Shown here: one piece after another, positions 1 to 64,000 of the stretch
How the letters are laid out: every line of letters begins with the position of its first letter
Position numbering within the stretch: the stretch's first letter is position 1
Origin: Kiritimatiellia bacterium
GTDB lineage: Bacteria; Verrucomicrobiota; Kiritimatiellia; RFP12; UBA1067
Direction of reading: 5' to 3'
Assembly (NCBI GenBank): GCA_045599445.1
Contig: JAZRWB010000011.1
Coordinates: 3,090-67,089, forward strand
DNA: 64,000 nt
Notes under the pieces: model-generated
The model's database searches: none
Told to the model about the DNA's origin: nothing
Seen by the model: the letters and a program-made list of their open reading frames with translations, nothing else
Made by a program: the position numbers and the translations under genes

Positions 1-1175
1 TTCTCAATCTGAACATGAAAAGGATGCGTTGAGAAGAAATCTGCATCGGAAACTTTATTCTGCTGATTCGACGCACGTGAAATTGTGCGCAAAAGCTCCT
101 GCTTGTCGTCTTCAAACATACCATCATGCGTAACGGTCAACTTCATGAGAACATTTATTTTTGATAAGTCCGCATGATCGCAAAATCGCGCATTCGATAT
201 GCTTGCAGTCGTTTGTCCGCCATTAATAATCTGAAATTCCTCTGCATATGCGAGATTGCCTTCCTCGTCAAATCTTACGTTTGATGCCGTCACTGAAATC
301 CCATTGTTAAACGCAAAAAACTGTTCGGGAGCCCTTAAGATCGTCTCTCTAATTCGCTTATTGACCGCACCCTTCGTAGAAAGAAATGAGCGCACATTGC
401 CCTCAAGCAATCTGGCCCCATATTTATCATAAATATCGGCAAGAACCACCCCAGGAACAATCCCCATGTAACTTGAATAACGAAACCTATTTGGGTCTTC
501 CGATTCACCGGCGGGGACACAATGCACAACCCTCGGCTTATATTCAGAAAAATCAATCTGCAAAGTTCCACGCCCCTCGTCTGCAATCGACAAACCATAG
601 ATCGATCGAATGTCATAGATCAAGAGCTCCACCGGTTTAGTTTCTATATCAGGAAACTTTGTCCGCTTTGCATTGTCAGTGACAATCCCATCTGTTAATA
701 AATACACCCTGAACTTGCGGATTGACGATTCGGTCGTTCCCATGTGGCTATTGATTATCTCGATGCAATCAAGGTAATTTGTAGCTTCTGAAGATGTCAA
801 CTTCAGCGAATTGCGGTCTTTGATAAAGTTCAGAGCCGCCTCTACATCTTGGCGAATATCGGGAAGTCCCATTCGCGCAGGTTCTTCATTGCCATCGAAT
901 TTCGTGACAAAGACATTCAGAAAACCATCTACTGACGAAAATGAATATCCATTGATGTGATAATGCTTCTTCACTCGTTGCTCATAATGATCGAAGAATG
1001 CTGGTGTATAATCATCGACAAGCTCTGACTGCTCCAGCTCCTCTGTCACACGATCTGCAAATGCCTCTTCACTTGTCTTACCGTTGACAGCCAGTTCGTT
1101 TTGAATATCAACCAGCAATGCCTCACGGTATTCAAGCGCATCTTCTTCCTGCTGTTTTTTTCCGGTAGCTGTCAT
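1..1175 (-). CDS. AIPR-family abortive-infection-type protein, N-terminal ~390 aa (3' end runs off the window)
   Basis: Absent from the ORF track because it has no stop inside the window. Hand translation of the minus strand from ATG 1175-1173 (AAGGAG 8 nt upstream) stays open to position 1. It gives ...LEGNVRSFLSTKGAVNKRIRETILRAPEQFFAFNNGISVTAS...FQIINGGQTTASI..., which are the AIPR core motifs as I know them. Confidence 0.8.
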   Translation of the reverse strand, partial: MTATGKKQQEEDALEYREALLVDIQNELAVNGKTSEEAFADRVTEELEQSELVDDYTPAFFDHYEQRVKKHYHINGYSFSSVDGFLNVFVTKFDGNEEPARMGLPDIRQDVEAALNFIKDRNSLKLTSSEATNYLDCIEIINSHMGTTESSIRKFRVYLLTDGIVTDNAKRTKFPDIETKPVELLIYDIRSIYGLSIADEGRGTLQIDFSEYKPRVVHCVPAGESEDPNRFRYSSYMGIVPGVVLADIYDKYGARLLEGNVRSFLSTKGAVNKRIRETILRAPEQFFAFNNGISVTASNVRFDEEGNLAYAEEFQIINGGQTTASISNARFCDHADLSKINVLMKLTVTHDGMFEDDKQELLRTISRASNQQNKVSDADFFSTHPFHVQIE

Positions 1176-1177
1176 AT

Positions 1178-2110
1178 TCACATCTCCTTAAATTCCTCAA
1201 TCGCCGGCAAACTAATCGAATACTGGCATGCTGTCACGGCGGTAACGAGAGCAGACCTGCGTAGACAAGGGAATTGATCCGTCACCTTGTAAATGTCTCG
1301 GCAATAGATCTGAAACCTACGTTTCTCATACTCAGGTTCATTGTCCACATACTTCGTAAGGAAGAGCTTGTTATCAAGCATCGTCCGTGCTGCGACACTC
1401 GTAGCCGCACCCCGTGTCTGATCGACAACATCTTTGAGGGAAAACGCCTCATCTTTATTTTCTGGCGCTCGATCTATATGGTAAACAAGTAGCGAACCTT
1501 CAACTTCAGAATCAAGTTGCTCTATCGATGAAATCGTGACCGTTGTCGCACTTACCTTGCAACTCTTGACTTCGGCCCAATCATCGTAGAACTCAAAATC
1601 CTTATCCATTTTAAACGGCCCAACCCATGCATCAAGTGCATCCTCAAAACCACGATTTTTCGCAAAATACTGAAGCGCTAAAAGCTCTGCCGCTAAACCC
1701 TGTTGTTCCTGAATCGACATTATCCCTGGTCTCGCCCCTTTTAGAAGTTCTTGCCATGCCGAGAATCTGGTAAGCAAATTCATCAGTGCGGCTGAGCGCG
1801 ACTCCTTGCGCGTCGCCTCAAAAAGATCATAGCAAAGCGTGTTGAAAACATCACGATGCTCTGGCGTAATTAGAGAGAATGACAAACAAGCCTTTTCTTT
1901 TTTTCTGAAGGACAGCACAAGTATCTGCGCGGTTGATGGAATCTCTGCCGCGCTAAATGTCTTGCCGATGTCTTCGATGAGCAATGTCGGACGGCCTACG
2001 CTATCCAAACCGAAATACACGGAGAGCGGAAGATCTGGGTCAACGATAAAATACCGTTGCGGAGTTTTCTCGACTGACCGAATCCTTTTGATGAATGACG
2101 TATAGTCCAT
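1178..2110 (-). CDS. PD-(D/E)XK motif protein (putative nuclease partner of Z1226/AIPR genes)
   Basis: 310-aa ORF. It abuts the Z1226 stop (2111) and sits 2 nt from the AIPR start. The C-terminal half has a D...E-V-K nuclease-like signature (DKDFEFYDDWAEVKSCK). Call is by motif and context only. Confidence 0.6.
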   Translation of the reverse strand: MDYTSFIKRIRSVEKTPQRYFIVDPDLPLSVYFGLDSVGRPTLLIEDIGKTFSAAEIPSTAQILVLSFRKKEKACLSFSLITPEHRDVFNTLCYDLFEATRKESRSAALMNLLTRFSAWQELLKGARPGIMSIQEQQGLAAELLALQYFAKNRGFEDALDAWVGPFKMDKDFEFYDDWAEVKSCKVSATTVTISSIEQLDSEVEGSLLVYHIDRAPENKDEAFSLKDVVDQTRGAATSVAARTMLDNKLFLTKYVDNEPEYEKRRFQIYCRDIYKVTDQFPCLRRSALVTAVTACQYSISLPAIEEFKEM

Positions 2111-4756
2111 TTAATCCTCCGTCTCTGCGTTCAAATAGTCTTGAAGCGAACTCTCTTCATATGCACGTCTGGTGAAATAGAACTCTTGCTCTATCTGATC
2201 GTCCTTCGATCCAGGGAAGCCAAAGCTCAAGGCAAAAAAAGAGGTGACCAGCGGATCCGCAGAATCCTTACACTTCTCACTCATCTTCACATATTGAATG
2301 ACAAGCAATGGTCGACGCCCTTCCTTCTTTGCCCTCCGCAAATATCGCTCATCTGGCGGCTCGCGATTTTCATGCCCCTTTTCACTTTGATATTCAGCAA
2401 TAACCTTACGCGCATCTGATGGGGTAAGTATGTACCGCATAGCACCACCAGACGTCACCTTCAGCTTTGTGCCACTAATCATCACCTCTCGTCCAGAACT
2501 TACAACCGCCAACTTTCGAGACGCATGGCGAATTGTTTGCCCATCTTCCATTACCGGAATAGCAACATCCCAATTGATGCCAAGATTTGAAATGTATTCG
2601 GAGATTTGCGGCACCATAAAACCGAAGCTCATCATCCCTGCCTTGAATTCGGAAAGCATATTAGATATCTCTCCATGCGGGACATCGCGAAGGAACACCA
2701 TTCTATCCCAAGTCTGCCCGTGTTCGCGTCGCACCCAATTGTTCGCTATGAATTCGCTTACCGCCTTGTCATTTGCCGTAGTCACGATTGGGTCGTTCTT
2801 GATTCGGGGCGTTTCAATGGCATGCCCGGCCAACACGATCGGGAAACTTATCCGCGTTGCCGTGCGCATCTTATTCCGGGCCGTTGGTAGCATTGCACCA
2901 GGAGCCTTGCGGATCTTGAACGCAAAATCCTTGGGCGACCCCTCCTGCTCAACTATCTGGTGGAACATCTCAGAAAGATCTTCAGAAATATCACTCGCGT
3001 AACCAAAATTATCAACCGCTACTTGCGGCATCCACACACGCACAAGGGATTGATACAAGCCGCGATATCCGCACCACCGTCCCATCTGAAGAAGCGTATC
3101 GCTCATCATCGTGTTCCTGCGGAAGTAGCTGACAACCAGTCCTTCAAGCGTCAAACCACGCGACAAAGCATTGCCACCTATGACAATATAGCGTTTCTCT
3201 GCATCTGCGTAATCAAGAGCCTTTACCGTCTTGCCGCTGTTTACAACAACGGTCTCTACAGTCTTAATCGCATCCAACAAGACAGTCTTGAGAAACGCAT
3301 TCCACGACATCCCGTCACATGGCCGACTCAAGCCATACTCGTCCCATATCTGATGTAGCCGCGCCAGTTCCGGCACTCTTTCGGTCTTCATCGGATCACC
3401 ACAATAATTTGAAACTTTGGATACAAGTCGTTTGACATAATCCTCAACGTGACTCAACAGACGATTCTGAATGGCAACAAATCGGCTCACATGAATCATC
3501 ATTGAACGATGACCTATATGATCTCCGCCCTTCCCGATTACATCCATCACACCGTTGGCAAGCAGATAATATCCAATCGCCGTTTGCAAAGACTCAGGAA
3601 GGTCCTCCGATGGGTATTCGTCCTTCTTGTGGGAGGTTGGCAACCAGAACTCTATGTCGTCGATTATCTTCAAATATGGAGAACCCGGCTCAAACAATTT
3701 GTTCGCACCAAAATAATTCGATGGCGTTGTAAGCCGATAAACGAAACTCTTCGGGAAAAGATCGTCCGCGACTACCTTATCCTCTGTATCAGGGTCAATA
3801 AACACATTGGCAAAAGGTGTTGCCGTTATTCCGACGTAAGACGAACGTGTAAACGACTTAAGTATCTTTCGGATCAGCTCATTCGTCCGCGTTGGATTCG
3901 CCTCCTCTGACAACTCTCGCGTGTTAATCGATGCATTGTCAGCCTCATCGTCAATAAACAGCAACGGCCAAGGGAGCGAAACATCTCCCTTTTCTGAAAC
4001 CGATTTTACGCCCTTCTGCAGCCACTTGTACAAATGCTGCAAGACAGTTACATTTTTCTTCACGACACACAATACTGGTACATCGTTACGAAACACATGA
4101 ACAGGATTCTCTCCCTGCTCCTTCCGAAAATCATACGTCGCCCCAGTCAACTTGACAACCTGTTTCATCGGAAGCAAGCTGATGAATTCTTTTTCAAGCC
4201 TTCCCTGCGTCTGCCGCCGTAACTTTTCAATGATACCCGCAGTAATAATGATCACACGATATCCTGCATCTGCCGCCTTATTACACAACGCAATGAAGTT
4301 CGCCGTCTTACCGGACTGAATATCGCCCATAACCAAACCACGGACATTAAAGCTTTTACTCTTGGGATTTCCAAGGTGATTCATAATGACATCCGAACTT
4401 TTATCAAGCTCGCGGATGACATTGGGGCTCCATTGCTTGTTACGTAGTTTTGTTAAATATGCGGTAAACCATTCGTTATGGTCAGGCTTAATCTTTTCGA
4501 ACCAATAAGCATCTTGCTGGCTATACTCATTGTGATTAACAATGCACTCATCCTCTGGTTTATATACACCAACAAGGGCAATAAGTTTTCGTATAATAAG
4601 TTTTCGTTCTTCCTCGCCTATCCCAGGGAACTTGCTTGTCCATTCTTCAACGCCGATATTAATTTGCTCCTCCGTTATTTCCTCGAAAGCATCTTTATGA
4701 CTAAAGACAACACAAAGTATCTCAAGAAGTTGTTGCCCCTGTTTAGAGAGAGCCAT
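2111..4756 (-). CDS. Z1226-type P-loop NTPase / SF2-helicase-like protein
   Basis: 881-aa ORF. Walker A GDIQSGKTAN, Walker B/DEAD-like LLFIDDEADNAS, ITATPFAN and LSRGLTLEGL helicase-like motifs. 14-nt overlap with the upstream GHKL ATPase gene. Confidence 0.7.
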   Translation of the reverse strand: MALSKQGQQLLEILCVVFSHKDAFEEITEEQINIGVEEWTSKFPGIGEEERKLIIRKLIALVGVYKPEDECIVNHNEYSQQDAYWFEKIKPDHNEWFTAYLTKLRNKQWSPNVIRELDKSSDVIMNHLGNPKSKSFNVRGLVMGDIQSGKTANFIALCNKAADAGYRVIIITAGIIEKLRRQTQGRLEKEFISLLPMKQVVKLTGATYDFRKEQGENPVHVFRNDVPVLCVVKKNVTVLQHLYKWLQKGVKSVSEKGDVSLPWPLLFIDDEADNASINTRELSEEANPTRTNELIRKILKSFTRSSYVGITATPFANVFIDPDTEDKVVADDLFPKSFVYRLTTPSNYFGANKLFEPGSPYLKIIDDIEFWLPTSHKKDEYPSEDLPESLQTAIGYYLLANGVMDVIGKGGDHIGHRSMMIHVSRFVAIQNRLLSHVEDYVKRLVSKVSNYCGDPMKTERVPELARLHQIWDEYGLSRPCDGMSWNAFLKTVLLDAIKTVETVVVNSGKTVKALDYADAEKRYIVIGGNALSRGLTLEGLVVSYFRRNTMMSDTLLQMGRWCGYRGLYQSLVRVWMPQVAVDNFGYASDISEDLSEMFHQIVEQEGSPKDFAFKIRKAPGAMLPTARNKMRTATRISFPIVLAGHAIETPRIKNDPIVTTANDKAVSEFIANNWVRREHGQTWDRMVFLRDVPHGEISNMLSEFKAGMMSFGFMVPQISEYISNLGINWDVAIPVMEDGQTIRHASRKLAVVSSGREVMISGTKLKVTSGGAMRYILTPSDARKVIAEYQSEKGHENREPPDERYLRRAKKEGRRPLLVIQYVKMSEKCKDSADPLVTSFFALSFGFPGSKDDQIEQEFYFTRRAYEESSLQDYLNAETED

Positions 4757-6221
4757 TTAGGATTACCTCCTCTTCTTTACGAAGTTTATCCGCATAAAAA
4801 ACAAACGGTTCGCTCTGAAGCATGGACAAAAATGCCATTCTCCTTGCCGATCCAGCTGGAATCATACAAACCAATCCTTTAAGCATATCGACCATCTCAT
4901 CGACTGACAATGGTGTCTCGTTGTCCATTCTTTGGTCACTGCTTCTGCTGTAGTAAATTACATCAACCGGAATAGTACGTTCAAACAAACGGAAAAGCTT
5001 CTCCAGTTCCACATTCGCTTCAAGCGCCGCTTTTACGACAGGATGATTTCGGTTGAGTAAAACCGATGTCACAGTCCCATCCCTTATCGTAGATTCCCAG
5101 ACTTGTGAATCATCAGTAGCGGCTTTGGTTTTCTTCCCAAACACTTCAACGCGAATTGCATTCTTACTCTGTTTGACTACAGAATCAACATACGCACGGA
5201 GGTGCGCGACAATCTGCTTTGGCGGAATCGCAACTGACTTCTTAACATCCAACGACCACTTCATGTCAACAGAATTTGGGATGTCAACTTTTACGCGGGC
5301 GAGCTTGAAAAATTCACCCTGGGCCTTAAGTCCAAACCAATGTCCGTATGTGATCAAGCGCTTATTACGATAGATGTAAAACCCCTGCGTTCTTCGGAGC
5401 GCTTTCCCAGTGCCAAGCATGTCGCGCATTTCCGATGTTAGCTCTTTGTCGTGCGGAAGCGTGAATGCCTGCAGGGTGATTCTGCTTTTCCCGTATCCAA
5501 GTGGCTGTGTCGCCTTGCACTGATGACCTTGCTTACCATTCTGCACATACTGAAGAAATGGATCTTTGGGCTTCAATACCCTTCCATTGATCCTAATTCT
5601 AATCTTGTGAATGCCTTCCTCGCCAAAGATATATCTGTGAAAGACAAGCGCAAGATGTTCACTCATCTTATACATCTCATCATCGAAAGTCAGCTCATCA
5701 TATGACCCACCAAAGTCAATTGCCTGCCAAAGAACAACCGTTCCACTTTTACGACTTTTCAAAGATTCAACGCCCGGCAAGGATTCCCACTCTGCTCTCT
5801 CAAGAACCAACAACGGCCAAACTTCATCTTTATGCTTTGCGATATAGTCAAGGTCCCACCGCCTTGCCGAAATCTCTCCGTCTTTCTTTGAAATTACCGT
5901 CATCACCTTGCATTGTGACATGGATGCGGTTTTCAACCCTAATCCATAACGACCAAGATCCTTCTCTGATCGAGCCTTCGCAGGGTCCGCAGAACCGTAT
6001 TGCATCGCGCAAGTCAACTCGTCCGCAGTCATCCCTTCCCCATCATCTATAATCGTTATGTATGTGGAAAGGGCATCTTCGTAATTAATGTCAACGTTCT
6101 TCGCATCCGCAGCAATTGAGTTATCCACCAAATCAGCAACGGCAGCCTCAAGCGAATACCCAATATGTCGAGTTGCCGCAATTAATGTATGTGCTTTAGG
6201 TGGTAACGGTAAACTTTTCAT
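4743..6221 (-). CDS. GHKL (Bergerat-fold, HATPase_c_3/MORC-like) ATPase
   Basis: 492-aa ORF. N box DLVDNSIAADA, G1 box IIDDGEGM, G2 box GRYGLGLKTAS. ATGA-type 4-nt overlap with the methyltransferase gene. Confidence 0.75.
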   Translation of the reverse strand: MKSLPLPPKAHTLIAATRHIGYSLEAAVADLVDNSIAADAKNVDINYEDALSTYITIIDDGEGMTADELTCAMQYGSADPAKARSEKDLGRYGLGLKTASMSQCKVMTVISKKDGEISARRWDLDYIAKHKDEVWPLLVLERAEWESLPGVESLKSRKSGTVVLWQAIDFGGSYDELTFDDEMYKMSEHLALVFHRYIFGEEGIHKIRIRINGRVLKPKDPFLQYVQNGKQGHQCKATQPLGYGKSRITLQAFTLPHDKELTSEMRDMLGTGKALRRTQGFYIYRNKRLITYGHWFGLKAQGEFFKLARVKVDIPNSVDMKWSLDVKKSVAIPPKQIVAHLRAYVDSVVKQSKNAIRVEVFGKKTKAATDDSQVWESTIRDGTVTSVLLNRNHPVVKAALEANVELEKLFRLFERTIPVDVIYYSRSSDQRMDNETPLSVDEMVDMLKGLVCMIPAGSARRMAFLSMLQSEPFVFYADKLRKEEEVILNGSL

Positions 6222-7540
6222 TGCTCTTTATTTGGCTTATAAATTAATTTCGGATCTGGCTTAACACTTTTGTAATCTATTTTGGCAAAGGTCTTTAATA
6301 TTGCCATAAATATTTTCCGTGCACCCACAGTAGGCACTGCCATGCCTATTTGTTTTCGTATTTGCTCGGGACCACCACAAAAAACAAAGTCTTGAGGAAA
6401 TGTTTGCAAGGCGGCTCGTTCCTCATTTGTTAGCGCGCGATGCTCAGAATAATGATAAATATGAGTGCCACCACCACCACTTCCTGTCAATGTATATGCA
6501 GGACGCCTTGGATCTAGCCGTCGATAAATATGACTCATCCTTGCTTTTTTACAATGTAGCCTTACTTCTTCAATCTTATTTCTAATTGCAGTAATTCTAT
6601 CGTGTAAATTCTTAATTGGAAATTGTGCCTCAATGTCTTTTTTGTACCAAGGTATTTTCTTTAAATAATCGTCCAATACATTATCTGGATACAGTTCTTT
6701 ATTTACAAGTTCATCTAATTTCCAGGCATTTTCTCCAGGAGGTGTAAATTTCAATCTCCAAACCACAGTGTCTGATTGTCTTGTCTTCTCACTTCCCCAT
6801 GTTGTTTCATTTTTTACCTTGTCTAATGCCTTTTTACATGTCACATATTGACGAGCGCATTTAGGGCCATACTCTGGAGCGGGAGGCCTAAATTCAAGTT
6901 TCCGCTTTTTTGCAATATCTGCCCTAATCCCCACGATTACATATCTATGTCGTGATTGAGGAACACCATATTCTTCGAATTTATAAAGATGCGCAACAAC
7001 ATTGTAACCTTTACCAGAGTTAGCAAGATCTTGCAATATACACTTAAATTGATTCCCCGAATCATGTCCCATTATTCCACTCACATTCTCAGCGATAAAC
7101 CATTCCGGATCGTACGTTTCTATGACTTTAATACCTGTTTTGTATAAATCTCCAAATTTCTTGTCATTAACACCACGACGTTCTCCGACTTGACTAAAAC
7201 TATTACAAGGAAATCCAAAAGCTAACGCATTTATACGCTTTGATGCGTCAAGGCATTTATTCACAAAATGCCATGCGTCATCTTGAATGCCATTCTTTTC
7301 GCCAAGATTTTTCTTAAAAGTCTGGATCGCATATGGTGAAACATCCACTCCCCATGCATGTTCTAATCTATACTCCTTTCTGTCACGCCCACAAATTCTA
7401 ACATCTTGTGCAGATGCTATAGCCATACCACCTGGGCCACAAAACAGCTCACCCATTCTAAACAACTTCTGTGCCATATCGTTTTTAGCGGGTTCACCTT
7501 GCCGAGTGGTATTCGGAGGCTCTGGAGGCCTAGGGACCAC
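6218..7540 (-). CDS. DNA (cytosine-5)-methyltransferase
   Basis: C5-MTase motifs: I FCGPGGM, IV GFPCNSFS, VI ENV, VIII QSRHR, and a C-terminal QIGMAVP. The ORF-track start at 7540 is a GTG that adds a Pro-rich 21-aa extension. ATG at 7477 (MAQKLFRMGELFCGPGG) is the more likely start. Confidence 0.85.
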   Translation of the reverse strand: MVPRPPEPPNTTRQGEPAKNDMAQKLFRMGELFCGPGGMAIASAQDVRICGRDRKEYRLEHAWGVDVSPYAIQTFKKNLGEKNGIQDDAWHFVNKCLDASKRINALAFGFPCNSFSQVGERRGVNDKKFGDLYKTGIKVIETYDPEWFIAENVSGIMGHDSGNQFKCILQDLANSGKGYNVVAHLYKFEEYGVPQSRHRYVIVGIRADIAKKRKLEFRPPAPEYGPKCARQYVTCKKALDKVKNETTWGSEKTRQSDTVVWRLKFTPPGENAWKLDELVNKELYPDNVLDDYLKKIPWYKKDIEAQFPIKNLHDRITAIRNKIEEVRLHCKKARMSHIYRRLDPRRPAYTLTGSGGGGTHIYHYSEHRALTNEERAALQTFPQDFVFCGGPEQIRKQIGMAVPTVGARKIFMAILKTFAKIDYKSVKPDPKLIYKPNKEQ

Positions 7541-7706
7541 TCGACAAGGCTAGCCCAAATCAAAAAATCATCCTTGTCGTAGTCTCGCTGTCCCTGTGAA
7601 ATTTCCAGATTTCCGAATACGGAGCGAAATTACGCTTGTCGTTTCTCTACGTGTGCTCCAGACTCACACGGCAACGACTCCGTTGGGCAGTCGCCTATGT
7701 GCAAAT

Positions 7707-7717
7707 ATTATACCACA
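7707..7717 (-). promoter_or_regulatory. Candidate extended -10 promoter (TGTGGTATAAT) for the methyltransferase operon
   Basis: The minus strand reads ccatttGTGGTATAATatt. This is the same TGTGGTAnAAT core as at 8458 and 30345. No convincing -35. It implies a 170-230 nt leader. Confidence 0.4.
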
Positions 7718-7806
7718 AATGGCTGCGCTACGGGATGAAATCCCTCCGCTTGCAACGAGTTGCCTAACGGCAACAACATCTGCTTGCGCGGATCAAAAAG
7801 ATTCGC

Positions 7807-8151
7807 TTACAGCCCCTTGAACTCGGCCGTAATCGGCTCGACCAACCGACGCAATTCATCAAAGTCCTTGGTTATGGCCTGCCATACCTCATTGTAATCG
7901 ACATTCATGTATTCGTGGGCAACAATATTCCGCATGGCACGAATTTCTTGCCATGGAATTTCTGGATGTCTGGCCTTCAACTCGGCCGAGACCATATGTG
8001 ATGCCTCGCCAACAATGAGGATATAGCGCTCGGCGGCAACCCGCTTATCTTTGCTATCAAGAAACTGCTCTTTTGTCAGCCCCGCAATGGATTCCTTTGC
8101 ATCGGCTATAGCGGTCAGCATGTGCGTAATTCTATCGGCATCCCTGATCAT
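7807..8151 (-). CDS. hepT: HepT-like (DUF86) ribonuclease toxin
   Basis: 114 aa. RX4HXY motif present as RNIVAHEY. 4-nt overlap with the upstream nucleotidyltransferase gene. Confidence 0.85.
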   Translation of the reverse strand: MIRDADRITHMLTAIADAKESIAGLTKEQFLDSKDKRVAAERYILIVGEASHMVSAELKARHPEIPWQEIRAMRNIVAHEYMNVDYNEVWQAITKDFDELRRLVEPITAEFKGL

Positions 8152-8450
8152 ACCGGCACCATATCCCGCTTGACTTCGGCTGAAAAGTTGTACATCGGAT
8201 AGTCACTTACGCATCTATGCGAAATCAGATCAACATCGCGATTGAGCAGACCTGACAATTCGCGTTGCATTCTGACATGGGAGAGCATGGTCGCATCATC
8301 TCCAAATTGAACGAGAAAATCCGCATCGCTGTCGGGACGCTCTTCCTTCCGGGCAACAGAACCGAAAACCCAAAGCTTTTCCGCCTTGTGATTCTTCGCG
8401 ATCGCGTAAATTTCGTCCCGCTTCGCATGTATCTCGTCAAGCATGCACAT
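8148..8450 (-). CDS. mntA: MntA-like minimal nucleotidyltransferase antitoxin
   Basis: 100 aa. GS...R...(x)SDADFLV nucleotidyltransferase motif (FGSVARKEERPDSDADFLV). Canonical mntA-hepT order and overlap. Confidence 0.85.
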   Translation of the reverse strand: MCMLDEIHAKRDEIYAIAKNHKAEKLWVFGSVARKEERPDSDADFLVQFGDDATMLSHVRMQRELSGLLNRDVDLISHRCVSDYPMYNFSAEVKRDMVPV

Positions 8451-8457
8451 CGTCGAT

Positions 8458-8487
8458 ATTCTACCACACCGCCCGCGCTTGCGTCAA
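8458..8487 (-). promoter_or_regulatory. Sigma70-like promoter of mntA-hepT, leaderless-type geometry
   Basis: The minus strand reads TTGACG-N18-(TGg)TAGAAT-atcgacg-ATG. Only 7 nt lie between the -10 hexamer and the start codon, and there is no Shine-Dalgarno. Confidence 0.5.
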
Positions 8488-8493
8488 CCACTC

Positions 8494-8528
8494 CCATAAA
8501 AACAAAGGGCTGGGATTAACCCAGCCCC
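8494..8528 (-). terminator. Rho-independent terminator (minus strand)
   Basis: GGGCTGGG / CCCAGCCC 8-bp stem (8507-8514 / 8520-8527) with a 5-nt loop. On the minus strand it is followed by TTTGTTTTTATGG. Confidence 0.7.
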
Positions 8529-8589
8529 GCTTTGATCCTTCAGCCCTTAGCTTACGCGCTATAGACGTTAACGTATAGCTTGACGTTGG

Positions 8590-8840
8590 TAACTTTCCAG
8601 CAGTTTCCATTACGCGTATACTATATATACGCGTGGAAAAATGGAAAAACGGAAAAATTCAATTTTCCAGGGCGTTTTTCCACGTGGAAAATTAATGTTT
8701 TTAAAGTTTTTTAGTCTTTTTGTTAATTTTCCACCGAAAAGCGACTGTAAAAATAGATAACTGCGTGGAAAATTAAAATTCACCTCAGTTATATTTACTT
8801 ATCGATTTTCCACGTCTTAACTGCGTGGAAAATTAAAATG
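8590..8840. repeat. Iteron-like repeat field (GTGGAAAA/TTTTCCAC core), putative replication origin or regulator-binding array
   Basis: Perfect 21-nt direct repeat AACTGCGTGGAAAATTAAAAT at 8759-8779 and 8819-8839. 8-mer core at 8633, 8676/8684 (the 16-bp palindrome TTTTCCACGTGGAAAA, 8676-8691), 8727, 8765, 8806 and 8825. Phased GGAAAAA x3 at 8635-8657. ACGCGTATA/TATACGCGT inverted repeat at about 8612-8634. Confidence 0.6.
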
Positions 8841-8858
8841 CTGTATATTAATTACAAG

Positions 8859-10379
8859 TTATACGGGTGCTTCTATTGGGACAAACATTCTTCCACTGCT
8901 ACTAGTTTTGATTATCTTAAGCCCATATACTTCAGGGTTTTTATCTACCATCTTGTAGGCGTTATCACCTATTACTCGTGTAAATGCTTTTCGCGCGTAC
9001 TCTCTCGCATCACTTGCCGACCTTGGAACGATTTTCAAGTTTTCGGCGAGTTGCCTGGCGGCGTCTTCGACGGTAATCGTAGTTGACTTCTCGCCACTAC
9101 CTTCGGGCGGCTCGACTTCGCGCCAGAAAATCATGCCTTCGGAGTGGGCGATGTAGCGGTGGGGCTTGGTCGACTTGTCGTCGATTACCGGCCAGCCGAG
9201 ACGATTGCCGCGCTTGGCGGCGATAAGATCGAAGACGCCCTTTTTATCCTTAACTCGCATTATAACGAGCATCGAGCGTATCCAGTTCGTAAGTTCCGCT
9301 CCGCCCGCGCCCAGATATTCCGCATAGCGGTCGCTACCAAAAGTCGAACGATCGTTGTTCGTCGGCGGCTTGTTGGTGTGGTGGACGATGAGCAAGGCGC
9401 ATTTCGTCTTCTCGTCCCTGATTACGGGGTCGAGCCCTTCGCGCAAAAACTCCCTTAACTCCGAGTTGTTCGCGATATCGCATCCGCAAACGCCTTGCAG
9501 CGGATTGATTACGATCAGGTCGAAGTGGTGCTTGAGCTGCCAGCGCCGGAGGAATTCGACGAAGTCCTTTCCGGTTTCCGCCTTGAAGTCGTTGGGGATT
9601 GCGAGATTCTTCTCGGCCGCGGCGAGATCCAAGTCGGTCCAGCCATAAACCTCCTTGTATCCGCGATGCATATTCGCGCGAAACTCCCGCATTTCCTCGA
9701 GGTCGTCCTCGGTTTCGAGAAAACCGATTTTGAGCGGGCGAAGCGGCTTTAGGCCGAACGCCTCCCGCCCGAGCGCCCAAGCGTAGGCGAGCTGAATCGA
9801 GACGACCGACTTACCCGTGCCTGAAGTGGAAACGAGCACGTTCGCCTGGCCCTTGCGCATCCAGCCGTGTCCGAAAAGCGCGTCGGGATTCTCCTCGTCG
9901 GGCGTGGGCGCGCCGAATTCGCCGAAATTGATGATGCCCGTAGCGTCGGTCGCCTTATCCGAGCGTATCGATTTTCCCGCGCGTTCCAACCCCTTCTCTA
10001 TCAGCGCCAAATAATCCTCGGCCCTCGGCGTCGAAGCTTTAAGCGCCTTCGCCTTGTCCACGAAATCGTCAACAATGCGCTTTCGCCCGCTTTCGGCGAG
10101 ATCGGATATGCGTCGATCGATCATTATCGGGTCGGTGGTGGCGTGGCCAAGCGCCTTTTCGACGAACTTGGCGTCGAGCTTCCGCATTACCAAATCGCGG
10201 AGAATTTCGGTATCGTTCGATTCTTCTTTCGACAGCGCCTCGAAAGCGGCGCGAGCGTAGTTATCCTGAAAATGCTCCGCCTTAAGATTGTAGTCGGCGA
10301 CGAATTTGCGAAGCCGCTCGAGATTGGCGCCGTCGCTCAGGAAGTCGCCGATAATGCCGAGCTCGATTTCACTCGTCAT
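8859..10379 (-). CDS. DnaB-N-like + RecA-fold (AAA_25/RepA-like) helicase/ATPase of a mobile replicon
   Basis: 506 aa. The N-terminus resembles the DnaB N-terminal domain (ELGIIGDFLSDGANL...AEHFQDNYARAAFEAL). Walker A VSTSGTGKSVVS; Walker B-like FDLIVINPLQ; LLIVHHTNK. Confidence 0.6.
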   Translation of the reverse strand: MTSEIELGIIGDFLSDGANLERLRKFVADYNLKAEHFQDNYARAAFEALSKEESNDTEILRDLVMRKLDAKFVEKALGHATTDPIMIDRRISDLAESGRKRIVDDFVDKAKALKASTPRAEDYLALIEKGLERAGKSIRSDKATDATGIINFGEFGAPTPDEENPDALFGHGWMRKGQANVLVSTSGTGKSVVSIQLAYAWALGREAFGLKPLRPLKIGFLETEDDLEEMREFRANMHRGYKEVYGWTDLDLAAAEKNLAIPNDFKAETGKDFVEFLRRWQLKHHFDLIVINPLQGVCGCDIANNSELREFLREGLDPVIRDEKTKCALLIVHHTNKPPTNNDRSTFGSDRYAEYLGAGGAELTNWIRSMLVIMRVKDKKGVFDLIAAKRGNRLGWPVIDDKSTKPHRYIAHSEGMIFWREVEPPEGSGEKSTTITVEDAARQLAENLKIVPRSASDAREYARKAFTRVIGDNAYKMVDKNPEVYGLKIIKTSSSGRMFVPIEAPV

Positions 10380-10984
10380 TTCGCACCTCCCTTCATCGCC
10401 GCGTTCATCCGCTTTTGCAAGGAAGCGAGATCGTTTTCAAAGGTCTTTTTAAGTCGCGCCCACTTGACGGTCAAAATCGGCTCGATTTCGCCAAGATACA
10501 AGTCGGCGACTTCGTGCATCAACTCGCGGCGATGCTCGTTCGCCTTTGCGCAATCGTCGGCGAGCGCGGAGAAGCGGCAGGGAATGGCGGCGAAGAGCTT
10601 GTTCCAACTATTGTCCAGCTCCTGGGCGATATCGCAAAACCGCTTTTCGCCATCGGCATCCAGCCGATCCATAAGCGCGCAATGCCTTGCGAGGTGCTCC
10701 GCCGTAAACGGCAAAAGCAGATACTCCACCCCTTTGCCGGTAAGATAATTGCTCTCCACCTCATCGATGAGCGTTTCGCCGCGCATGGTGATTTGGATTC
10801 CCCCGTCGTTATGCAAGATTTCGTCGGCGATTAACCCCACACAACAAGCGGCGACATCCCACCCCTCGATTAAAGAATCGAGCAGCATCGGCACTTTGGC
10901 CATTATCGCAAGAACCTCATCCTTCTTGCGCATCAATCTGCGATGCTTTTTGCCTCTTAAAACTATCTTCTTGCCGCTTTTCAT
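10376..10984 (-). CDS. Hypothetical protein, translationally coupled to the helicase-like gene
   Basis: 202-aa ORF with a 4-nt overlap with the 8859-10379 gene. No motif recognised. Confidence 0.5.
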   Translation of the reverse strand: MKSGKKIVLRGKKHRRLMRKKDEVLAIMAKVPMLLDSLIEGWDVAACCVGLIADEILHNDGGIQITMRGETLIDEVESNYLTGKGVEYLLLPFTAEHLARHCALMDRLDADGEKRFCDIAQELDNSWNKLFAAIPCRFSALADDCAKANEHRRELMHEVADLYLGEIEPILTVKWARLKKTFENDLASLQKRMNAAMKGGAK

Positions 10985-11033
10985 ACCTCTATTATACCAA
11001 ATTAATCCCCACTGAGAGGTAGCGATGTGGTCC

Positions 11034-11092
11034 GTGGGGGTTTGGGGTTTGACTGTTGGGGGTTTGGGGTTTGAGCGTTGGGGGTTTTGAGC
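11034..11092 (+). repeat. G-tract tandem repeat (about 22-nt unit GTKGGGGGTTTGGGGTTTGAS, 2.7 copies), G-quadruplex-capable
   Basis: G5 11036-40, G4 11044-47, G5 11058-62, G4 11066-69, G5 11080-84, with loops of 3/10/3/10 nt. Lies in the intergenic region upstream of the 10984 start. Confidence 0.8.
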
Positions 11093-11093
11093 A

Positions 11094-11171
11094 TCTCTGC
11101 TGGTAGAAAGCGCTAAGCGTTATCCCCTTTTCAAAAAAGGGTATACCACTTTTGACTTTTACCAGCAGAGA
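11094..11171. repeat. Nested inverted repeat / stem-loop element
   Basis: TCTCTGCTGGTA (11094-11105) pairs with TACCAGCAGAGA (11160-11171). Inner hairpin CCCTTTT-caa-AAAAGGG at 11125-11141. Flanking GCGCTAAGCG / CTTAGCGC partial complements. Confidence 0.5.
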
Positions 11172-11205
11172 AACAGCGCCTTAGCGCCACTACTGCGGAG
11201 CGACG

Positions 11206-12180
11206 CTAAGTTCGCGAGGCAAAATATCCACCATTCTTTGGCGCCCCACGAAATTCTATAGCGCCAATACCCTTCAATTCCCTGACATAACGCTCAACCG
11301 TCTGAATACTTTTGCCGATAAGCAAGGCAAGCTCATTAGCCCGCTTTCCCGGATTCTTGCGAATGACGGCAAGGAGGATTTTTACTCCCTCATTTACTCC
11401 CTCATCATTCCCAGAATTTACTCCCTCATCGTCAATCGCAATCGACTGCCCCATCAGCCGAAGAAGTTCCTTCTGCGTCTCACATACCCGATCGCGGATA
11501 AATCGCACGAACGGAGTGATCTGTCGTGAGGCCTTCTCAAGAGTGGTAATATACTCATGTCGGCAGATCGGCGGAATAATTGCAAGCGTCCATCCGGCCC
11601 GCAGTAGCATCAAATTCATCAATAGACGCGCCACTCGTCCATTGCCATCGACAAACGGATGGATATAAACGAACTTCTGATGCACTAACGCGGCGAACTC
11701 AACGGGATGCATCCTACCCTCGTGTGCGCTCATCCACTTTACGAACGCGGACATCAACCCGGGCACCTTTTCCGGGGCCGGCAAGACACGTCGCGAACCG
11801 GATATAAACACCCTAACCTTGCGCCACGCGCCAGCATTGTCCTTGTCAATTTGTCCGTAAAACAGGCGATGAATCTTGAGGATATTTTCCTCGCTCACCG
11901 GCTCGTTTTTCGTCAGCTTGTAAAGAAAGTCATACGCCTTGGCATGGCCCGTCGCCTCGTAAACGTCCTTAAGCGGTTTGCCGCCAATAGTAAGCCCATC
12001 CTCAATGACGACTTTCGTTTCGCTCTCGGTCAAAGAATTACCTTCGATGGCGTTACTTGAATAGGTAAGTCCTACGCGATAATAATCACGCAACGATTTC
12101 AACATTTCCCTTGGAAATGGTCGTAATGCGGCTATCCGCGCCGCATAAGCATCACAAGAGCTAAATTCGCCTTTTTTCAC
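11206..12180 (-). CDS. fic: Fic-family (AMPylase-type) protein with C-terminal winged-helix domain
   Basis: 324 aa. Fic motif HPFVDGNGRVARLLMN. An N-terminal inhibitory-helix-type motif SNAIEGN fits (S/T)xxxE(G/N). C-terminal HTH-like GKRANELALLIGKSIQTVERYVRELK. GTG start. Confidence 0.85.
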   Translation of the reverse strand: MKKGEFSSCDAYAARIAALRPFPREMLKSLRDYYRVGLTYSSNAIEGNSLTESETKVVIEDGLTIGGKPLKDVYEATGHAKAYDFLYKLTKNEPVSEENILKIHRLFYGQIDKDNAGAWRKVRVFISGSRRVLPAPEKVPGLMSAFVKWMSAHEGRMHPVEFAALVHQKFVYIHPFVDGNGRVARLLMNLMLLRAGWTLAIIPPICRHEYITTLEKASRQITPFVRFIRDRVCETQKELLRLMGQSIAIDDEGVNSGNDEGVNEGVKILLAVIRKNPGKRANELALLIGKSIQTVERYVRELKGIGAIEFRGAPKNGGYFASRT

Positions 12181-12208
12181 ACCAGTAACGGACAGTCCTT
12201 TTCATCGC

Positions 12209-12634
12209 TTACCAAGTCGCCTTCGACGAGGACGCCTTACCCCGAGCTTCCGCCGCCGTCTTTCCGATGCCGACCTTGGCTCCGCCAGAGGCTGTAATCG
12301 TCTGCGTCGCGCAAGAGCAACCCTTGGAAACATTCACGTACTTAACCTTTTCGCCGTCCGGCGCTCGCTCGGCACCGGGAATGGCCTTTTGGATCTTCCG
12401 GCCCGCCTTCTGCGCATTGCCGATGCGTTCCGACTTCGCGTCCTTATTGCCGCTTAGCTGTTCAAGCCGCGCCTCCATCGGCGTCATGGCGCCCGCGCCG
12501 ACTCGAAGCCCCTGCGACTTCGTTCCCCTCGCATGCGCCGCGGATGTCGGGTAGCCGCCGCGGAAGCTGCGATGGACTGCCATTGCAGGCGTTGCCATTA
12601 CCAAACCCAAAAATAATATCGTCAGCGTTTTCAT
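12209..12634 (-). CDS. Small secreted hypothetical protein
   Basis: 141 aa. Signal peptide MKTLTILFLGLVMATPAMA. AAGGAG Shine-Dalgarno at 12641-12646 (minus). Low-complexity Gly/Ala/Lys-rich body. Confidence 0.55.
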   Translation of the reverse strand: MKTLTILFLGLVMATPAMAVHRSFRGGYPTSAAHARGTKSQGLRVGAGAMTPMEARLEQLSGNKDAKSERIGNAQKAGRKIQKAIPGAERAPDGEKVKYVNVSKGCSCATQTITASGGAKVGIGKTAAEARGKASSSKATW

Positions 12635-12655
12635 ATCATGCTCCTTACGTAGATA

Positions 12656-12664
12656 AGTATACCA
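12656..12664 (-). promoter_or_regulatory. Extended -10 (TGgTATACT) upstream of the secreted-protein/fic pair
   Basis: The minus strand reads ttttaTGgTATACTtatctacgtAAGGAGcatgatATG. Confidence 0.4.
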
Positions 12665-12691
12665 TAAAAAGTACTCCGCGTTCGCGGGCGC

Positions 12692-13855
12692 CTAACGACT
12701 CAGTAATTCCGCAACTTGCCCAAAATTAACAAATTGCCCCCCACCCCTAAGTGGCCAATTCTCGCCTGCGTAAATAACGTCGCAAGTCTCAACCTCTTTC
12801 GACAACCGCCGCAGCTTTTCCATATTCCGACCAAACGAATCATCAGGCGTCATAGCCCCCTTGATTTCATAAAGATGCAATTTGCGATTTGCCTCCACCA
12901 CCAAATCGACCTCAACGCCGCCATTATCCCTAAAATAAAAGAAATCCGCCGTCTTCCGGTAATTGAACTTGGCCTTAAATAACTCCATAATCACCATGTT
13001 TTCAAAAAGCCCGCCCAAAAGCGGATCCCGCGATACTTGCGTTTCATTGGTGATCCCAAGAAGATACGAAGCAAGCCCGACATCCGTAAAATATACTTTT
13101 GGCGACTTTACCAAACGCTTGCCGAAGTTGCGATAATAAGGTTGAAGATGAAAAACCACATAACTCGCCTCCAACACCGACATCCATCGCTTTAGCGTCT
13201 TGGCATCCACCCCAATATCGTTCGCCAGGGATTGAAAATTGACAACTTGCCCGACACGCCCCGCCAAAAGGCGAACAAAAGTTTCAAAAGCCGTTTGATT
13301 CTCAACTTGCACGAGTTGCCGGACATCTCGCTCGACATAGGTACGATAATATTCCTCGTTGGCGGTCGTTGCATCAAGTCCATCCGCATAAATCCGCGGA
13401 AGAAAACCTCGATAAATGAGTTCGTCTCGACCGAGGTCGATCTTCGCTCGATGCAATTCGGAAATGGAAAATGGCAACAAAGTAATGAGCGCAGTGCGCC
13501 CGGCAAGCGATTGCGAAACCTTTTCCTTGAGCAATGGTTGGTGCGAGCCGGTGAGTACGTACTCGCCCTTGCGCCCAGATTCATCGACTTTCACCTGTAT
13601 CCAGCTCAACAATTCCGGCACTCGCTGAACTTCGTCGATTATCAACGGCGCTCCATAGTGTCTAAAAAAAGCCTCTGGATCGTTCTGCGCCAATCGGCGA
13701 TCCTTCGGATTTTCAAGATTCACATACGCATATTTCGGGAAAACACTACGCACCAAAGTAGTTTTTCCGCTTTGACGCGGCCCGAACACCGTAACTACGG
13801 GATGCGTTTTCACCGCCTTGATTAAAACTTTCGTAATATCGCGCTTAATCATCAT
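12692..13855 (-). CDS. AAA-family ATPase (AAA_14 + DUF4143 type)
   Basis: 387 aa. Walker A GPRQSGKTTL and Walker B-like LIIDEVQ. Length and C-terminal region are typical of the DUF4143-containing ATPases often found in accessory DNA. Confidence 0.75.
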   Translation of the reverse strand: MMIKRDITKVLIKAVKTHPVVTVFGPRQSGKTTLVRSVFPKYAYVNLENPKDRRLAQNDPEAFFRHYGAPLIIDEVQRVPELLSWIQVKVDESGRKGEYVLTGSHQPLLKEKVSQSLAGRTALITLLPFSISELHRAKIDLGRDELIYRGFLPRIYADGLDATTANEEYYRTYVERDVRQLVQVENQTAFETFVRLLAGRVGQVVNFQSLANDIGVDAKTLKRWMSVLEASYVVFHLQPYYRNFGKRLVKSPKVYFTDVGLASYLLGITNETQVSRDPLLGGLFENMVIMELFKAKFNYRKTADFFYFRDNGGVEVDLVVEANRKLHLYEIKGAMTPDDSFGRNMEKLRRLSKEVETCDVIYAGENWPLRGGGQFVNFGQVAELLSR

Positions 13856-13861
13856 GCGCGT

Positions 13862-13906
13862 AGTATAACATTTTACAAAATCGGCATCAAGTGCCTATTT
13901 TGTAAA
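13862..13906 (-). promoter_or_regulatory. Extended -10 (TGtTATACT) 6 nt from the ATG, plus an adjacent 10-bp inverted repeat
   Basis: The minus strand reads aTGtTATACT-acgcgc-ATGATG. TTTACAAAAT (13872-13881) and ATTTTGTAAA (13897-13906) form an inverted repeat where a -35/operator would sit. This inverted repeat alone is not statistically remarkable. Confidence 0.35.
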
Positions 13907-13921
13907 CGTTAAGTTTTAGCG

Positions 13922-14121
13922 TCGCTTCGGGATGAAGAGTAGTTTGGGAGACATTTCGCAGCGACGGTATAAAAGACGGAATGACCCGATTTCGACGCGT
14001 CGCCCGATTGCGAAGCAAGCGGTAAAAGACCGCGAAATCGATGTCATACCCGGCTTTTATATCGGAAGTTTGAAAAACTTAGCGAGGACAGTCGCCCAAA
14101 CTACTCTTCATCCCGAAGCGA
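13922..14121. repeat. 200-bp imperfect palindrome with perfect 27-bp terminal inverted repeats
   Basis: TCGCTTCGGGATGAAGAGTAGTTTGGG at 13922-13948, with its exact reverse complement at 14095-14121. The 146-bp interior is itself imperfectly self-complementary (TATAAAAG..ATGAC..GATTTCG blocks on both arms). The right arm encodes the last codons of the tatD-like gene. Confidence 0.85.
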
Positions 14122-14723
14122 TCGATATTGGCGGTAACGATTTTATCGAGCTCGGCGAGAGAGATGCCGCGGACGAAGGCGAGAAACTCGGCTACTTCGT
14201 GGATCGAAGGCGAGGTAGCGGTGCGATCGGTTTCGACAAGAAGCATATCAGACGGTATCTTCTTCGCGAGCTCTCGATAGTTCACAGCATGGTCGTTCAA
14301 GATCGCCGGCCCGACGGAGATAAAGCCGTTTAACTTCGCTATCTCCGGTATAAGCCCATCCGAGCGCGAAAACCCGTGAAAGAGCATCGCTGGTATCCTT
14401 CCTGCATAAGGCCGGACCGCGCGCACCACTTCGCCCCAACACTTCGCACCATGCAAAATCACCGGTCGCCCGAACTCGGCGGCAAGCGCAAGCTGCGAAA
14501 GAAATACTTCGCGCATCTTTTCGGAGATATCGCGCGAGCGGAGGCGATCAAGTCCAATTTCGCCGACGAGCAGCTGCGGGTTCTTTTGAAGCGCCTCGCG
14601 CAAGAACTCGACGCCTTCGCACGTTTCCGCATCCCACGGATGAACGCCCATCGCATCGCGCCCAATCAGTATTTCCCTTAAGCCCGCCTCGCCAGCGGAA
14701 ACGTGGCAATGCGCGTCGATCAT
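14079..14723 (-). CDS. TatD-family metal-dependent hydrolase (short paralogue)
   Basis: 214 aa. N-terminal MIDAHCHV HxH motif; GEIGLD; FHGFS. The C-terminal ...DRFGMKSSLGDCPR is encoded inside the inverted repeat. Confidence 0.7.
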   Translation of the reverse strand: MIDAHCHVSAGEAGLREILIGRDAMGVHPWDAETCEGVEFLREALQKNPQLLVGEIGLDRLRSRDISEKMREVFLSQLALAAEFGRPVILHGAKCWGEVVRAVRPYAGRIPAMLFHGFSRSDGLIPEIAKLNGFISVGPAILNDHAVNYRELAKKIPSDMLLVETDRTATSPSIHEVAEFLAFVRGISLAELDKIVTANIDRFGMKSSLGDCPR

Positions 14724-15406
14724 TTCCCGAAGCGCAGCTTAAGCGCGATCTTCACCGACTCTACCGCAATCCCCGGCGTGATCTTCGAGTATCCGGCGAC
14801 GCGATCCGTAAAGACAATCGGCTTTTCCTCGATCTGCAAACCCGCCTTCCACGCGCGATGGTTCATTTCGAGCTGGAAGGAATATCCCGCGCTGGCAACG
14901 GTCTCAAAGTCGATCTTCTCGAGCGCGGCGCGAGTCCACGCCTTAAAGCCGCCCGTAGGATCTTTTATTTTCATCCCGGTTACAAGGCGAATGAAGACAC
15001 CGCCCGCGCGAGAAATAAGCCGACGCTTAAAGGGCCAGCCCGGAGTCGCGCCGCCCGGGACGTAGCGCGAGCCGATGACGAGATCGGCGGACGAGTTTAA
15101 AAGCCGCGCGACATCCTTCGGGTCGTGCGAAAAGTCGCAGTCCATCTGGACGATTTTATCGGCGCCGAGTTCGAGTGCCTTTTGGAAGCCCGCGACATAC
15201 GCGCGGCCGAGCCCCGCCTTCTTCTCGCGATGAAGAACGTGAACGCGACTATTCGCCTTCGTAAGTTCGTCGATTACCTTCCCCGTTCCATCCGGCGAAT
15301 TGTCGTCGACGAAAAGAACTTCCACGCCTTCCGTCCTAAGGACGGCTTCGGCCATCGGCCGCACGTTGTCCTTCTCGTCGTACGTCGGAATTACGACGAC
15401 GTTCAC
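14720..15406 (-). CDS. GT2 polyprenol/dolichol-phosphate mannosyltransferase-like glycosyltransferase
   Basis: VVIPTYDEKDN, FVDDNSPDGT, QMDCDFSHDP motifs. The ORF-track start at 15520 lies inside ispF. GTG at 15406 (GGAGG upstream, GTGA overlap with the ispF stop) is the likely start. Confidence 0.8.
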   Translation of the reverse strand: MNVVVIPTYDEKDNVRPMAEAVLRTEGVEVLFVDDNSPDGTGKVIDELTKANSRVHVLHREKKAGLGRAYVAGFQKALELGADKIVQMDCDFSHDPKDVARLLNSSADLVIGSRYVPGGATPGWPFKRRLISRAGGVFIRLVTGMKIKDPTGGFKAWTRAALEKIDFETVASAGYSFQLEMNHRAWKAGLQIEEKPIVFTDRVAGYSKITPGIAVESVKIALKLRFGK

Positions 15407-15876
15407 GCTTCCTCCAAAAGACACGCGGCCTGGGCGACGATGCCGAGCGCGGCGCCGACGTCGTCCATCTTCTCGTTCGTCTTGCCCTTTACGGAAATTC
15501 GCGCCTCGCCGACGCCGCAAACTTCGGCGAGCCGTTTACGAATCGCGTCCACCTTGTCGCGAAGACGCGGACGCTCGCAAATAACCGTCGCGTCGATATT
15601 GGCAATCTTGTATCCCGCTTCGCGCACTTCCTTCACGACCGAGGCGAGTAGCTTCATCGAGTCCGCACCTTTCCACTTCTCGTCAGTATCGGGGAAGTGC
15701 GAGCCGATGTCGCCGAGCGCGGCGGCGCCGAGCAAGGCGTCGATGATCGCGTGGGCGAGCACGTCGGCGTCGGAGTGGCCCTTAAGTCCAATCTCGCCGG
15801 GGAACTCCACGCCGCCCAAGACGAGCTTGCGCCCTTCTTCGAAGCGATGCGAGTCGTAGCCGAGGCCGATTCTCAT
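15403..15876 (-). CDS. ispF: 2-C-methyl-D-erythritol 2,4-cyclodiphosphate synthase
   Basis: 157 aa. MRIGLGYDSHRF...GHSDADVLAHAIIDALLGA. Confidence 0.9.
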   Translation of the reverse strand: MRIGLGYDSHRFEEGRKLVLGGVEFPGEIGLKGHSDADVLAHAIIDALLGAAALGDIGSHFPDTDEKWKGADSMKLLASVVKEVREAGYKIANIDATVICERPRLRDKVDAIRKRLAEVCGVGEARISVKGKTNEKMDDVGAALGIVAQAACLLEEA

Positions 15877-16277
15877 TTAAGACGAATCCTCTCGGCGAGC
15901 GCCTTCAGTTCGTCCATATTGCCCGCGTGGCTCTCGAAGGCGATCGGCTCCGAACCGTAGCGCGGCACGATGTGGAAGTGGAGATGCCGGACGGTCTGGC
16001 CGGCGGCCTCGCCGTTATTTTGGAGAATGTTGAATCCGTCGCAAGGAAGCGCGGCTTTGAGATGAGCGGCGACTTTCTTTACGCGCGCAATTACCTCGGC
16101 GAGAGTATGCTCGTCGGTATCGAGGAGCCCTTCGCTGTGGGCTTTCGGAATTACGAGCGCGTGGCCGCGCGTAAAGGGATTGATGTCGAGATAGGCGAGA
16201 ACGAGATCGTCTTCGTAAAGCTTGAAGCTCGGAATCTCTCCCGCCGCAATCGCGCAAAAGATGCAGTTATTTTTCAT
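15873..16277 (-). CDS. HIT-family (HinT-like) nucleotide hydrolase
   Basis: 134 aa. Histidine triad HLHFHIVPR. Confidence 0.85.
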   Translation of the reverse strand: MKNNCIFCAIAAGEIPSFKLYEDDLVLAYLDINPFTRGHALVIPKAHSEGLLDTDEHTLAEVIARVKKVAAHLKAALPCDGFNILQNNGEAAGQTVRHLHFHIVPRYGSEPIAFESHAGNMDELKALAERIRLK

Positions 16278-16921
16278 GATAAGGACTTTCGTAAATCTTC
16301 CACCGCTTTTTTCATGTCGGGCTGCTTAAAGAGGTAACTGCCCGCCACAAACTGGTTCGCGCCCGCTTTGTACGCCATAGGAATCGTTTCGGCGTTGCCG
16401 CCTCCGTCAATCATAATGTCGAGCGTCGGTGAAAGCTTGCGAATATAGCTTACCTTCGGCAGGCACTCCGCGATAAAGGACTGTCCGCCATAACCCGGAT
16501 GAACGGTCATCACGAGCAGCTCGTCGACTTCCCCTAAATAGGGTACGACCTTCTCCACCGGCGTTTCGGGGTTAAGGACGATCGCGTTCTTTAGCCCCAG
16601 CGCGCGAATCCGCTTAAGCTCGGTATGCAAGTCGCAATCCGCCTCGACGTGGATTTGAATAGTCTCGGAGCCCGCCTTCGCGAACTTCTCGATATAGAGG
16701 TCGGGGCGATTCATCATCAAATGGACGTTGCGATAGAACTTCGGGCACGTCTTACGGCAGAAATCCACAATCGACGGACCGAAGCTCATATTCGGCACGA
16801 AGGTAGGATCCATAATGTCGAGGTGAATCGCGTCCGCAGTCGATTTTTCGGCGCGAATAAGCTCGTCCGCCAAGTGACCCAAATCGGCAGCCAGGAACGA
16901 AGGAAGGATTTCAAGTTTCAT
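16274..16921 (-). CDS. rpe: Ribulose-phosphate 3-epimerase
   Basis: 215 aa. ILPSFLAADLGHL...IHLDIMDPTFVPNMSFG...MTVHPGYGGQ. Confidence 0.9.
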   Translation of the reverse strand: MKLEILPSFLAADLGHLADELIRAEKSTADAIHLDIMDPTFVPNMSFGPSIVDFCRKTCPKFYRNVHLMMNRPDLYIEKFAKAGSETIQIHVEADCDLHTELKRIRALGLKNAIVLNPETPVEKVVPYLGEVDELLVMTVHPGYGGQSFIAECLPKVSYIRKLSPTLDIMIDGGGNAETIPMAYKAGANQFVAGSYLFKQPDMKKAVEDLRKSLS

Positions 16922-16927
16922 CGCACT

Positions 16928-17428
16928 TTAGATTATATCATTTTCATGCGAGGCGCGGCGTGCGCGAAAGAAGTTCTGCAAAATCGCCTTCGACTCCACT
17001 TCCATCACGCCCTCGACGATTGTCGGGTGGTGGTTGATGCCGGGATGACGAAAGATATCGAAGACCGTGCCGCCGCCGCGCTTCGGATCGGAGAGCCCCC
17101 AAACGACGCTCTTCACTCGCGCGAGCACAATCGCGCCCGCGCACATCGGACAAGGTTCCTTGGTAACGTAAAGCCGCGCCTTGTTAAGCCGCCAATTGCC
17201 GGTCGCCTGAAACGCTTGGGTAAGCGCGAGCATTTCGGCGTGGGCGGTCGCGTCGACGAGCCCTTCCGCCTGATTGTGGGCGCGGCCCAAAATCCGCACC
17301 GCCGAAGGCGAGACGTCCTCCGATTCCGGCTCTTCGATAATTACGCACCCCGTCGGCACTTCGCCGTCCGCCGCCGCCTTCTCGGCTTCACGAAGCGCCA
17401 TACCCATAAAGTGTTCGTCGTAAGTCAC
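16928..17428 (-). CDS. tadA: tRNA adenosine(34) deaminase
   Basis: 166 aa. HAEMLAL and PCPMCAGA zinc-binding motifs. Confidence 0.9.
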   Translation of the reverse strand: MTYDEHFMGMALREAEKAAADGEVPTGCVIIEEPESEDVSPSAVRILGRAHNQAEGLVDATAHAEMLALTQAFQATGNWRLNKARLYVTKEPCPMCAGAIVLARVKSVVWGLSDPKRGGGTVFDIFRHPGINHHPTIVEGVMEVESKAILQNFFRARRASHENDII

Positions 17429-18135
17429 AATCCGAGCACCCTTTCCGCATTAATGAAAGTCGTCTCCGCGAATTCCTCCATCGGAATTCCCTTAAGTTCC
17501 GCGAGGAAGCGACATGTGTGAACGAGAAACGCGGGTTCGTTCGCTTCGCCGCGCTTCGGCACCGGCGCGAGATAAGGCGAGTCGGTTTCGATTAGAATTC
17601 GATCCATCGGAATTACGCGCGCGACTTCGCGCACATTCTCCGCCGCCTTAAATGTCACTATTCCCGAAATCGAAACGTAAAAGCCGAGATCGAGAAATTG
17701 CTTCGCCGCTTCCACGGTTCCCGTGTAGGAGTGGATGATGCCGCGCGAAGGAACTTTTCTTAAAAGCGCAATCGTATCCTCGTCGGCTTCGCGAGTGTGG
17801 ATAACGACCGGCAAGTCGCGAGCGCGCGCGAGTTCCAGCTCTTCGTAAAATAGCGCGAGCTGCTTTTCGCGCGTTTCGGGCGAGTAGTGATAATCAAGTC
17901 CGATTTCGCCAATCGCCGTCGCTTCCCCGAGCGCGGGAAGTTCCTTGTCGATTTGATCGCGGTCGTAGCCGAGCGCGTGAATCGGCGAAGCGAGCGCGGC
18001 CGAAGCGTTAAGCGCCTCCGAGCCGCCGACCGCCATTAGCTTTTCGACCCCCGCCGCCCGAGCGCGGGCGAGCGTCGCGTCGATTACCGCGCGCTCGCAA
18101 GTCTCGAAGTGGCAATGGGTATCGAATAGCCGCAT
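17425..18135 (-). CDS. tatD: TatD-family hydrolase
   Basis: 236 aa. MRLFDTHCHF, GEIGLDYHY, VVIHTREA, IIHSYTG, ETDSPYLAP. Confidence 0.85.
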   Translation of the reverse strand: MRLFDTHCHFETCERAVIDATLARARAAGVEKLMAVGGSEALNASAALASPIHALGYDRDQIDKELPALGEATAIGEIGLDYHYSPETREKQLALFYEELELARARDLPVVIHTREADEDTIALLRKVPSRGIIHSYTGTVEAAKQFLDLGFYVSISGIVTFKAAENVREVARVIPMDRILIETDSPYLAPVPKRGEANEPAFLVHTCRFLAELKGIPMEEFAETTFINAERVLGL

Positions 18136-18141
18136 TTTATT

Positions 18142-18612
18142 TTAGGCGCGAACCTTGACGATCAGCTTGTGCGCCTTCTTCGGCTCGTCGGTCGTCACCG
18201 CCGGCGCGTGCGCGCAGGTAATCGGCCAGGTGATGCAGAACTCGCCTTGCTTAACGACGAACCACTCGACCTTCTGCTCGTAAAGCCCGCCATCGCCCGC
18301 TTCGTCGAACGAACCCTTGGCGAGCGCGTCGAACACCGCAAGCCCAATCTTCTCGTCGGCGGCGAGCGGAACGTGAACGTCGAAATACTTGTGATGGACT
18401 TCCGGCTTGCGATCCGCGGGAAGGACATACTGCGCCTCGACGTTGTTCACGAATACTTCGTCGCCCGCGATGTCGTTGCGCCCCGCCTTGAGCGAGGCGA
18501 AGTCTCCGCGCTTCAGGAACTCCACCGCCTTCGCGAACGCGGGGCTTAAGCTCGCGTAGGCGGAAAGGTTTTCGAGCTTGTCGATTACATAGACGTTTTC
18601 GAGTTTTTGCAT
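18142..18612 (-). CDS. YhcH/YjgK/YiaL-family protein
   Basis: EVHHKYFDVHVPLAADEKIGL is typical of the family. ATG at 18612 (MQKLENVYV...) is preferred over the ORF-track start at 18651, which overlaps the upstream gene. Confidence 0.7.
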   Translation of the reverse strand: MQKLENVYVIDKLENLSAYASLSPAFAKAVEFLKRGDFASLKAGRNDIAGDEVFVNNVEAQYVLPADRKPEVHHKYFDVHVPLAADEKIGLAVFDALAKGSFDEAGDGGLYEQKVEWFVVKQGEFCITWPITCAHAPAVTTDEPKKAHKLIVKVRA

Positions 18613-18616
18613 TTTC

Positions 18617-19288
18617 TTAGAGTCCTTTCGGTGGGTTACTGATAAATTCAAGCGGTGCGCCAGTTTTCGGATTGCGGACGACGAGGCGCGAGGCGTGTAA
18701 GTGAAGACGATCCGCTTTCTTCGCGCCGTACTTTACGTCGCCCACGACCGGATGACCAGCTTCGGAGAAGTGAACGCGGATTTGGTTTTTGCGACCCGAC
18801 TTAAGCGCGACTGAGACGAGCGTCGTTCCGCGCGAAACGGAAAGCGACTTCCATTCGGTGCGAGCGAGCTTGCCCTCGCGCGGGCTTGCGACGCTCCGAA
18901 CCTTCATCGTCTTCGGGTCGTCCTTTAGGTAGGAGACGAATTCGCCGCTTTGCTCGGTTAGCTCGCCCTCGACGCGCGCGAGATACGTCTTTTCGGTAAG
19001 CTCGTTCCATCTTTCGCGCAACGCCTCGGAGAAGTCTTCGCGCTTCGCGAAAATCATCACCCCCGAAGTATCGCGGTCGAGCCGATGAACGAGATAGACG
19101 CGCTTCGAGCTCTTGAGCTGACCCTTGCGCACATAGGCGGTAAGGAGATTCTCCGCCGTCAGCTGAGCTTCGCGCGCGGCGCGACCGACGAGCGCGGTGT
19201 GGGTCGTAAGCAGGCCCTCGGGCTTGTCGATCGCAATGAGGTCGCGATCTTCGTAAAGAATTTCGAAAGGCAGGAACTTCGACTTCAT
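18617..19288 (-). CDS. RluA-family pseudouridine synthase
   Basis: 223 aa. Catalytic motif HRLDRDTSGV. Confidence 0.85.
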   Translation of the reverse strand: MKSKFLPFEILYEDRDLIAIDKPEGLLTTHTALVGRAAREAQLTAENLLTAYVRKGQLKSSKRVYLVHRLDRDTSGVMIFAKREDFSEALRERWNELTEKTYLARVEGELTEQSGEFVSYLKDDPKTMKVRSVASPREGKLARTEWKSLSVSRGTTLVSVALKSGRKNQIRVHFSEAGHPVVGDVKYGAKKADRLHLHASRLVVRNPKTGAPLEFISNPPKGL

Positions 19289-20832
19289 CGTTCGAGGAAG
19301 CGCCCTTGGCGATGGCCGGTGAATTTTCCGTTCGAGTAAGCGAGCGCGCCGTTTACGAGCACCGCTTTCACGCCGAGCGCAAAAGCGTGGGGCTTCGAAT
19401 ACGTCGCCGGAGAAACGAATTCGTCTTCGCGCCAGACGACGAGGTCCGCTTGAAAACCCTTCGCGATTCGTCCGCGATGTTTAAGCTCGAAGCGATCGGC
19501 GACCGAAGAGGTCATGCGACGCACGATCTGTTCGCGCGAAAAGCCGAGCGCGCGCAAGCGACGATAGAATTCGCACATCGTTCCGTAGGCGCGAGGGTGC
19601 GGATGGTCGAGACCGAGCGGACCGGTCGGCGAACGAAGTGACGCGTCGGAACCGGGCAGAATCCATTCGCGCGAATAGATCTTGTCGAGGTTTTCCTCCG
19701 ACATCGTGAAGAAAAAGGCGCCCGTCTTGCAGCCGTCGAGTTCGAGAACGCGGGCGATGAATTCGCCAGACGAATTGCCGGCGAGCGAGGCGATGGTCTT
19801 ACCCGAGTATCCGCGCGTCTCTTCGCTCCATCCGCCGCCAATCATCACCTTCGACCAGTCGGTATCGGACGCGTTAAGCTCGCGGACGATGCGCGCGCGC
19901 AAAGCGGAGTCTTTCAGCCGCGCGAGCTCGCCTTTCGCCGCGCCTTCCTGCGCCCAGTCGGGGAGAACTACGTCGAGATCGGTCCCCGCCGCGCAGTAGG
20001 GATAGCGATCGGAGCCAAGCAAAAGTCCGTCCGCAATCGCGCATTCGATTTTCTCGAGCACCGCGTCGATCTTCGGCCAGTTCTTTTCGCCGCTCGTTTT
20101 GAGGTGGGAGATTTCGGCGCGAATGCCGGTCGCCTTGACGAGCGAGATAACTTCGTCGATCGCCTTTTCGATTTCGTCGCCTTCGCTACGCATGTGGGTC
20201 GCGTAAAAGCCGCCCTTTTGCGCGGCAACGCGCGCGAGCGCCAGCACCTCTTCATTATCCGAGTACTTGCCCGGCTGGTAAATAAGTCCCGTGGTAAGTC
20301 CATAGCCGCCTTCGTCCAACGCCGTTTCGAGCAGTCGCGCCATCGATTTCACTTCATCGGGCGAGGCGGCGCGCGCGGCATAGCCCATAACCGAGGAACG
20401 CAACGTGTTGTGGCCGATGAACTCGACGGTGTTGATCGCGATTTTCGTCTGCGCAAGAACTTCGCGATATTCGGCGAGCGAACGCCAAACGAGTTTCTCG
20501 CCGAGCAAGGTCGCCCAATCGGACGAAAGGCGCGCTTCGCCGTAGCGCGGGGCGATCGAGCCGCCGCATTGTCCGTTCAGTTCGGTGGTAATGCCTTGCG
20601 AAAGCTTGGAAGGCGCGTCCGGCTCGAGAACGAGATAGGCGTCGGAGTGGGAATGGGCGTCGATGAAGCCGGGCGTGACGAGAAGTCCCGTCGCATCAAT
20701 CGTCTCGTCGGCAACCGCTTTCGTCTCTCCGCGCTCGACCGCAACAATCTTATCGCCCTCGACGAGCACATCGCCGACGAAGCCCTTAGAGCCGGTGCCG
20801 TCGATGATCGTGCCGTTTTTAATTAGCGTCAT
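19285..20832 (-). CDS. Amidohydrolase, N-acyl-D-amino-acid deacylase-like
   Basis: GFIDAHSHSD metal-binding motif. The likely start is MTLIKNGTIIDG at 20832 (ATGA overlap with the upstream stop). The Arg-rich 45-aa extension in the ORF track is rejected. Confidence 0.75.
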   Translation of the reverse strand: MTLIKNGTIIDGTGSKGFVGDVLVEGDKIVAVERGETKAVADETIDATGLLVTPGFIDAHSHSDAYLVLEPDAPSKLSQGITTELNGQCGGSIAPRYGEARLSSDWATLLGEKLVWRSLAEYREVLAQTKIAINTVEFIGHNTLRSSVMGYAARAASPDEVKSMARLLETALDEGGYGLTTGLIYQPGKYSDNEEVLALARVAAQKGGFYATHMRSEGDEIEKAIDEVISLVKATGIRAEISHLKTSGEKNWPKIDAVLEKIECAIADGLLLGSDRYPYCAAGTDLDVVLPDWAQEGAAKGELARLKDSALRARIVRELNASDTDWSKVMIGGGWSEETRGYSGKTIASLAGNSSGEFIARVLELDGCKTGAFFFTMSEENLDKIYSREWILPGSDASLRSPTGPLGLDHPHPRAYGTMCEFYRRLRALGFSREQIVRRMTSSVADRFELKHRGRIAKGFQADLVVWREDEFVSPATYSKPHAFALGVKAVLVNGALAYSNGKFTGHRQGRFLER

Positions 20833-21284
20833 GCGATATACTTTTCGCCACACATCGAGCAAATCGCTCCCGCGTGAACTTCGGCGTGGCAATGGGGACA
20901 AGCGCGAACGAGTACTTCGCCGCAAAGCGCGCAATAGCGTCCGCCGACCGGATCGGCCGTTTCGCAATCGGGAAGATATAGCGTCTTACCGTCGACTTGA
21001 TAGGCGTGGTTCGAGGGGCAAGCGGGGTTCGGACAATAACCGCGAACCGCGGACTTGACCGGCGTCGGCTCAATCGCCGCCTTTTCCGCGAAAAGCTCCA
21101 CCCCGAACTTGTCGGCGAGTTTTCTAACGACCTCGTCGCTCAATTTCGTCGGCTGACCCTGCTCGAACATCGAAAGCGCCGATTGCTTGCAGCCGACCTC
21201 TTCCGCGACCTCGACTTGTCCAAGCTTCGCCAAACGACGAGCTTCGCGGATTTTACGGCAAATATCTGGACTTATATTAATCAC
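20829..21284 (-). CDS. XRE-family HTH regulator fused to Cys-rich zinc-ribbon region
   Basis: 151 aa. HTH LGQVEVAEEVGCKQSALSMFEQG. C-terminal CPNPACP...CALCG...CPHCH...CSMCG. GTG start. Confidence 0.75.
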   Translation of the reverse strand: MINISPDICRKIREARRLAKLGQVEVAEEVGCKQSALSMFEQGQPTKLSDEVVRKLADKFGVELFAEKAAIEPTPVKSAVRGYCPNPACPSNHAYQVDGKTLYLPDCETADPVGGRYCALCGEVLVRACPHCHAEVHAGAICSMCGEKYIA

Positions 21285-21292
21285 CAGTTGAT

Positions 21293-21332
21293 ATTATAAA
21301 CTTTATTGACATTATTATCAACAGGGTTGATA
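21293..21332 (-). promoter_or_regulatory. Near-consensus promoter TTGATA-N17-TATAAT 8 nt from the GTG start, overlapped by palindrome TATCAAC-agg-GTTGATA
   Basis: -10 at 21293-21298 and -35 at 21316-21321 (minus strand). 7-bp inverted repeat at 21316-21322 / 21326-21332. Further GTTGAT(A/T) copies at 21287, 21338 and 21346. Confidence 0.55.
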
Positions 21333-21355
21333 TATTTGTTGATAAGTTGATTTAT

Positions 21356-21916
21356 TTAGTACATCCGCTTAAGGATTTCGTCAGTAAGCAGATATTCTTC
21401 GCCTTTTTTATAAGGAATACCGCATCTTTCAAGCTCGGCAATCACCGGGCCGGAAAGGATATTCTGGTGATCTTGGAAGAATTTCGTCAATGCATCGCGT
21501 TTTTTGGCAAGATTTCCGCTGGGTTCGTTGGCTACGAGTACGGCTTCCAAAAGCTGGGCACGACGGGTGCGACCTGCCTTTTCGGCTTCGTCGCGAGCGG
21601 CTTTAACCGCCTCGAGGACATGATCGCGCGTTTCGCCTTCGAAGCGGTCGGCAATCTCCACATCGCGGTCGATGAGCGCGACCTTGTTGGAAGCGGAGGT
21701 TTCGGAATTGGTCGCGAGGACGTCGCCGACCTTTTCGAGCGCCGTTTTCATTTCCGCAATCTGCGCTTTTAGCGTTCCGAGTTCGGTCGAAAGGCGAGCG
21801 TTCTCCTTCTCGAGCTCGATCATCCGCTCTTCCTGTTCCACCTTTTCGGCGGCGAGTTCTTCGACGACGGCTTTCTGCACGTCGACTTCCTCGGGCATGA
21901 AATCAGTTACTTCCAT
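21356..21916 (-). CDS. Hypothetical coiled-coil protein
   Basis: 186-aa ORF with a Glu/Lys/Ala-rich heptad-like N-terminal half. No enzyme motif. Confidence 0.5.
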   Translation of the reverse strand: MEVTDFMPEEVDVQKAVVEELAAEKVEQEERMIELEKENARLSTELGTLKAQIAEMKTALEKVGDVLATNSETSASNKVALIDRDVEIADRFEGETRDHVLEAVKAARDEAEKAGRTRRAQLLEAVLVANEPSGNLAKKRDALTKFFQDHQNILSGPVIAELERCGIPYKKGEEYLLTDEILKRMY

Positions 21917-23144
21917 TCAGATTCTCTCCCTTGAATTCGCAGCCCTCGTAGATGAACAGCCGACAGTCGATGGGGCCGTTGAAGAACGGGACGCGATTGC
22001 GATAGTAAAGATTTACGAGTTTGGAAAGTTCGGGATTGCCGGTAATGAGCGCGCCCGTCCAGCCCTTGCACTTATCGTGCATGAACTCGCCGATGCGCTC
22101 GTAAACGGGAGCGAGTTCCTTCGGGTCGCCGAGGCGAATGCCGTATTCCGGATTGAAGAAGACCGCGCCCCGCTCGTCCGGAATCGGCGAGTCCGCGAAG
22201 TCGCACGCCTTGAATTCGAGATACGGCGCGACGCCGGCGGCGATGGCGTTAGTGTGGGCGTTCTCCACCGCTTCCGGCGAAATGTCGGTCGCGATGATGC
22301 GCGGCAAATTCTCCGTACGCTCCTCGTCGCGCGCTTCGAGCACGAGCTCCTTCCAAATCTGTTCGGGCGACGCGCCCGCGCGTTGGCGCGGAGCGACTCG
22401 CGGAGCGCTCTCGCCGGGGATGATGCGGTCGAAACCCTTGATCGACTGGAAGGCGAAGTGGCCCTTGAGACTGCCGGGCGCCTTGTTCATCGCGATCATC
22501 GCCGCTTCGATCGCGGGCGTACCCGAGCCGCACATCGGAGAGAGAAACGGCGTCTTGCCCTTCCAGCCCATCGCCATAAGGCAGGCGGCGGCGAGCGTCT
22601 CCTGCATCGGCGCGGAACCGGGAATCTTACGGTAGCCGCGCTTCGACAGCGGCTCGCCCGAAGTATCGAGATAGATTATCGCCTCGTCCTTCTCCCAATA
22701 GACGAAAATCGCACTTCCGATGTTCTCGCCGCCGGAGTCGGGACGGCGCTGGCACTTTTCGCGCATCCGGTCGGCGATCGCGTCCTTCGTGTAAAGCGAG
22801 GGGACGCGAGTATCGCGAATCGTGTAGTTGTGGACAATCGAGCTTACCGAGAAGTAACCGTCGGGATCGAGGTGGTTCTCCCAATCAATCGACTTCACCG
22901 CCTCGTAAAGATCCTTGATGTTGCGACAAGTCGTCCGAAGTAGCGGCACCAAAACGCGATGGGCGCAGCGAAGACGAAGATTGAGCTTCATCACCTCGCG
23001 CATCGCGCCGCGCACGACGACCGTATTTTCCGTAACCTCGATCGGCGTAAAACCGAGATCGCGAACCTCGACTTCCACCCAACGCGAAAGTTCCTTCGCG
23101 CAGGAGATGATTATCGGATAATCGCTATCGGTCCAGAGCTTCAC
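21903..23144 (-). CDS. THUMP-domain class I SAM-dependent RNA methyltransferase (RlmL/RlmK-N-like)
   Basis: APMQETLAAACLMAMGW...SPMCGSGTPAIEAAM. GTG at 23144 gives a GTGA overlap with the dnaN stop and is preferred over the ORF-track start at 23189. Confidence 0.8.
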   Translation of the reverse strand: MKLWTDSDYPIIISCAKELSRWVEVEVRDLGFTPIEVTENTVVVRGAMREVMKLNLRLRCAHRVLVPLLRTTCRNIKDLYEAVKSIDWENHLDPDGYFSVSSIVHNYTIRDTRVPSLYTKDAIADRMREKCQRRPDSGGENIGSAIFVYWEKDEAIIYLDTSGEPLSKRGYRKIPGSAPMQETLAAACLMAMGWKGKTPFLSPMCGSGTPAIEAAMIAMNKAPGSLKGHFAFQSIKGFDRIIPGESAPRVAPRQRAGASPEQIWKELVLEARDEERTENLPRIIATDISPEAVENAHTNAIAAGVAPYLEFKACDFADSPIPDERGAVFFNPEYGIRLGDPKELAPVYERIGEFMHDKCKGWTGALITGNPELSKLVNLYYRNRVPFFNGPIDCRLFIYEGCEFKGENLNGSN

Positions 23145-24238
23145 GAAATGCGAAGCGGCATCAGCACGTAAATGAACGGCATCGCGCACTTGATGACGGC
23201 GGGGGAATGACCGTTGTTGAGGTGAATCGTGATTTCGTCGTCATCGATCGCCTTCAACGGATCCATTACGTAAGCGGGGTTGAACATAATCTCGATTTTC
23301 TCGCCCGCGTACTTGATCGGTACTTCGTCCTTCGCTTCACCGATGTCGCTGACGGCGGAAGTGACGACGAGCTTACCTTCGGAGAAAATAAGCTTCGTCG
23401 AATGGGCCTCGTCCATCGTCATCACACTCGCGCGTTCGAGTGCGTTCAGAAGAAGCTGACGATCGATGGTTATCGATTCGGCGGTTTCCTTCGGAATAAC
23501 CTGATTGTAATTAGGATAGACGTCGTCCATCAATTTGGAATAAATCATCGTCGTACCCAATTTGAAGCAAACCTGGGTCTTTTGAATCATGATCGCGACG
23601 TCACCTTCGCCGGTAAGCGAGCGCTGAAGTTCGGCGACCGCCTTCGAAGGAAGGACGATGTCCTTTTCCGCGCTCTTGGGAAACTCGAGTTCGTTTTCGA
23701 TCAGCGCAAGACGACGACCGTCGGTAGCGACCATTGTCAGTTTTTCGTTCTTAAAGCTGATTAAAACGCCCTTGAGCGTACGCCGAGTGTCGTCTTGACT
23801 CGCAGCATACGAAACTTTCCTCAACATTTCGCGAAAGACGGCTTGAGAAACGTTATAGGCGTAAGCTTCTTCATCCTTGGGAAGACGGGGAAATTCCGAT
23901 TCGGGCATGCCGGAGAGTTTGAACTTCGCACTACCAGCTTTTATCTCCGCCTTTTCCTTGGCGTCGACGGAAATTTCAACTATTCCTTCTTCGACTTTTG
24001 AAATTGAATTGAAAAGCAGTTTTACGGGAAGCGTAGTAACTCCCTGATCAATTACTTCGCATTCGCAAATCGCCTTGATCGAAATATCAAGATCGGTTGT
24101 AGTCATCTTAAGTTCCTTGCCCTTGGCTTCAAGCATGACATTTTGAAGAATGGGCAAAGAGCCTTTTCCGGCGACGATATTTTGAACGCTCTTAAGACCT
24201 TCGAGAAACTTCGATCTTACTATTTTCAATTTCATTTT
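23141..24238 (-). CDS. dnaN: DNA polymerase III beta sliding clamp
   Basis: MKLKIVRSKFLEGLKSVQNIV...LPILQNVMLEA..., about 365 aa. GGAGA Shine-Dalgarno before ATG 24238. The ORF-track start at 24274 is rejected. Confidence 0.9.
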   Translation of the reverse strand, partial: KMKLKIVRSKFLEGLKSVQNIVAGKGSLPILQNVMLEAKGKELKMTTTDLDISIKAICECEVIDQGVTTLPVKLLFNSISKVEEGIVEISVDAKEKAEIKAGSAKFKLSGMPESEFPRLPKDEEAYAYNVSQAVFREMLRKVSYAASQDDTRRTLKGVLISFKNEKLTMVATDGRRLALIENELEFPKSAEKDIVLPSKAVAELQRSLTGEGDVAIMIQKTQVCFKLGTTMIYSKLMDDVYPNYNQVIPKETAESITIDRQLLLNALERASVMTMDEAHSTKLIFSEGKLVVTSAVSDIGEAKDEVPIKYAGEKIEIMFNPAYVMDPLKAIDDDEITIHLNNGHSPAVIKCAMPFIYVLMPLRIS

Positions 24239-24456
24239 ACAGTCTCCTTCGTCGAATGTTGTAGATTGTATCAAATAATATTATTCTTATAAATAGAAAG
24301 AATTATTATTATTAGGTTTGTTGATAATTAAAGTAACTTGATTTAAGTCCTCTACTTCAAGGGTATTTAAGAGTTTTGATTGTTGGTAAATTATATTCAT
24401 TTATTTGATTGAAGTTAGTAGCAAGGTACTTGTAATCACTTGTAGAGAGATTATCA
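24239..24456. other. Very AT-rich dnaA-dnaN intergenic region, candidate DNA-unwinding element / origin component
   Basis: 218 bp of AT-rich sequence with runs such as AATAATATTATTCTTATAAATAGAAAGAATTATTATTATT inside an otherwise roughly 60 % GC block. One TGTTGATAA (1 mismatch to TGTGGATAA) at 24319-24327. Confidence 0.4.
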
Positions 24457-25878
24457 TCATTCCATCGAATCCGAAAGTTTATAACCGAGAGAGGAAAGAA
24501 TTTCCTCGAGATCGGCTTTTAATCCGGGTTCGGTTGATAATCTTTCTTGAATTGTCTTTACTCCTGAAATGATAGTAGCATGCTGTTTATCGAAAGCCTT
24601 GGCAATTTCCTTCAATCCTTTTGAAGTGTATTTTCTTGCAATATACATCGCCAATTGACGAGGAGTTACAATTGATTGAATTCTTTCATGCGAAAGAATG
24701 TCTTTCATGGTAACCGCAAACTTCTTTGCGCAAGTTTGCTGAATCTCTTCAATAGTAAGCTTTCTTAAGGATTGTTCCTTCTTTATAAAATCGTCAAGTA
24801 GATCCGTAAGAATCAGCTTGTTAATGATTACAGAAGGATTGGCCGAAATGTAGACTTCAACCGTGGCGAGCGCACCTTCCATCGCACGGACGTGGCTTTT
24901 AATGTTATCGGAAATGTATTCCAGAGCGAAGTCGGGAATCTTGACTTCCGAATCCTCGGCTTTTTTCTTTAGAATTGCCAGGCGAGTTTCGTAATTAGGA
25001 GATTCTATTTCCTGCAGCATTCCGCCCTCGAAGCGGGAAATAAGTCTCGCCTCGATAGAAGGCGGAAGATTCTTCGGCGCCACGTCGGAAGTCATGACGA
25101 TTTGTTTCTTCTTGTCCTTAAGGGCATTGAAGGTATTGAAGAATTCCTCTTGAATCTCCTTGCCCTTTTGGAAGAACTGCACGTCGTCGAGGAGCAGCAC
25201 GTCGAGCTTGCGGTATTTCTCGCGAAACTTCGGAATGTTGTTGTCCTTCATGTAGTTGACGTACTCGTTAAGATACTCTTCGGCGGTGAGATAGCAAATC
25301 GCGAGCGAAGGATCGCGCCTTTTAAGTTCGTTTCCGATCGCCTGCATAAGGTGGGTCTTGCCGAGACCCGTTCCGCCGTGAATGAAAAGCGGGCTACAAC
25401 CTTGTCGCCCGGGATTTTTAACTACCGCTTTCGCGGCAGCGATGGCGAAACTGTTTGAAGGGCCGCTGACGAACTTTTCGAAAGTATAGTCGTCGTTGAG
25501 AGGCATCGTGGAGACAAAAGCGCTCGGCGCGGACGAAGTCGGCCTTTCGCCAATCGCGCCGATAACGGAAGGAACGATCAAGGTCGGCTTCGCCGATGCA
25601 TCGTAACTCACTTCGATATTGATGTTCTCCGACGCGCCGGCGAGGAGAAAACTCCCTTTGAGTTTGTTGAGATGATCGCGACGAATCAAATCGACGGCAA
25701 ACTCGGTTGAAGTGTATATCCGAAATGAATCCCCTTCGCTGGAGACGGAAGTGATCATTCCCAAATATCTTTCGGCCTGGCTTTTTTCCTCCGGACGCGC
25801 CGACAAGGACGATAGATAAATCGCCTTTGCGCTTTCCCACAGCTGCTTGGAGGACGTGTCTATGGTGTTATTGCTCAT
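24457..25878 (-). CDS. dnaA: Chromosomal replication initiator protein DnaA
   Basis: 473 aa. AAA+ Walker A GGTGLGKTHL, LLLDDVQF, and a C-terminal DnaA-box-binding domain (...QLAMYIARKYT...IAKAFDKQHATI). Confidence 0.95.
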   Translation of the reverse strand: MSNNTIDTSSKQLWESAKAIYLSSLSARPEEKSQAERYLGMITSVSSEGDSFRIYTSTEFAVDLIRRDHLNKLKGSFLLAGASENINIEVSYDASAKPTLIVPSVIGAIGERPTSSAPSAFVSTMPLNDDYTFEKFVSGPSNSFAIAAAKAVVKNPGRQGCSPLFIHGGTGLGKTHLMQAIGNELKRRDPSLAICYLTAEEYLNEYVNYMKDNNIPKFREKYRKLDVLLLDDVQFFQKGKEIQEEFFNTFNALKDKKKQIVMTSDVAPKNLPPSIEARLISRFEGGMLQEIESPNYETRLAILKKKAEDSEVKIPDFALEYISDNIKSHVRAMEGALATVEVYISANPSVIINKLILTDLLDDFIKKEQSLRKLTIEEIQQTCAKKFAVTMKDILSHERIQSIVTPRQLAMYIARKYTSKGLKEIAKAFDKQHATIISGVKTIQERLSTEPGLKADLEEILSSLGYKLSDSME

Positions 25879-25887
25879 TTGGACAAT

Positions 25888-25896
25888 AATATACCA
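25888..25896 (-). promoter_or_regulatory. Extended -10 (TGgTATATT) 9 nt upstream of the dnaA ATG
   Basis: The minus strand reads gtttaTGgTATATT-attgtccaa-ATG. No Shine-Dalgarno. Confidence 0.4.
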
Positions 25897-25977
25897 TAAA
25901 CTTTGACGTGGCGATACAGAGAAGAAATTGACCGTTGCTAACTACTTATTTACAAAACGTGTAGATAAGTATATAAG

Positions 25978-27714
25978 TTAGACATGTCCACGCTTGATAA
26001 TTATTGCCAAAATTGCAATATCCGCTGGATTTACACCAGGTATTCTGCTGGCTTGGGACAATGTTTCCGGTAAATACTTTTTGAGTTTCTCGCGGCTTTC
26101 AAACCGCACGGCGCCGCACTTATCGTAATCGAGCCATTTGGGGATCTTGATTTTCTCATCAAGCTTGGCCCGTGCGGCGGCCTTTTGTTCCTGTTCGATG
26201 TACGGCGCATAATGACGCATAATCTTTAGTTCATTCTCCAACGCCGCACTCCCCTTCTCATCGAACTTAATCTTACCGTCATTTTCAAGGTATTCGCGTT
26301 CGCGTTCGCGCTCGTCGAGAATCTTTGAATCGATGATCCCCGCAATTCTTGCCGCTTCAAGGAGCCGATAGCGGGCATTGTCTTGGCGTAGCAATAGTCG
26401 GCGCTCGGCGCGGCTGGTGAACATTCGGTATGGTTCGTCCGTACCTTTGGTCACCAGATCGTCAATCATTACCCCGATATATGCGTCTTGGCGGCTTAAT
26501 ACCAGCGGATCTTTATTCCTTATATATAGGGCGGCATTGATGCCAGCCATAATTCCTTGCGCCGCCGCCTCCTCATACCCAGTAGTACCATTGATTTGAC
26601 CGGCGAAGAATAATCCGTTTATTCGCTTTGATTCCAGCGAATGTTTCAACTCTCTGGCGTCAATCCCGTCGTATTCAATAGCATAGGCATAGGCGAGGAA
26701 TTCCGCCTTTTCAAGTCCAGCAACCGAATGAACCATCTTTTCTTGCACTGTCTTGGGTAGCGAGCAGCTTAATCCGTTAGGATAGATGATTTTACCCTCA
26801 GAATCCTCGGGTTCGAGCATTACATGGTGTTGATTGGCCGAAAAGCGGACTATTTTATCTTCGATAGATGGACAATATCGGACGCCAGTTCCCTTGATTG
26901 CTCCACCATAAAGCGCAGAAACCGCTAAATTATCCCTAATTATTGCATGGGTTTCTTCGTTGGTATGGGTAAGCCAACATGGGAACTCCGGCAATGTTCC
27001 ACGTGGAACAGCATCGATAAAATGTTCCATGTGGAACAATGGATGCGGTATTTCGCCATCTTGGCGTTGACAAACGGAGAAGTTGCACGAACTCGCTTTT
27101 ATTCTCGGAGGCGTTCCGGTCTTTAGACGAATTAAATCAAACCCAAGGCCTTTCAAACATTCCGATAGCTGATTCACCGCCGGTCTGTCATCGCCGCCAG
27201 ACTCCTTGCATTCTTTCCCTATCCAAATCCGACCGGATAGCGCAGTTCCTGAGGTAATTACGACGGCAATGGCGGAAATATCGCCGTTTTTCTCGGTTTT
27301 AATTAGATGAAGCCCATTGTGATCAGGTTGTATTGCCGTTGCGTTATCTTCAAGGACTTGCAGGTTTTTCTCCAATTCAACCATGCGTTGCATCCGCTCG
27401 GAGTACTCGTGCTTGGCGCATTGCGCTCGAGTAGCCCAAACCGCTGGACCACGGCTGCGATTCAGTATTTTCACCTGCATCGCGGTTGCGTCGGCGTTTT
27501 TACCCATTTCTCCACCCAATGCGTCAAGTTCATAGACGAGATGGCTTTTGGCGAGCCCGCCAATCGAGGGGTTGCAAGGCATTTTGGCAATCGCGGATTT
27601 TTGAGAAGTAATTAGAAGGGTGGCTATACCCATCCGCGCGGCGGCAAGCGCCGCTTCGCTACCGGCGTGTCCGCCGCCAATCACAACCAACTCAAATTGA
27701 CGCGTGAAATCCAT
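25978..27714 (-). CDS. mnmG: tRNA uridine 5-carboxymethylaminomethyl modification enzyme MnmG (GidA)
   Basis: 578 aa. [26 protein letters not shown] motif and colinear GidA-like body. Confidence 0.9.
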
Positions 27715-27722
27715 CGCAAAGT

Positions 27723-27752
27723 ATTATAGCAAATTATTTACACATTTGTGAA
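27723..27752 (-). promoter_or_regulatory. Promoter TTCACA-N18-(TGc)TATAAT 8 nt upstream of the mnmG ATG
   Basis: The minus strand reads gTTCACAaatgtgtaaataattTGcTATAAT-actttgcg-ATG. Confidence 0.45.
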
Positions 27753-27931
27753 CAATTATTTTACCAATATTATGCGACATTAAACCAATGCGAATACCCA
27801 TAAAACCCAATAAAAACAAGGTGTTTCTCGCGAGTGCCCTATTTGTCAATAGGAAAATTGTCGATTCGTATTGACACTTATCTATAACTTATCAACAAAG
27901 CCGAGTTAAATGTAAATAAAATGCAATGCGG

Positions 27932-27961
27932 TTGAATTTATGGCGCAGATTATGATATAAT
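27932..27961 (+). promoter_or_regulatory. Promoter TTGAAT-N18-(TGa)TATAAT 9 nt upstream of the GTG at 27971
   Basis: gTTGAATttatggcgcagattaTGaTATAAT-cgcttgtag-GTG. An in-frame TAG lies immediately before the GTG. Confidence 0.35.
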
Positions 27962-27970
27962 CGCTTGTAG

Positions 27971-28825
27971 GTGAAGGTAATCTTCTTATTTATTGACGGT
28001 GTGGGGCTTAGGTCTCCGGCTTCGGATAACCCGGTTAATCGCGAGGTTTGTCCGACTTTGTGTCGGCTTTTCAAGCGCCACGCCAAGCCGATCGACGCTT
28101 GTCTCGGGATCGAGGGGCTTCCGCAGTCCGCCACCGGCCAGGCGACGATGTTCACCGGAGTCAACTGCGCCGCGGCCATGGGTCGACACTGCGAGGGCTT
28201 TCCCTCGCCCGCGCTTAGGGATATAATCGAGAAGGGGAATCTTTTCCTGTCGCTTAAATCTCGTGGCCGGAAGGTTTGCTTCGCCGATGCGTATCTCGTC
28301 GATTCCGCCGACGATCTCGCGCTCCATCGTTTCAAATCGGTAACGACGGTGATGGCGTTGACTGCGCCGGAGACGATTCGCACGGTGGACGATCTTGTCG
28401 CGGACCGCGCGCTGATGCAGGACATTACCTGCGAGACGATTCAGGATCGCTACCCCGACGTGCCGATAATACCTCCGCAACGCGCGGCCGAGAACCTTTT
28501 CAAGCTGGCGCGGGAAAACGATTTCACACTCTACGAGTTTTTCCAGACCGATGTTTCCGGACATTCGATGGATTACGACCGCGCCTGCGCGGTATTGAGG
28601 ATATACGACCGCTTTCTGACTTCGCTCGTTCGGTACGTGGAAGCGGCGGGGATTACGCTCGTCATGACCGCGGATCACGGCAACATCGAATCGATCTTCG
28701 AGCATGGCCACACCCGCAACCCCGTGCCGTTCGTGGCGTTCGGACCGAAGGAAAGGTTTCTGCGAGACCGGGTTGCCTCGCTCGCCGACGTTACTCCGGC
28801 GTTGCTCGCGGCGTTCGATGAATGA
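27971..28825 (+). CDS. Alkaline-phosphatase-superfamily metalloenzyme (iPGM/phosphopentomutase-like)
   Basis: 284 aa. MKVIFLFIDGVGL N-terminus, QTDVSGH and MTADHGN motifs typical of the metalloenzyme superfamily. Substrate not assignable. Confidence 0.5.
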   Translation: MKVIFLFIDGVGLRSPASDNPVNREVCPTLCRLFKRHAKPIDACLGIEGLPQSATGQATMFTGVNCAAAMGRHCEGFPSPALRDIIEKGNLFLSLKSRGRKVCFADAYLVDSADDLALHRFKSVTTVMALTAPETIRTVDDLVADRALMQDITCETIQDRYPDVPIIPPQRAAENLFKLARENDFTLYEFFQTDVSGHSMDYDRACAVLRIYDRFLTSLVRYVEAAGITLVMTADHGNIESIFEHGHTRNPVPFVAFGPKERFLRDRVASLADVTPALLAAFDE

Positions 28826-28886
28826 GTGAAATTTTCAAATGAATGTGATATAATTCGAACTAACCCTCAAGAAAGGACAATCGACT

Positions 28887-30287
28887 ATGGCGTGTTCATG
28901 CGGTAAGAAGTGCGCGTGCGAGAAGAGCGAGTTTATCGCTCCGATGCAGGCATTGTGGAAGGTTTACGACGGCATCGACGCGAAGGCGAATGCGGATATC
29001 GTCGCCATCGCGTGGGAGCGCGAAGACGGAAAGATCTTCCGCTACGATCTGCCGATTCCCAAGCGGCTCGATCCGCAGGCGACGAAGTTCGTCTCCTACG
29101 TCGTCGATCGCATCGCGAAGTTCATCGTCTGGTCGGCGGGCGGTTGGAAGCTCTATCTCGCCGGGCCCGACGCGGTGGTGAAGCCGGTCGCGAAGGCCTA
29201 CACGAAGAGCGGTACGCGCAAGTTCGACTTCAACTTCTTCTCCGATCTCTATCGTCGACCGGTCGAGGCGGTGGTGCTGCCGCTGAAGAAGATGCCGGAG
29301 ACGAACGAGAAGATGCAGTACGTGAAGACGGTGGCCGACGGCTGCCGCATCGGCTTCGACCTCGGCGCCTCGGACTTCAAGATCTCCGCGCTCAAGAACG
29401 GCAAGGTCGTCTTCTCGAAGGAGTTCCCGTGGGATCCGCGCAACAACGCCGACCCCGAGTACCACTATTCGAAGCTCACCGCAGGGCTTAAGGAAGCGGC
29501 GAAGTCGCTGCCGCGCGTCGATGCGATCGGCGGTTCGACCGCAGGTACGCTCGTCGGCAAGACGATGGGCGTCGCCTCGCTCTTCCGTGCGATTCGCGAG
29601 AAGAATCCGAAGAAGTACTCGATCGCCCAGAACATGTTCCTCCGCGTCGAGAAGGATTGGGGCGTTCCCTTCGAGATTTACAACGACGGCGACGTAACCG
29701 CGCTCGCCGGAATGATCACGATGAACAAGAAGGGCATTCTCGGCGTCGCGATGGGTTCGTCGGAGGCGGTCGGCTACATTACTCCGAAGGGCGCGCTTAC
29801 CGGCCGGATTACCGAACTCGCGTTCGCGCCGGTCGATTTCAATCCCTGCGCTCCGCGCGACGAGTGGTCGGGCGACGCGGGCGTCGGCTCGATGGCGTTC
29901 TCGCAGCAGGCCGTTAACTGGCTCGCCGAGAAGTACGGCTTCAAGTTCCCGAAGTCGATGAAGCTTCCCGAGCGGCTCAAGGTCGTGCAGGCGGCGATGG
30001 AGAAGGGCGACGCGAAGGCGCTCAAGGTCTACATCCAGATCGGTCGCTTCCTCGCGCACGCGATTCCGTGGTACAACGAGTTCTACGACTACGAGAACAT
30101 GATGATCCTCGGGCGCGTTACCTCGGGCCTCGGCGGCGAGGTTATTCTCGAGACGGCGAAGGCCGCCTTGAAGGATCTCTACCCCGAATGGGCCGAGAAG
30201 ATCGACATCTTCATGCCCGACGAAAAGGCGCGTCGCCTCGGCCAATCGGTCGCTGCCGCGCAGATTCCGGTTATCAAGAAGCGCTAA
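28887..30287 (+). CDS. ASKHA-fold sugar-kinase-like (ROK/BadF-like) protein with Cys-rich N-terminus
   Basis: 466 aa. IGFDLGASDFKISA phosphate-1-like motif, IGGSTAG, GVAMGSSEAVG. N-terminal MACSCGKKCACEK. Confidence 0.45.
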   Translation: MACSCGKKCACEKSEFIAPMQALWKVYDGIDAKANADIVAIAWEREDGKIFRYDLPIPKRLDPQATKFVSYVVDRIAKFIVWSAGGWKLYLAGPDAVVKPVAKAYTKSGTRKFDFNFFSDLYRRPVEAVVLPLKKMPETNEKMQYVKTVADGCRIGFDLGASDFKISALKNGKVVFSKEFPWDPRNNADPEYHYSKLTAGLKEAAKSLPRVDAIGGSTAGTLVGKTMGVASLFRAIREKNPKKYSIAQNMFLRVEKDWGVPFEIYNDGDVTALAGMITMNKKGILGVAMGSSEAVGYITPKGALTGRITELAFAPVDFNPCAPRDEWSGDAGVGSMAFSQQAVNWLAEKYGFKFPKSMKLPERLKVVQAAMEKGDAKALKVYIQIGRFLAHAIPWYNEFYDYENMMILGRVTSGLGGEVILETAKAALKDLYPEWAEKIDIFMPDEKARRLGQSVAAAQIPVIKKR

Positions 30288-30306
30288 CTAAGCGTTTATA
30301 ATTCTC

Positions 30307-30326
30307 TCGTCGAAATTATTCGACGA
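30307..30326 (+). terminator. Weak hairpin after the kinase-like gene
   Basis: TCGTCGAA-atta-TTCGACGA 8-bp stem, but only TT follows. It abuts the -35 of the next promoter. Confidence 0.3.
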
Positions 30327-30372
30327 TTGACCCGACTCCCACTATGTGGTAAAATACAAACATAGTGGGAGT
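30327..30372 (+). promoter_or_regulatory. Near-consensus promoter TTGACC-N17-(TGg)TAAAAT embraced by a perfect 13-bp palindromic operator
   Basis: -35 at 30327-30332, -10 at 30350-30355. Operator arms ACTCCCACTATGT (30335-30347) and ACATAGTGGGAGT (30360-30372). The right arm covers the expected TSS and the GGGAG Shine-Dalgarno. Confidence 0.6.
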
Positions 30373-30381
30373 AAAGGTACT

Positions 30382-33300
30382 ATGAAAATGCTCAAATGTC
30401 TACATTTGTTCGCTGGGATGTTTTTCGCCAGCACCGCGCTTGCGGCGGAGACTGTTACTGTCACCGATGCGAAGTGGGGTAATATGGGCGCTGCACCTTC
30501 TACAGCAGGTGTGACTACAGGGAGTATTGGTAACGGAAATTACTCAAGTTTCTCGTTTAACTTCGCAGCTGCCGACAATATGTCGCCAAAGGAAATTGGT
30601 AATAGAGGCACCGTTAAGATTAAGAAGCTTACCCTTGTGAGTCGCAATGATGCCAATGCTAATGGGATGAATAAGATTCGGCTTACCCAAGGCGATAAGA
30701 CGGTCGATGGTACGGTTGAGATTAAGACTGATAATATCGTCATCTACGGCAGTCAGTTTCCAGGGGTTTCAGGTGACAAATATACGCAAAGCAAGGGCTA
30801 TTATGTGGCGACGTTTGCGTCGGATGTTGAGTTTGATGTCTCGCAGAACATTACCTTCCAGCTTCTTAATAGCGAGGGTCAAGTTACCTCGTATGGCCTT
30901 CGTATGATTCAGCCAGCCAACTCGGTTCTTACGACGAGTAATGGTTGGTCTCCGGCGATTGAGATTGTTGGCGACTACACGTATGCGCCATCACCAACTT
31001 CAGAAGTCGTTGCGCTCTTTAACTTCAAGAGTAACGACGGCACTGATGCCGCTGGGTGGACGAACCACACTCAGCCAGATGGCGGCATGATTCCGAAGAG
31101 TGGGACGCTCTCTATGAATGGAGTCACATTTGCTACTAATAGCAAAGGCAACTTTTTTCCTGATAATACGTCCGTAGTTAATACCGATTATCCGTCTGCC
31201 ATTATTGCCGACGTGAAAGAGACGTTGGGTTTGTCGGATAGCATTGATTTTGACGCCAATGTATACAAGACCGGCTTGATGAATGGCGGACAATCAGGCC
31301 ATACGGCTACGATTTCCGGCCTTACGACTGGAAGCGAGTATGTAGTTTACTTCGGCTTTGGTCGCCTCAAAACGGATGACAATAATCAAGTCGGCGGCTT
31401 TACGCTCAATGACTGCGGTAGTTTTGCGAGCCTTGAATATGTGGTGACGGTTGCTGGGCAGAACACGACGGTTTCGCAAGGGTGGACCTCGTTTACCAAG
31501 GGAACTGCCATTAGGCCGGGAAGCAATGGCTTGATGATGGTCAAACTCGCTGGTGTAACGCCTACAAATAATGGCACTATTGTGTTCACGATGTCGGGCG
31601 CCAGAGGCCAAATCAACTTCCTCGCAGTGAAGGAGAAGGAGCTTCCTCCGCCAGGTCCGGCGGTTTCGGCTACGATTTCGGCAGACACTACTTGGTCGGC
31701 GCTTTGGGAGGGCGGCACGGCTCCAGTCGAAAATACGCCAGTTGAACTTACTTTTAATGGCTCTTATACCTTGAGTCTTAATGCGGATGCGGTTGGCAAG
31801 AGTTTCAAGATTTTAGGCACGAGCTCGGCTGATCAGACCATTAAGATTGATGGTTCGGCGGCGAATGTTGCGGCTTTTGTCGGCAAGGTAACGCTCGATA
31901 GCACTTTCATTGGTAAGGTTGATTACGAGTTCGATGCGACGACCGCAAGCTTCACGGCTGATGATGCGCTCAAGAACGCGATTAAGTCGGCGAGCACCAA
32001 TACGAAGTTTGTCTTCAAGGGTGCAGATAATTATGGCGCGACAGTGGATTTCGATAGCGCGAATAAGAACGGCACTATATCGTCTCATATCGTTCTTAAG
32101 GGCGGGTCGCACTTAATCAAGAATGGCAATGCTGGGACATTTGCGAATTCTACCACTTGTACGGCGGAAAATCCCGCAATCTTCATTACGAATGGTGCGA
32201 CGCTTAATTTTGAAGGTCATGACTTGAACGGATGGACTGGTTCTATTATTACTGGATTTGCTTTCCGGGTTGACGATGGAGCGACGTTGAATCTTAAGAA
32301 CTTCGGCGGTACATTCTTCTTCCGTCAGCAGATGTGCATCGTTCCTGGCGGTACGGTCAACGTGCCTAATGGTTATAATTTCGAGTTGCATGGTGGCAAC
32401 GGCACTCCGGAAATCGTTGTTCCCGACGCAGCCGTCGGCAACACGAAAGTTGCCACCATCTCTGGCGGCATTCGTTTCCGCGATGGCGAAAATGGCGCGA
32501 GCGTTGCTGCCTCGGTCGGTGCGAACGCGATATTGAAGATTGGCCCTGTTGCTCTCTATGCGGCAGGTAATGACGCATCGATTAAGAAGACAGGCGAAGG
32601 TATATTGGAGATTGCTTCAGGCACGATGGCTCCGAAGGTTATCATGGGCAGTGGTGTTCTCAAGCTGGATGATGAGGCAACATTAAGTCAGGTGATTCTT
32701 GATTCCGCTACCGAAGTAGATGTGGTTTCTGGCAGCGCAACACTCAATGCGATTTCGGGCGACTTTGCTATTACCAAGACCGGCGCGGGCACGCTCAATC
32801 TCCCTGCGGCCTATACGCAGACGATTACACTTACGGGCGGCCAGATTAATCGCACTGCTACGAATACGGTTGTGATTAACGGCGATATCGATCTTGGCAC
32901 GACGGAGATGCCGCTTAGCTGGGCGATTGATGCGACTTCTACGGGTTCGATTAAGCTTCCTACTGGCTTCCCGTTCGGACAAATCGCCAAGGCGAGCGCG
33001 CTTCCCGAGGGCTTGGCATTCAAGGATAGCACGGGCGCAACGATTAGCGCTGACAAGCTGGAAATTGATGGCGGCTACATCGTTCTCAAGAAGTCGGAGA
33101 TTACCACGCCTTACAATGTTGCGGAACCGACGATTATTGAGGATGATTTGGTCTTTGGTGAAGGCGGCTCAATCAACATTACGCATAACGGTGCGATGTT
33201 GATGGCGACGGGAACGATTACTCTTCCGGAGAGTAGCTTGCCGGTTACTTTCATCTGCGAAGACGAGTATGTCGTGGGTACGAAGATTTCGGTCGTGGCT

Positions 33301-36300
33301 GCAAAAGCCTTCAAGGTCGGCGATATCGACGCGACGTTTGAGAACTTCACTTGCAAGCTTACCGGTAAGTTGCCGAAGGGCATGGAAGGTGAGTTCCAGT
33401 TGGTTGAGGAAGAGGGGATGAAGGCGATTGTGTTCGCAATTACCAAGTCCACCTACTATACTGCGGAGGTAGCGGAGATTCTCGAGAAGAATACGCTTCA
33501 GGTTCGCTTCGACGCATCTTGCGGGGTGGTCGTTGACGATAACGGGAAAGTGACGGAGTGGAAGGATATCAGCGGCAACGGCAACAACGCCACGCCCGTC
33601 CACTACAAGCATATTACGGATACTCCGACTTTATTTTCCTCGGACGATGATTTGCGCGAGTATGTTGATTTTGGAGAACGCGGTTCACACCAAGATCTTC
33701 GCATTGGCAGCACGGTCAATGGCAAGACGATCTTCCTTGTGATTGACATTCAAGAGGACAAGGATGCGTTCATCCTTGGTTGGGGTAACGATAGCGATAG
33801 CTATGGTGGAAACTACGACTTCCACCGCAATGTACTTTACTACTTTAACGGCGACTCGCAGGTCTTCGCAGTTCGCGACAACAAGATTGACAAGGGTAAT
33901 GGACGGAGCGAGCTTTTGAAGTCTGGGTTTCGCGTGCTTTCGCTACGCACTGATGGCAATGGACGCTTCAATAGCTTCTCCTCCGACCGCAATGGATGTT
34001 CCGACGGCGAAAACCGCACTGGTGGTCGTAAGCTCTGTGAAGTCATCTCCTTCAGCGAAAAGCTCTCCGACGGACAAACGGAGACGATTGAGGATTATCT
34101 TCTCGCGAAGTGGGGATTGAATTATCGCAACGAGGCAAATATCGTGGGAGAAATCGCTTGGAGCGAAATTCAGTGGAAAGGCGGTAGGTATTACGCTGAC
34201 GTCGAAACCACGCTCACCGTTACCGGCGACACCGTATTGACGTTTGATACGCCGATTGGGAATCCCGATATCGAATTTATTCAGGAGTCTCCGGACTATC
34301 AGCTTGAATTCGTCATTGAAAAGGAAAGTGGCTGCATGCCGGACATGATGATTGGGGCCGGAGAGCAGTTGACATTGCGCGGAGGAACGTCGGAGGATCC
34401 ATTCGTCTACACCGGATGGGTAAGTGTCGAAGAAGGTGGAACATTGGTAATCGACGGCGGGAGTGTTGAATGCGAAGGATTTTGGGGAGATGGAATTGTG
34501 GATGTTCAACGCGGCGAGTTCCGCTTGGGATCGATGCGTGGAGTGAAACTTAATTTTGCAGAAAATACGGCTTTGTTGGTGGATGCGAATGCGGCGGACG
34601 GTGGCGAGGTAACATTGATGTTCGAGAGCGGTTCTGCTTCGCCAACGGTGAGGTTTGTGGACGCCGAGACTCGTCACGCAGTAATCGTTCCAGTTGCGGG
34701 CGGGGTGAAAATAACCTACGACCCAGAGGTGAGTGGAAAGGCATGCCTTTACGATTGGACGTTCGACAACGGTGTTGACAAGGGCGATAATCGTCTTGCC
34801 AGCGTCGGCCGGAATACGAGTGCGCTCAGTTGGGATACTGACTACAGTAAATCGAACGGATTCGTCACAGACGAGGCATTTACTTACGGAACTGCGCTCA
34901 ATACCAAATCGACTCCGTATTCTGACTTTACCGTCGATTATCCGACCGAATGGACTTGCATGGTCGCCGGCGTTTTGCCGAATGTTACCAATGGTGCGCT
35001 CATCACCTTCGGAACTCAAGGCGATGGGCTTATTGGACTTATCGCCGGTAGTACGGAGAATGAAGTAAAAATCGTTCGCACTACCGGTAATGCACAGTAT
35101 GTAGCCTTGGCGACGATGACGGTTCCCAATGCGCGCACGACTTCGCATTGCTACGCATTTGTTAAAACCGAGGAGAAGATTGTTGTTTATCTTGATGGTG
35201 TGAAGTGGAATGAAACTGAGGTGCGGGGAGCGAACTTTGGCGCGAGATTGCAGATAGGCTCGGTGCATGGTGGTGTCGGTTCTACAGGTATCACTAAAGT
35301 AGATAACGCCACCAATGCGACTGCCATTCAGGCGGTTAGAATTTTCGAAGGCGTGTTGGGTCCGAAATCGCTGCGAAAGTTGGCGGAGGAGTTCCCCTAT
35401 CTTTCCGAAAACGGAACTTTCACTCGCACTTTCTCCTCTGCGAGCGAAAATTGGGTGTCGGACGAATCGTGGGCCAAGGTCGGTTCTGGCGATAAATTCT
35501 CCGAACCCGATGCTGGATCGGAGTTGAAAATAACCGCCTCCGCCAGTACGACGGTGAAGATGAATTTTGACGGGGCTAATGCGGTGTACGAAAATGTCAG
35601 CATCAACGGCAGCGGGTCGCTGACGTTCGATGTTGGCGAAGAGGGTTATTTTGCGGTCAATGCCGGCAAGACCGATGTTAACGTGCCGATTACCTTGAAG
35701 TACGGGTCGCTGACAATCGCGGTCGGCCCGACTACAATCGGCAGTTCCGGTTCGATAACTTTCGATTATTCTGCCTATCCGGTCGACACCATCCATAGTG
35801 AAGGGTTTATCCAATTGACCGGTCAGATAGACGAGCAATCGCCGGACAAGATCAGGTTGGTAAAACCCACTGCGCTTTTGGAGCGGCGAATGGATTTGGT
35901 TTATCGCGACGAGGTGTATGGAATCGAATACGGGTTTGCTCGCGATCCGATTGATCTCTACTTTAAGAATCCGACCGAAATGCTTGCGTTGACGAATGAA
36001 ACGGAATTGGTGGATATTGACGGTAACGCGAAGTCGCGGATGATGAAGGACGATGTGTTGGTGGTTGCAAATAACGCCACTTTCACCATCGCCACCACCG
36101 CGCTTGATGTTCAGCTTTCGACGCTTAAAATCACCAATGCCACGGTTACCGTAAATATTCCTGCGGCCAATCTTAACGGGCTTGCCGAAATCATTGTTGA
36201 AGACGGAGGAACGCTGAAGTTTGATTCTGCCGCCGCCGCCGCTTACACTGGCGCGATTATTGTTAACGAGGGAGGTGTTTTCGACGTTAACGGCATCCCC

Positions 36301-38040
36301 GACTTGTTGATGGAGGTAACGCTCAACGGCGGTACGATGACCAACAGCGGGGCGGATGTTGGCGTGGGCAAAAAGCAATTTCCGACGATGAATTTTACCG
36401 ACGACTCAGTAATTGACGTGGTGCATGACTTCGGTTCGATTGCGCAAGGCTACGGAGCGCACACCGTGAATCTTGATGGCAATGTCGTCGAGAAGCGCGG
36501 CGCAGGAAATTACTATCTCGTGAATGCCACGATAGGAGGGGGCGGCGAATTCAAGGTTACCGAGGGAACGCTCGCCATTTCCTCTGGACTTACCATCCCT
36601 GCAGATACCGAATTCAAGTTGACCGTCGATAGCGCGGCTACCATTTCCTTCGCCAATACGGTTACCAAAAGCGGTGTATTCAATCTTGAAGTCGGCGGCT
36701 CGCTGTCGGCGCCGATTACCTTGGCAATCGACGAGTTGACGATTAATCAGGGCGCGGTTTTCGCCATAACCTCCTCTTCCGCCATTACTGCGGTCAGTGC
36801 CGTGCAAAACGGTTCGTTTACCGTAGATCTTTCGCAATTGGAACTTGACGAAACGCGCAAGCGACTACTGGCCGCGCCGGGCTTGGATATCGCGCATATC
36901 GATTTTACAGTTAGCGAGGCGGTCGAGAAGCGGTTGTATCGGTTAGTGTATATCGACGAGGTACTTTACGTGGAGCCAAACAATTTGACGATTGCGATTC
37001 CAAGCGTGGACAATGCTGATGTTTCGGTTTTAGTTGACGGCGAACCGGTCGAGGTCGTTGACAATTCGATTACGATTATTCGCGGGTCGGGTGTGGTCGT
37101 AACCTACGTCGCCAATCTAGGTTGGCTTTTCAACGACGCAACCGATCACAAATGTGTGCAACGGCAGGTTGTGTTGGACGACGTTCAGGAAGCGCCGAAT
37201 CCGTCCATTGACGAACGGCTTAGGCCGTATATTCCGTTGGTCGAGGCGAAAGTTAGTATTGGCGACGTCTACTATTTGGATTTCTGCGATGCGCTCGCGG
37301 AAGTGGCCGCCAACGAGGAGATTCGTCTTTGGGAAGCGGTTGTGTTGGGCGACGAGTATAATGTTTCCTGCGACATGGCGATAAATCTCAACGGCTTTGA
37401 AATGAGTGCGGAGGAGGCGTTGTCATTCATCATTGCTGGCGGAAATTCACTTTATCTTTATGATGGGTACGAGTTTGCCAAGCTTTTGGGCGGGGAGTTA
37501 AATAATATTCGCTTCAATCTTTCCGAGGGCACGATCTACTCGTATCTGAATCTCGATAGTCATGTCGATTCTGATCGGTATGTTCGGATATACAGTTCCA
37601 AGGTCGGCTATACGTATGTTACGGCCGAGAGCGTTCCGGAGTTGGTTTCGAAGTTCGTGCCCGGCGAAACGGAAACCGTATACTTGCCCTGCGAAAGCGA
37701 AGCTACCCTGATACCTCTTGTTGAAAAGGCCGAAAGCTTCGGCTATGCGCTTGAACCAGTATCAGCTATGAGTACTGAATATAAAGTTATTATTTCGCCC
37801 GACGAGGCGGTGAATGGCTCTAAGATCGAGAGCTTTGAGATCGCGGGCGGCAAGGCGACGATTACGATTCCCGCGAAGTCCAATCTGTACTATGGGCTTG
37901 AGTATGCGAACAATCCCGCCTTCAGCGGTTCGCAGGTGAAGTGGGCGAAGCAGGGGGCGACGACGCTTTCCGCCGAAGCCGAAGGAGCGAATATGTTTTA
38001 TCGTGTCGTTATCACCGATAAAGACCCGAATATAAAATAG
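30382..38040 (+). CDS. Giant secreted surface protein (about 2552 aa): beta-strand-repeat/beta-helix-like regions plus at least two LamG (concanavalin-like) domains
   Basis: Start MKMLKCLHLFAGMFFASTALA (signal peptide) with GGGAG Shine-Dalgarno. The ORF-track GTG at 30346 lies inside the promoter. LamG-type segments: ...VTEWKDISGNGNNATPV...CEVISFSEKLSDGQTETIEDYLLAKWGL and ...WTFDNGVDKGDNRL...RIFEGVLGPKSLRKL. Also ITKTGAGTLNL-type repeats. Confidence 0.8.
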   Translation: MKMLKCLHLFAGMFFASTALAAETVTVTDAKWGNMGAAPSTAGVTTGSIGNGNYSSFSFNFAAADNMSPKEIGNRGTVKIKKLTLVSRNDANANGMNKIRLTQGDKTVDGTVEIKTDNIVIYGSQFPGVSGDKYTQSKGYYVATFASDVEFDVSQNITFQLLNSEGQVTSYGLRMIQPANSVLTTSNGWSPAIEIVGDYTYAPSPTSEVVALFNFKSNDGTDAAGWTNHTQPDGGMIPKSGTLSMNGVTFATNSKGNFFPDNTSVVNTDYPSAIIADVKETLGLSDSIDFDANVYKTGLMNGGQSGHTATISGLTTGSEYVVYFGFGRLKTDDNNQVGGFTLNDCGSFASLEYVVTVAGQNTTVSQGWTSFTKGTAIRPGSNGLMMVKLAGVTPTNNGTIVFTMSGARGQINFLAVKEKELPPPGPAVSATISADTTWSALWEGGTAPVENTPVELTFNGSYTLSLNADAVGKSFKILGTSSADQTIKIDGSAANVAAFVGKVTLDSTFIGKVDYEFDATTASFTADDALKNAIKSASTNTKFVFKGADNYGATVDFDSANKNGTISSHIVLKGGSHLIKNGNAGTFANSTTCTAENPAIFITNGATLNFEGHDLNGWTGSIITGFAFRVDDGATLNLKNFGGTFFFRQQMCIVPGGTVNVPNGYNFELHGGNGTPEIVVPDAAVGNTKVATISGGIRFRDGENGASVAASVGANAILKIGPVALYAAGNDASIKKTGEGILEIASGTMAPKVIMGSGVLKLDDEATLSQVILDSATEVDVVSGSATLNAISGDFAITKTGAGTLNLPAAYTQTITLTGGQINRTATNTVVINGDIDLGTTEMPLSWAIDATSTGSIKLPTGFPFGQIAKASALPEGLAFKDSTGATISADKLEIDGGYIVLKKSEITTPYNVAEPTIIEDDLVFGEGGSINITHNGAMLMATGTITLPESSLPVTFICEDEYVVGTKISVVAAKAFKVGDIDATFENFTCKLTGKLPKGMEGEFQLVEEEGMKAIVFAITKSTYYTAEVAEILEKNTLQVRFDASCGVVVDDNGKVTEWKDISGNGNNATPVHYKHITDTPTLFSSDDDLREYVDFGERGSHQDLRIGSTVNGKTIFLVIDIQEDKDAFILGWGNDSDSYGGNYDFHRNVLYYFNGDSQVFAVRDNKIDKGNGRSELLKSGFRVLSLRTDGNGRFNSFSSDRNGCSDGENRTGGRKLCEVISFSEKLSDGQTETIEDYLLAKWGLNYRNEANIVGEIAWSEIQWKGGRYYADVETTLTVTGDTVLTFDTPIGNPDIEFIQESPDYQLEFVIEKESGCMPDMMIGAGEQLTLRGGTSEDPFVYTGWVSVEEGGTLVIDGGSVECEGFWGDGIVDVQRGEFRLGSMRGVKLNFAENTALLVDANAADGGEVTLMFESGSASPTVRFVDAETRHAVIVPVAGGVKITYDPEVSGKACLYDWTFDNGVDKGDNRLASVGRNTSALSWDTDYSKSNGFVTDEAFTYGTALNTKSTPYSDFTVDYPTEWTCMVAGVLPNVTNGALITFGTQGDGLIGLIAGSTENEVKIVRTTGNAQYVALATMTVPNARTTSHCYAFVKTEEKIVVYLDGVKWNETEVRGANFGARLQIGSVHGGVGSTGITKVDNATNATAIQAVRIFEGVLGPKSLRKLAEEFPYLSENGTFTRTFSSASENWVSDESWAKVGSGDKFSEPDAGSELKITASASTTVKMNFDGANAVYENVSINGSGSLTFDVGEEGYFAVNAGKTDVNVPITLKYGSLTIAVGPTTIGSSGSITFDYSAYPVDTIHSEGFIQLTGQIDEQSPDKIRLVKPTALLERRMDLVYRDEVYGIEYGFARDPIDLYFKNPTEMLALTNETELVDIDGNAKSRMMKDDVLVVANNATFTIATTALDVQLSTLKITNATVTVNIPAANLNGLAEIIVEDGGTLKFDSAAAAAYTGAIIVNEGGVFDVNGIPDLLMEVTLNGGTMTNSGADVGVGKKQFPTMNFTDDSVIDVVHDFGSIAQGYGAHTVNLDGNVVEKRGAGNYYLVNATIGGGGEFKVTEGTLAISSGLTIPADTEFKLTVDSAATISFANTVTKSGVFNLEVGGSLSAPITLAIDELTINQGAVFAITSSSAITAVSAVQNGSFTVDLSQLELDETRKRLLAAPGLDIAHIDFTVSEAVEKRLYRLVYIDEVLYVEPNNLTIAIPSVDNADVSVLVDGEPVEVVDNSITIIRGSGVVVTYVANLGWLFNDATDHKCVQRQVVLDDVQEAPNPSIDERLRPYIPLVEAKVSIGDVYYLDFCDALAEVAANEEIRLWEAVVLGDEYNVSCDMAINLNGFEMSAEEALSFIIAGGNSLYLYDGYEFAKLLGGELNNIRFNLSEGTIYSYLNLDSHVDSDRYVRIYSSKVGYTYVTAESVPELVSKFVPGETETVYLPCESEATLIPLVEKAESFGYALEPVSAMSTEYKVIISPDEAVNGSKIESFEIAGGKATITIPAKSNLYYGLEYANNPAFSGSQVKWAKQGATTLSAEAEGANMFYRVVITDKDPNIK

Positions 38041-39590
38041 TGAAGTTCAAGGTAGCGATCTTCGCGTTTCTCCTTTCGCTGTCGCTTTTCGCGACGGAGA
38101 AGCCGAACGTAATCTTCGTTCTTTGCGACGATCTCGGATATGGCGACGTCGGGTTCGCGTGGCAGGTGAAGCGTCCTACCGGGGCGATTAGAATCGAGAC
38201 TCCGAATCTCGACCGTCTCGCGTCCGAAGGCACGATCCTTACCGACCACTACTGCGCCTCGCCGGTTTGCGCGCCTTCGCGCGCCTCGATTATGACCGGC
38301 AAGTTGCAGCTCGGTCTCGCCAAAGCCGGCGATGAAGGTTGCTCGCTTGTAGATAATAACTTCGACTTCCCGATTTCCGAAACGCGGACATTGGGAACGG
38401 TGATGAAGAAGGCGGGCTACGAGACCTATGCGATCGGCAAGTGGGGCATTGGCGGAGGCGGTGAATCGGGGAAGGATCGCATAGCGCATCCGCTCGCGCG
38501 CGGCTTCGACCACTACTACGGCTTTTTCGACCATCTCGCTGGCCACACCTATTATCACTACGACGGCATCTTGAGCGGTAAGGTGTATATGGGCGTTTAC
38601 GAGTCCGGCGCGCGACCCAAGGAATTTGCGGACGCGGCATACGATACGAAGTTGAAGGCGAACGGCGGCGACGAGAACTTGAAGGCGTATTGGAATGCGA
38701 CCAAGACGGCCGAAGGTCGCTATTCGACCGATGTCTTCATCGCGCGAGCCAAGAAGTCCATCGAAGAGCAGCTCGCCGATTCGGAGCGTAAGCGCAATCC
38801 GTTTTTCATTTATCTAGCGATTAATACGATTCACGGTTCCGGGCGCGACAATGCGACGCTTAAGAACACCCATTCTTTGCACGTGCCAGGCGGCGAGTAT
38901 GTGCGTTCCAACAATGCGGACGGGTCGGTTAAGTGGCCGCTAGAGGTGGAGCCGATTGAAAAGCGCAATACGTGGATCGATCCGCGTTATCGGGGCAAGG
39001 GGCTTTGCGAAAACGCCCAGCGTTACGCGACGGCGATTTCGCGGCTGGACGACGCGATGGGCGATCTCGTGGACTTCCTGAAGCGCAAGGGAATCTACAA
39101 GAATACGATTATCATCTTCACGAGCGACAACGGGCCGGCCGCCGAATACGGCGCTGATCCCCGTTTCTTCGAGTCGTACGGTCCCTTCGACGGAATGAAG
39201 CGCGATGTTTACGAGGGCGGGATGAGGATGCCGACATTCGTTGCCTGGCCCGGCCGAAAGCACAAGCCCACGGAAAGCGCGCCGTCCATTTCCGCGGATT
39301 GGCTCGCCGCCTTGGAGGGGCTTACGAAGGCGAAGAAGCCGACGCTCCCGATACCGGTTTCCAAACGCATCGAGGCGAACTATCGGCATGGTGGAGGAGG
39401 AAGTCCGTATGCGAACGAGTTTCGTGCGCGCAAGGGCGCGGAGAATTGCGGGGGCGTGCAATGGATGTCGCGCGAGGGCGATATCGTGAGTTTGGTCGCG
39501 GGTAGTATTCCTAAGGATAATCCGCGTAAGTACAATGTGGTGAAAGATCCACATCAAGATCATCCGCTTAAAGAAGGAGAAATAAAATGA
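38040..39590 (+). CDS. Cys-type (formylglycine) arylsulfatase, secreted
   Basis: 516 aa. Signal peptide MKFKVAIFAFLLSLSLFA. CDDLGYGDVGF; FGly motif CAPSRASIMTGK; FTSDNGP. The GTG start overlaps the upstream TAG by 1 nt. Confidence 0.85.
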   Translation: MKFKVAIFAFLLSLSLFATEKPNVIFVLCDDLGYGDVGFAWQVKRPTGAIRIETPNLDRLASEGTILTDHYCASPVCAPSRASIMTGKLQLGLAKAGDEGCSLVDNNFDFPISETRTLGTVMKKAGYETYAIGKWGIGGGGESGKDRIAHPLARGFDHYYGFFDHLAGHTYYHYDGILSGKVYMGVYESGARPKEFADAAYDTKLKANGGDENLKAYWNATKTAEGRYSTDVFIARAKKSIEEQLADSERKRNPFFIYLAINTIHGSGRDNATLKNTHSLHVPGGEYVRSNNADGSVKWPLEVEPIEKRNTWIDPRYRGKGLCENAQRYATAISRLDDAMGDLVDFLKRKGIYKNTIIIFTSDNGPAAEYGADPRFFESYGPFDGMKRDVYEGGMRMPTFVAWPGRKHKPTESAPSISADWLAALEGLTKAKKPTLPIPVSKRIEANYRHGGGGSPYANEFRARKGAENCGGVQWMSREGDIVSLVAGSIPKDNPRKYNVVKDPHQDHPLKEGEIK

Positions 39591-42500
39591 AAACAATTAT
39601 TCGTTCGTTGATTACGATACTTGCGTTTGCGGTAACTTCCGCATTCGCCGCCGAGCCGGTTGCGGTATGGAACGGTGAAGACCTAAACGGAACTACGCAG
39701 GGAGGTGTGACGCTCAATTTGAACGGCAATGCATATGCTGATGGTGCCATTACGATATCTGGCTCCAATGGTGTGCTTTTGAATAATGCAAACGCAAATG
39801 TTTGTAGCGTTATCATTGAATACGAGAATTTTAATACGGCGGCGAATGCCGCGCAGACATTGTTCACACTACAAAAGAGCGGTGGTGAAGATAACAATAT
39901 CGGTGTTTATTGGAATACCAATGCAAAAGTGCATGGCATTTACAAGAATAGTAGCTGGGACAATGATTATACCGCGAATCCCATTCCCGCGTCTGGTCGC
40001 CTTTGCTTTGGATACAACAAAGGAGGAAACGGCGTTACCGTGTATGCCGGGAATGTTACCGTGTATGATGCTAGTGGCTTGAAAGAAGGCGGCTCTACTT
40101 ATACGGGCGTGGCAATTGGCGGATATCGCGGAACGACCGCTATTGGCGTGGCAAGTAACATGAAGATTACCGCAATAGCGTTTTTCACATCGAAGCTTTC
40201 TGCTTCTGACGCTGCTGCTTACGAATTTCCGAGCAATTCGACAGGGCCGCAACTTGTTTGGGAAGGCAATTCGGCAACTGCCAATAAGACCTTGTCTCAG
40301 GCGGTTGAGAAGGGCAAGCCGTTCACGCTTATTGTCAATATGACGAATACAGATTCCAGCACGCCTGCTGGCTCGTATATCATCAATAAGATTAATCCTG
40401 GCCAGATAATTACTCCCTTCTGTATAGCGACCGAATCCTTCACGGGTTTCAATACGAGCGGGAACGTTCCGAATAGTTGCGTATCGTATTATGAGAAGAA
40501 GTCTGGTGGATTTTGGGTTGGCGTTGGGTCTCGTAGCAATTCAGGGAATGCGACATGGAACGAAGAGAAGAAGGGTGATGATGTATCTGCTTACGATTCG
40601 ATATATGTTGCGTATTCTGGAACGGTTGGTTCGAATGGACAAGTGGCGAGTTATGTGCGGATGATTTATGCGCACAACAAGAATACTGATCAGTATTATA
40701 CGCTTTCCAGTACAAGCGCGTCATTGACGATTTCCGATTCGCTCGACACAATGAATGTCAATTCATCTGCGGATGCGCTTAGCTTTAAGGTTTATCTCGA
40801 TAACATTCAGCGTAATGCGGATGGGATTAAGCAGGCGATTGAAGACATTATAAATCCTCCTGCGTCTGTTGTGTCGGCGACGATTTCTGGTGATACGACT
40901 TGGGGCAACCTTGGATGGAGTCCTTCGGCGCCGACAGCGAGCGATAAGGCGGAGCTTATGGTTTCGGCGAATGCGAAGTTGACGATTGATGATGATACGG
41001 CTTTTAAGTCGCTCAAGCTTATTGGCGCGCGGAACCTCACGATTGCCGGCATTACTTCGTCGAATGTTGCGCTGCTTTCGAAGATTTCCATTGGCTCGTT
41101 CACGGGCAAGTTGACGTTCGAGATTGACGCTTCGGCTGGGTTTACGGCGGATGATACGCTTAAGAACCTTATCAAGTCGGCGAATACGCAATATACTTTC
41201 GTCTTTAAGAGCACGGTTGCGAACAAGGGCGCTGCGATAAATTATGGCGACACCGATATCAAGGATGGACAGTCATTTAAGACGCATATTGTTTTCGAGG
41301 GCGGTGCGCATACCTTCCAGTATCGTGCCGAGTATGCGAGCCTTAAGTTTGGTGCAAATGCGACGTCTGACAATCCGACCATCCGTATTACCAATAATGC
41401 GACATTGACATTCGCCGCGCGCAATCTTTGTGGTTGGACTTCTGGTAACTCCAATGCAGATGGCATCATTCGTGTTGATAATGGTTCCAAGCTTTACCTC
41501 AATCCAACTGGCGGTACGCTTTATTGGGCGCAGCAATTCTATCTTGAACCAGGTGCGCAGCTTACTTATTCCGATGGCGCTAGTTTCCGTATTAATGGTG
41601 GCACTAATTATGCGCCGCAGATTTTCGTCCCATCTTCAAATACTGATATGACGGCAACGCCTGCCAGAATTATTCGTTCGGGGAATAATGATTTTTGTGT
41701 AAATGGTCAGGGCACAAAGGGCATGGCAATTTCCGTTGGCGCAAATTCAAAACTTACCATCGAAAGTGGTATTGCTTTGAATGATGCCAATTGCGATATT
41801 ATCAAGTTGGGCGATGGCATTTTGGAGGTAGCTGGGAATATCGTAAATCAGAATTTCATTGTTGACGATGGTAGTGTTTCGTTGCGCGGTTCCATTACGA
41901 AACTTACATTTAATCAAAATGGGGCGCTTGATCTTAATAACGGTGCGCCGACGATTACGGGGAGCTTGGTTACCGCTGTCGAAAAGCAGCTTAAGCTCGT
42001 GATTGATAATCCGACGCACATGATGGAGGTAATTACGCTTCCAGCTGCCGCCGACAAGACGGGTTGGACGGCGATTGTCAACGGACGCGAGGCGGAGAAT
42101 GAGCTTATCGTGGACGGGAACACGCTCAAGCTTAAGTGGAGGATTCCGCCGACGATCAAAGTCGATATTGACGACATTACGATTGAGTCAACGAGCGATT
42201 GGAATGGTGGAACGGTGAAGATTGATGTAAGCAAGCGTGATGAACACGACTATAAAGGTGCCATTACTTATTGGCTCAAGTTCGGTGATAAGACGGTTGA
42301 GGGTTCGGTAGAGAACAATGTCGCGACCTTTACGCTTGATACTGACTTCACTGCCGGCAACATCTATCGTGGCATATTCGAGCTTGGATATGGCGACGCT
42401 GGCGATACGATCGAAGCGGCGGAAGTAATCGTCTATGAAGGTAAGCTTGCCTACAAGAATAAGGATGATTTGTGGGTGAACGAAACGCCAACTACCCTTA

Positions 42501-43531
42501 AGTCGACTGGTAGCTACGATCCCGATAATGTTACGGTTGTGGACGATATCATCGAGATTAATACGCAAGACAAAGTTACCTTCTCGCCCACCCTTGATCC
42601 TGATTATGTGGATAAGTGCGATAGCGAGCTTACGATGACCATCTTTGCCAGCGAAGCGGTGGATGATGATATGTCGGTTGAGGAAGGCGCGCAGGCGGGT
42701 GTAATGATTATTTCGGATGGAAGTGACGGCGTGGAATTCCGCTTTATTGGATGCGACGAAAACGGTGAGTGGCAATGGATGCAAGGTCCTGCGGCCGAGC
42801 TTAACACCGATTACGAAGTTACGATCTCCTTCCATTATGCGAAAGATGCGGACGATAGCGATAGCGTGACTTACACGATTAAGGGCTTTACGGGTGGTTC
42901 CTATACCTACGCGCATCGTCCGAACACCGCCGACAAGGTAACGGAAATTGTCTTTGCGGATGGTACGCGCTTCAAATCGCTCACCGGCACTTGCCAAATC
43001 GAAGTCGCCGACCCGGTTGCGCAAGGCATCAAGCCCGGCGAAAAACAGGAGATTACGGCGGATAATGATGATGAGGCGCAAGAAAAGGCAGCTAAGATTC
43101 CCGTCATGATTCCCGAAGACGAGGCGGTTATCGATGTGCTCAATACTGACGAGGCGAAGGACACGTACAAGAGGCTCTTTAGGGTCGTTGCGGTAAAGAA
43201 GGATAGTTCGTACATGGCCGAGGTCGTCTTCGCCGAGGAAGCGAAGAAGGATATCAAGGACGATGAAGAGAAGATTCTTACTGAGGTTGTGAGCGCACTA
43301 TCTTCGCTCTTGGGAGAGGAAGGCGAGCTTGAAAATATCACGGGCCAACCCGGTCTTTATTACGGCATCGCGTCCGATGGCGAGCTCGTCAAGATGGGCA
43401 ATGCCCAGCCGGACGACTGGAAGATTGCCGGTGCGGACGGCAACATCGTTGGTCTCAAGGTCAAAAAGACCGCAAGCGCCAAGCAGGGCTTCTACAAGGT
43501 CATTTGCACGCCAACAAAACCGGCTAAATAA
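39587..43531 (+). CDS. Giant secreted surface protein (1314 aa) with N-terminal LamG-like domain and a module paralogous to the 30382 gene
   Basis: Signal peptide MKTIIRSLITILAFAVTSAFA. LamG-like WNGEDLNGTTQGGVTLNLNGNAY...ITAIAFFTSKLSASDAAAY. A module of about 320 aa at 40860-41840 is colinear with 31660-32620. ATGA overlap with the sulfatase stop. Confidence 0.8.
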   Translation: MKTIIRSLITILAFAVTSAFAAEPVAVWNGEDLNGTTQGGVTLNLNGNAYADGAITISGSNGVLLNNANANVCSVIIEYENFNTAANAAQTLFTLQKSGGEDNNIGVYWNTNAKVHGIYKNSSWDNDYTANPIPASGRLCFGYNKGGNGVTVYAGNVTVYDASGLKEGGSTYTGVAIGGYRGTTAIGVASNMKITAIAFFTSKLSASDAAAYEFPSNSTGPQLVWEGNSATANKTLSQAVEKGKPFTLIVNMTNTDSSTPAGSYIINKINPGQIITPFCIATESFTGFNTSGNVPNSCVSYYEKKSGGFWVGVGSRSNSGNATWNEEKKGDDVSAYDSIYVAYSGTVGSNGQVASYVRMIYAHNKNTDQYYTLSSTSASLTISDSLDTMNVNSSADALSFKVYLDNIQRNADGIKQAIEDIINPPASVVSATISGDTTWGNLGWSPSAPTASDKAELMVSANAKLTIDDDTAFKSLKLIGARNLTIAGITSSNVALLSKISIGSFTGKLTFEIDASAGFTADDTLKNLIKSANTQYTFVFKSTVANKGAAINYGDTDIKDGQSFKTHIVFEGGAHTFQYRAEYASLKFGANATSDNPTIRITNNATLTFAARNLCGWTSGNSNADGIIRVDNGSKLYLNPTGGTLYWAQQFYLEPGAQLTYSDGASFRINGGTNYAPQIFVPSSNTDMTATPARIIRSGNNDFCVNGQGTKGMAISVGANSKLTIESGIALNDANCDIIKLGDGILEVAGNIVNQNFIVDDGSVSLRGSITKLTFNQNGALDLNNGAPTITGSLVTAVEKQLKLVIDNPTHMMEVITLPAAADKTGWTAIVNGREAENELIVDGNTLKLKWRIPPTIKVDIDDITIESTSDWNGGTVKIDVSKRDEHDYKGAITYWLKFGDKTVEGSVENNVATFTLDTDFTAGNIYRGIFELGYGDAGDTIEAAEVIVYEGKLAYKNKDDLWVNETPTTLKSTGSYDPDNVTVVDDIIEINTQDKVTFSPTLDPDYVDKCDSELTMTIFASEAVDDDMSVEEGAQAGVMIISDGSDGVEFRFIGCDENGEWQWMQGPAAELNTDYEVTISFHYAKDADDSDSVTYTIKGFTGGSYTYAHRPNTADKVTEIVFADGTRFKSLTGTCQIEVADPVAQGIKPGEKQEITADNDDEAQEKAAKIPVMIPEDEAVIDVLNTDEAKDTYKRLFRVVAVKKDSSYMAEVVFAEEAKKDIKDDEEKILTEVVSALSSLLGEEGELENITGQPGLYYGIASDGELVKMGNAQPDDWKIAGADGNIVGLKVKKTASAKQGFYKVICTPTKPAK

Positions 43532-43534
43532 TAA

Positions 43535-44893
43535 TTGATTCTTAAACATCGAGATCGTGAACTCCTGCGGTTCGAATGGCTTGAACCGCGGGGGGTTCGT
43601 GTCCTCTCGGTCAATGAGGCGGAGAAAAAGTTTCTGCCGCTTGAGATGCACGGCGAGGCGACGGACAAGACGCTTTGGGAGTGGCTACGACATCGAATTG
43701 TCCCCAAACATCGAAATTACATTCTTGATATGCTCGGACGATTAGGTATCGCCTATGAAGTCCGCTCAATCATTGAAACTTCGCAAGCTCTTTCGCTCAA
43801 TGACGTTTATTGGGTAGCCTCTGATCGTTCCAACGCTACTTGGGCGAAGACGAATCTCTACGTCAATCCATTTTCGCCAACGCTTGCACGTCTCGCCTTT
43901 ACTGGTGGTGAGTCGCATGGAGTTATCTCTTCTACCTCGCCCGAGTTCACAACCAATGGTATGCTCGCAAAATGCTGGCGCAAAAAGAGCGATGGTCGAA
44001 TTTATCTTTACAAATCTGGTACCGAGCATTTTGCCAATGCTGGCTTTGAGCCTTATTCGGAGTTTTATGCCGCACAGATTGCGGACGCATTAGGCCTTGA
44101 ACATGTTCCTTACGGGCTGGAAAAGTTCAAAGGGCGACTTTGTTCTACCTGTCCGCTTTTTACTAATGATAAGGTGGGCTTTGTTCCTGCCGGTCGTATT
44201 AGGTCAACCGAAGAAGCGCTTCAAGATACCAACTTCGCAAAGCTATTCTTCTTTGATGCGATTATTCTAAACACGGATCGTCATCTTGGCAACTTTGGTT
44301 ATCTCATTAACAACGATACGAATGAAATTATCGGTGCCGCCCCGATTTTCGACAATGGCTATGGGTTGTTGGCGCTTGCATTAGATCGTCAGAGTGATCC
44401 TAAGCATCACGAGTGGGATGACTTAACGAAATACACGGGGCACATCAGTCCGGCACTCTATCCCCGCTGGCTGGGCTTCCCCGGTGGAATATCAACCGAA
44501 ATGAAATCTCTCGCGATGAAACTCAAGGGGTTTCGTTTCAAACGTCACGAAAATTACAATTTGCCAGAGCGTCGGCTTTCGAAACTTGAGGAATTTCTCC
44601 AGAATCGGCTTTCTGCAATTATTGAATTTGGAGAAAAAGCCGATGATTTGCTGAAAATATCGACGAAAAGTGGCGGGGAACCCCGTCTGGAATTTGGCGG
44701 ACATGAAGATTCCCTCTCGGTTCAAATTCTCGAAAGCATGTCGGCCGATCCGTTCGTTTCACAACAGGAGCTTTCGGAGCTCTTGTCAACACCTGTTCGG
44801 ACGATTCAGCGACAGATTGTAATGCTGAAGCGTGAAGGTAAAATTAAACTCGTAGGCTCTGGTCGAACGAAGCGTTGGGAGGTCATCAAATGA
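43535..44893 (+). CDS. HipA-like serine/threonine kinase domain fused to a C-terminal winged-helix DNA-binding domain
   Basis: 452 aa with a TTG start. Catalytic-loop motif ILNTDRHLGNFGYL (DxHxxN), metal-binding APIFDNGYG, P-loop-like TTNGMLAKCWRK. C-terminal ELSELLSTPVRTIQRQIVMLKREGKIKLVGSGRTKRWEV. Confidence 0.7.
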   Translation: MILKHRDRELLRFEWLEPRGVRVLSVNEAEKKFLPLEMHGEATDKTLWEWLRHRIVPKHRNYILDMLGRLGIAYEVRSIIETSQALSLNDVYWVASDRSNATWAKTNLYVNPFSPTLARLAFTGGESHGVISSTSPEFTTNGMLAKCWRKKSDGRIYLYKSGTEHFANAGFEPYSEFYAAQIADALGLEHVPYGLEKFKGRLCSTCPLFTNDKVGFVPAGRIRSTEEALQDTNFAKLFFFDAIILNTDRHLGNFGYLINNDTNEIIGAAPIFDNGYGLLALALDRQSDPKHHEWDDLTKYTGHISPALYPRWLGFPGGISTEMKSLAMKLKGFRFKRHENYNLPERRLSKLEEFLQNRLSAIIEFGEKADDLLKISTKSGGEPRLEFGGHEDSLSVQILESMSADPFVSQQELSELLSTPVRTIQRQIVMLKREGKIKLVGSGRTKRWEVIK

Positions 44894-46989
44894 AGCGTTC
44901 TAAAACAAACAAGCTTTTACTCGCAATAACTCTTTTGGTTATTGTCGCATTTGGCGTTTATCGCTTTCAAAGGAATGAGTTGAAGGAGAGAGTCGAAGGG
45001 GAAGTGAAAGTCGAACAAGGGAATGATCTCCACTGTTCAACTTCGACTTCAATTACTAACACCATCTCCCAACCTACCCCTCCACCTCCACCTCAACCTT
45101 CAACCTCAACCCCTCCGCCTCCCGCCACCACCTCTCGCGGTACTTCCGTCTATACCATCGTCGACTCGAAGGACAAGGTCCATACCGCGTTCAAGGAGAG
45201 CGCCGATATTCGGATCGTCGGTTTAGTAGGTCGCGCCAAGGCGATAGTCGAGGTTAGCGAGAAGGGCAAGGCCGAGCTCGAGGCGAATCCGCGCCTTACT
45301 TTCGAGGGCGTTCCCGGAAAGACGTTCAAAGACGTTAAGCTGCGTGCGGGCGAGCTTACGGTCGTTCCCTTGCGGACGGAAGACCTTGAACTTATCGAGC
45401 GCGTCGTCAAGGCGCATGGCGGCGAGGTGAAGGGGCGCTGTGGAGTTATGGAGAATCCCGACTTGCGCATTGTCGCTACCGACGAGACGATCGAGGCGTT
45501 GATGGCGCTTCCCGAAGCGCGTTGGATTGAGAACTATGAAATGCCAGTTTTCTTTAACTACGACGCGGCGCGAAAGATGAAGGTTAATGAATGCTGGCCA
45601 AGCGAGGCGGGTGATGATTGCGGGACTGTAGGACTTAATCTCACTGGCGCGGGCCAGCTCCTGACGACTTGCGACTCAGGCATTGATACGGGAAATATGG
45701 AGACGATGCACCCCGACATCAAGCCCAATCTTGCCGGCTTTGCGCAGACCTATCCAGGGGAAACAAAAGCTTATGACAAAAATAAGCACGGCACGCATAC
45801 AGCTGGGTCAATTATCGGTACAGGTGCAATGAGTGAGGGCAGGTATAAGGGCATGGCATACGAGGCGAAACTTTGGGCGTGGTTCGGTGGCTGGTATACT
45901 GGAAGTGGAATTCTTCCAAGGGATGAGCTTAATTACAATTTCCGTCCAACCAACCAGAAGTCCTACAACGATTATTGTGCGTCGAACGGGATCGTCGCCA
46001 ACATCTTCAGCGGCTCGTACGGCGGGGGACAGACGGCTTCATATACCGGCACCAGCCGTTCTGCGGACGACTATTGTTGGAGAAACCCTGACTTCCTTCC
46101 ATGCTTTGCAGTTGGTAACTATTTTAGCGCTGGCGGACTTTCTGATTTCGGATCAGCCAAGAATGTATTGGCAGTCGGCGCATCGGAGGGCGACAAGGTT
46201 GCGGGCTATGGATCTAAAGGCCCGACGAAGGACAATCGCATCAAGCCCGATATCGTCGCGCCTGGCTCGGTAACTTCGTGCAACACCGTCGGTGGCGATA
46301 CGCCAACTCAATTAACTGAAAACTATTATCGCGCAGAGGCGGGAACATCCATGTCCACCCCACTCACTGCGGGCGTGTGTGCACTTGTGCGTGAGTGGCT
46401 TATTAAGAATAAAGGGTTTAATGAAGTGAACCGGAAACCTTCGTCTGCGCTCATAAAAGCCATCTTGATGGGAGGGGCAATTGATCTTGGAGCTGACAAG
46501 ACCCAACAAGGAGCTGGGCGCGTCAATCTTCGCTCGTCGATTGCGCCAGAGAACAAATCCGTATACATAAAAGATTACATTCCGTTCCAAGAGAATTTAA
46601 GTATAACTTTTACTTTTACTACTATGCTTCCATCAACGTTTGATGCGCAACTTGTGTGGGTTGATTATCCAGGTACGGTTAACGAAGATAAGACTACGCC
46701 TATGCTCGTAAATGATCTTGATTTGAAATTAGTTAAGGTAAATGGTGATACTGAGACTAATGTGGCGTATGGCAATGGAGGGGACGAGCCAGATCGACTT
46801 AATAACGCCGAGGCGATTCACGAGACAAGTCTCGCGGCAGGCACTTACAAGGTGGTAGTCGACTCGTATAGTATTCCATACGATAGTTCAACGGGTGGTG
46901 CGGCCGCGCTTTATATGAAGGGTGCGTTTAACGCAAATAACGTGAAAGTCCACTCTCCCATTCAACCTTTTAGAATCATAGTAAGGTAA
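44890..46989 (+). CDS. Membrane-anchored S8 subtilisin-like serine protease with Pro/Thr-rich stalk and pro-domain-like region
   Basis: Start MKRSKTNKLLLAITLLVIVAFGV (ATGA overlap with the upstream stop). QPTPPPPPQPSTSTPPPPATTS linker. Catalytic triad contexts TTCDSGIDTG (Asp), HGTHTAGSI (His), GTSMSTPLTAG (Ser). Confidence 0.85.
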   Translation: MKRSKTNKLLLAITLLVIVAFGVYRFQRNELKERVEGEVKVEQGNDLHCSTSTSITNTISQPTPPPPPQPSTSTPPPPATTSRGTSVYTIVDSKDKVHTAFKESADIRIVGLVGRAKAIVEVSEKGKAELEANPRLTFEGVPGKTFKDVKLRAGELTVVPLRTEDLELIERVVKAHGGEVKGRCGVMENPDLRIVATDETIEALMALPEARWIENYEMPVFFNYDAARKMKVNECWPSEAGDDCGTVGLNLTGAGQLLTTCDSGIDTGNMETMHPDIKPNLAGFAQTYPGETKAYDKNKHGTHTAGSIIGTGAMSEGRYKGMAYEAKLWAWFGGWYTGSGILPRDELNYNFRPTNQKSYNDYCASNGIVANIFSGSYGGGQTASYTGTSRSADDYCWRNPDFLPCFAVGNYFSAGGLSDFGSAKNVLAVGASEGDKVAGYGSKGPTKDNRIKPDIVAPGSVTSCNTVGGDTPTQLTENYYRAEAGTSMSTPLTAGVCALVREWLIKNKGFNEVNRKPSSALIKAILMGGAIDLGADKTQQGAGRVNLRSSIAPENKSVYIKDYIPFQENLSITFTFTTMLPSTFDAQLVWVDYPGTVNEDKTTPMLVNDLDLKLVKVNGDTETNVAYGNGGDEPDRLNNAEAIHETSLAAGTYKVVVDSYSIPYDSSTGGAAALYMKGAFNANNVKVHSPIQPFRIIVR

Positions 46990-46993
46990 TAAA

Positions 46994-48550
46994 ATGAAAC
47001 AAACACAAGCGAAGCAACTTTTGTCTTTGGTAACAATAATTGCTATGTTGTATCTTATGCCTTTTGCTTCCTGGGCAAACTATAACTCGGCGCGAAAGAT
47101 GAAGGTTAATGAATGCTGGCCAAGCGAGGTGGGCGATGATTGCGGAGCTACGGGACTTAATCTCACTGGCGCGGGACAGCTTATTACAACCTCGGATACG
47201 GGTATTGATACTGGTAATTTGGAGACGATGCATCCAGATCTCAAGCCGAATGTCATAGGCGTTAATGTGAGCTATCCTAATTATGCGGCCGAGTATGATA
47301 TGTATAGTCATGGCACGCACACTGCTGGATCAATGGTTGGTGTTGGCGCAATGACCGACCCAGAGGGCTACTACCGTGGTATAGCGTATGGTGCGAAACT
47401 TTGGGCGTGGATGTGCGGAGCAAAAGATGGAAAAGGGGGATCGTATATTGTAGAGCCAATTAACTATGCGTTTCGTCCGCCGGATTACATTGAGTCGTAT
47501 TCAAAAAGCGGAATGATCTCTCACCTTTATAGTGCCTCGTATGGTTCGGATGGACCCGACTATCGTGGACGGTATTTGGCAACTACAAAGAGTATTGACG
47601 ACTACTGCTGGAACAACCCCGATTTCCTTCCAGTTTGGGCGGCGGCGAATTCGGGCGAAGAAGGTGAGACAACATTAGCAGCGCAAGCTTGTGCTAAGAA
47701 CGCGCTAGTGGTTGGCGCGTCAGACGGAGATGCGGTTGCAAGTTTTTCTTCGCGTGGGCCAACCAAAGATGGTCGCACGAAGCCCGATCTTTGCTCGCCC
47801 GGCAAAAGTGTATACTCCTGTAATTCAACGGTTGGTAAATATGCTGACTATGGATATTATGTTTCGTTGAGCGGAACATCAATGGCAACTCCGCTTACTG
47901 CCGGAACGTGTGCGCTCGTGCGCGAGTGGCTCATTAGGGATAGGGGCTTTAATGAAACCGACAAGCTTCCTTCCTCGGCGCTCATCAAGGCCATCTTGAT
48001 GGGCGGTGCGACGAAGCTTCGAAATGTTGCGAAGACGGCGCAGGGCGAGGGGAGGATAAATCTTCGCTCGTCGATTGCGCCGGACGACGGTCTCAAGGTC
48101 TATCTTAAAGACCGCATTCCTTTCGCCGAAGGCATACAAACCGTCTTTACCTTCACTACTACCGAAGCGAATCCCTTGGACGCCCAACTCGTTTGGATTG
48201 ACTATCCGGGATCGGAAACCGATGCACAAGAGGAGTCGCGACTTGTCAACAATCTTGACTTGTCGCTAATCAAATGGGACTCGGAGGCCAATAAGCAGGA
48301 TATGAACTTCAATAAGTGCTACGGTAATGGCGGCGAAGAGGCAGATAAGATTAACAACGCCGAAGCGATACACTTAAGCGAGCTACCCGCCGGAACCTAT
48401 AAGGTAGTAGTCGCGTCCGAAAACATTCCGCACAATAGCACCGAAGGTGGCGCGGCCGCGCTTTACCTCAAGGGCGCTTTCAACGAGAATGCCGTTCGCA
48501 CCAGCGACAAACTTGAAGACACCCATTCAGTTAAGATAATTGTGAGGTAA
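46994..48550 (+). CDS. Secreted S8 subtilisin-like serine protease, paralogue lacking the stalk/pro-domain region
   Basis: 518 aa. Signal peptide, then directly NYNSARKMKVNECW... Triad contexts TTSDTGIDTG, HGTHTAGSM, GTSMATPLTAG. Shares a 42-nt identical tract with the upstream paralogue. Confidence 0.85.
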   Translation: MKQTQAKQLLSLVTIIAMLYLMPFASWANYNSARKMKVNECWPSEVGDDCGATGLNLTGAGQLITTSDTGIDTGNLETMHPDLKPNVIGVNVSYPNYAAEYDMYSHGTHTAGSMVGVGAMTDPEGYYRGIAYGAKLWAWMCGAKDGKGGSYIVEPINYAFRPPDYIESYSKSGMISHLYSASYGSDGPDYRGRYLATTKSIDDYCWNNPDFLPVWAAANSGEEGETTLAAQACAKNALVVGASDGDAVASFSSRGPTKDGRTKPDLCSPGKSVYSCNSTVGKYADYGYYVSLSGTSMATPLTAGTCALVREWLIRDRGFNETDKLPSSALIKAILMGGATKLRNVAKTAQGEGRINLRSSIAPDDGLKVYLKDRIPFAEGIQTVFTFTTTEANPLDAQLVWIDYPGSETDAQEESRLVNNLDLSLIKWDSEANKQDMNFNKCYGNGGEEADKINNAEAIHLSELPAGTYKVVVASENIPHNSTEGGAAALYLKGAFNENAVRTSDKLEDTHSVKIIVR

Positions 48551-48553
48551 AAT

Positions 48554-51500
48554 ATGCAGAAAGTTCTTTTCTCGCTGGGATTGGTCGGCGGCCTTATTAT
48601 AAGCGCCTTGGCCGACGAAAAGCCGATCTATCTCATGGTTGCGCCGCATGAGCTTTACGACTCACTCAAGTGGTACGTTGGCGAGCGCGAGAAGACCCAT
48701 CCCGAAGTCAAGTTCGACATCGTCGATACCAAGACGATTTACGATACGATTCCGTACGGACAGGGCGGATGGGGCAATCCACGTAATCCGGCCGAATCCA
48801 TTCACAAGTATCTGCGTCAGTATTACAAGAGTTATCCCAATCTCAAGTACGTCGTCTTGGGCGGCGCGTGGTACGACGCGACGAACTTTCGCGGAATGAA
48901 CCCCGTCTATTTCCGCAATGATGACAGCGAGGTGACTCCCGATAATGCGATTCCCGGCATTTTCTGTCCCTTCCTCTCGACCTTCGGCGGCAATTATCCA
49001 AGCGATATGTTTTACGGGTGCTTAAACGAGAAGGGCGCTTATCCGTGGGATGCGAATGGGGATGGACAGTATATGGACGAAGAGGAGTGCCGTGAAAAGC
49101 AAGTGGATGTAATTCCGAGTGTCGCGGTCGCACGGCTCTCGTTCATTCCGCGTCCCGAGATCAAGGATGCGAACGGACGGATGCTCAATCAGCACGAGAT
49201 GCTCACCAACTATCTCCATAAACTCAATCGCGCCGAAAGGGCGGACTTTGCGGGTCGCGCGAAGTACGGCGCGGAAGGGAGCTGGGTCAACGGCAGTCAG
49301 CCCAACAACTCGGGCGACATGGATCGCCAGGAATTCGAGTTCTACGACTTCGCGCCGAATATGGGCGACCCGCGCTCGACGAAGACCCACGGCGATGAAG
49401 AGGCGATGAGCCGACGCGACCTTAAGAATATTGCCAATAAGCATCCTATTCTTCAATGTAAGACGCTTAACGACTCGACCAAGACCGCGCGTGGGCTGAG
49501 CGAGTCCAACGTTTCGGACGACTTCTTCAATTCCGATATGGATTACGCGTGGGTCTATTCGCACGGCTGGGCGATGGGCGGCTCGTACTTCAGCGCGAGC
49601 GCCTACACGTCGCACAGGGGACTTCATAAGTTTCTCAATGCCGCGATTCCCTGCGATACGGGCATGATCGACTACTACGAGAAGGCGAACGGCAAGACGT
49701 ATCTCCATTGGTGTCTCGGCTCGTCCGGCTTGATGAGCCCCGATGCCGGCTTTTTGGCGTCCGTCAACAATACGCGCTATGGCGTAGAAGGCGAAAGCGC
49801 CAGCAACGGACTTAAGAAGTACCTTGATATACACTTCGCCCACAACCACGAAACGGCGGGCGAGGCGTGGCTGAACGCAATCTTGGAGCAACACCGCGAT
49901 CACTTCGCTCATGCGTCGTGGATGGTGCAGCGCAACTACGCAATCGCGATCTTCCACGGCGATCCGCTCGTTAGAATTGCGGATGATGAAGATGTGACAA
50001 TTGCGGGCGAGACGTGGGACGCCGTGCAAAGTGTCAAGGACGCAACGATTACCTCCTCTACGCTAAGCGTTCCAACCTCGGTCGCAATGATGAGCGCAAA
50101 GCTTACGGCGGATAGCGACTGGACCCTTACGAGCGAACACGAATTTCGCGTAATGAATACGCTTAGCGCCCCCGTAGGCCACGCGCTTACTATCAACGCG
50201 CCAGGCGGCGTTGGCAAGGGGATTGAGTTTAGCGAAGCGAATGAACTCAACAAAGTCATTCTAAACTCGCCCGCCTACTTCTACTTGGGCGGACTTACGA
50301 ACGCCAAAGAGCTGGCGCTTACTGGCGAGGGCGCGGTCGTCGAAGCGGATAATCTTAAAGCGGTGGACGCACTTTCCTTTAATGGCTCCAAGCACAGCGG
50401 CGCACCGAATATCTTGCGTAGCCGCACGAAAGGAGCGCTCAAGAACTATCCGTCGCTTGCGCTAAAATCGACCGCGCTTGAACTGCAAACGTGGGAGCCG
50501 TTCGAGGGGGCGGACGAGCCCTTGAATCTTGCGCTCGACGATGCGGACTTGATTGTCGGGCAAAATCCCTATTGGGGACTTACGGGCTATGGCGAAACCC
50601 TTTCGGGCGCGATGGCCCTCGCGAATGGATCGAAGCTTAAGGTGAAGTGCACTACCGAGGCGGTTCTCGATTCGCTTAACCTTACTTCGACTGGCAATGG
50701 TAACGCGCTGGAGTCCGTCGATGGAGGCATCTTCGGGCTTAAAGGAACGACGACGATTACCCTTGATCCCGGGACGACCTTTACGATGGTCGCAGAATTC
50801 AAGGACTTAGGTAGCGGCAAGATTGTCTTCCTCTCTCCCAATGCGACGGCCGACAATCCCGCCAAGGTCGATTTCACGCAAGCGAAACTTGCCGGCGCAG
50901 TGGAGCTCGGGGAGAATGTGAGATTGGCCGATCCTTCCATCATTACATGGAGCGAAAAAGAAGAGGGGCTTATTGCGAGCGAGCTTTTGCCGAATACGAA
51001 GATTTTCTTCCCGAATATGAGTGAAAGCCCATGGGTGGTGGATGTCGTGGGGGCGGTGAAGCTGGGGCCGTCTTTCTTTGCGAATAATGCGACGCAGTAT
51101 ATCTTTATTGACTATAGTTTCGTTGAAGAGGAGGTCTCCTCGATCACCACTGATTCGCTGGCGATTATTGGAGATACGCGCTTCTGGCTTCCGCTTACCC
51201 TCAATAAACTCGTAGTTACGGGCGAGTTCGGTTGCACGGCTACTTTGAACTGCCCGGATGTCGTAATCGAAAGCGGCGGCAAGTTCCGCTTGGAAGGCGA
51301 ACCCAAGGCGAATATCGTTCTTCGCGATGGCGCGATTTTGAAAGCGACGATTGACGCCTGGGAAGAACTGCCTACAAACCTAACTTGGAACGTGGGCACT
51401 ACGATTGCCTGGGAGGGCGAAGTCTCGATTGATGTGTCCGAGATTAGGGAATTTCTTACGGAGGAGCCGATTACGCTTATCGCGGGCGAGGCGCATATTT

Positions 51501-53554
51501 GGACTTCAACGGAACTCGCGAACTTCAAGGTAATTGATGAGGATGTCGTCCTGCGCATTGGCGAAAACGGCGAGTTGCAAGTAGTTAGGCCGAGTGCGCT
51601 TAAGAAAGGCCCCTATATTCGCACGATCTCCTCTTCTACGGCGAATTGGGATAGTGCGGCTTGGGACGGCTTTACCGAGAAGTGGTCCGAGTCGGAGCTG
51701 GATATGACGGCTTCGGCTACGCTCACGATTGCGAATGATACTACGCTTACGATTGATACGGCGCTTGCGCTTAAGTCGCTTGCCTTTAAGGGAGTTGAGA
51801 TTGAGCGGAAGGTCGAGCTTGTAGGCGGAGGCGGAGAAGCCGAAATTGTGGATATTGATTTCCCCGCGCTTATAGGGGAAGTTGCAATCAGGAATTTGAC
51901 GATTGTCGGCAAGGTTCACACTCCGTCCAAGACGACGCTTGAATCGGTACGTGGCGCGACGATTGTAATGCATCCGGAAGACGAGCTTACGATTGAAGAC
52001 CCGCTTAACTGCTCGCTTGCGTTCGATTCGTCCTCGCAAGGCGTCGTTTATCTTCGCGACACGATGCTTAAGGCGAACAAGAACGAACTCTTCCACATGG
52101 ACGATGCGCCGATGAGCGGATTCGAGTTCTTTGCCGTTAACGAGCGGGGAGAGATTGATACTGCGGTGGAAATCTATTATGATGAAGAATTGAAGATGAT
52201 TTGCTCGCGTCCATTGGGCGGGCTTACGGCAAATGTCTCGAGTGGCACGGCGAATTTCTCCGCGCTCGATTGGCGCAATAGTGCGAACGAGTCGGTTACA
52301 GTCGCCGATTGGGGCGCGGTCGAGGAGGCGAATCTCACGGTTTCGGGCAATGCGACGATTAACCTTAATGCCGCGCCTGCAGTGAAGCTCAATGTGATCG
52401 GCTCGGGAACGATTACCTTTAAGGAGGTCGAAGGCGGAGGCGTGTTGCCGTCGACCTTGGTGGTGGAGGGAGCTTCGGTTGTAGTTTCGGGCGATATCTT
52501 GCCGCGTCTTGAGGCGGTTTCCGGTTCTGGCTCGCTTACGCTCGATACGAAAGCGCGGACGGACTATCCGATGCGTACGGCGGCGTGTCCTGCCTTGGAC
52601 TTTGCAAACGGCATTACGATTAACGAGGGCTCGGAATTGGCGCTCGTCTTTTCGGGCAATATGAATCTTTGGAATACATGGAATTGGGATCGCCTAAAGG
52701 GCTATGGGAAGCTGGTCTTCGCGTCCGACAATGGAACTAAATATCGCATCTACTCTCCGCAGAATGGGTGGTCGCAGACGCTTTCGTTTGCGCATTATAT
52801 CGATTTAATTTATCAACTTAATACGGTCGACGTAACCTATCGCTTCAAGAATCTCGAAGGCGAAGGCAAGATCGGTATTCAGCCGGGCGACACCAATAGC
52901 CGCGCCACGATGTATTACGAGATTACCCAAACGCGAGTGAGCGAATGGGCGGGAACGGGCGAGTATATTCGCTTCGCGGGCAACAACACCAATTCTGATC
53001 ATCAGTTTATCTTGAAGGGCTCCTCATCGGCTGACGCACGGCTTATCTATTCGGGACAGTGCGAGATGGGTCAGCCGTTCCTGGATAACAACGGCACTCG
53101 CTTCCCTCCTGGGGCGGCGACATGGGATCATACTTTCACAGTCGATACGAGCGGCGTGCTGGAGCTTAATGGTCGCTGGGTTGGTCCGCTCGTCAATAAC
53201 GGCTTGGTTATTCTCGGGGAGAATGCGGAACTTACGATGGCTAACGGCTCGGACTCGCTCTTGAGTGGTCGCGTTGCGGGAATCGTGGATTTGACGAAGA
53301 GTAAGGTCAAGTTCGGCTCCAACTGGAGATATGACGTGAGCCAGGCGGGCGAAATTCGCTTCTCAGTAGATAATCTTGATACGCAAACGCAAGTATGCCT
53401 AGTTACTGGCACATTGAAGCGGGGCGCGGTTAAGTTAGTCGCCGTTGATCTTAACGGCAACACGGCCGAGCGCGTGGTAATGGCTAAGGATATCGAGAAT
53501 GGCTATCTTAATTGGCGCGGTCCAGCCAACAAGACTAAAATATTGTTTAAGTAA
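48554..53554 (+). CDS. Giant secreted protein (1666 aa): N-terminal C25 (gingipain-like, clan CD) cysteine-peptidase domain plus a long beta-strand-repeat passenger
   Basis: Signal peptide, then KPIYLMVAPHELYDSLKWYV...KYVVLGGAWYD...SDMFYGCL. Putative dyad contexts VYSHGW (His) and AAIPCDTG (Cys). The domain ends FHGDPLVRI. These are C25-like landmarks as I recall them. Confidence 0.6.
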   Translation: MQKVLFSLGLVGGLIISALADEKPIYLMVAPHELYDSLKWYVGEREKTHPEVKFDIVDTKTIYDTIPYGQGGWGNPRNPAESIHKYLRQYYKSYPNLKYVVLGGAWYDATNFRGMNPVYFRNDDSEVTPDNAIPGIFCPFLSTFGGNYPSDMFYGCLNEKGAYPWDANGDGQYMDEEECREKQVDVIPSVAVARLSFIPRPEIKDANGRMLNQHEMLTNYLHKLNRAERADFAGRAKYGAEGSWVNGSQPNNSGDMDRQEFEFYDFAPNMGDPRSTKTHGDEEAMSRRDLKNIANKHPILQCKTLNDSTKTARGLSESNVSDDFFNSDMDYAWVYSHGWAMGGSYFSASAYTSHRGLHKFLNAAIPCDTGMIDYYEKANGKTYLHWCLGSSGLMSPDAGFLASVNNTRYGVEGESASNGLKKYLDIHFAHNHETAGEAWLNAILEQHRDHFAHASWMVQRNYAIAIFHGDPLVRIADDEDVTIAGETWDAVQSVKDATITSSTLSVPTSVAMMSAKLTADSDWTLTSEHEFRVMNTLSAPVGHALTINAPGGVGKGIEFSEANELNKVILNSPAYFYLGGLTNAKELALTGEGAVVEADNLKAVDALSFNGSKHSGAPNILRSRTKGALKNYPSLALKSTALELQTWEPFEGADEPLNLALDDADLIVGQNPYWGLTGYGETLSGAMALANGSKLKVKCTTEAVLDSLNLTSTGNGNALESVDGGIFGLKGTTTITLDPGTTFTMVAEFKDLGSGKIVFLSPNATADNPAKVDFTQAKLAGAVELGENVRLADPSIITWSEKEEGLIASELLPNTKIFFPNMSESPWVVDVVGAVKLGPSFFANNATQYIFIDYSFVEEEVSSITTDSLAIIGDTRFWLPLTLNKLVVTGEFGCTATLNCPDVVIESGGKFRLEGEPKANIVLRDGAILKATIDAWEELPTNLTWNVGTTIAWEGEVSIDVSEIREFLTEEPITLIAGEAHIWTSTELANFKVIDEDVVLRIGENGELQVVRPSALKKGPYIRTISSSTANWDSAAWDGFTEKWSESELDMTASATLTIANDTTLTIDTALALKSLAFKGVEIERKVELVGGGGEAEIVDIDFPALIGEVAIRNLTIVGKVHTPSKTTLESVRGATIVMHPEDELTIEDPLNCSLAFDSSSQGVVYLRDTMLKANKNELFHMDDAPMSGFEFFAVNERGEIDTAVEIYYDEELKMICSRPLGGLTANVSSGTANFSALDWRNSANESVTVADWGAVEEANLTVSGNATINLNAAPAVKLNVIGSGTITFKEVEGGGVLPSTLVVEGASVVVSGDILPRLEAVSGSGSLTLDTKARTDYPMRTAACPALDFANGITINEGSELALVFSGNMNLWNTWNWDRLKGYGKLVFASDNGTKYRIYSPQNGWSQTLSFAHYIDLIYQLNTVDVTYRFKNLEGEGKIGIQPGDTNSRATMYYEITQTRVSEWAGTGEYIRFAGNNTNSDHQFILKGSSSADARLIYSGQCEMGQPFLDNNGTRFPPGAATWDHTFTVDTSGVLELNGRWVGPLVNNGLVILGENAELTMANGSDSLLSGRVAGIVDLTKSKVKFGSNWRYDVSQAGEIRFSVDNLDTQTQVCLVTGTLKRGAVKLVAVDLNGNTAERVVMAKDIENGYLNWRGPANKTKILFK

Positions 53555-53557
53555 AGG

Positions 53558-55063
53558 ATGAAAAAGATGTTAATATTGAGTTTGATAATCGCTTTGTGCA
53601 TCGTGCCCTATATGGCGGATGCTTGCACGGGGATGTATGCCGGCAAAGGGGTGACTGCTGACGCTTCGGTCCTGATCGGGCGGACGGTCGACTTCCCGCC
53701 GTATAATGCCACGATGCGTCAACAGATCTGCGAACCCGGGACGCAGGTCTCGTTCGGCGACAAGGTTAATAAGTACCGCTACATCTGCGCCCCGAAGACG
53801 ACGAGTCTCAACTCGGGACGCTACGCCGGAAGTATGGCGAACGAGAAAGGCGTCATCCTCACCGGCACCATCACCGGCGCGACGCGGGCGGAGGCGCTTG
53901 AGAAGGATCCGTTCGATCCGGTCGTGTATAATGATGTTGGCGAGCCGAACCTTCCCGACTATATGATCGGCAACGCCGCGACCGCCCGCGAGGCGGTGAA
54001 TCTTCTCGCGGAGGCCATCGCGGAAAGGGGCCACGACGGATCGGAGATTTACATGGTCGCGGACAAGAACGAGGCGTGGTACATAGAGGTCTACACAGGC
54101 CACCACTGGGCGGCGGTGAAGATGCCGGAGGACAAGGTCGCCGTCTTCGGCAACCACTTCAACTTGCGTAGCGTCGATACGAACGACACCGAGAATGTGC
54201 TACTCTCTCCGGGGCTCGTCGAGTTCGCCGTAACAAACAATTTCGCCGTTTGGACGGACGAGGCGAAACTCGATCTCTACAAGACCTTCGCGGACCCGAG
54301 CTCGGTGGAGACGAACTACAACAACTTCCGCGCATGGTACGGGCATAAGCGCTTTGCAGACAAGAACCTGCCGGAATACAAGATGGACCTTCTGCCCGAA
54401 CTCTTCTTCGAGCCGGGCTACAAGATCGCGCCGACCAATATGTTCGAGCTCATGCGCGCAAGATACGAGGAGCTGTCGGACGAGGAGCTCCCGACGCCGC
54501 GCACTGAATTTCCGATTCGCGTAATCGGTACGGTCAAGCAAGGGAATTGCCATGTCCTCCAACTCGACTGCCGCGAGACGACACCGGAGGTCATGCGCGG
54601 GACGGTCTGGTCGTGCCTCGGGAATTGCGAGCACGGCGTTTTCCATCCGATCAATGCGTCGCAGAACTATCTCCCCGATGCCTACACCAACGATACGCAG
54701 CGAACCTTCGGCTACGACCCGAACCGCGCGGCGGACGCCTTTCGCCGGCTCTCGGCGCTCGCGCAGTCGAACCGCAAGTGGTACGGATCGGGCGTTCGCG
54801 CCTATTGGCGGGCGAACGAGATACGGCGAGCCGAGGAATGGCCGCAGAAGATAAACGAGACCATCGCATCGGGCGACACCGCAGCGCTTTCGGCCTACAC
54901 TTACGCCGAGGAGGAACAGACGTTCGCGGACGCGAAGCGGATCTACGACGAACTAATCTGGTACGCTGCGGCAAACAATCGCATTGTGGGCGACGGAAGT
55001 GGCGCGACCGACGAGCCCGAAGAACAGTTCATTCCCACGCCTTCCAGAAAGGAGGTGCGGTAA
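53558..55063 (+). CDS. Secreted C69-family (Ntn-hydrolase) dipeptidase
   Basis: 501 aa. The signal peptide ends ...PYMADA, directly followed by CTGMYAGKGVTADASVLIGRTVDF (N-terminal nucleophile Cys context of family C69). Confidence 0.75.
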   Translation: MKKMLILSLIIALCIVPYMADACTGMYAGKGVTADASVLIGRTVDFPPYNATMRQQICEPGTQVSFGDKVNKYRYICAPKTTSLNSGRYAGSMANEKGVILTGTITGATRAEALEKDPFDPVVYNDVGEPNLPDYMIGNAATAREAVNLLAEAIAERGHDGSEIYMVADKNEAWYIEVYTGHHWAAVKMPEDKVAVFGNHFNLRSVDTNDTENVLLSPGLVEFAVTNNFAVWTDEAKLDLYKTFADPSSVETNYNNFRAWYGHKRFADKNLPEYKMDLLPELFFEPGYKIAPTNMFELMRARYEELSDEELPTPRTEFPIRVIGTVKQGNCHVLQLDCRETTPEVMRGTVWSCLGNCEHGVFHPINASQNYLPDAYTNDTQRTFGYDPNRAADAFRRLSALAQSNRKWYGSGVRAYWRANEIRRAEEWPQKINETIASGDTAALSAYTYAEEEQTFADAKRIYDELIWYAAANNRIVGDGSGATDEPEEQFIPTPSRKEVR

Positions 55064-57282
55064 TGAAGCGTTTAGTTGTTAGTTGCTGGTTGTTAGTTAT
55101 TGGCGGCTGGGCGATTGAGACTTTTGCCTGCACGGGGTTTTACGTCGGGAAGGCGGTGTCGGCCGACGGGACGACGATGATCGGACGCACGGTTGACGCC
55201 GCGCCGTGGAACGGTCCGATGCGCGAGGCGCGGTTCGAGCGCGGGGAGTGGACGCATGCGGACGGAACTTTGAACAAATACGCCTTCATCTGTGCCTGCA
55301 TGTCGACGAGTCTGAACCGTGGCTTTCGAGGCGGTGGCACGATCAACGAGAAGGGAGTGATGCTGTCGGCAACCGTCACTGCGCGGACGAATGATGAGGC
55401 GACGAATGCGGATCCGTTCGTGTCCATCGAGGAGGGCGGCTACGGCGAAGAGAACCTGCCGGACCTTATGATCGGCAACGCCGCTACCGCCCGCGAGGCC
55501 GTGGAGATGCTGGGGGAGAAGATCAAGGCGAACGGACATTCCGGTCCCGAGATCTACATGGTCGCGGATACGAACGAGGCGTGGTACGTCGAGGTGTACA
55601 CGGGCCACGAGTGGGCGGCCGTGCGGATGCCGGAGGATCAGGTCGCCGTCTTCGGCAACCAGTTCAACATCTGCGAATTCGACACGAACGATACCGAAAA
55701 CGTGATGTACTCGCCAGGGCTCGTCTCTCTCGCCGTTGAAAACGGGTTCGACGTCTGGAAGGACAAGGGAAATGGCATCATCGATCTCTACGAGACCTAT
55801 TCGCCGTCCTTGTGGGACTACGCCAACTACCGCACTTTCTGGGGACACAACGCCTGGGCGCCGATGGCGTACCCGTCGAACTCCTATTTGACCGCGACCC
55901 ACTATGAGCTTTTCTTCACGCCGGAGAAGAAGATCGCGCTTACGGACGTTTTCGAGCTGATGCGGACGCGCTACGAGGGCGTGAACTGTCCCGAGGAGAA
56001 CGAGGACACCACGATTCGCGTAATCGGCACGACGAAGCAGATGAGCTGTCACGTGCTGCAGATGCGGCACGACCTGCCGGAGGTCTACCGTTGCACGCTT
56101 TGGGAATGCCTTGCGCAGGCGGAGCACTCGACGTTTCTTCCGGTCTGCATGGCGATGAAGGAGATTCCGGACGCCTACTCGCGCGACCAGGAACTGCCTC
56201 TCGAATACGACCCCAATCGCGCGGCGGATGCGTTCTTGCGGCTCGACACGCTCGCGGAGCTGAAGCGCTTCATCGTCGATACGTATGGCGTTCGCCGGGA
56301 TGTGCGCGCTTGCTACGGCGCGGGCGTTCGCGCCTTCTGGCACGAGCAGGAAGAGCGGCTCGTCGAGGAGTGGCCGAAAATGTTGGAGAAGTGGATGATC
56401 CGTGGGAAGTCTGGCTGCACCGAAGCGAACGCCTACGTTAACTTCAACCAGGTATGGACGCTTGCAGACGCGAAGCGGCTCCACGACGAGCTCGCCTGGT
56501 ACTGGGCAGAGTTCAACTGCGATCTGAGGGACGGCGGCGGGGCGACGGACGTACCGACCTACGACTTCGCCTCGTCGATGCCGACGAACGCCGAACTGGG
56601 CGCGTCGTGGACGCGGTGGCATCGGGCGGAGTTCGACTCATACATCGAGGAGCTGGCGGGTCCCGTGGCGAAGCGTTCGTCGAAAGTCTCAAAGCTCGTC
56701 GAGGACTCGAAGCAAGTTTTCGACGGCGTGAAGGACGCCGAAACGCTCGCGTCGGCGAAGACGGACATGGCGGAGATCGTCCGCGATATCGCCTTATATT
56801 GCCAAGGTCCACTGGGCAGCGAGAGCAATCCGTGGGAAAGCGGCGAGTCGGTCGTCGTGTGGACGAACGGCACGGGGGTGCTTGTTTTCGAGGGCGAAGG
56901 GCGGACGGACGATTATGCGGAGGCGACACCGTGGGCGGAGGTAATGTCCCAAGTTATGGCGGCTCGGGTCGCCGAAACGGTGACGCTGGGCGCGAACTCA
57001 CTCAAGGGAATTGTTACGACGTCTCCGGTCAACGGGATAGTATTAAACGATCTTTTCGCCGCAGTCGGCGGACAGGATCCGGCGGGCGCAATTTCACCTG
57101 CCGAATTCGAGCGCGTTAAGATCGAGGATGGCAAGGCGCTCCTCGACGTCAGCGTTTACACTGCGGACACTATCGAAAACCCGAACTGGTCGGTTGCGAC
57201 GAATGGCGTTATTACGGTGCCAGCCGAAGGCAAGCAGGGCTTTTTCTATCTTATGTCGAAGCCCGCGTCTTCAAACAAGTAA
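55063..57282 (+). CDS. Secreted C69-family dipeptidase with an extra C-terminal extension of about 240 aa
   Basis: True start MKRLVVSCWLLVIGGWAIETFA|CTGFYVGKAVSADGTTMIGRTVDA (TAATG overlap with the upstream stop). The ORF-track start at 54547 is an out-of-context extension. The C-terminus has a BspA/LRR-like segment and ends ...AEGKQGFFYLMSKPASSNK. Confidence 0.75.
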   Translation: MKRLVVSCWLLVIGGWAIETFACTGFYVGKAVSADGTTMIGRTVDAAPWNGPMREARFERGEWTHADGTLNKYAFICACMSTSLNRGFRGGGTINEKGVMLSATVTARTNDEATNADPFVSIEEGGYGEENLPDLMIGNAATAREAVEMLGEKIKANGHSGPEIYMVADTNEAWYVEVYTGHEWAAVRMPEDQVAVFGNQFNICEFDTNDTENVMYSPGLVSLAVENGFDVWKDKGNGIIDLYETYSPSLWDYANYRTFWGHNAWAPMAYPSNSYLTATHYELFFTPEKKIALTDVFELMRTRYEGVNCPEENEDTTIRVIGTTKQMSCHVLQMRHDLPEVYRCTLWECLAQAEHSTFLPVCMAMKEIPDAYSRDQELPLEYDPNRAADAFLRLDTLAELKRFIVDTYGVRRDVRACYGAGVRAFWHEQEERLVEEWPKMLEKWMIRGKSGCTEANAYVNFNQVWTLADAKRLHDELAWYWAEFNCDLRDGGGATDVPTYDFASSMPTNAELGASWTRWHRAEFDSYIEELAGPVAKRSSKVSKLVEDSKQVFDGVKDAETLASAKTDMAEIVRDIALYCQGPLGSESNPWESGESVVVWTNGTGVLVFEGEGRTDDYAEATPWAEVMSQVMAARVAETVTLGANSLKGIVTTSPVNGIVLNDLFAAVGGQDPAGAISPAEFERVKIEDGKALLDVSVYTADTIENPNWSVATNGVITVPAEGKQGFFYLMSKPASSNK

Positions 57283-57304
57283 AATAAACAAAAAAGGAGT
57301 AATT

Positions 57305-60300
57305 ATGAAAAAGATAATGGTGGCTATTTCGTTACTCGTACTTTCTTTCAGCGCATTCGCTGAAGAAAAGGTTGCGACATACACCTTGCCGGAGATTAAG
57401 GCATTGCTCGCGCCTTCGGCTACTTGGCCGGAGTGGAATTACATCGCCGTTGATGACGGAGAGTACGTTTTGCCTTACGAACCGGAAGGCGCGCCCCTGC
57501 TCCCTTATCGCGTGCTCAAATTTGCAGTGCCCGACGGATATCAAGTAGAAAGCGTCCAGAGCGAGGGCGCGGAATGGACGACGCTGTCGGAGCAAGCGCG
57601 CCTTATTCCCATCCAACCTCCAATCCCCACCTCCGCCACAACCGCTCCGGCATTCGTCGAACTCGATTCCAAGTTCGCCGTCGATGCGCCATATCCCGCT
57701 TCGCCGGTGGAAAAGCTTAAGGCCTATACGCAAGGCGGGATTAACCTACTATCCGTAAAGGTCCTGCCGTTTAGATACAATCCGGTTAGCGGGCTTTTGG
57801 AGCAAGCGAAGAACTTGAAGATCGTCGTTACCTTCTCGCCTCTATCTCAACCTCCCGCCTCGACATCCCCCTCATCTCCCATCTTGCGCGAATGGGCGCG
57901 CAAGGGCGTCGTCAATCCCGAGGATCTTCCGCCCGAGCCGATGAAGTCGATGGCGGTGGATGATACCAAGCCGATTTATCTTATTATCGCGCCACACGAT
58001 CTTTACAACGATTGGGTGTGGTACGCGGACGAACGCGCCAAGAACCATCCCGAGATTAATTTTGACGTTATTGACACGCAAACCATTTACAATGAGTATC
58101 CATATCGGAACGTGCGTCAGCCCACGACTGGTCCGATTACGGACTTGGCCGATACCGAGAGCCGCTATCCTTGCGAATCGATTTACAAGTGGCTCGTTAA
58201 TTATTATTCGTAGCATAAGAGTCTCCGTTATGTCGTTTTGGGCGGCTTGTGGCTCGATGTGACCGACCCAACCATTCGTTGGACGCAAGAAGGCAACGAG
58301 ATCAATATTAATAACGCGATTCCTTCGGTCAAGGGAAATCTTCGCTCGGATTATGTCAATCCGACCGATATGTATTACGCTTGCCTTGAACCGGAATCCG
58401 GCGACACTCCCCACCATTGGGACGAAAACAACAACGGCGTTTACCTTGAATATTCCGGCACGACGGAATGGGAACATTGCAGCGTGACGCCGGTAGTCGC
58501 CGTTTCGCGTATGTCGATGAAGCCGATAATGGTAGACGATCGTATTCTCAATCAGCATCAGTTGATTACGAACTTCCTCCACAAGGTAAACGTCGCCGAG
58601 GCGGATAACTTCCACGGTAATTTCAAAATCGGCCTTACTTCCTCATCGTTGGATTATAGGACGTACAGCCTGGATAACGGGCTCATGCAGCGCAACGAAC
58701 TTTATTACTTCGACCGTGCGCCGAATATGCCCGCGCCCGAACATCCGGATTCGTTTTGCGATGTGGGGCCGATGATTCGTCGCCACGCGAGCGAACTGAT
58801 TGCGACGCGCCGCCCGGTAATCGACGCGATGTCCTTCCACGAGCCGAATACGGTTTCCGAGAATGCGACGAAGAGCGCTTTCGGATCGTTCTTCGGGGCG
58901 CACGATCGCGAGCTCGGTGCGGTCGATGGCCATGGTTGGGCGGGAGGCACGGGGCAGTTCAACGCCAACTTGTTCTCGACCTGTTCGGGTCTTATCAAGA
59001 TTAACGTCGTAGGTATTTCTTGCGAAACGGGATACTTGGATATTTACGGCAATAGGGACGGCAAGAGCGTCGCCAATCTCTGCTTGGGCGAGGCGGGGTG
59101 CGCGAACCCGACGGCAACGGGCGGTGTCTTGGCGTCGCTCAACAATACGCGAGTTGGATGGAATGGCGGGCATACGGGATCGTATCGAGGCCCCGATGGA
59201 CTGTCGGCGAAACTCCATTATTATATGATCAATGGCCTGCTTAACGGCAAGACGGCGGGCGAGGCGTGGCTTAATATGGCGCTATCGTATCTCGGCGGAG
59301 CGGGGAATCACATGAAATCCACGGGCGGTCAGTGCTACACCGAGGAAATGCTTTTCGGCGATCCGCTTATCAAGCTTATGCCGATCGAGAATTATACTTG
59401 GAGCGGAGGGGATGGAGACTGGACGTATAATAACGCCAATGAAGTTACTTTCAATGCGGCTGCGACCGTCAATGTCGCGAAGAAGGACGAGGGAATCCCC
59501 TACGGCGCGATGTCGCTCGCGATTAACCAAAACGCGGGAGACACCTTCAAGCTTACGGGCGACGGCGGAATCAAGGTAATGCGGGGGATAACGGTATCGA
59601 ACGGTAATATTGAAGTCGGTATTTCCGGCGGTATTGGCGGCGTGGGCACTTATTATGAAAATAGCGAAAGCGAGACCGCGAAGCGCGAGAACTACCTTAA
59701 GTTCACCAATGCGGGCGCGGTCACTTTCAACAACACCAATCCCGACGCGTCTTTCTTCGTGAACGGAATCAAGAACGCCTCGGCGATTACTTTCGCGGGC
59801 GCGGGCGTGGTTTTGAATACCGATCAATTCGACAATACGCTGGGGACGAGCGCGCTTACTTTTCACGGGCCGGATAATTTCGATCCGCGCACCGCTCCCG
59901 CGAACGTGATTCGCGCCAATCTCTCCAAGACGAGAGGCGCGATGGCGAAGTTCATGCCGCTTACGCTTACCAATTCGGCGCTTACCTTGGAGACGTTCGA
60001 TACGTTTAACGGATACAACGGCGACACGTTTATGACGCTCAATAACTCGATCCTCACGTATCGGATCAGTCGTTGGCGGGGGCTTACCGATCAGGATTAT
60101 TTAGAAAAAGTGCACGGTACGCTTTATCTTAACAATTCCACCTTGGCTGCGGACTATCCGTGCAGCGTGTACTTAAACGCGCCCACGATTGAAGTTACGG
60201 GCAACTCCTCCATCGAAACGACGAACGGCGGCAAGTTCAAGTTAGAGGGCACTACCACGATCGACCTTAAAAATAGCGAGGCGACGATAACCATTAACGC

Positions 60301-63300
60301 GGATTTCGAGCGTATTAACGACGGAGAAATTGTGATCAAGGGCTCGGGCCGCGTGATTGTTGCGACGGCGAAAAGTCTGATCGGACGAGTTCGTATCGAA
60401 GAGGGCGTAACGCTCGAACTTACCGAGCTTCCGCTTACGGAAGTTCCGGAGCTGGAACTTAAGACCAATACGAAGATTGTCCTTCAGCACACGGAAAGCA
60501 ACTTCTATCAGGTCATCCCGTTGTCGAGCGCGTTGGTGTTTGCGGATAATGCCGATATCAAGGTATATTCCAAGAGCGGAGAGGTCGAGACGTTTATTCC
60601 CGCCGAGCTCACGCAAACGGGCAGCATTTTCGAGTCGGGCACGTTGTTGGAGTGGGCGGAGGCGGAGGGCGTTTGGTCGCAAGATCCGAACGCGAAACCG
60701 TGGATTAAGAATCGTACCCGCACCGCCTTTAGTCCGACGGAACGCGCCTATTTCCCCGATTTGAAGGATTCGTCGGGCGGCGCGATCGCCGAAGCGACGG
60801 TAAACGTCGCCGAGACGATCGAAAGCCCCTTTACGTGCTTTGCCAACAAGAATACCGCCTATACCTTCAATCGTTCGTCGATTGGCACCGCGCAAGACGC
60901 GACCATTACCTTTGACTCGCTGGTGATTGGCGGAAAGACGCGGTTTAACCTTCCGACTTTTTACAATACGCGACTTTACGTCTCCGCAGGCGGATATTTC
61001 GCGGGCGCGGAGGTAACGACGCCGCTAATTGAAGTAGTGAAGGGCGGCGTATTGGAAGCGGGATCGATCGGGACTACCGATACGACCCCGACCGAAGTCA
61101 ATATCGAAAAGGGCGGAACTTTGGTGTTGACGGGCGAAAGCCACTCCATGAATCTTAATCTCGAAGCTGGCGCCAAGTTAAAACCGATGGTGGAAAGTCC
61201 GCTCGTCTGGAGCGAGTTGACGCACATTAACTGGCCGGAAGACAAGGTCATCGTCGATGTGAGCGAGTGGGAGATTACCGACGAGCCCATCGTAATCATC
61301 AGGGGCGTCGGGGCGGACATGGACTGGATTTCACACCTCGAACCATCGGCGAACACGGCTTCGCTTGCGGTTAAAGAGGGCGACGTGTGTCTCGTCAGGT
61401 GCGATACTTGCGCTTCGCCGTTTACGCTTACTTTGAACGCGCAGGTAACCGGTTGGGATACGGATAACTGGTATGCGAACGGAACCAAGTTCGCGAAGAA
61501 GTGGAGCGAGAGCTATCCGAATTGGCTTGCGACGGGCGAGATTACGGTAAACGTAAACAACGCGGAACTTGACTTGGAAGTCGGGGCGCACTTCAATACT
61601 CTTACCTTCGATACCTCGTTGGAAGAGGCGAGCGTTAAGCTGGTTTTGGGCGACGAGGCGGAGCTTACGGCGAGAGAGGTTCATTTCGACGCATTCGCCA
61701 AGGCGGACATCACCAATCTCGAGCTGGGCAGCGGGATTCTTTACGCCGCGCCGGAAACGCGCATTCGCGGAAAGTGGTCGGGAGTGTTGGGAGCTACGAC
61801 CAACAATCGGATTTACGTTTACAATCCGGAAGAGCCGTTTACGTTTGTCGATGGCTTCCAGGGGACGATTTTCGTCGGAGTGGAGGATAAGACGAAGACC
61901 GAGCGGCAGAAGATCCTGAGACTTCCCGAGGGCGAGTCGTGGCCGATTTTGGGGGTGGATATAGTGCCAATCGATCCCGATACCGACGAAGTGGTTGACG
62001 ATTGCTATATCAGCTTCGAGGACGAGTGGGTTTATCTCGTGCCGCCGCCGCCGACCGCGCATGCGCCGGCCGGAGAGTCGGATTGGTCAAAGCTTACTTG
62101 GTGTGCGTATGACGGAAGCCCATCGACGATTTCCGATTGGAACAATATTTATAGCGCGAAGATCATTTCCGATAGCGACGAGGCGGTGGTCGTTATGGAT
62201 CGGGCCCCGACCAAGCTATTGATGGTTGGCGAGGGTCGTAAGCTTACCTTGAAGGCGAAGGACGGCTCGGCGACTACGATGCCGCGCGAATTGGAAGTCG
62301 ATGGTGAAGTTACGGTTCAAGGCGCAATTTTGCCGGAGCTTGACTATATTCAAGGCACGGGCAAATTGATCTTGGATACGGGGAAGGTTACGGAGCTTAT
62401 AATCGTCGGCAATGCGTTCCCGCTCGATCCCGATACGCAAGTCGAGATCAAGGCGGGTTCGACGTTATCCTTGGCGCATATCGTTGACTTTATAGGTTCG
62501 GCGGATCTCAGCAAGGTTACGGGCGATGGCGCGTTGGAGATTAAGGACATTTCGGGTAGCGTGTGCTGTTTCGCCTTGCCCGAACCGAGCAAGATGTTCA
62601 GCACCAGTCTTTCCTTTGTGCACAATACGATTCTTACGCTTCAGAGCGCCTACGATAGTACGCCGGTGAATGTCGGAAACCTTTCCGGATCCGGCACCTT
62701 TGATTTTGACGACAGAAGCTGGACTACGCGGTGTTTGCGGACGACCCAAACGAAAGTGACGGAATGGTCCGGAGCCATACCGCAGTGGTCTGGAGCAAAG
62801 AGCTATGATGCGGCTGCGGATTTTAAGCTTATCGTTGCCGGGGTTGACTTGGCGTCGCTTGACCATCGCTTAATTTATTCGAGTATTGCCGGCGATGATG
62901 GAAATTCAAATCGTGGCAACGATCACGACCTTGAAATTGAAAGTACGGGATGCTTGGAGCTTAACGGTTATTGGAACGGAAATATTATCAATAACGGCAT
63001 TCTGGTTTTGGGCCGGCATAAGCTAATCAAGGATAAGACGATTTTCCAGGGCTCGGGCAGAATCGGCATAGTCGGCGACAAGTTGGATCTTCTTCAGTAT
63101 CCGACATTTGCAACTAAATATCCGCTCGCCTCGGGGTCGTACGGCGAAATCGATTTTGCGGTAAATGAGTTTGATGCGGACCAGGAAATTATGAGCGTCG
63201 AGAATAATTTCACGCTTCCGACCAATAGATCGATCATTCTCGTCGCCGAAAACGGCGGCGAGCGCAAGTGGCAACCGGTTACGAGCGATAATATTCAAAA

Positions 63301-64000
63301 CGGAAAGCTCGTTTGGCTTAAGGATGCGATCCAAGAGTCGAGCGAGATAATCTTCGAGCTCGCGTCCGGCGACGATAACGACTTCAACACGCTTATCGGC
63401 GATCAATTCCTGGGAGGAGCGCCTAAGCTTACGATTAACGGCAATGCGGACGGAACTTCCTATCTCGATGCGTCAGAGCAGATCGGGCTTTTCAAAGGAA
63501 CGCTGTCGCTTAACAACGCGACGGTCAAGTGCGTCTTTCCGCTCGAATCGACGCTTGCCGCCAATCCCACGGGCAAGCTGGTCTTTGTGGTAGACGAGGC
63601 GCTGAAGGACACCGAGCAGGTGATGATAAAGCTTGCCGATGGCTGGACCTACGATCCTCAGTTGTTTACGGTAGAGGTCGTTGGGTCGGACGGACGGCCT
63701 ACCGACGCATATTGGACTTGGACGACGCAGAATAACGAGCTAAAATACATCATTGTCGATCCTCGGGCCAACAAGTACATGCCCCGCGCCTATAAGTTCG
63801 ACGGCAATCTCTCGAACTGGGGAAATAAAGGGGGAGATCTTGGTAATATTACTTCGGATAACTATGAAGACACGCGAGACGGCAAGGGCGTAAAGCCGGC
63901 TGCGAGAAATTTGTATGGCGGCGGATTCGAAATCGGGACTGACGATTGGACGATAACGTACGTGATGAAGCTCTCGAAGACGCCGAAGTCAATTCACTTC
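57305..64000 (+). pseudogene. Giant C25-propeptide + C25-peptidase + beta-strand-repeat/LamG protein gene interrupted by one in-frame TAG (58211-58213); 3' end beyond the window
   Basis: MKKIMVAISLLVLSFSAFA signal peptide, AGGAG Shine-Dalgarno. Propeptide_C25-like region (...LLPYRVLKFAVPDGYQV...VLPFRYNPVSGLL...). Then KPIYLIIAPHDLY...WLVNYYS-TAG-HKSLRYVVLGG, colinear with the 48554 paralogue. By hand translation the frame stays open from 58214 to 64000 (1929 codons) and contains GHGW / ISCETG / FGDPLIKL. Pseudogene versus sequencing error versus read-through is unresolved. Confidence 0.6.

Follow-up and report, generated by a model that had tools for sequence, protein, structure and literature searches.

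A bacterial immune operon that joins a C5 cytosine methylase to an Mza-like four-gene core

Relation to described defence systems

The described system closest to the locus examined here is mzaABCDE, and the 2020 study behind it is reportedly that of Gao et al. In a single preprint, E. coli mzaABCDE is reported to protect 10^3-10^4-fold against both T4(C) and T4(hmC) and far less against wild-type (ghmC) T4; the growth of cultures infected at an MOI of 5 is not arrested, and purified E. coli MzaD cuts DNA in vitro. These last two results favour a direct attack on DNA over abortive infection. MzaA is described as a sigma factor, and the system has no methylase (PMC9523054). Miller et al. (2022; Nat Commun 13:5731, PMC9523054) described a widespread 'type II' that is only distantly similar to mzaBCDE and whose core consists of a Z1 protein, a PD-(D/E)XK DUF protein and a cytosine methylase; theirs is a computational description only and supplies no function or mechanism. 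Earlier, Iyer, Abhiman and Aravind (2008; PMC2292703) had linked MORC-type GHKL genes to helicases, DNA methylases and nucleases and had predicted methylase/MORC/helicase/AIPR operons with mostly cytosine methylases, a general prediction spanning many architectures, of which the present one has had no experimental follow-up. CglI and NgoAVII combine a C5 methylase with an SF2 (DEAD) and Z1 ATPase; ATP hydrolysis by their Z1-domain N-proteins is triggered once the partner R-protein encounters unmethylated GCSGC, and translocation first with cleavage afterwards is the course that the authors envisage (Zaremba et al. 2014, PMC4267653).

The operon described here resembles each of these in part. 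Within the window, that is, the whole stretch of 64,000 nucleotides that was analysed, five abutting minus-strand genes read from the sequence occupy positions 1-7540 and encode, in order, a C5 cytosine methylase, a MORC/MutL-like GHKL ATPase, an SF2+Z1 ATPase, a DUF4420 PD-(D/E)XK nuclease and an AIPR protein. Genes 2-5 encode homologues of MzaB (GHKL), MzaC (Z1), MzaD (DUF4420) and MzaE (AIPR), arranged as in mzaABCDE and again with overlaps between genes, whereas gene 1, in the place of the sigma-factor-like MzaA, encodes a Dcm-type C5 methylase, and the four shared proteins score at about one third of the NCBIfam equivalog cut-offs (NF041932-NF041935) or less. MzaA was not found in PADLOC comparisons of the methylase and the two genes upstream of it, nor in NCBIfam comparisons of the methylase. 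With the Miller 'type II' the operon shares the core as well as the AIPR protein and MORC-type ATPase, but it lacks a transcriptional regulator. From CglI/NgoAVII, with which it has the C5 methylase and the SF2 (DEAD) and Z1 ATPase in common, it differs in its nuclease, a DUF4420 PD-(D/E)XK protein without a recognised reader domain where those systems use an R-protein whose PLD and B3 domains cut and read DNA sequence (no PLD or B3 match was obtained in any of the five window proteins), and in possessing a GHKL ATPase and an AIPR protein, both of which CglI lacks. Lactococcal AbiU is a stand-alone Abi locus; it has the AIPR core domain in common with the window protein, which instead ends an invariant four-gene core and carries an additional AIPR_N domain and a long C-terminal region.

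The initial annotation of this DNA had implied that the arrangement was novel. That view cannot be kept, since the architecture is already present in Miller et al. 2022 (PMC9523054) and foreshadowed in Iyer et al. 2008 (PMC2292703), and genes 2-5 map to the phage-tested mzaABCDE through the MzaB, C, D and E models of PADLOC and NCBIfam. Its statement that no mechanistic dissection exists still applies: a 2025 review files mzaABCDE under 'others', among the systems of one 2020 study, and the Z1, DUF4420 and AIPR proteins have no relatives in the PDB.

Gene products and genomic setting

The methylase gene (6218..7540) has a maximal open reading frame of 440 aa from a GTG, and alignment with orthologues suggests that its true start is the ATG at 7477 or 7456. 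The product matches Pfam DNA_methylase (2.9e-56), NCBIfam TIGR00675 dcm (155 bits, cut-off 100.65) and PADLOC MTase_II PDLC03378 (1.7e-91), together with the PADLOC DrmMII and DruM models, and contains the motifs FxGxGG, PC(N), ENV, QxRxR and G(M)AVP; at least 85% of linked methylases have PCQ and GNAVP in place of its PCN and GMAVP. Its stop codon shares an ATGA at 6218-6221 with the start of the GHKL gene (4743..6221), which encodes a 492-aa MzaB homologue matching Pfam HATPase_c_3 (7.2e-39), PADLOC MzaB (3.4e-78) and NCBIfam MzaB (318 bits; equivalog cut-off 850). In the PDB its sequence matches the ATPase domains at the N-termini of MutL and of MORC2/3/4, the MORC proteins ranking best, and the family-conserved N34, D59-G61-G63, G90-G95, T161 and K328 are intact. 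We rejected an identity as a GHKL restriction enzyme of the BbrUII/HgiDII kind because NF050001 is matched over the N-terminal GHKL region only, at 42 bits against a cut-off of 550, and not at full length.

The GHKL gene overlaps the next gene by 14 nt (4743-4756), and a GGAGG precedes the ATG of the latter. This third gene (2111..4756) encodes an 881-aa SF2 (DEAD-type) ATPase with a Z1 domain, an MzaC homologue that is related to the CglI/NgoAVII N-proteins and matches Pfam Z1 (8.2e-60), PADLOC MzaC (4.2e-94) and NCBIfam MzaC (402 bits; equivalog cut-off 1500). Residues 98-582 also match PADLOC Helicase_II ('Type II helicase domain protein', 4.5e-36), a model that probably represents this N-protein family. 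Walker A, DEAD and motif VI are invariant, the invariant positions in alignment A1 being G144-T151 (Walker A), D269-D273 (Walker B, DEAD), T311-A312-T313 and Q557/R560/G563. The TAA of the Z1 gene is followed without a gap, at 2111/2110, by the ATG of the DUF4420 gene (1178..2110), whose 310-aa product, the MzaD homologue, matches Pfam DUF4420 (1.1e-53), PADLOC MzaD (3.5e-17) and NCBIfam MzaD (91 bits; equivalog cut-off 420) and retains the family-conserved E142, D171 and E180-x-K182.

Two nucleotides (1176-1177) separate this gene from that of the AIPR protein (1..1175), the MzaE homologue, which runs off the window edge. The window holds the N-terminal 391 of about 714 aa, comprising AIPR_N and the N-terminal half of the AIPR core, with about 323 aa lying outside it; the full-length orthologue at the related locus L086 has 714 aa and is 94.6% identical across the 391 aa. 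Matches were obtained to Pfam AIPR (7.2e-49) and AIPR_N (1.5e-22), to PADLOC MzaE (7.9e-46) and, over residues 254-391, to PADLOC AbiU (3.7e-22); against the NCBIfam MzaE cut-off of 1050, the truncated protein scores 178 bits and the full-length orthologue about 298. Conserved polar residues of the family (L086 numbering) include E258, N260, R262, N290, N291, G292, N318, G319, Q321, T322, T323, D379, H384, H387 and E391, a site that is probably catalytic or nucleotide-binding. Two AIPR models have no significant fold neighbour in the PDB, which is a new observation, and no toxin-like fold was recognised in them.

Much of the initial annotation was borne out. Direct reading verified the five open reading frames at their coordinates and all four junctions, every motif quoted was found in the translations, and the five family calls are each backed by Pfam matches far above gathering scores. 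The reported AT-richness corresponds to a GC content of 0.38-0.49 for the operon against 0.55-0.61 for the chromosome beyond about 14 kb, and the neighbouring toxin-antitoxin genes are a HepT/MNT pair identified by Pfam at 7807-8450. The island also holds a SoFic-like Fic protein, like HepT/MNT a toxin-type module. Alignments with their families indicate that all enzymes of the operon have intact catalytic residues. Together with the operon structure, the domain calls uphold the proposed multi-component defence system, and the five-gene set is a genuine bacterial immune operon. As part of our best explanation, it probably resides in a horizontally acquired defence island adjoining the replication-origin region of what is probably a Kiritimatiellia chromosome.

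Conservation of the core and exchange of the methylase

We scanned a collection holding one genome per species for relatives of the Z1 protein, which yielded at least 517 confirmed relatives, and kept 80 loci from other species and many phyla. The order GHKL-Z1-DUF4420-AIPR is complete in 75 of the 80 and is broken only by contig ends or frameshifts. A C5 methylase lies within 3 kb, on either side, in 71 of 72 assessable loci (median gap 46 nt), in agreement with the predicted co-occurrence of the five genes, and is absent from one locus with both flanks available; its position and strand vary. Enterobacterial members of the methylase-linked clade likewise fall below the NCBIfam Mza equivalog cut-offs. 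This clade is a sister group of mzaABCDE in which the methylase is almost obligatory. The methylases of close relatives are orthologous and 64-75% identical, even though the gene stands first in some operons and last in others; orthologues of the window methylase in related operons are 64-71% identical to it. Mirror-tree correlations, which were computed at high divergence and are suggestive only, gave rho values of 0.27-0.48 between methylase and core proteins and 0.35-0.79 between core proteins, the strongest pair being the C-terminal half of the GHKL protein and AIPR_N (0.79).

A different picture emerges at loci L086-L089. Their core proteins are 87% (GHKL), 93.5% (Z1), 95.8% (DUF4420) and 94.6% (AIPR) identical to those of the window, whereas their methylase is only 40% identical and is accompanied by genes for an HTH protein and a FokI-like nuclease. 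At the DNA level, homology between the window and these loci sets in at position 6204 of the window, some 17 nt into the GHKL gene, and identity then forms a mosaic, with 67-88% over the GHKL gene and the Z1 N-terminus followed by 93-98%. At the protein level, the N-terminal 112 aa of the Z1 protein are 65% identical to those of L086 and the remainder 96-98%; the first ~112 aa of this protein are thus hypervariable, a new observation. Near-identical cores beside a different methylase and a FokI-like nuclease indicate, as judged from these loci, that the methylase is an exchangeable cassette, which is also new here. The exchange of the methylase next to a near-identical core suggests that specificity probably comes from the methylase or from fast-evolving methylase-proximal parts (GHKL, Z1 N-terminus) and not from the conserved core.

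Proposed mechanism and alternative readings

We favour, as on balance probable, the reading that the operon is an anti-phage system of the Mza family with an associated methylase and acts as a methylation-gated, ATP-driven DNA restriction complex. By analogy with the described systems, the C5 methylase, translated first and translationally coupled to the next gene, would mark host DNA at its own recognition sites; on unmethylated incoming DNA, the GHKL ATPase, as an ATP-driven DNA clamp or switch, and the SF2+Z1 ATPase would assemble and consume ATP, and the DUF4420 PD-(D/E)XK nuclease would cut the foreign DNA. The AIPR protein would be an obligate fourth core subunit and may pair with the C-terminal half of the GHKL protein. 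Co-occurrence with the core and translational coupling are the two lines of evidence suggesting that the methylase may protect self DNA from a cognate nuclease. GHKL N-terminal domains are found, by weak matches, in restriction enzymes of the BbrUII/HgiDII family too, which fits the analogy. Counting against the favoured reading are the unusual PCN and GMAVP motifs of the methylase and the outcome of a search of the core proteins, in which no DNA-sequence-reading domain was identified. The phage-tested mzaABCDE works without a methylase, and therefore the core may sense something besides methylation.

That same absence of a methylase from mzaABCDE would fit two independent units, with a solitary methylase, or one from another restriction-modification system, standing beside a methylase-independent Mza-like system whose core would sense invaders in the manner of mzaABCDE and would not read methylation. 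The variable position and strand of the methylase and the loose coupling of its distances to those of the core are in keeping with this, and the methylase, HTH and FokI-like genes of L086-L089 could form a self-contained type IIS-like system, in which case the FokI-like enzyme next to it, and not the Mza-like core, could be the partner of that methylase. Yet a C5 methylase close to the core in nearly all assessable loci across many phyla, the overlap of the window methylase stop with the GHKL start, and the orthology and co-inheritance of the methylases in window-type relatives argue against it, as does L086, where the FokI-like gene ends in a stop codon that overlaps the start of the GHKL gene and hence places that gene and the core in one operon. 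We regard such independence as unlikely. Abortive infection, in which the ATPases would sense a phage cue and set free a toxin, the AIPR protein and/or the nuclease, to kill the infected cell or halt its growth, the methylase being a mere safety catch or addiction module, we judge improbable to the same degree. The AbiU match of the AIPR core, the account of AIPR/AbiU1 in the literature as an Abi family linked to R-M systems (PMC3506569) and the HepT/MNT and Fic modules of the island speak for it; the AIPR protein, however, always occurs beside two ATPases and a nuclease in the invariant core of four genes, its models lack a recognised toxin-like fold, and E. coli mzaABCDE is reported to cause no growth arrest and its MzaD to cut DNA. 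These last findings also tell against the initial annotation's 'Abi-type effector', a label that came from the family name only, and the place of the AIPR protein as last gene of the core makes it improbable as a stand-alone suicide effector. Non-degradative exclusion as in BREX or DISARM, where the methylase would be a structural sensing subunit and replication would be blocked with the DNA left uncut, is very unlikely: the multi-gene methylase and ATPase architecture, the DrmMII and DruM matches and an exchangeable methylase cassette, expected if the methylase gives recognition, are compatible with it, but the PD-(D/E)XK triad is conserved, MzaD is nuclease-active in vitro, and the signature proteins of BREX and DISARM have no homologues here according to PADLOC.

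Such arrangements are widespread and already known from computation. We raise, tentatively and with considerable doubt, the idea that the methylase-linked Mza clade is a distinct ATP-dependent R-M class with a conserved engine and a swappable specificity cassette. The engine could comprise the Z1 motor, the DUF4420 nuclease and the AIPR protein, whose fold has no PDB neighbour, and the cassette could comprise the methylase, either alone or accompanied by an additional nuclease, together with the rapidly evolving GHKL protein and the hypervariable N-terminus of the Z1 protein. If this were true, target recognition would come in trans from the methylase or from the state in which its sites are, exchange of the methylase alone could re-target the same engine, and the AIPR protein would have an enzymatic activity that is new and is linked to the GHKL clamp.

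The operon and its genomic surroundings

Direct reading of the sequence and its gene junctions bore out the five minus-strand ORFs of the initial annotation, coordinates included, which together occupy positions 1-7540 and encode a C5 methylase (6218-7540), a GHKL ATPase (4743-6221), a Z1 protein (2111-4756), a DUF4420 protein (1178-2110) and an AIPR protein (1-1175). An ATGA at 6218-6221 combines the GHKL start codon with the methylase stop codon; the last 14 nt of the GHKL gene are also the first of the Z1 gene, whose ATG comes after a GGAGG; the DUF4420 ATG follows the Z1 TAA without a gap, and 2 nt separate the DUF4420 and AIPR genes. Every motif quoted in support of the original family calls is present, and HMM searches agree with those calls: all five proteins score far over threshold, matching Pfam DNA_methylase (2.9e-56), HATPase_c_3 (7.2e-39), Z1 (8.2e-60), DUF4420 (1.1e-53), and AIPR (7.2e-49) together with AIPR_N (1.5e-22). 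Because of its alignment with orthologues, the methylase likely starts at an ATG at 7477 or 7456 and not at the GTG at 7540. The AIPR gene extends past the window edge and, since orthologues are 712-714 aa long (714 aa in L086, a related locus on a gut metagenomic contig), about 323 aa of the protein lie outside the window.

The operon resides in an island of low GC content, some 14 kb long, and is, as first noted, AT-richer than the chromosome (GC 0.38-0.49 versus 0.55-0.61 past ~14 kb). In the 266 nt that separate the methylase from the next gene upstream, a sigma-70 consensus scan turned up no convincing promoter; the closest pairing of terminator and promoter is at ~8458-8528, upstream of the MNT gene of a HepT/MNT pair (7807-8450; PADLOC PDC-S09), and co-transcription of the operon with HepT/MNT is therefore possible. 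Further along lie genes for an AAA_25 RepA/DnaB-like ATPase (8859-10379, minus strand), a SoFic-like Fic+HTH protein (11206-12180; SoFic match 6e-36) and an AAA_14/DUF4143 ATPase (12692-13855; PADLOC PDC-S01, 4.6e-100). Just 3' of the AAA_25 gene sits a repeat cluster at 8632-8832 that contains all six window copies of TTTTCCACG/CGTGGAAAA, with 0.9 expected by chance, and a 22-nt direct repeat, TAACTGCGTGGAAAATTAAAAT, occurs twice, at 8758 and 8818. These repeats look like iterons from the replication origin of a plasmid-like element that became integrated. Near the island end, at the GC jump at ~14 kb, is a TatD-like ORF missing its N-terminus (14079-14723; profile positions 58-251 matched), and a full TatD gene is found 3 kb past it (17425-18135); the pair may mark where the island ends, or a duplication that came with an insertion. 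The clustering of dnaN, dnaA and mnmG at 23141-27714 puts the island some 10 kb away from the chromosomal replication-origin region. The MnmG protein is 74% identical to that of a MAG labelled as an uncultured Kiritimatiellia bacterium, its one named match, and the host is probably such a bacterium. Beyond this region, nine large plus-strand ORFs at 30346-57282 encode proteins of 2564, 516 (sulfatase), 1314, 452 (weak HipA_C), 704 (subtilase S8), 518, 1666, 501 and 911 aa; a Pfam scan of the first five returned no match for the 2564-aa and 1314-aa proteins. Rfam and tRNA scans of the whole window gave no matches.

Relation to Mza

PADLOC assigned genes 2-5 to MzaB (3.4e-78), MzaC (4.2e-94), MzaD (3.5e-17) and MzaE (7.9e-46), and matched gene 1 to methylase models alone. 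The best NCBIfam matches of genes 2-5 are likewise the 'MZA anti-phage system' equivalog models, but their bit scores fall well under the respective cut-offs (318/850, 402/1500, 91/420 and 178/1050), and a full-length AIPR orthologue scores 298, still under 1050. The phage-tested mzaABCDE system comprises five genes, the first of which encodes a sigma-factor-like protein (PMC9523054), whereas the first gene of the window operon encodes a methylase. From computational analysis, Miller et al. 2022 had put forward the same architecture as that of the window operon as a putative 'type II' system consisting of a cytosine methylase, a MORC ATPase, a Z1 protein, a PD-(D/E)XK DUF protein and AIPR, reported to be ~20% identical to mzaBCDE (PMC9523054), and Iyer et al. 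2008 predicted R-M-like operons in which MORC and helicase genes are joined by those for a cytosine methylase and AIPR (PMC2292703). The operon is a methylase-associated Mza-like system and not a new system. Its initial interpretation as a candidate multi-component defence system was right in kind; its novelty was overestimated, because the system belongs to a named and previously described family (PADLOC/NCBIfam Mza, Miller et al. 2022).

The literature that we searched contained no mechanistic study of Mza, and a December 2025 review places mzaABCDE under 'others'. A search for authentic mzaABCDE returned enterobacterial AIPR matches that all belong to the methylase-linked clade and score under the cut-offs. 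Among these relatives, Citrobacter loci L090 and L091 have the same gene content plus an HNH gene and adjoin an integrase and a type I R-M system; when the Citrobacter locus was used in a DNA search of E. coli genomes, the neighbouring HNH gene was the only part that matched.

Conservation of the core and exchange of the methylase

Relatives of the Z1 protein fall into at least 7,900 clusters, and a one-genome-per-species scan confirmed at least 517, from which 80 loci spanning many phyla were kept. ORFs were called in 85 loci and searched with iterated profiles, with counts referring to the 80 species-representative loci. In 75 of the 80 the core is complete and its order, GHKL-Z1-DUF4420-AIPR, does not vary, and 71 of these 75 have a C5 methylase no more than 3 kb away (median distance 46 nt), located upstream of the core in 31 and downstream in 40. 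The methylase is on the opposite strand in 15 loci, and only one locus among the 80 is methylase-less with both flanks available. Among close relatives of the window operon, the methylase comes first in L003, as in the window, and last in L001, L002 and L004, and these methylases are orthologous (64-75% identity) despite the switch. The proposed five-gene set thus recurs elsewhere, with a variable methylase position, which marks it as a genuine, widespread system. Much as in R-M systems, the methylase partner is near-obligate but not tied to one position. Relatives are also found on 39 plasmids, 6 phage records and 39 IMG/VR viral contigs. A Schlafen-group-3-like helicase gene (PF09848; PADLOC PDC-S41, 2e-197) was repeatedly seen after the system, at 11946-14084 in L003 and 8989-11364 in L004, and also in L009 and L010.

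Cores near-identical to that of the window (GHKL 87%, Z1 93.5%, DUF4420 95.8% and AIPR 94.6% identical) occur on four metagenomic contigs of pig and poultry gut origin (L086-L089), within a prophage-like element with large serine recombinase, DUF3799, AAA_24, DUF669 and RusA genes. Upstream of their core is a module that encodes an HTH_26 protein, a C5 methylase of 566 aa and a protein with a FokI cleavage domain (2387-5893 in L086; also in L087 and L089), in which the methylase is 40% identical to that of the window and has an additional 210-aa N-terminal region that gave no Pfam match. In L086 the FokI-like gene belongs to the same operon as the core, its stop codon lying across the start of GHKL, and DNA homology between the window and L086-type loci begins ~17 nt into the GHKL gene, at window position 6204. 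From there, DNA identity is a mosaic of 67-88% over GHKL and the first ~110 Z1 codons, 93-98% over the remainder of Z1 and 85-90% thereafter. At the protein level, Z1 residues 1-112 (window 4421-4756), a hypervariable segment with no Pfam match, share 62-65% identity with their counterparts in L086, L003 and L004 alike, and Z1 beyond residue 112 is 96-98% identical between the window and L086. Mirror-tree analysis of 73 loci gave rho values of 0.27-0.48 for methylase versus core and 0.35-0.79 for core versus core, the strongest pair being the GHKL C-terminal half and AIPR_N (0.79); no core domain co-varied prominently with the methylase target-recognition region (best rho 0.48). We read the methylase as an exchangeable cassette, beside which GHKL and the Z1 N-terminus appear to evolve fast and the motor, nuclease and AIPR to be conserved, a pattern that is suggestive as a pointer to the seat of specificity. 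The prophage also seems to contain a defence hotspot, with CTD7, MC3 and LmuB_C (ABC-3C/Lamassu-like) and YhcG nuclease genes just downstream of AIPR (L086 13136-14885, L088 6448-9421 and L089 11313-13548).

Catalytic features and proposed mechanism

When the window proteins were checked against positions conserved across each family, GHKL retained N34, D59-G61-G63, G90-G95, T161 and K328; the Z1 protein retained Walker A (G144-T151), a Walker B DEAD (D269-D273), T311-A312-T313 and Q557/R560/G563; and DUF4420 retained E142, D171 and E180-x-K182. The methylase keeps FxGxGG, PC, ENV and QxRxR, with a PCN and GMAVP variant, common to the window and L086 methylases, in place of the PCQ and GNAVP found in at least 85% of linked methylases. 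Conserved polar residues are densely set in AIPR (EGNVR, NNG, NGGQTT, D..H.P.H...E), a pattern suggestive of a site for catalysis or nucleotide binding. The GHKL domain resembles the N-terminal domains of MORC2/3/4 and MutL in a PDB sequence search, and three of the four core proteins (Z1, DUF4420 and AIPR) have no sequence relatives in PDB, a profile search of PDB sequences with AIPR included. Pfam scans of the Z1 N- and C-termini, the GHKL C-terminal half and the DUF4420 N-terminus gave no matches. Foldseek found no significant PDB fold neighbour for models of a full-length 676-aa AIPR relative (pLDDT 83; best E 0.22) or of the window core fragment (pLDDT 80; best E 0.6). A ParB/Srx (DGQHR/DUF262-like) NTPase assignment suspected for the AIPR core (FNNGIS...INGGQTT) gained no support from these searches, and Pfam returns AIPR alone. 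Weak restriction-endonuclease-fold matches (McrC, E 0.22; AF1548, probability 0.77; Can2) are taken to lie in the N-terminal domain, where the window protein lacks the consensus acidic residues.

Of the readings considered, a methylation-gated, ATP-dependent DNA restriction complex has the best support. In such a complex the methylase would mark self DNA, unmarked DNA would be the target of a GHKL clamp and a Z1 motor, DUF4420 would make the cut and AIPR would be an essential accessory. Outside support by analogy comes from E. coli mzaABCDE for nuclease activity and non-abortive protection: according to a preprint, purified MzaD cleaves DNA, and the system protects 10^3-10^4-fold against T4(C) and T4(hmC), with far weaker protection against wild-type (ghmC) T4. 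Abortive infection via AIPR is a less likely account; the same preprint reports no growth arrest at high MOI. Two independent units lying side by side are also less likely, given a five-gene set that recurs as one system, and so is BREX-like exclusion, against which the MzaD cleavage counts. For the restriction complex, outside support for the ATPase behaviour comes from the characterised relatives of the Z1-type ATPase, the N-proteins of CglI and NgoAVII: an encounter of the R-protein with unmethylated GCSGC triggers their ATP hydrolysis, and translocation followed by cleavage was proposed (PMC4267653). The remainder of the mechanism we infer.

We suggest that the locus be annotated as a methylase-associated Mza-like system. 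What is of interest still is the mechanism of Mza and the natural methylase-cassette swap documented here. The methylase would give this clade, which is widespread (at least 517 confirmed relatives) and is also found on plasmids and prophages, an explicit self mark that is absent from the methylase-less E. coli/Salmonella system, and the natural swap, in which cores of 94-96% identity are paired with 40%-identical methylases, offers a direct handle on the seat of target specificity.

Follow-up and report, generated by a model that had tools for sequence, protein, structure and literature searches.

Ten open reading frames (g1 to g10), all on the plus strand and co-directional, run from position 30382 to the end of a 64,000-nt stretch of DNA from a Kiritimatiellia bacterium (GCA_045599445.1, JAZRWB010000011.1:3090-67089; hereafter, the window; all coordinates below refer to its plus strand). 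They bring together giant exported proteins, a sulfatase, a kinase and three families of peptidases. The question raised by this locus is whether these genes encode the parts of one machine or products that act independently of one another. As developed below, we judge it rather probable that the array is a strain-variable accretion of independently acting exoproteins, probably co-transcribed, and not a dedicated ten-part machine.

Layout of the array and transcription signals

The successive intergenic distances along the array are -1, -4, 3, -4, 4, 3, 3, -1 and 22 nt. Eight of the nine junctions measure 4 nt or less, four of them being overlaps, and thus leave no space between genes for promoters or terminators; the start/stop codon overlaps imply translational coupling, an arrangement commoner for stoichiometric partners than for unrelated enzymes. 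Upstream of g1, an 8-bp perfect hairpin or inverted repeat (TCGTCGAA/TTCGACGA; 30307..30326) lies between the stop of the upstream gene (30287) and the promoter, within a structure for which folding yielded -35.7 kcal/mol (z = -6.8). The promoter (30327..30355) is sigma-70-like, TTGACC-17-TAAAAT with an extended -10 TG, agrees at 10 of 12 positions and is among the two best promoter matches in 20 kb. It is overlapped by a perfect 13-bp palindrome (ACTCCCACTATGT / ACATAGTGGGAGT; 30335..30372), which 100 shuffles failed to reproduce even once, the -10 hexamer lying inside its 12-nt spacer and the g1 Shine-Dalgarno sequence GGGAG inside its right arm. The palindrome appears operator-like, or may form a hairpin sequestering the Shine-Dalgarno sequence in read-through RNA.

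The first-pass annotation of this DNA had described ten tightly packed genes behind a strong promoter, with no visible internal terminators and with export signals on every product but the kinase. ORF calls, distances and promoter match all agree with that layout. Terminator-like sites were rarer than in shuffled sequences (14 versus 22.5 expected and 13 versus 23.3 expected), and the same scan placed none at any gene junction of the array. N-terminal signal peptides were seen by inspection on every array gene but g4, with a signal anchor on g5. Same-strand orientation, minimal or overlapping junctions and junctions free of terminators are the layout of an operon, and the ten genes are probably co-transcribed, as their packing and the promoter suggest.

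A very improbable alternative, in our view, is that the genes are mere neighbours belonging to several transcription units, and that the apparent operon is a by-product of leading-strand, gene-dense packing near the origin, the array starting a few kb from the dnaA/dnaN region. It would be in keeping with the surplus of internal promoter-like matches (29 versus 18.7 and 21 versus 12.9 expected), with a GC3 that is uneven within the array, from 0.47 (g4) to 0.79 (g8, g9), and with the gain or loss of blocks between strains described below, but it sits poorly with eight junctions of 4 nt or less, four of them overlapping, and with the depletion of terminator-like sites.

The giants g1 and g3 and the sulfatase g2

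The two exported giants g1 (30382..38040; 2552 aa) and g3 (39587..43531; 1314 aa) carry a common cassette (aa 418-852 of g1 and 419-856 of g3; 33% identity) and both end in what we define below as a class A C-terminal domain. In g1, which begins with a signal peptide, the cassette is followed by a ConA-like/LamG-type lectin domain (~1520-1675) and PATR-type beta-repeats (~1800-2130). Both proteins had previously been called LamG giants, a description that could be retained for part of g1. Neither protein gave a Pfam or NCBIfam match to LamG, whether searched whole (Pfam E<=0.01) or as excised segments (E<=5). Residues 1524-1679 of g1, however, align by BLAST to residues 2158-2310 of the protein P0144, a stretch that Pfam recognizes as PF13385 at 4.5e-13, and an AF2 model of the g1 lectin region (core pLDDT 73-90) found its best Foldseek matches in CBM40, AbnA domain 4, BoNT Hc-N and the trans-sialidase lectin domain (E ~2e-7), with a probability of 1.00 for CBM40, the AbnA domain and BoNT Hc-N. 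A ConA-like/LamG fold is thus supported indirectly, by transitive homology and predicted fold, for residues ~1520-1675 of g1 only. It is not established for g3, whose orthologue in the nearest relative (L007) matches PF13385 only below threshold (24.8 versus 27.6 bits). Further downstream, residues 1802-2131 of g1 align with the region of the protein P0161 that bears PF12951 (PATR).

Relatives of g1 and g3 share common cassettes in differing orders and lengths, and the two mosaics have cassettes in common with merely a handful of database proteins. Giant exoproteins of the PATR ('autotransporter-associated beta-strand repeat') and LamG_3 kinds are common in PVC bacteria. Like them, the giants of the array have a signal peptide and reach thousands of residues without a beta-barrel translocator, and g1 is homologous to PATR- and LamG_3-bearing regions of relatives, with a predicted ConA-like fold; unlike them, g1 and g3 themselves fall below Pfam significance for both domains.

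Between the two giants, g2 (38040..39590) encodes a Cys-type (formylglycine) S1 sulfatase with a signal peptide, a Pfam Sulfatase match at 1.5e-46 (159.5 bits versus a cutoff of 25) and an intact formylglycine motif (C77-A-P-S-R).

Three peptidase families in long and short copies

The assignment of the remaining exported products to three peptidase families, like that of g2 to the sulfatases, was upheld by Pfam matches above cutoff (one fragment of g10 excepted) and by intact catalytic motifs. So was their description as asymmetric long/short pairs, with paralogue identities of 53% for g5/g6, 47% for g8/g9 and, over the whole length, 26% for g7/g10.

The first pair consists of S8 subtilases. 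In the product of g5 (44890..46989), an N-terminal signal anchor, Pro/Thr-rich linker and pro-region are combined with a C-terminal domain of PPC-like type and a class B tail (...FRIIVR); that of g6 (46994..48550) is a minimal enzyme with a signal peptide and a class B tail (...VKIIVR). Pfam Peptidase_S8 matches them at 3.5e-31 and 4.9e-36 (109 and 125 bits versus a cutoff of 21.8), and the Asp/His/Ser triad is intact in both (DSGID/DTGID, HGTH, GTSM). The second pair consists of C69 dipeptidases. In g8 (53558..55063), an Ntn-type enzyme devoid of a C-terminal tag, the signal peptide stops directly before the nucleophile Cys; g9 (55063..57282) has an extra tail of ~240 aa ending in a class A-like element (...GFFYLMSKPASSNK). 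The leader/nucleophile boundary, with the cleavage site placed by eye, reads ...MADA/CTGMY in one and ...ETFA/CTGFY in the other. Peptidase_C69 matches are strong (7.4e-46 and 3.5e-55; 157.4 and 188.1 bits versus a Pfam cutoff of 23), and the NCBIfam C69 equivalog scores of 200.8 and 213.3 lie under the cutoff of 250.

The third family is that of the C25 (gingipain-type) cysteine peptidases, represented in full by the 1666-aa giant g7 (48554..53554), with a His337/Cys367 dyad, a long C-terminal body and a class B tail (...KTKILFK). Pfam Peptidase_C25 matches g7 with 67.7 bits (cutoff 23; E 1.4e-18) and detects no C25 propeptide in it. H337, G338 and C367 do not vary among 14 aligned sequences, and the motifs SHGW/GHGW and IPCDTG/ISCETG are present in the C25 genes; the dyad was assigned by position and spacing rather than via a solved gingipain, and no PDB sequence was found to match the profile of the C25-giant family.

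Gingipain-type C25 peptidases of Porphyromonas are cargo of type IX secretion. The array proteins resemble RgpA, RgpB and Kgp in having a C25 catalytic domain that scores above threshold (in both g7 and g10), in the invariant His-Gly...Cys dyad with ~30 residues between its members, in the C25 propeptide of g10 and in very long non-catalytic C-terminal extensions. They differ from them in that the host belongs to the Kiritimatiellae and not to the Bacteroidota, that the extension does not consist of haemagglutinin or cleaved-adhesin domains, that g7 is without propeptide, and that no T9SS C-terminal domain is detectable. NCBIfam gave no match to a T9SS sorting domain (Por_Secre_tail/TIGR04183) at E<=0.1, nor did Pfam with full proteins and C-terminal segments, the sole trace being a 13.3-bit hit (E 0.11) in g6 that lies off the tail. 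A more superficial likeness is that C-termini here end in a short hydrophobic strand plus Lys/Arg, T9SS C-terminal domains being known to end in a conserved Lys or in KLIKK (PMC11285876).

The second C25 giant is interrupted

The earlier reading took g10 for a single ORF longer than 2230 codons, but an in-frame TAG (58211..58213) inside the C25 catalytic domain splits it in two. The upstream part, g10a (57305..58213; 302 aa), ends at this stop and holds a signal peptide, a C25 propeptide (PF08126, 6.9e-06, 25.7 bits versus a Pfam cutoff of 22) and the first ~80 residues of the catalytic domain. The remainder, g10b (58214..64000; >1929 codons), has no signal peptide, retains intact His/Cys motifs and runs off the window end. 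The stop falls between ...NYYS and HKSLRYVVLGG..., and the surrounding sequence aligns with ...QYYKSYPNLKYVVLGG in g7. Against the C25 profile, g10b scores 29.5 bits (cutoff 23) and the g10a fragment 17.9 bits. An uninterrupted homologue of the same architecture (2177 aa) is found in a related locus (L006). Owing to the in-frame TAG, the second C25 copy is probably broken, and g10 would thus probably be a pseudogene in this strain.

Recurrent C-terminal elements

The first-pass annotation had reported no sorting tail on these proteins. As regards type IX sorting domains this statement stood, but two recurrent C-terminal elements are present. Class A is a ~70-aa beta-domain (GLxYxL...W...RFYRV) followed by a short P/T/K tail, seen in g1, g3 and partly g9; a profile built on it retrieved 168 representative proteins, mostly of 1000-4000 aa and with signal peptides, in which it generally occupies the extreme C-terminus. 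Class B is an appended tail of ~10-20 aa with three or four terminal hydrophobic residues plus Lys/Arg, seen in g5, g6 and g7. The proteins that carry it have signal peptides and come from families unrelated to one another (C25, S8, C10, a sulfatase-LamG fusion and PATR giants). Of 230 ORFs with 250 aa or more, 13 fit the strict pattern, every one of them an exoprotein, and the tail is missing from all 138 members of the cytoplasmic g4 family; class A and class B were never seen on one protein. Class B flavours are genome-specific, KRAIKLMVK and KRAIRIMIK occurring on C25 and C10 proteins of the same contig in another relative (L009), whose C10 giant carries its class B tail beyond the last recognized domain.

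We tentatively propose, as a possibility that falls short of an even chance, that class A and class B elements are candidate signals for sorting or anchoring along an undescribed route of export or surface display in Kiritimatiellae. All nine complete ORFs of the array end in K or R, and a terminal K or R could also be favoured by purine-rich final codons where operons are tightly coupled. The situation recalls the KLIKK peptidases of Tannerella forsythia, where unrelated exported hydrolases of one genome have a near-identical extreme C-terminus, much as RIIVR, KIIVR and KILFK are shared in the window and KRAIKLMVK and KRAIRIMIK in L009. The KLIKK motif, however, is the last strand of a full ~80-aa T9SS C-terminal domain (PMC11285876), and no such domain was detected here.

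A putative kinase of a widespread family

The only cytoplasmic product of the array, g4 (43535..44893), is a putative HipA/CtkA-like kinase with a C-terminal winged HTH, and its gene is an insertion relative to L007. The earlier label of HipA-like kinase-wHTH was sustained in part: g4 matches Helicobacter pylori CtkA (3akj) at E 6.5e-4 with the DRHxGN...FDNG motif aligned, and the PADLOC defence candidate PDC-M03A at 2.1e-13, but its HipA_C match (24.1 bits) is below the Pfam cutoff of 30.5. It further differs from HipA/CtkA kinases in the fusion of a winged HTH at the C-terminus and in that no HipB-like partner gene is present. Homologues number more than 6000; one lies within an rnf operon and adjoins a restriction enzyme/methyltransferase pair, and another stands alone by a pseudopilin/secretin locus. 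On the best reading of these comparisons, g4 would be an unrelated kinase-wHTH gene, drawn from a defence or toxin-like family, that came to lie between g3 and g5.

The array varies between relatives

For g7, the comparison covered five informative loci, with one relative alone closer than 75% identity; the word-index protein searches were incomplete, further relatives having surfaced later. That nearest relative, L007, encodes a C25 giant 92% identical to g7, preceded by a sulfatase (97% to g2), a sulfatase-LamG fusion, a g3 orthologue (68%) and one S8 protease, but no g4, second S8, C69 genes or g10. Homology between L007 and the window breaks exactly after 'TAAAGG', at which point the L007 array terminates in a GC hairpin right after the C25 giant, and g8 starts in the window. 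The single S8 gene in L007 resembles g5 towards the 5' end (79% nt) and g6 towards the 3' end (~85% nt), a signature of recombination between paralogues. The more distant orthologues of g7 (73%, 72% and 42% identity) have no S8, C69 or sulfatase genes linked to them and stand alone among housekeeping genes (L008, L009) or beside other C25 giants only (L006). In L016, the array reads PATR - C25 - LamG_3 - C25, and in P0292, another relative, the g8-g9 pair is seen again as one fused call.

These comparisons bear on the proposal, made in the first-pass annotation, of a single dedicated self-processing surface apparatus in which the paired peptidases mature or assist the giants and the kinase is an integral regulator. 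The tight, partly overlapping junctions behind a single promoter would suit such an apparatus, as would the long/short pair in each family, the core of sulfatase, lectin giant, S8 and C25 giant kept in L007, and the adjacency of C25 and LamG_3 giants in L016 too; by pure inference, the promoter palindrome could even bind a wHTH protein such as g4. Set against this, the composition varies at as much as 92% identity of the C25 giant, the distant orthologues lie apart from the other enzymes, the g4 family occurs in unrelated contexts and g10 is interrupted by a stop. A co-occurrence survey had been named by the first-pass annotation as a test of its own reading: the same gene set was not found linked in L006, L007, L008, L009 or L016, all of which differ, and scans of GTDB with g6 and of metagenomes with g8 returned no second locus with the whole combination. 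We therefore do not retain the dedicated apparatus, which strikes us as improbable. Functional coupling of subsets of the genes is possible in light of the core retained in L007 and of the recurring g8-g9 pair.

How the array may have grown and what it may do

Under the reading that we prefer, accretion of independently acting exoproteins, the array would have grown by tandem duplication with later divergence of the copies (the S8, C69 and C25 pairs), by shuffling of cassettes among giant proteins (g1, g3 and their relatives) and by insertion or appending of blocks (g4; g8-g9-g10). Every product but g4 would be exported via Sec by its signal peptide. With their ConA-like lectin domain and PATR-type repeats, g1 and g3 may be glycan-binding or adhesin-like surface or extracellular proteins, and the sulfatase, the S8 and C25 endopeptidases and the C69 dipeptidases may work side by side on what would be proteinaceous or sulfated glycoconjugate substrates, each enzyme being functional without the others.

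The same enzymes could instead form a PUL-like foraging locus for glycoproteins or sulfated glycans, its genes being co-regulated for attack on a single substrate, for instance mucin or a sulfated proteoglycan. We consider such a locus unlikely, if still a realistic prospect, and grant the same modest chance to the corresponding division of labour, in which lectin giants capture the substrate, the sulfatase desulfates it, S8 and C25 peptidases cut the backbone and C69 enzymes finish the peptides. In its predicted ConA-like fold, g1 is similar to CBMs that bind sialic acid and arabinan, the array combines endo- with exo-peptidases, and Kiritimatiellales are known degraders of sulfated glycans (PMC6388578). 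The sulfatase-rich loci known from Kiritimatiellales and other PVC bacteria are comparable in that the exported S1 sulfatase (Cys type) adjoins carbohydrate-binding-type modules, and L007 even joins a sulfatase and a LamG_3 domain in a single protein. In contrast to such loci, the partners here are peptidases; there is no glycoside hydrolase, transporter or sensor in the array, and its composition, peptidase content included, differs between close strains. The adjacency of a sulfatase is itself weak evidence, because cultured Kiritimatiellales possess sulfatases in extreme abundance, most of them exported (PMC6388578).

As a strain-specific assembly of members of known families, the array should therefore not be catalogued as a new machine. 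Its interest lies, first, in a small and poorly sampled family, that of giant gingipain-like C25 peptidases outside Bacteroidota and without a type IX sorting domain. Second, it documents at single-junction resolution how exoprotein arrays grow and shrink in this lineage, by fusion of paralogues through recombination, by addition of a block precisely at a stop codon and by insertion of a defence-like kinase. Finally, the C-terminal tags common to unrelated exoproteins provide a testable hypothesis for exoprotein sorting in Kiritimatiellae; if they are true sorting signals, they would account for the surface delivery of giant proteins devoid of a barrel, and would thus answer the question of export that the first-pass annotation had raised.

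Organization of the ten-gene array

Ten consecutive genes, here g1 to g10, occupy the plus strand from position 30382 to the end of the window. ORF listing and translation placed the first giant, g1, at 30382-38040 (2552 aa), the sulfatase gene g2 at 38040-39590, the second giant, g3, at 39587-43531 (1314 aa), the kinase-wHTH gene g4 at 43535-44893, the S8 protease genes g5 and g6 at 44890-46989 and 46994-48550, the C25 giant g7 at 48554-53554 (1666 aa), and the C69 peptidase genes g8 and g9 at 53558-55063 and 55063-57282; a second C25 giant gene, g10, starts at 57305 and runs to the window end. The successive intergenic gaps measure -1, -4, 3, -4, 4, 3, 3, -1 and 22 nt, confirming the tight junctions (-4 to 22 nt) described in the first-pass annotation. 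Its claims that the array lacks internal terminators and follows a strong promoter also found support: terminator-like sites were rarer than expected from shuffled sequence in both scans (14 versus 22.5 and 13 versus 23.3), with none at any g1-g10 junction, and of all sigma-70-like sites in the scanned 20 kb, the one at 30327-30355 (TTGACC-17-TAAAAT, carrying an upstream TG) ranked in the top two. In view of the tight gaps, the promoter-like site and the paucity of terminator-like sites, the operon-like packing of g1-g10 is real, and it is highly improbable that these genes are unrelated neighbors carried on separate transcripts. GC3 is 0.47 in g4, about 0.52-0.57 in g1, g3, g5 and g6, and 0.78-0.79 in g8 and g9. 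The S8, C69 and C25 paralogue pairs share 53%, 47% and 26% protein identity, respectively, with 70-79% nucleotide identity in their best segments, and are old. Rfam and tRNA scans of the window returned no matches.

The intergenic DNA 5′ of g1 carries an 8-bp hairpin at 30307-30326 and a 13-bp palindrome whose arms, at 30335-30347 and 30360-30372, pair perfectly. The -10 hexamer lies within the spacer of this palindrome and the Shine-Dalgarno sequence of g1 within its right arm, the predicted RNA fold of the region reaching -35.7 kcal/mol (z = -6.8). One further copy of the half-site CCCACTATG occurs in the window, at 55898, and none in any of the 16 comparison loci. The region could serve as an operator overlapping the promoter, as a terminator for the preceding gene, or as a hairpin sequestering the Shine-Dalgarno sequence in read-through transcripts. 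The array is adjoined upstream by a plus-strand ORF of 466 aa (28887-30287) with a very high GC3 (0.86), which matched nothing in Pfam or the PDB and is shadowed by a 449-aa antisense ORF.

Just upstream of the array, on the minus strand, lie dnaN (23141-24274), dnaA (24457-25878) and mnmG/gidA (25978-27714). The 24-28 kb interval is AT-rich (GC 0.43-0.47) and the cumulative GC skew, computed across positions 1-64000, reaches its minimum at ~20-28 kb. These features place the beginning of the array within a few kb of the probable replication origin, on the leading strand. At the left end of the window, PADLOC and Pfam searches revealed a minus-strand defence system (1178-7540; GC lower, 0.42-0.48) comprising MzaD (1178-2110), the Z1-domain protein MzaC (2111-4756), MzaB (4743-6221) and a cytosine methyltransferase (6218-7540).

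Catalytic products and the interrupted C25 giant

The sulfatase and peptidase assignments proposed earlier were upheld by Pfam matches and intact active-site motifs. Significant matches were obtained for g2 (Sulfatase, E 1.5e-46), g5 and g6 (Peptidase_S8, 3.5e-31 and 4.9e-36), g7 (Peptidase_C25, 1.4e-18), g8 and g9 (Peptidase_C69, 7.4e-46 and 3.5e-55) and g10 (Propeptide_C25 plus C25). The formylglycine-type motif C-A-P-S-R is intact in g2, as are the D/H/S motifs in both subtilases, g5 and g6, and the C25 motifs in g7 (SHGW...IPCDTG) and g10 (GHGW...ISCETG), while both C69 enzymes present a cysteine directly after the predicted leader. Residues H337, G338 and C367 of g7 are invariant in all 14 family members compared. 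Searches of PDB sequences with g7 yielded nothing meaningful, and a 14-sequence profile of the C25 giants likewise matched no PDB chain. By inspection, all products but g4 have a predicted Sec signal peptide or signal anchor, as had been noted.

The first-pass annotation had treated g10 as a single ORF of more than 2230 codons, overlooking an in-frame TAG at 58211-58213 that interrupts the gene within the C25 catalytic domain (...NYYS*HKSLRYVVLGG in g10 versus ...QYYKSYPNLKYVVLGG in g7). Upstream of this codon lies a 302-aa piece made of the signal peptide, the propeptide and the start of the C25 domain; the remainder downstream, of more than 1929 codons, is devoid of a signal peptide. Alternative decoding of TAG was rejected as an explanation of the g10 stop, g1 itself stopping at TAG. 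An uninterrupted homologue of 2177 aa with the same architecture is found in the comparison locus L006. Taken together, the in-frame TAG, the TAG stop of g1 and the intact homologue indicate that g10 is either a pseudogene or the product of an assembly error.

Domain content of the giants g1 and g3

Both giants had been labeled LamG proteins. No LamG domain was recovered from g1 or g3 by Pfam or NCBIfam on the whole proteins, nor by Pfam on six excised segments (E<=5), and neither giant yielded a meaningful match among PDB sequences. The label can be rescued for g1, on homology and a predicted fold: residues 1524-1679 align (E 4e-7) with residues 2158-2310 of the database homologue P0144, a region matching PF13385 Laminin_G_3 (4.5e-13), and the AlphaFold model of residues 1430-1730 (core pLDDT 73-90) found as its best PDB matches CBM40, domain 4 of the arabinanase AbnA, the clostridial neurotoxin Hc-N domain and a trans-sialidase lectin domain, all of them ConA-like jelly rolls. 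For g3, which gave no HMM match, the call is unproven. The beta-repeat part of g1 is PATR-like by transitive homology, residues 1802-2131 aligning with the PATR-bearing region of another homologue, P0161. One cassette is common to g1 and g3; other cassettes of theirs recur, reordered, in proteins of very different lengths.

The kinase gene g4

The earlier description of g4 as a HipA-like kinase-wHTH found partial support. Its HipA_C score fell short of the Pfam cutoff (24.1 versus 30.5 bits) and HTH_24 was barely at threshold, but g4 can be aligned to CtkA, a kinase from H. pylori, over the catalytic loop DRHxGN...FDNG and matches the PADLOC candidate PDC-M03A (2.1e-13). More than 6000 homologues exist, the named ones labeled Kiritimatiellae; one database entry, P0001, is identical to g4, as P0156 is to g1. 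One homologue, 63% identical to g4, lies within an rnf operon, immediately behind an RE_XamI/DNA-methylase pair; another stands alone, flanked by a pseudopilin gene on one side and a sigma-54 activator/secretin cluster on the other. The rnf arrangement, with the g4 homologue and the RE_XamI/DNA-methyltransferase pair lying amid RnfA/B ... RnfC/D, was seen at 7887-11398 in loci L001-L004, which are metagenome contigs, one of them from a Hadza sample, and these three genes resemble a single inserted cassette. In L007, a close relative of the array without g4, the g3 orthologue and the S8 gene are separated by 3 nt. On these comparisons, g4 is best explained as an inserted defence or toxin-like gene rather than as a component of a surface apparatus.

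Gene content differs among relatives

The C25-giant family of g7 is small, with 17 matches in an index of 5.8 billion proteins, and its gene contexts were readable at five places (L006, L007, L008, L009 and L016). L007 (GCA_045599105.1), whose C25 giant is 92% identical to g7, presents in order a sulfatase 97% identical to g2, a fusion of sulfatase and LamG_3 (1096 aa), an orthologue of g3 (68% identity over residues 425-1313), one S8 protease and the C25 giant, followed by opposite-strand genes; g4, a second S8, C69 genes and a second C25 are missing from this locus. At the DNA level its single S8 gene (7895-9997), compared with window positions 44890-48550, is a chimera of a g5-like 5′ part (79%) and a g6-like 3′ part (within an alignment averaging 85.5%), an outcome expected of recombination between g5/g6-type paralogues and an indication that unequal exchange between these tandem copies changes their number. 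Similarity between L007 and the window stops exactly past the g7 stop, TAAAGG, beyond which L007 has a GC-rich hairpin and the window the start of g8.

The remaining contexts differ again. The C25 giant of L006 (GCA_045627925.1; 72% to g7) is preceded by a rubrerythrin gene and followed by a Bro-N gene and two more C25 giants, those of L008 (73%) and L009 (42%) lie among housekeeping genes, and L016 holds an array of a PATR protein, a C25 protein, a LamG_3 giant and a C25 giant. At 3814-11289 of L016, a 1128-aa C25 protein without C-terminal tag is followed, 25 nt on, by a 1354-aa LamG_3 protein without signal peptide. The latter ends in a tail like the class B element described below, and the pair, which resembles the single C25+LamG_3 giants P0144 and P0145, is probably a single gene interrupted by a frameshift. 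In another relative the C69 pair is present as P0292 (1205 aa), a head-to-tail fusion of homologues of g8 (81%) and g9 (86%), which in the window span 53558-57282; P0292 is either a genuine fusion or two genes joined through a frameshift at TAATG, their junction. A scan of GTDB species representatives with g6 returned a single locus (41% identity), devoid of other array genes, and g8, run against JGI metagenomes, also gave a single locus (24% identity), without the combination; these two scans are informative on rarity only. The same gene set was thus found linked neither at the five readable places nor by the g6 and g8 scans.

This bears on the proposal that the ten genes form one integrated, self-processing surface machine. 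The underlying observation was largely right, but the comparative evidence speaks against the system-level interpretation: the gene set differs at all five readable places and g4 is best explained as an insertion. We consider such a machine improbable.

Two recurrent C-terminal elements

The first-pass annotation had reported no sorting signal. Known signals were indeed missing: a type IX C-terminal domain was rejected for want of a significant Por_Secre_tail match in NCBIfam or Pfam, and NCBIfam models for PEP-CTERM, LPXTG and exosortase-type signals matched no array protein. Two other C-terminal elements do recur, however, neither of them containing a hydrophobic stretch of membrane-spanning length. 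Class A is a ~70-aa domain (GLxYxL...W...RFYRV) followed by a short P/T/K tail, found at about 37813-38037 in g1, about 43304-43528 in g3 and, partially, at about 57085-57279 in g9. Its profile matched 168 representative proteins among 1.84 billion; among the 150 matches listed, the motif was terminal in 114 of 143 new proteins, and the carriers listed are typically of 1000-4000 aa with signal peptides. Tandem copies occur in a minority of proteins, so class A is also a generic beta-domain.

Class B is a short tail of three or four hydrophobic residues with K/R at the carboxyl end, present in g5 (46969-46986, ...FRIIVR), g6 (48530-48547, ...VKIIVR) and g7 (53531-53551, ...KTKILFK), and also seen in L003, L006, L007, L008, L009 and L016. 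Of the 230 distinct ORFs with 250 aa or more in the window and 16 loci, 13 fit the strict pattern; all 13 encode exoproteins with signal peptides, from unrelated families (C25, S8, a C10 giant, the sulfatase-LamG fusion and PATR giants), and housekeeping ORFs lacked it, as did the cytoplasmic g4 family (0/138). Classes A and B never co-occur. In the C10 giant of L009 the tail lies beyond the last recognized Pfam domain, and its flavors are contig-specific, L009 for instance having KRAIKLMVK on its C25 protein and KRAIRIMIK on its C10 protein. In its ending class B is similar to T9SS cargo, whose last strand has a conserved lysine or a 'KLIKK' terminus (PMC11285876), but it lacks the surrounding domain. 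Our literature search returned no paper linking Kiritimatiellae with gingipains or with T9SS.

A confounder of the tag hypothesis is that the last residue is Lys or Arg in all nine complete ORFs, g1-g9, among them g4, which is cytoplasmic, and g2 and g8, which have no tag. A richness in purines or A of the last codons ahead of a coupled start could contribute to this terminal K/R, and may serve the tightly coupled next gene at its ribosome-binding site or start. The class B tail is kept even without a following gene on the same strand, as in L008 and the C10 giant of L009. For the final 160 aa of g7, an AF2 model built on a six-sequence alignment was unusable (pLDDT 33.6). That the two classes are true sorting or anchoring tags is a tentative idea, and we hold it to be rather doubtful.

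Implications for the array

We favor, with some reserve, the reading of g1-g10 as an accretion array. Its products, g4 excepted, are likely expressed together, with each acting on its own, and would target proteinaceous or sulfated glycoconjugate material: the lectin and repeat giants g1 and g3 would bind glycans or surfaces, and the exported formylglycine sulfatase g2, the two endopeptidase families and the Ntn dipeptidase pair would act alongside them. That the array is instead a substrate-specific foraging locus appears unlikely; cultured Kiritimatiellales encode hundreds of sulfatases, mostly exported (PMC6388578), which makes a sulfatase neighbor weak evidence of specific coupling. The components of the array are new members of known families in a strain-specific arrangement, and its C-terminal elements offer a new lead on how array proteins may be exported.
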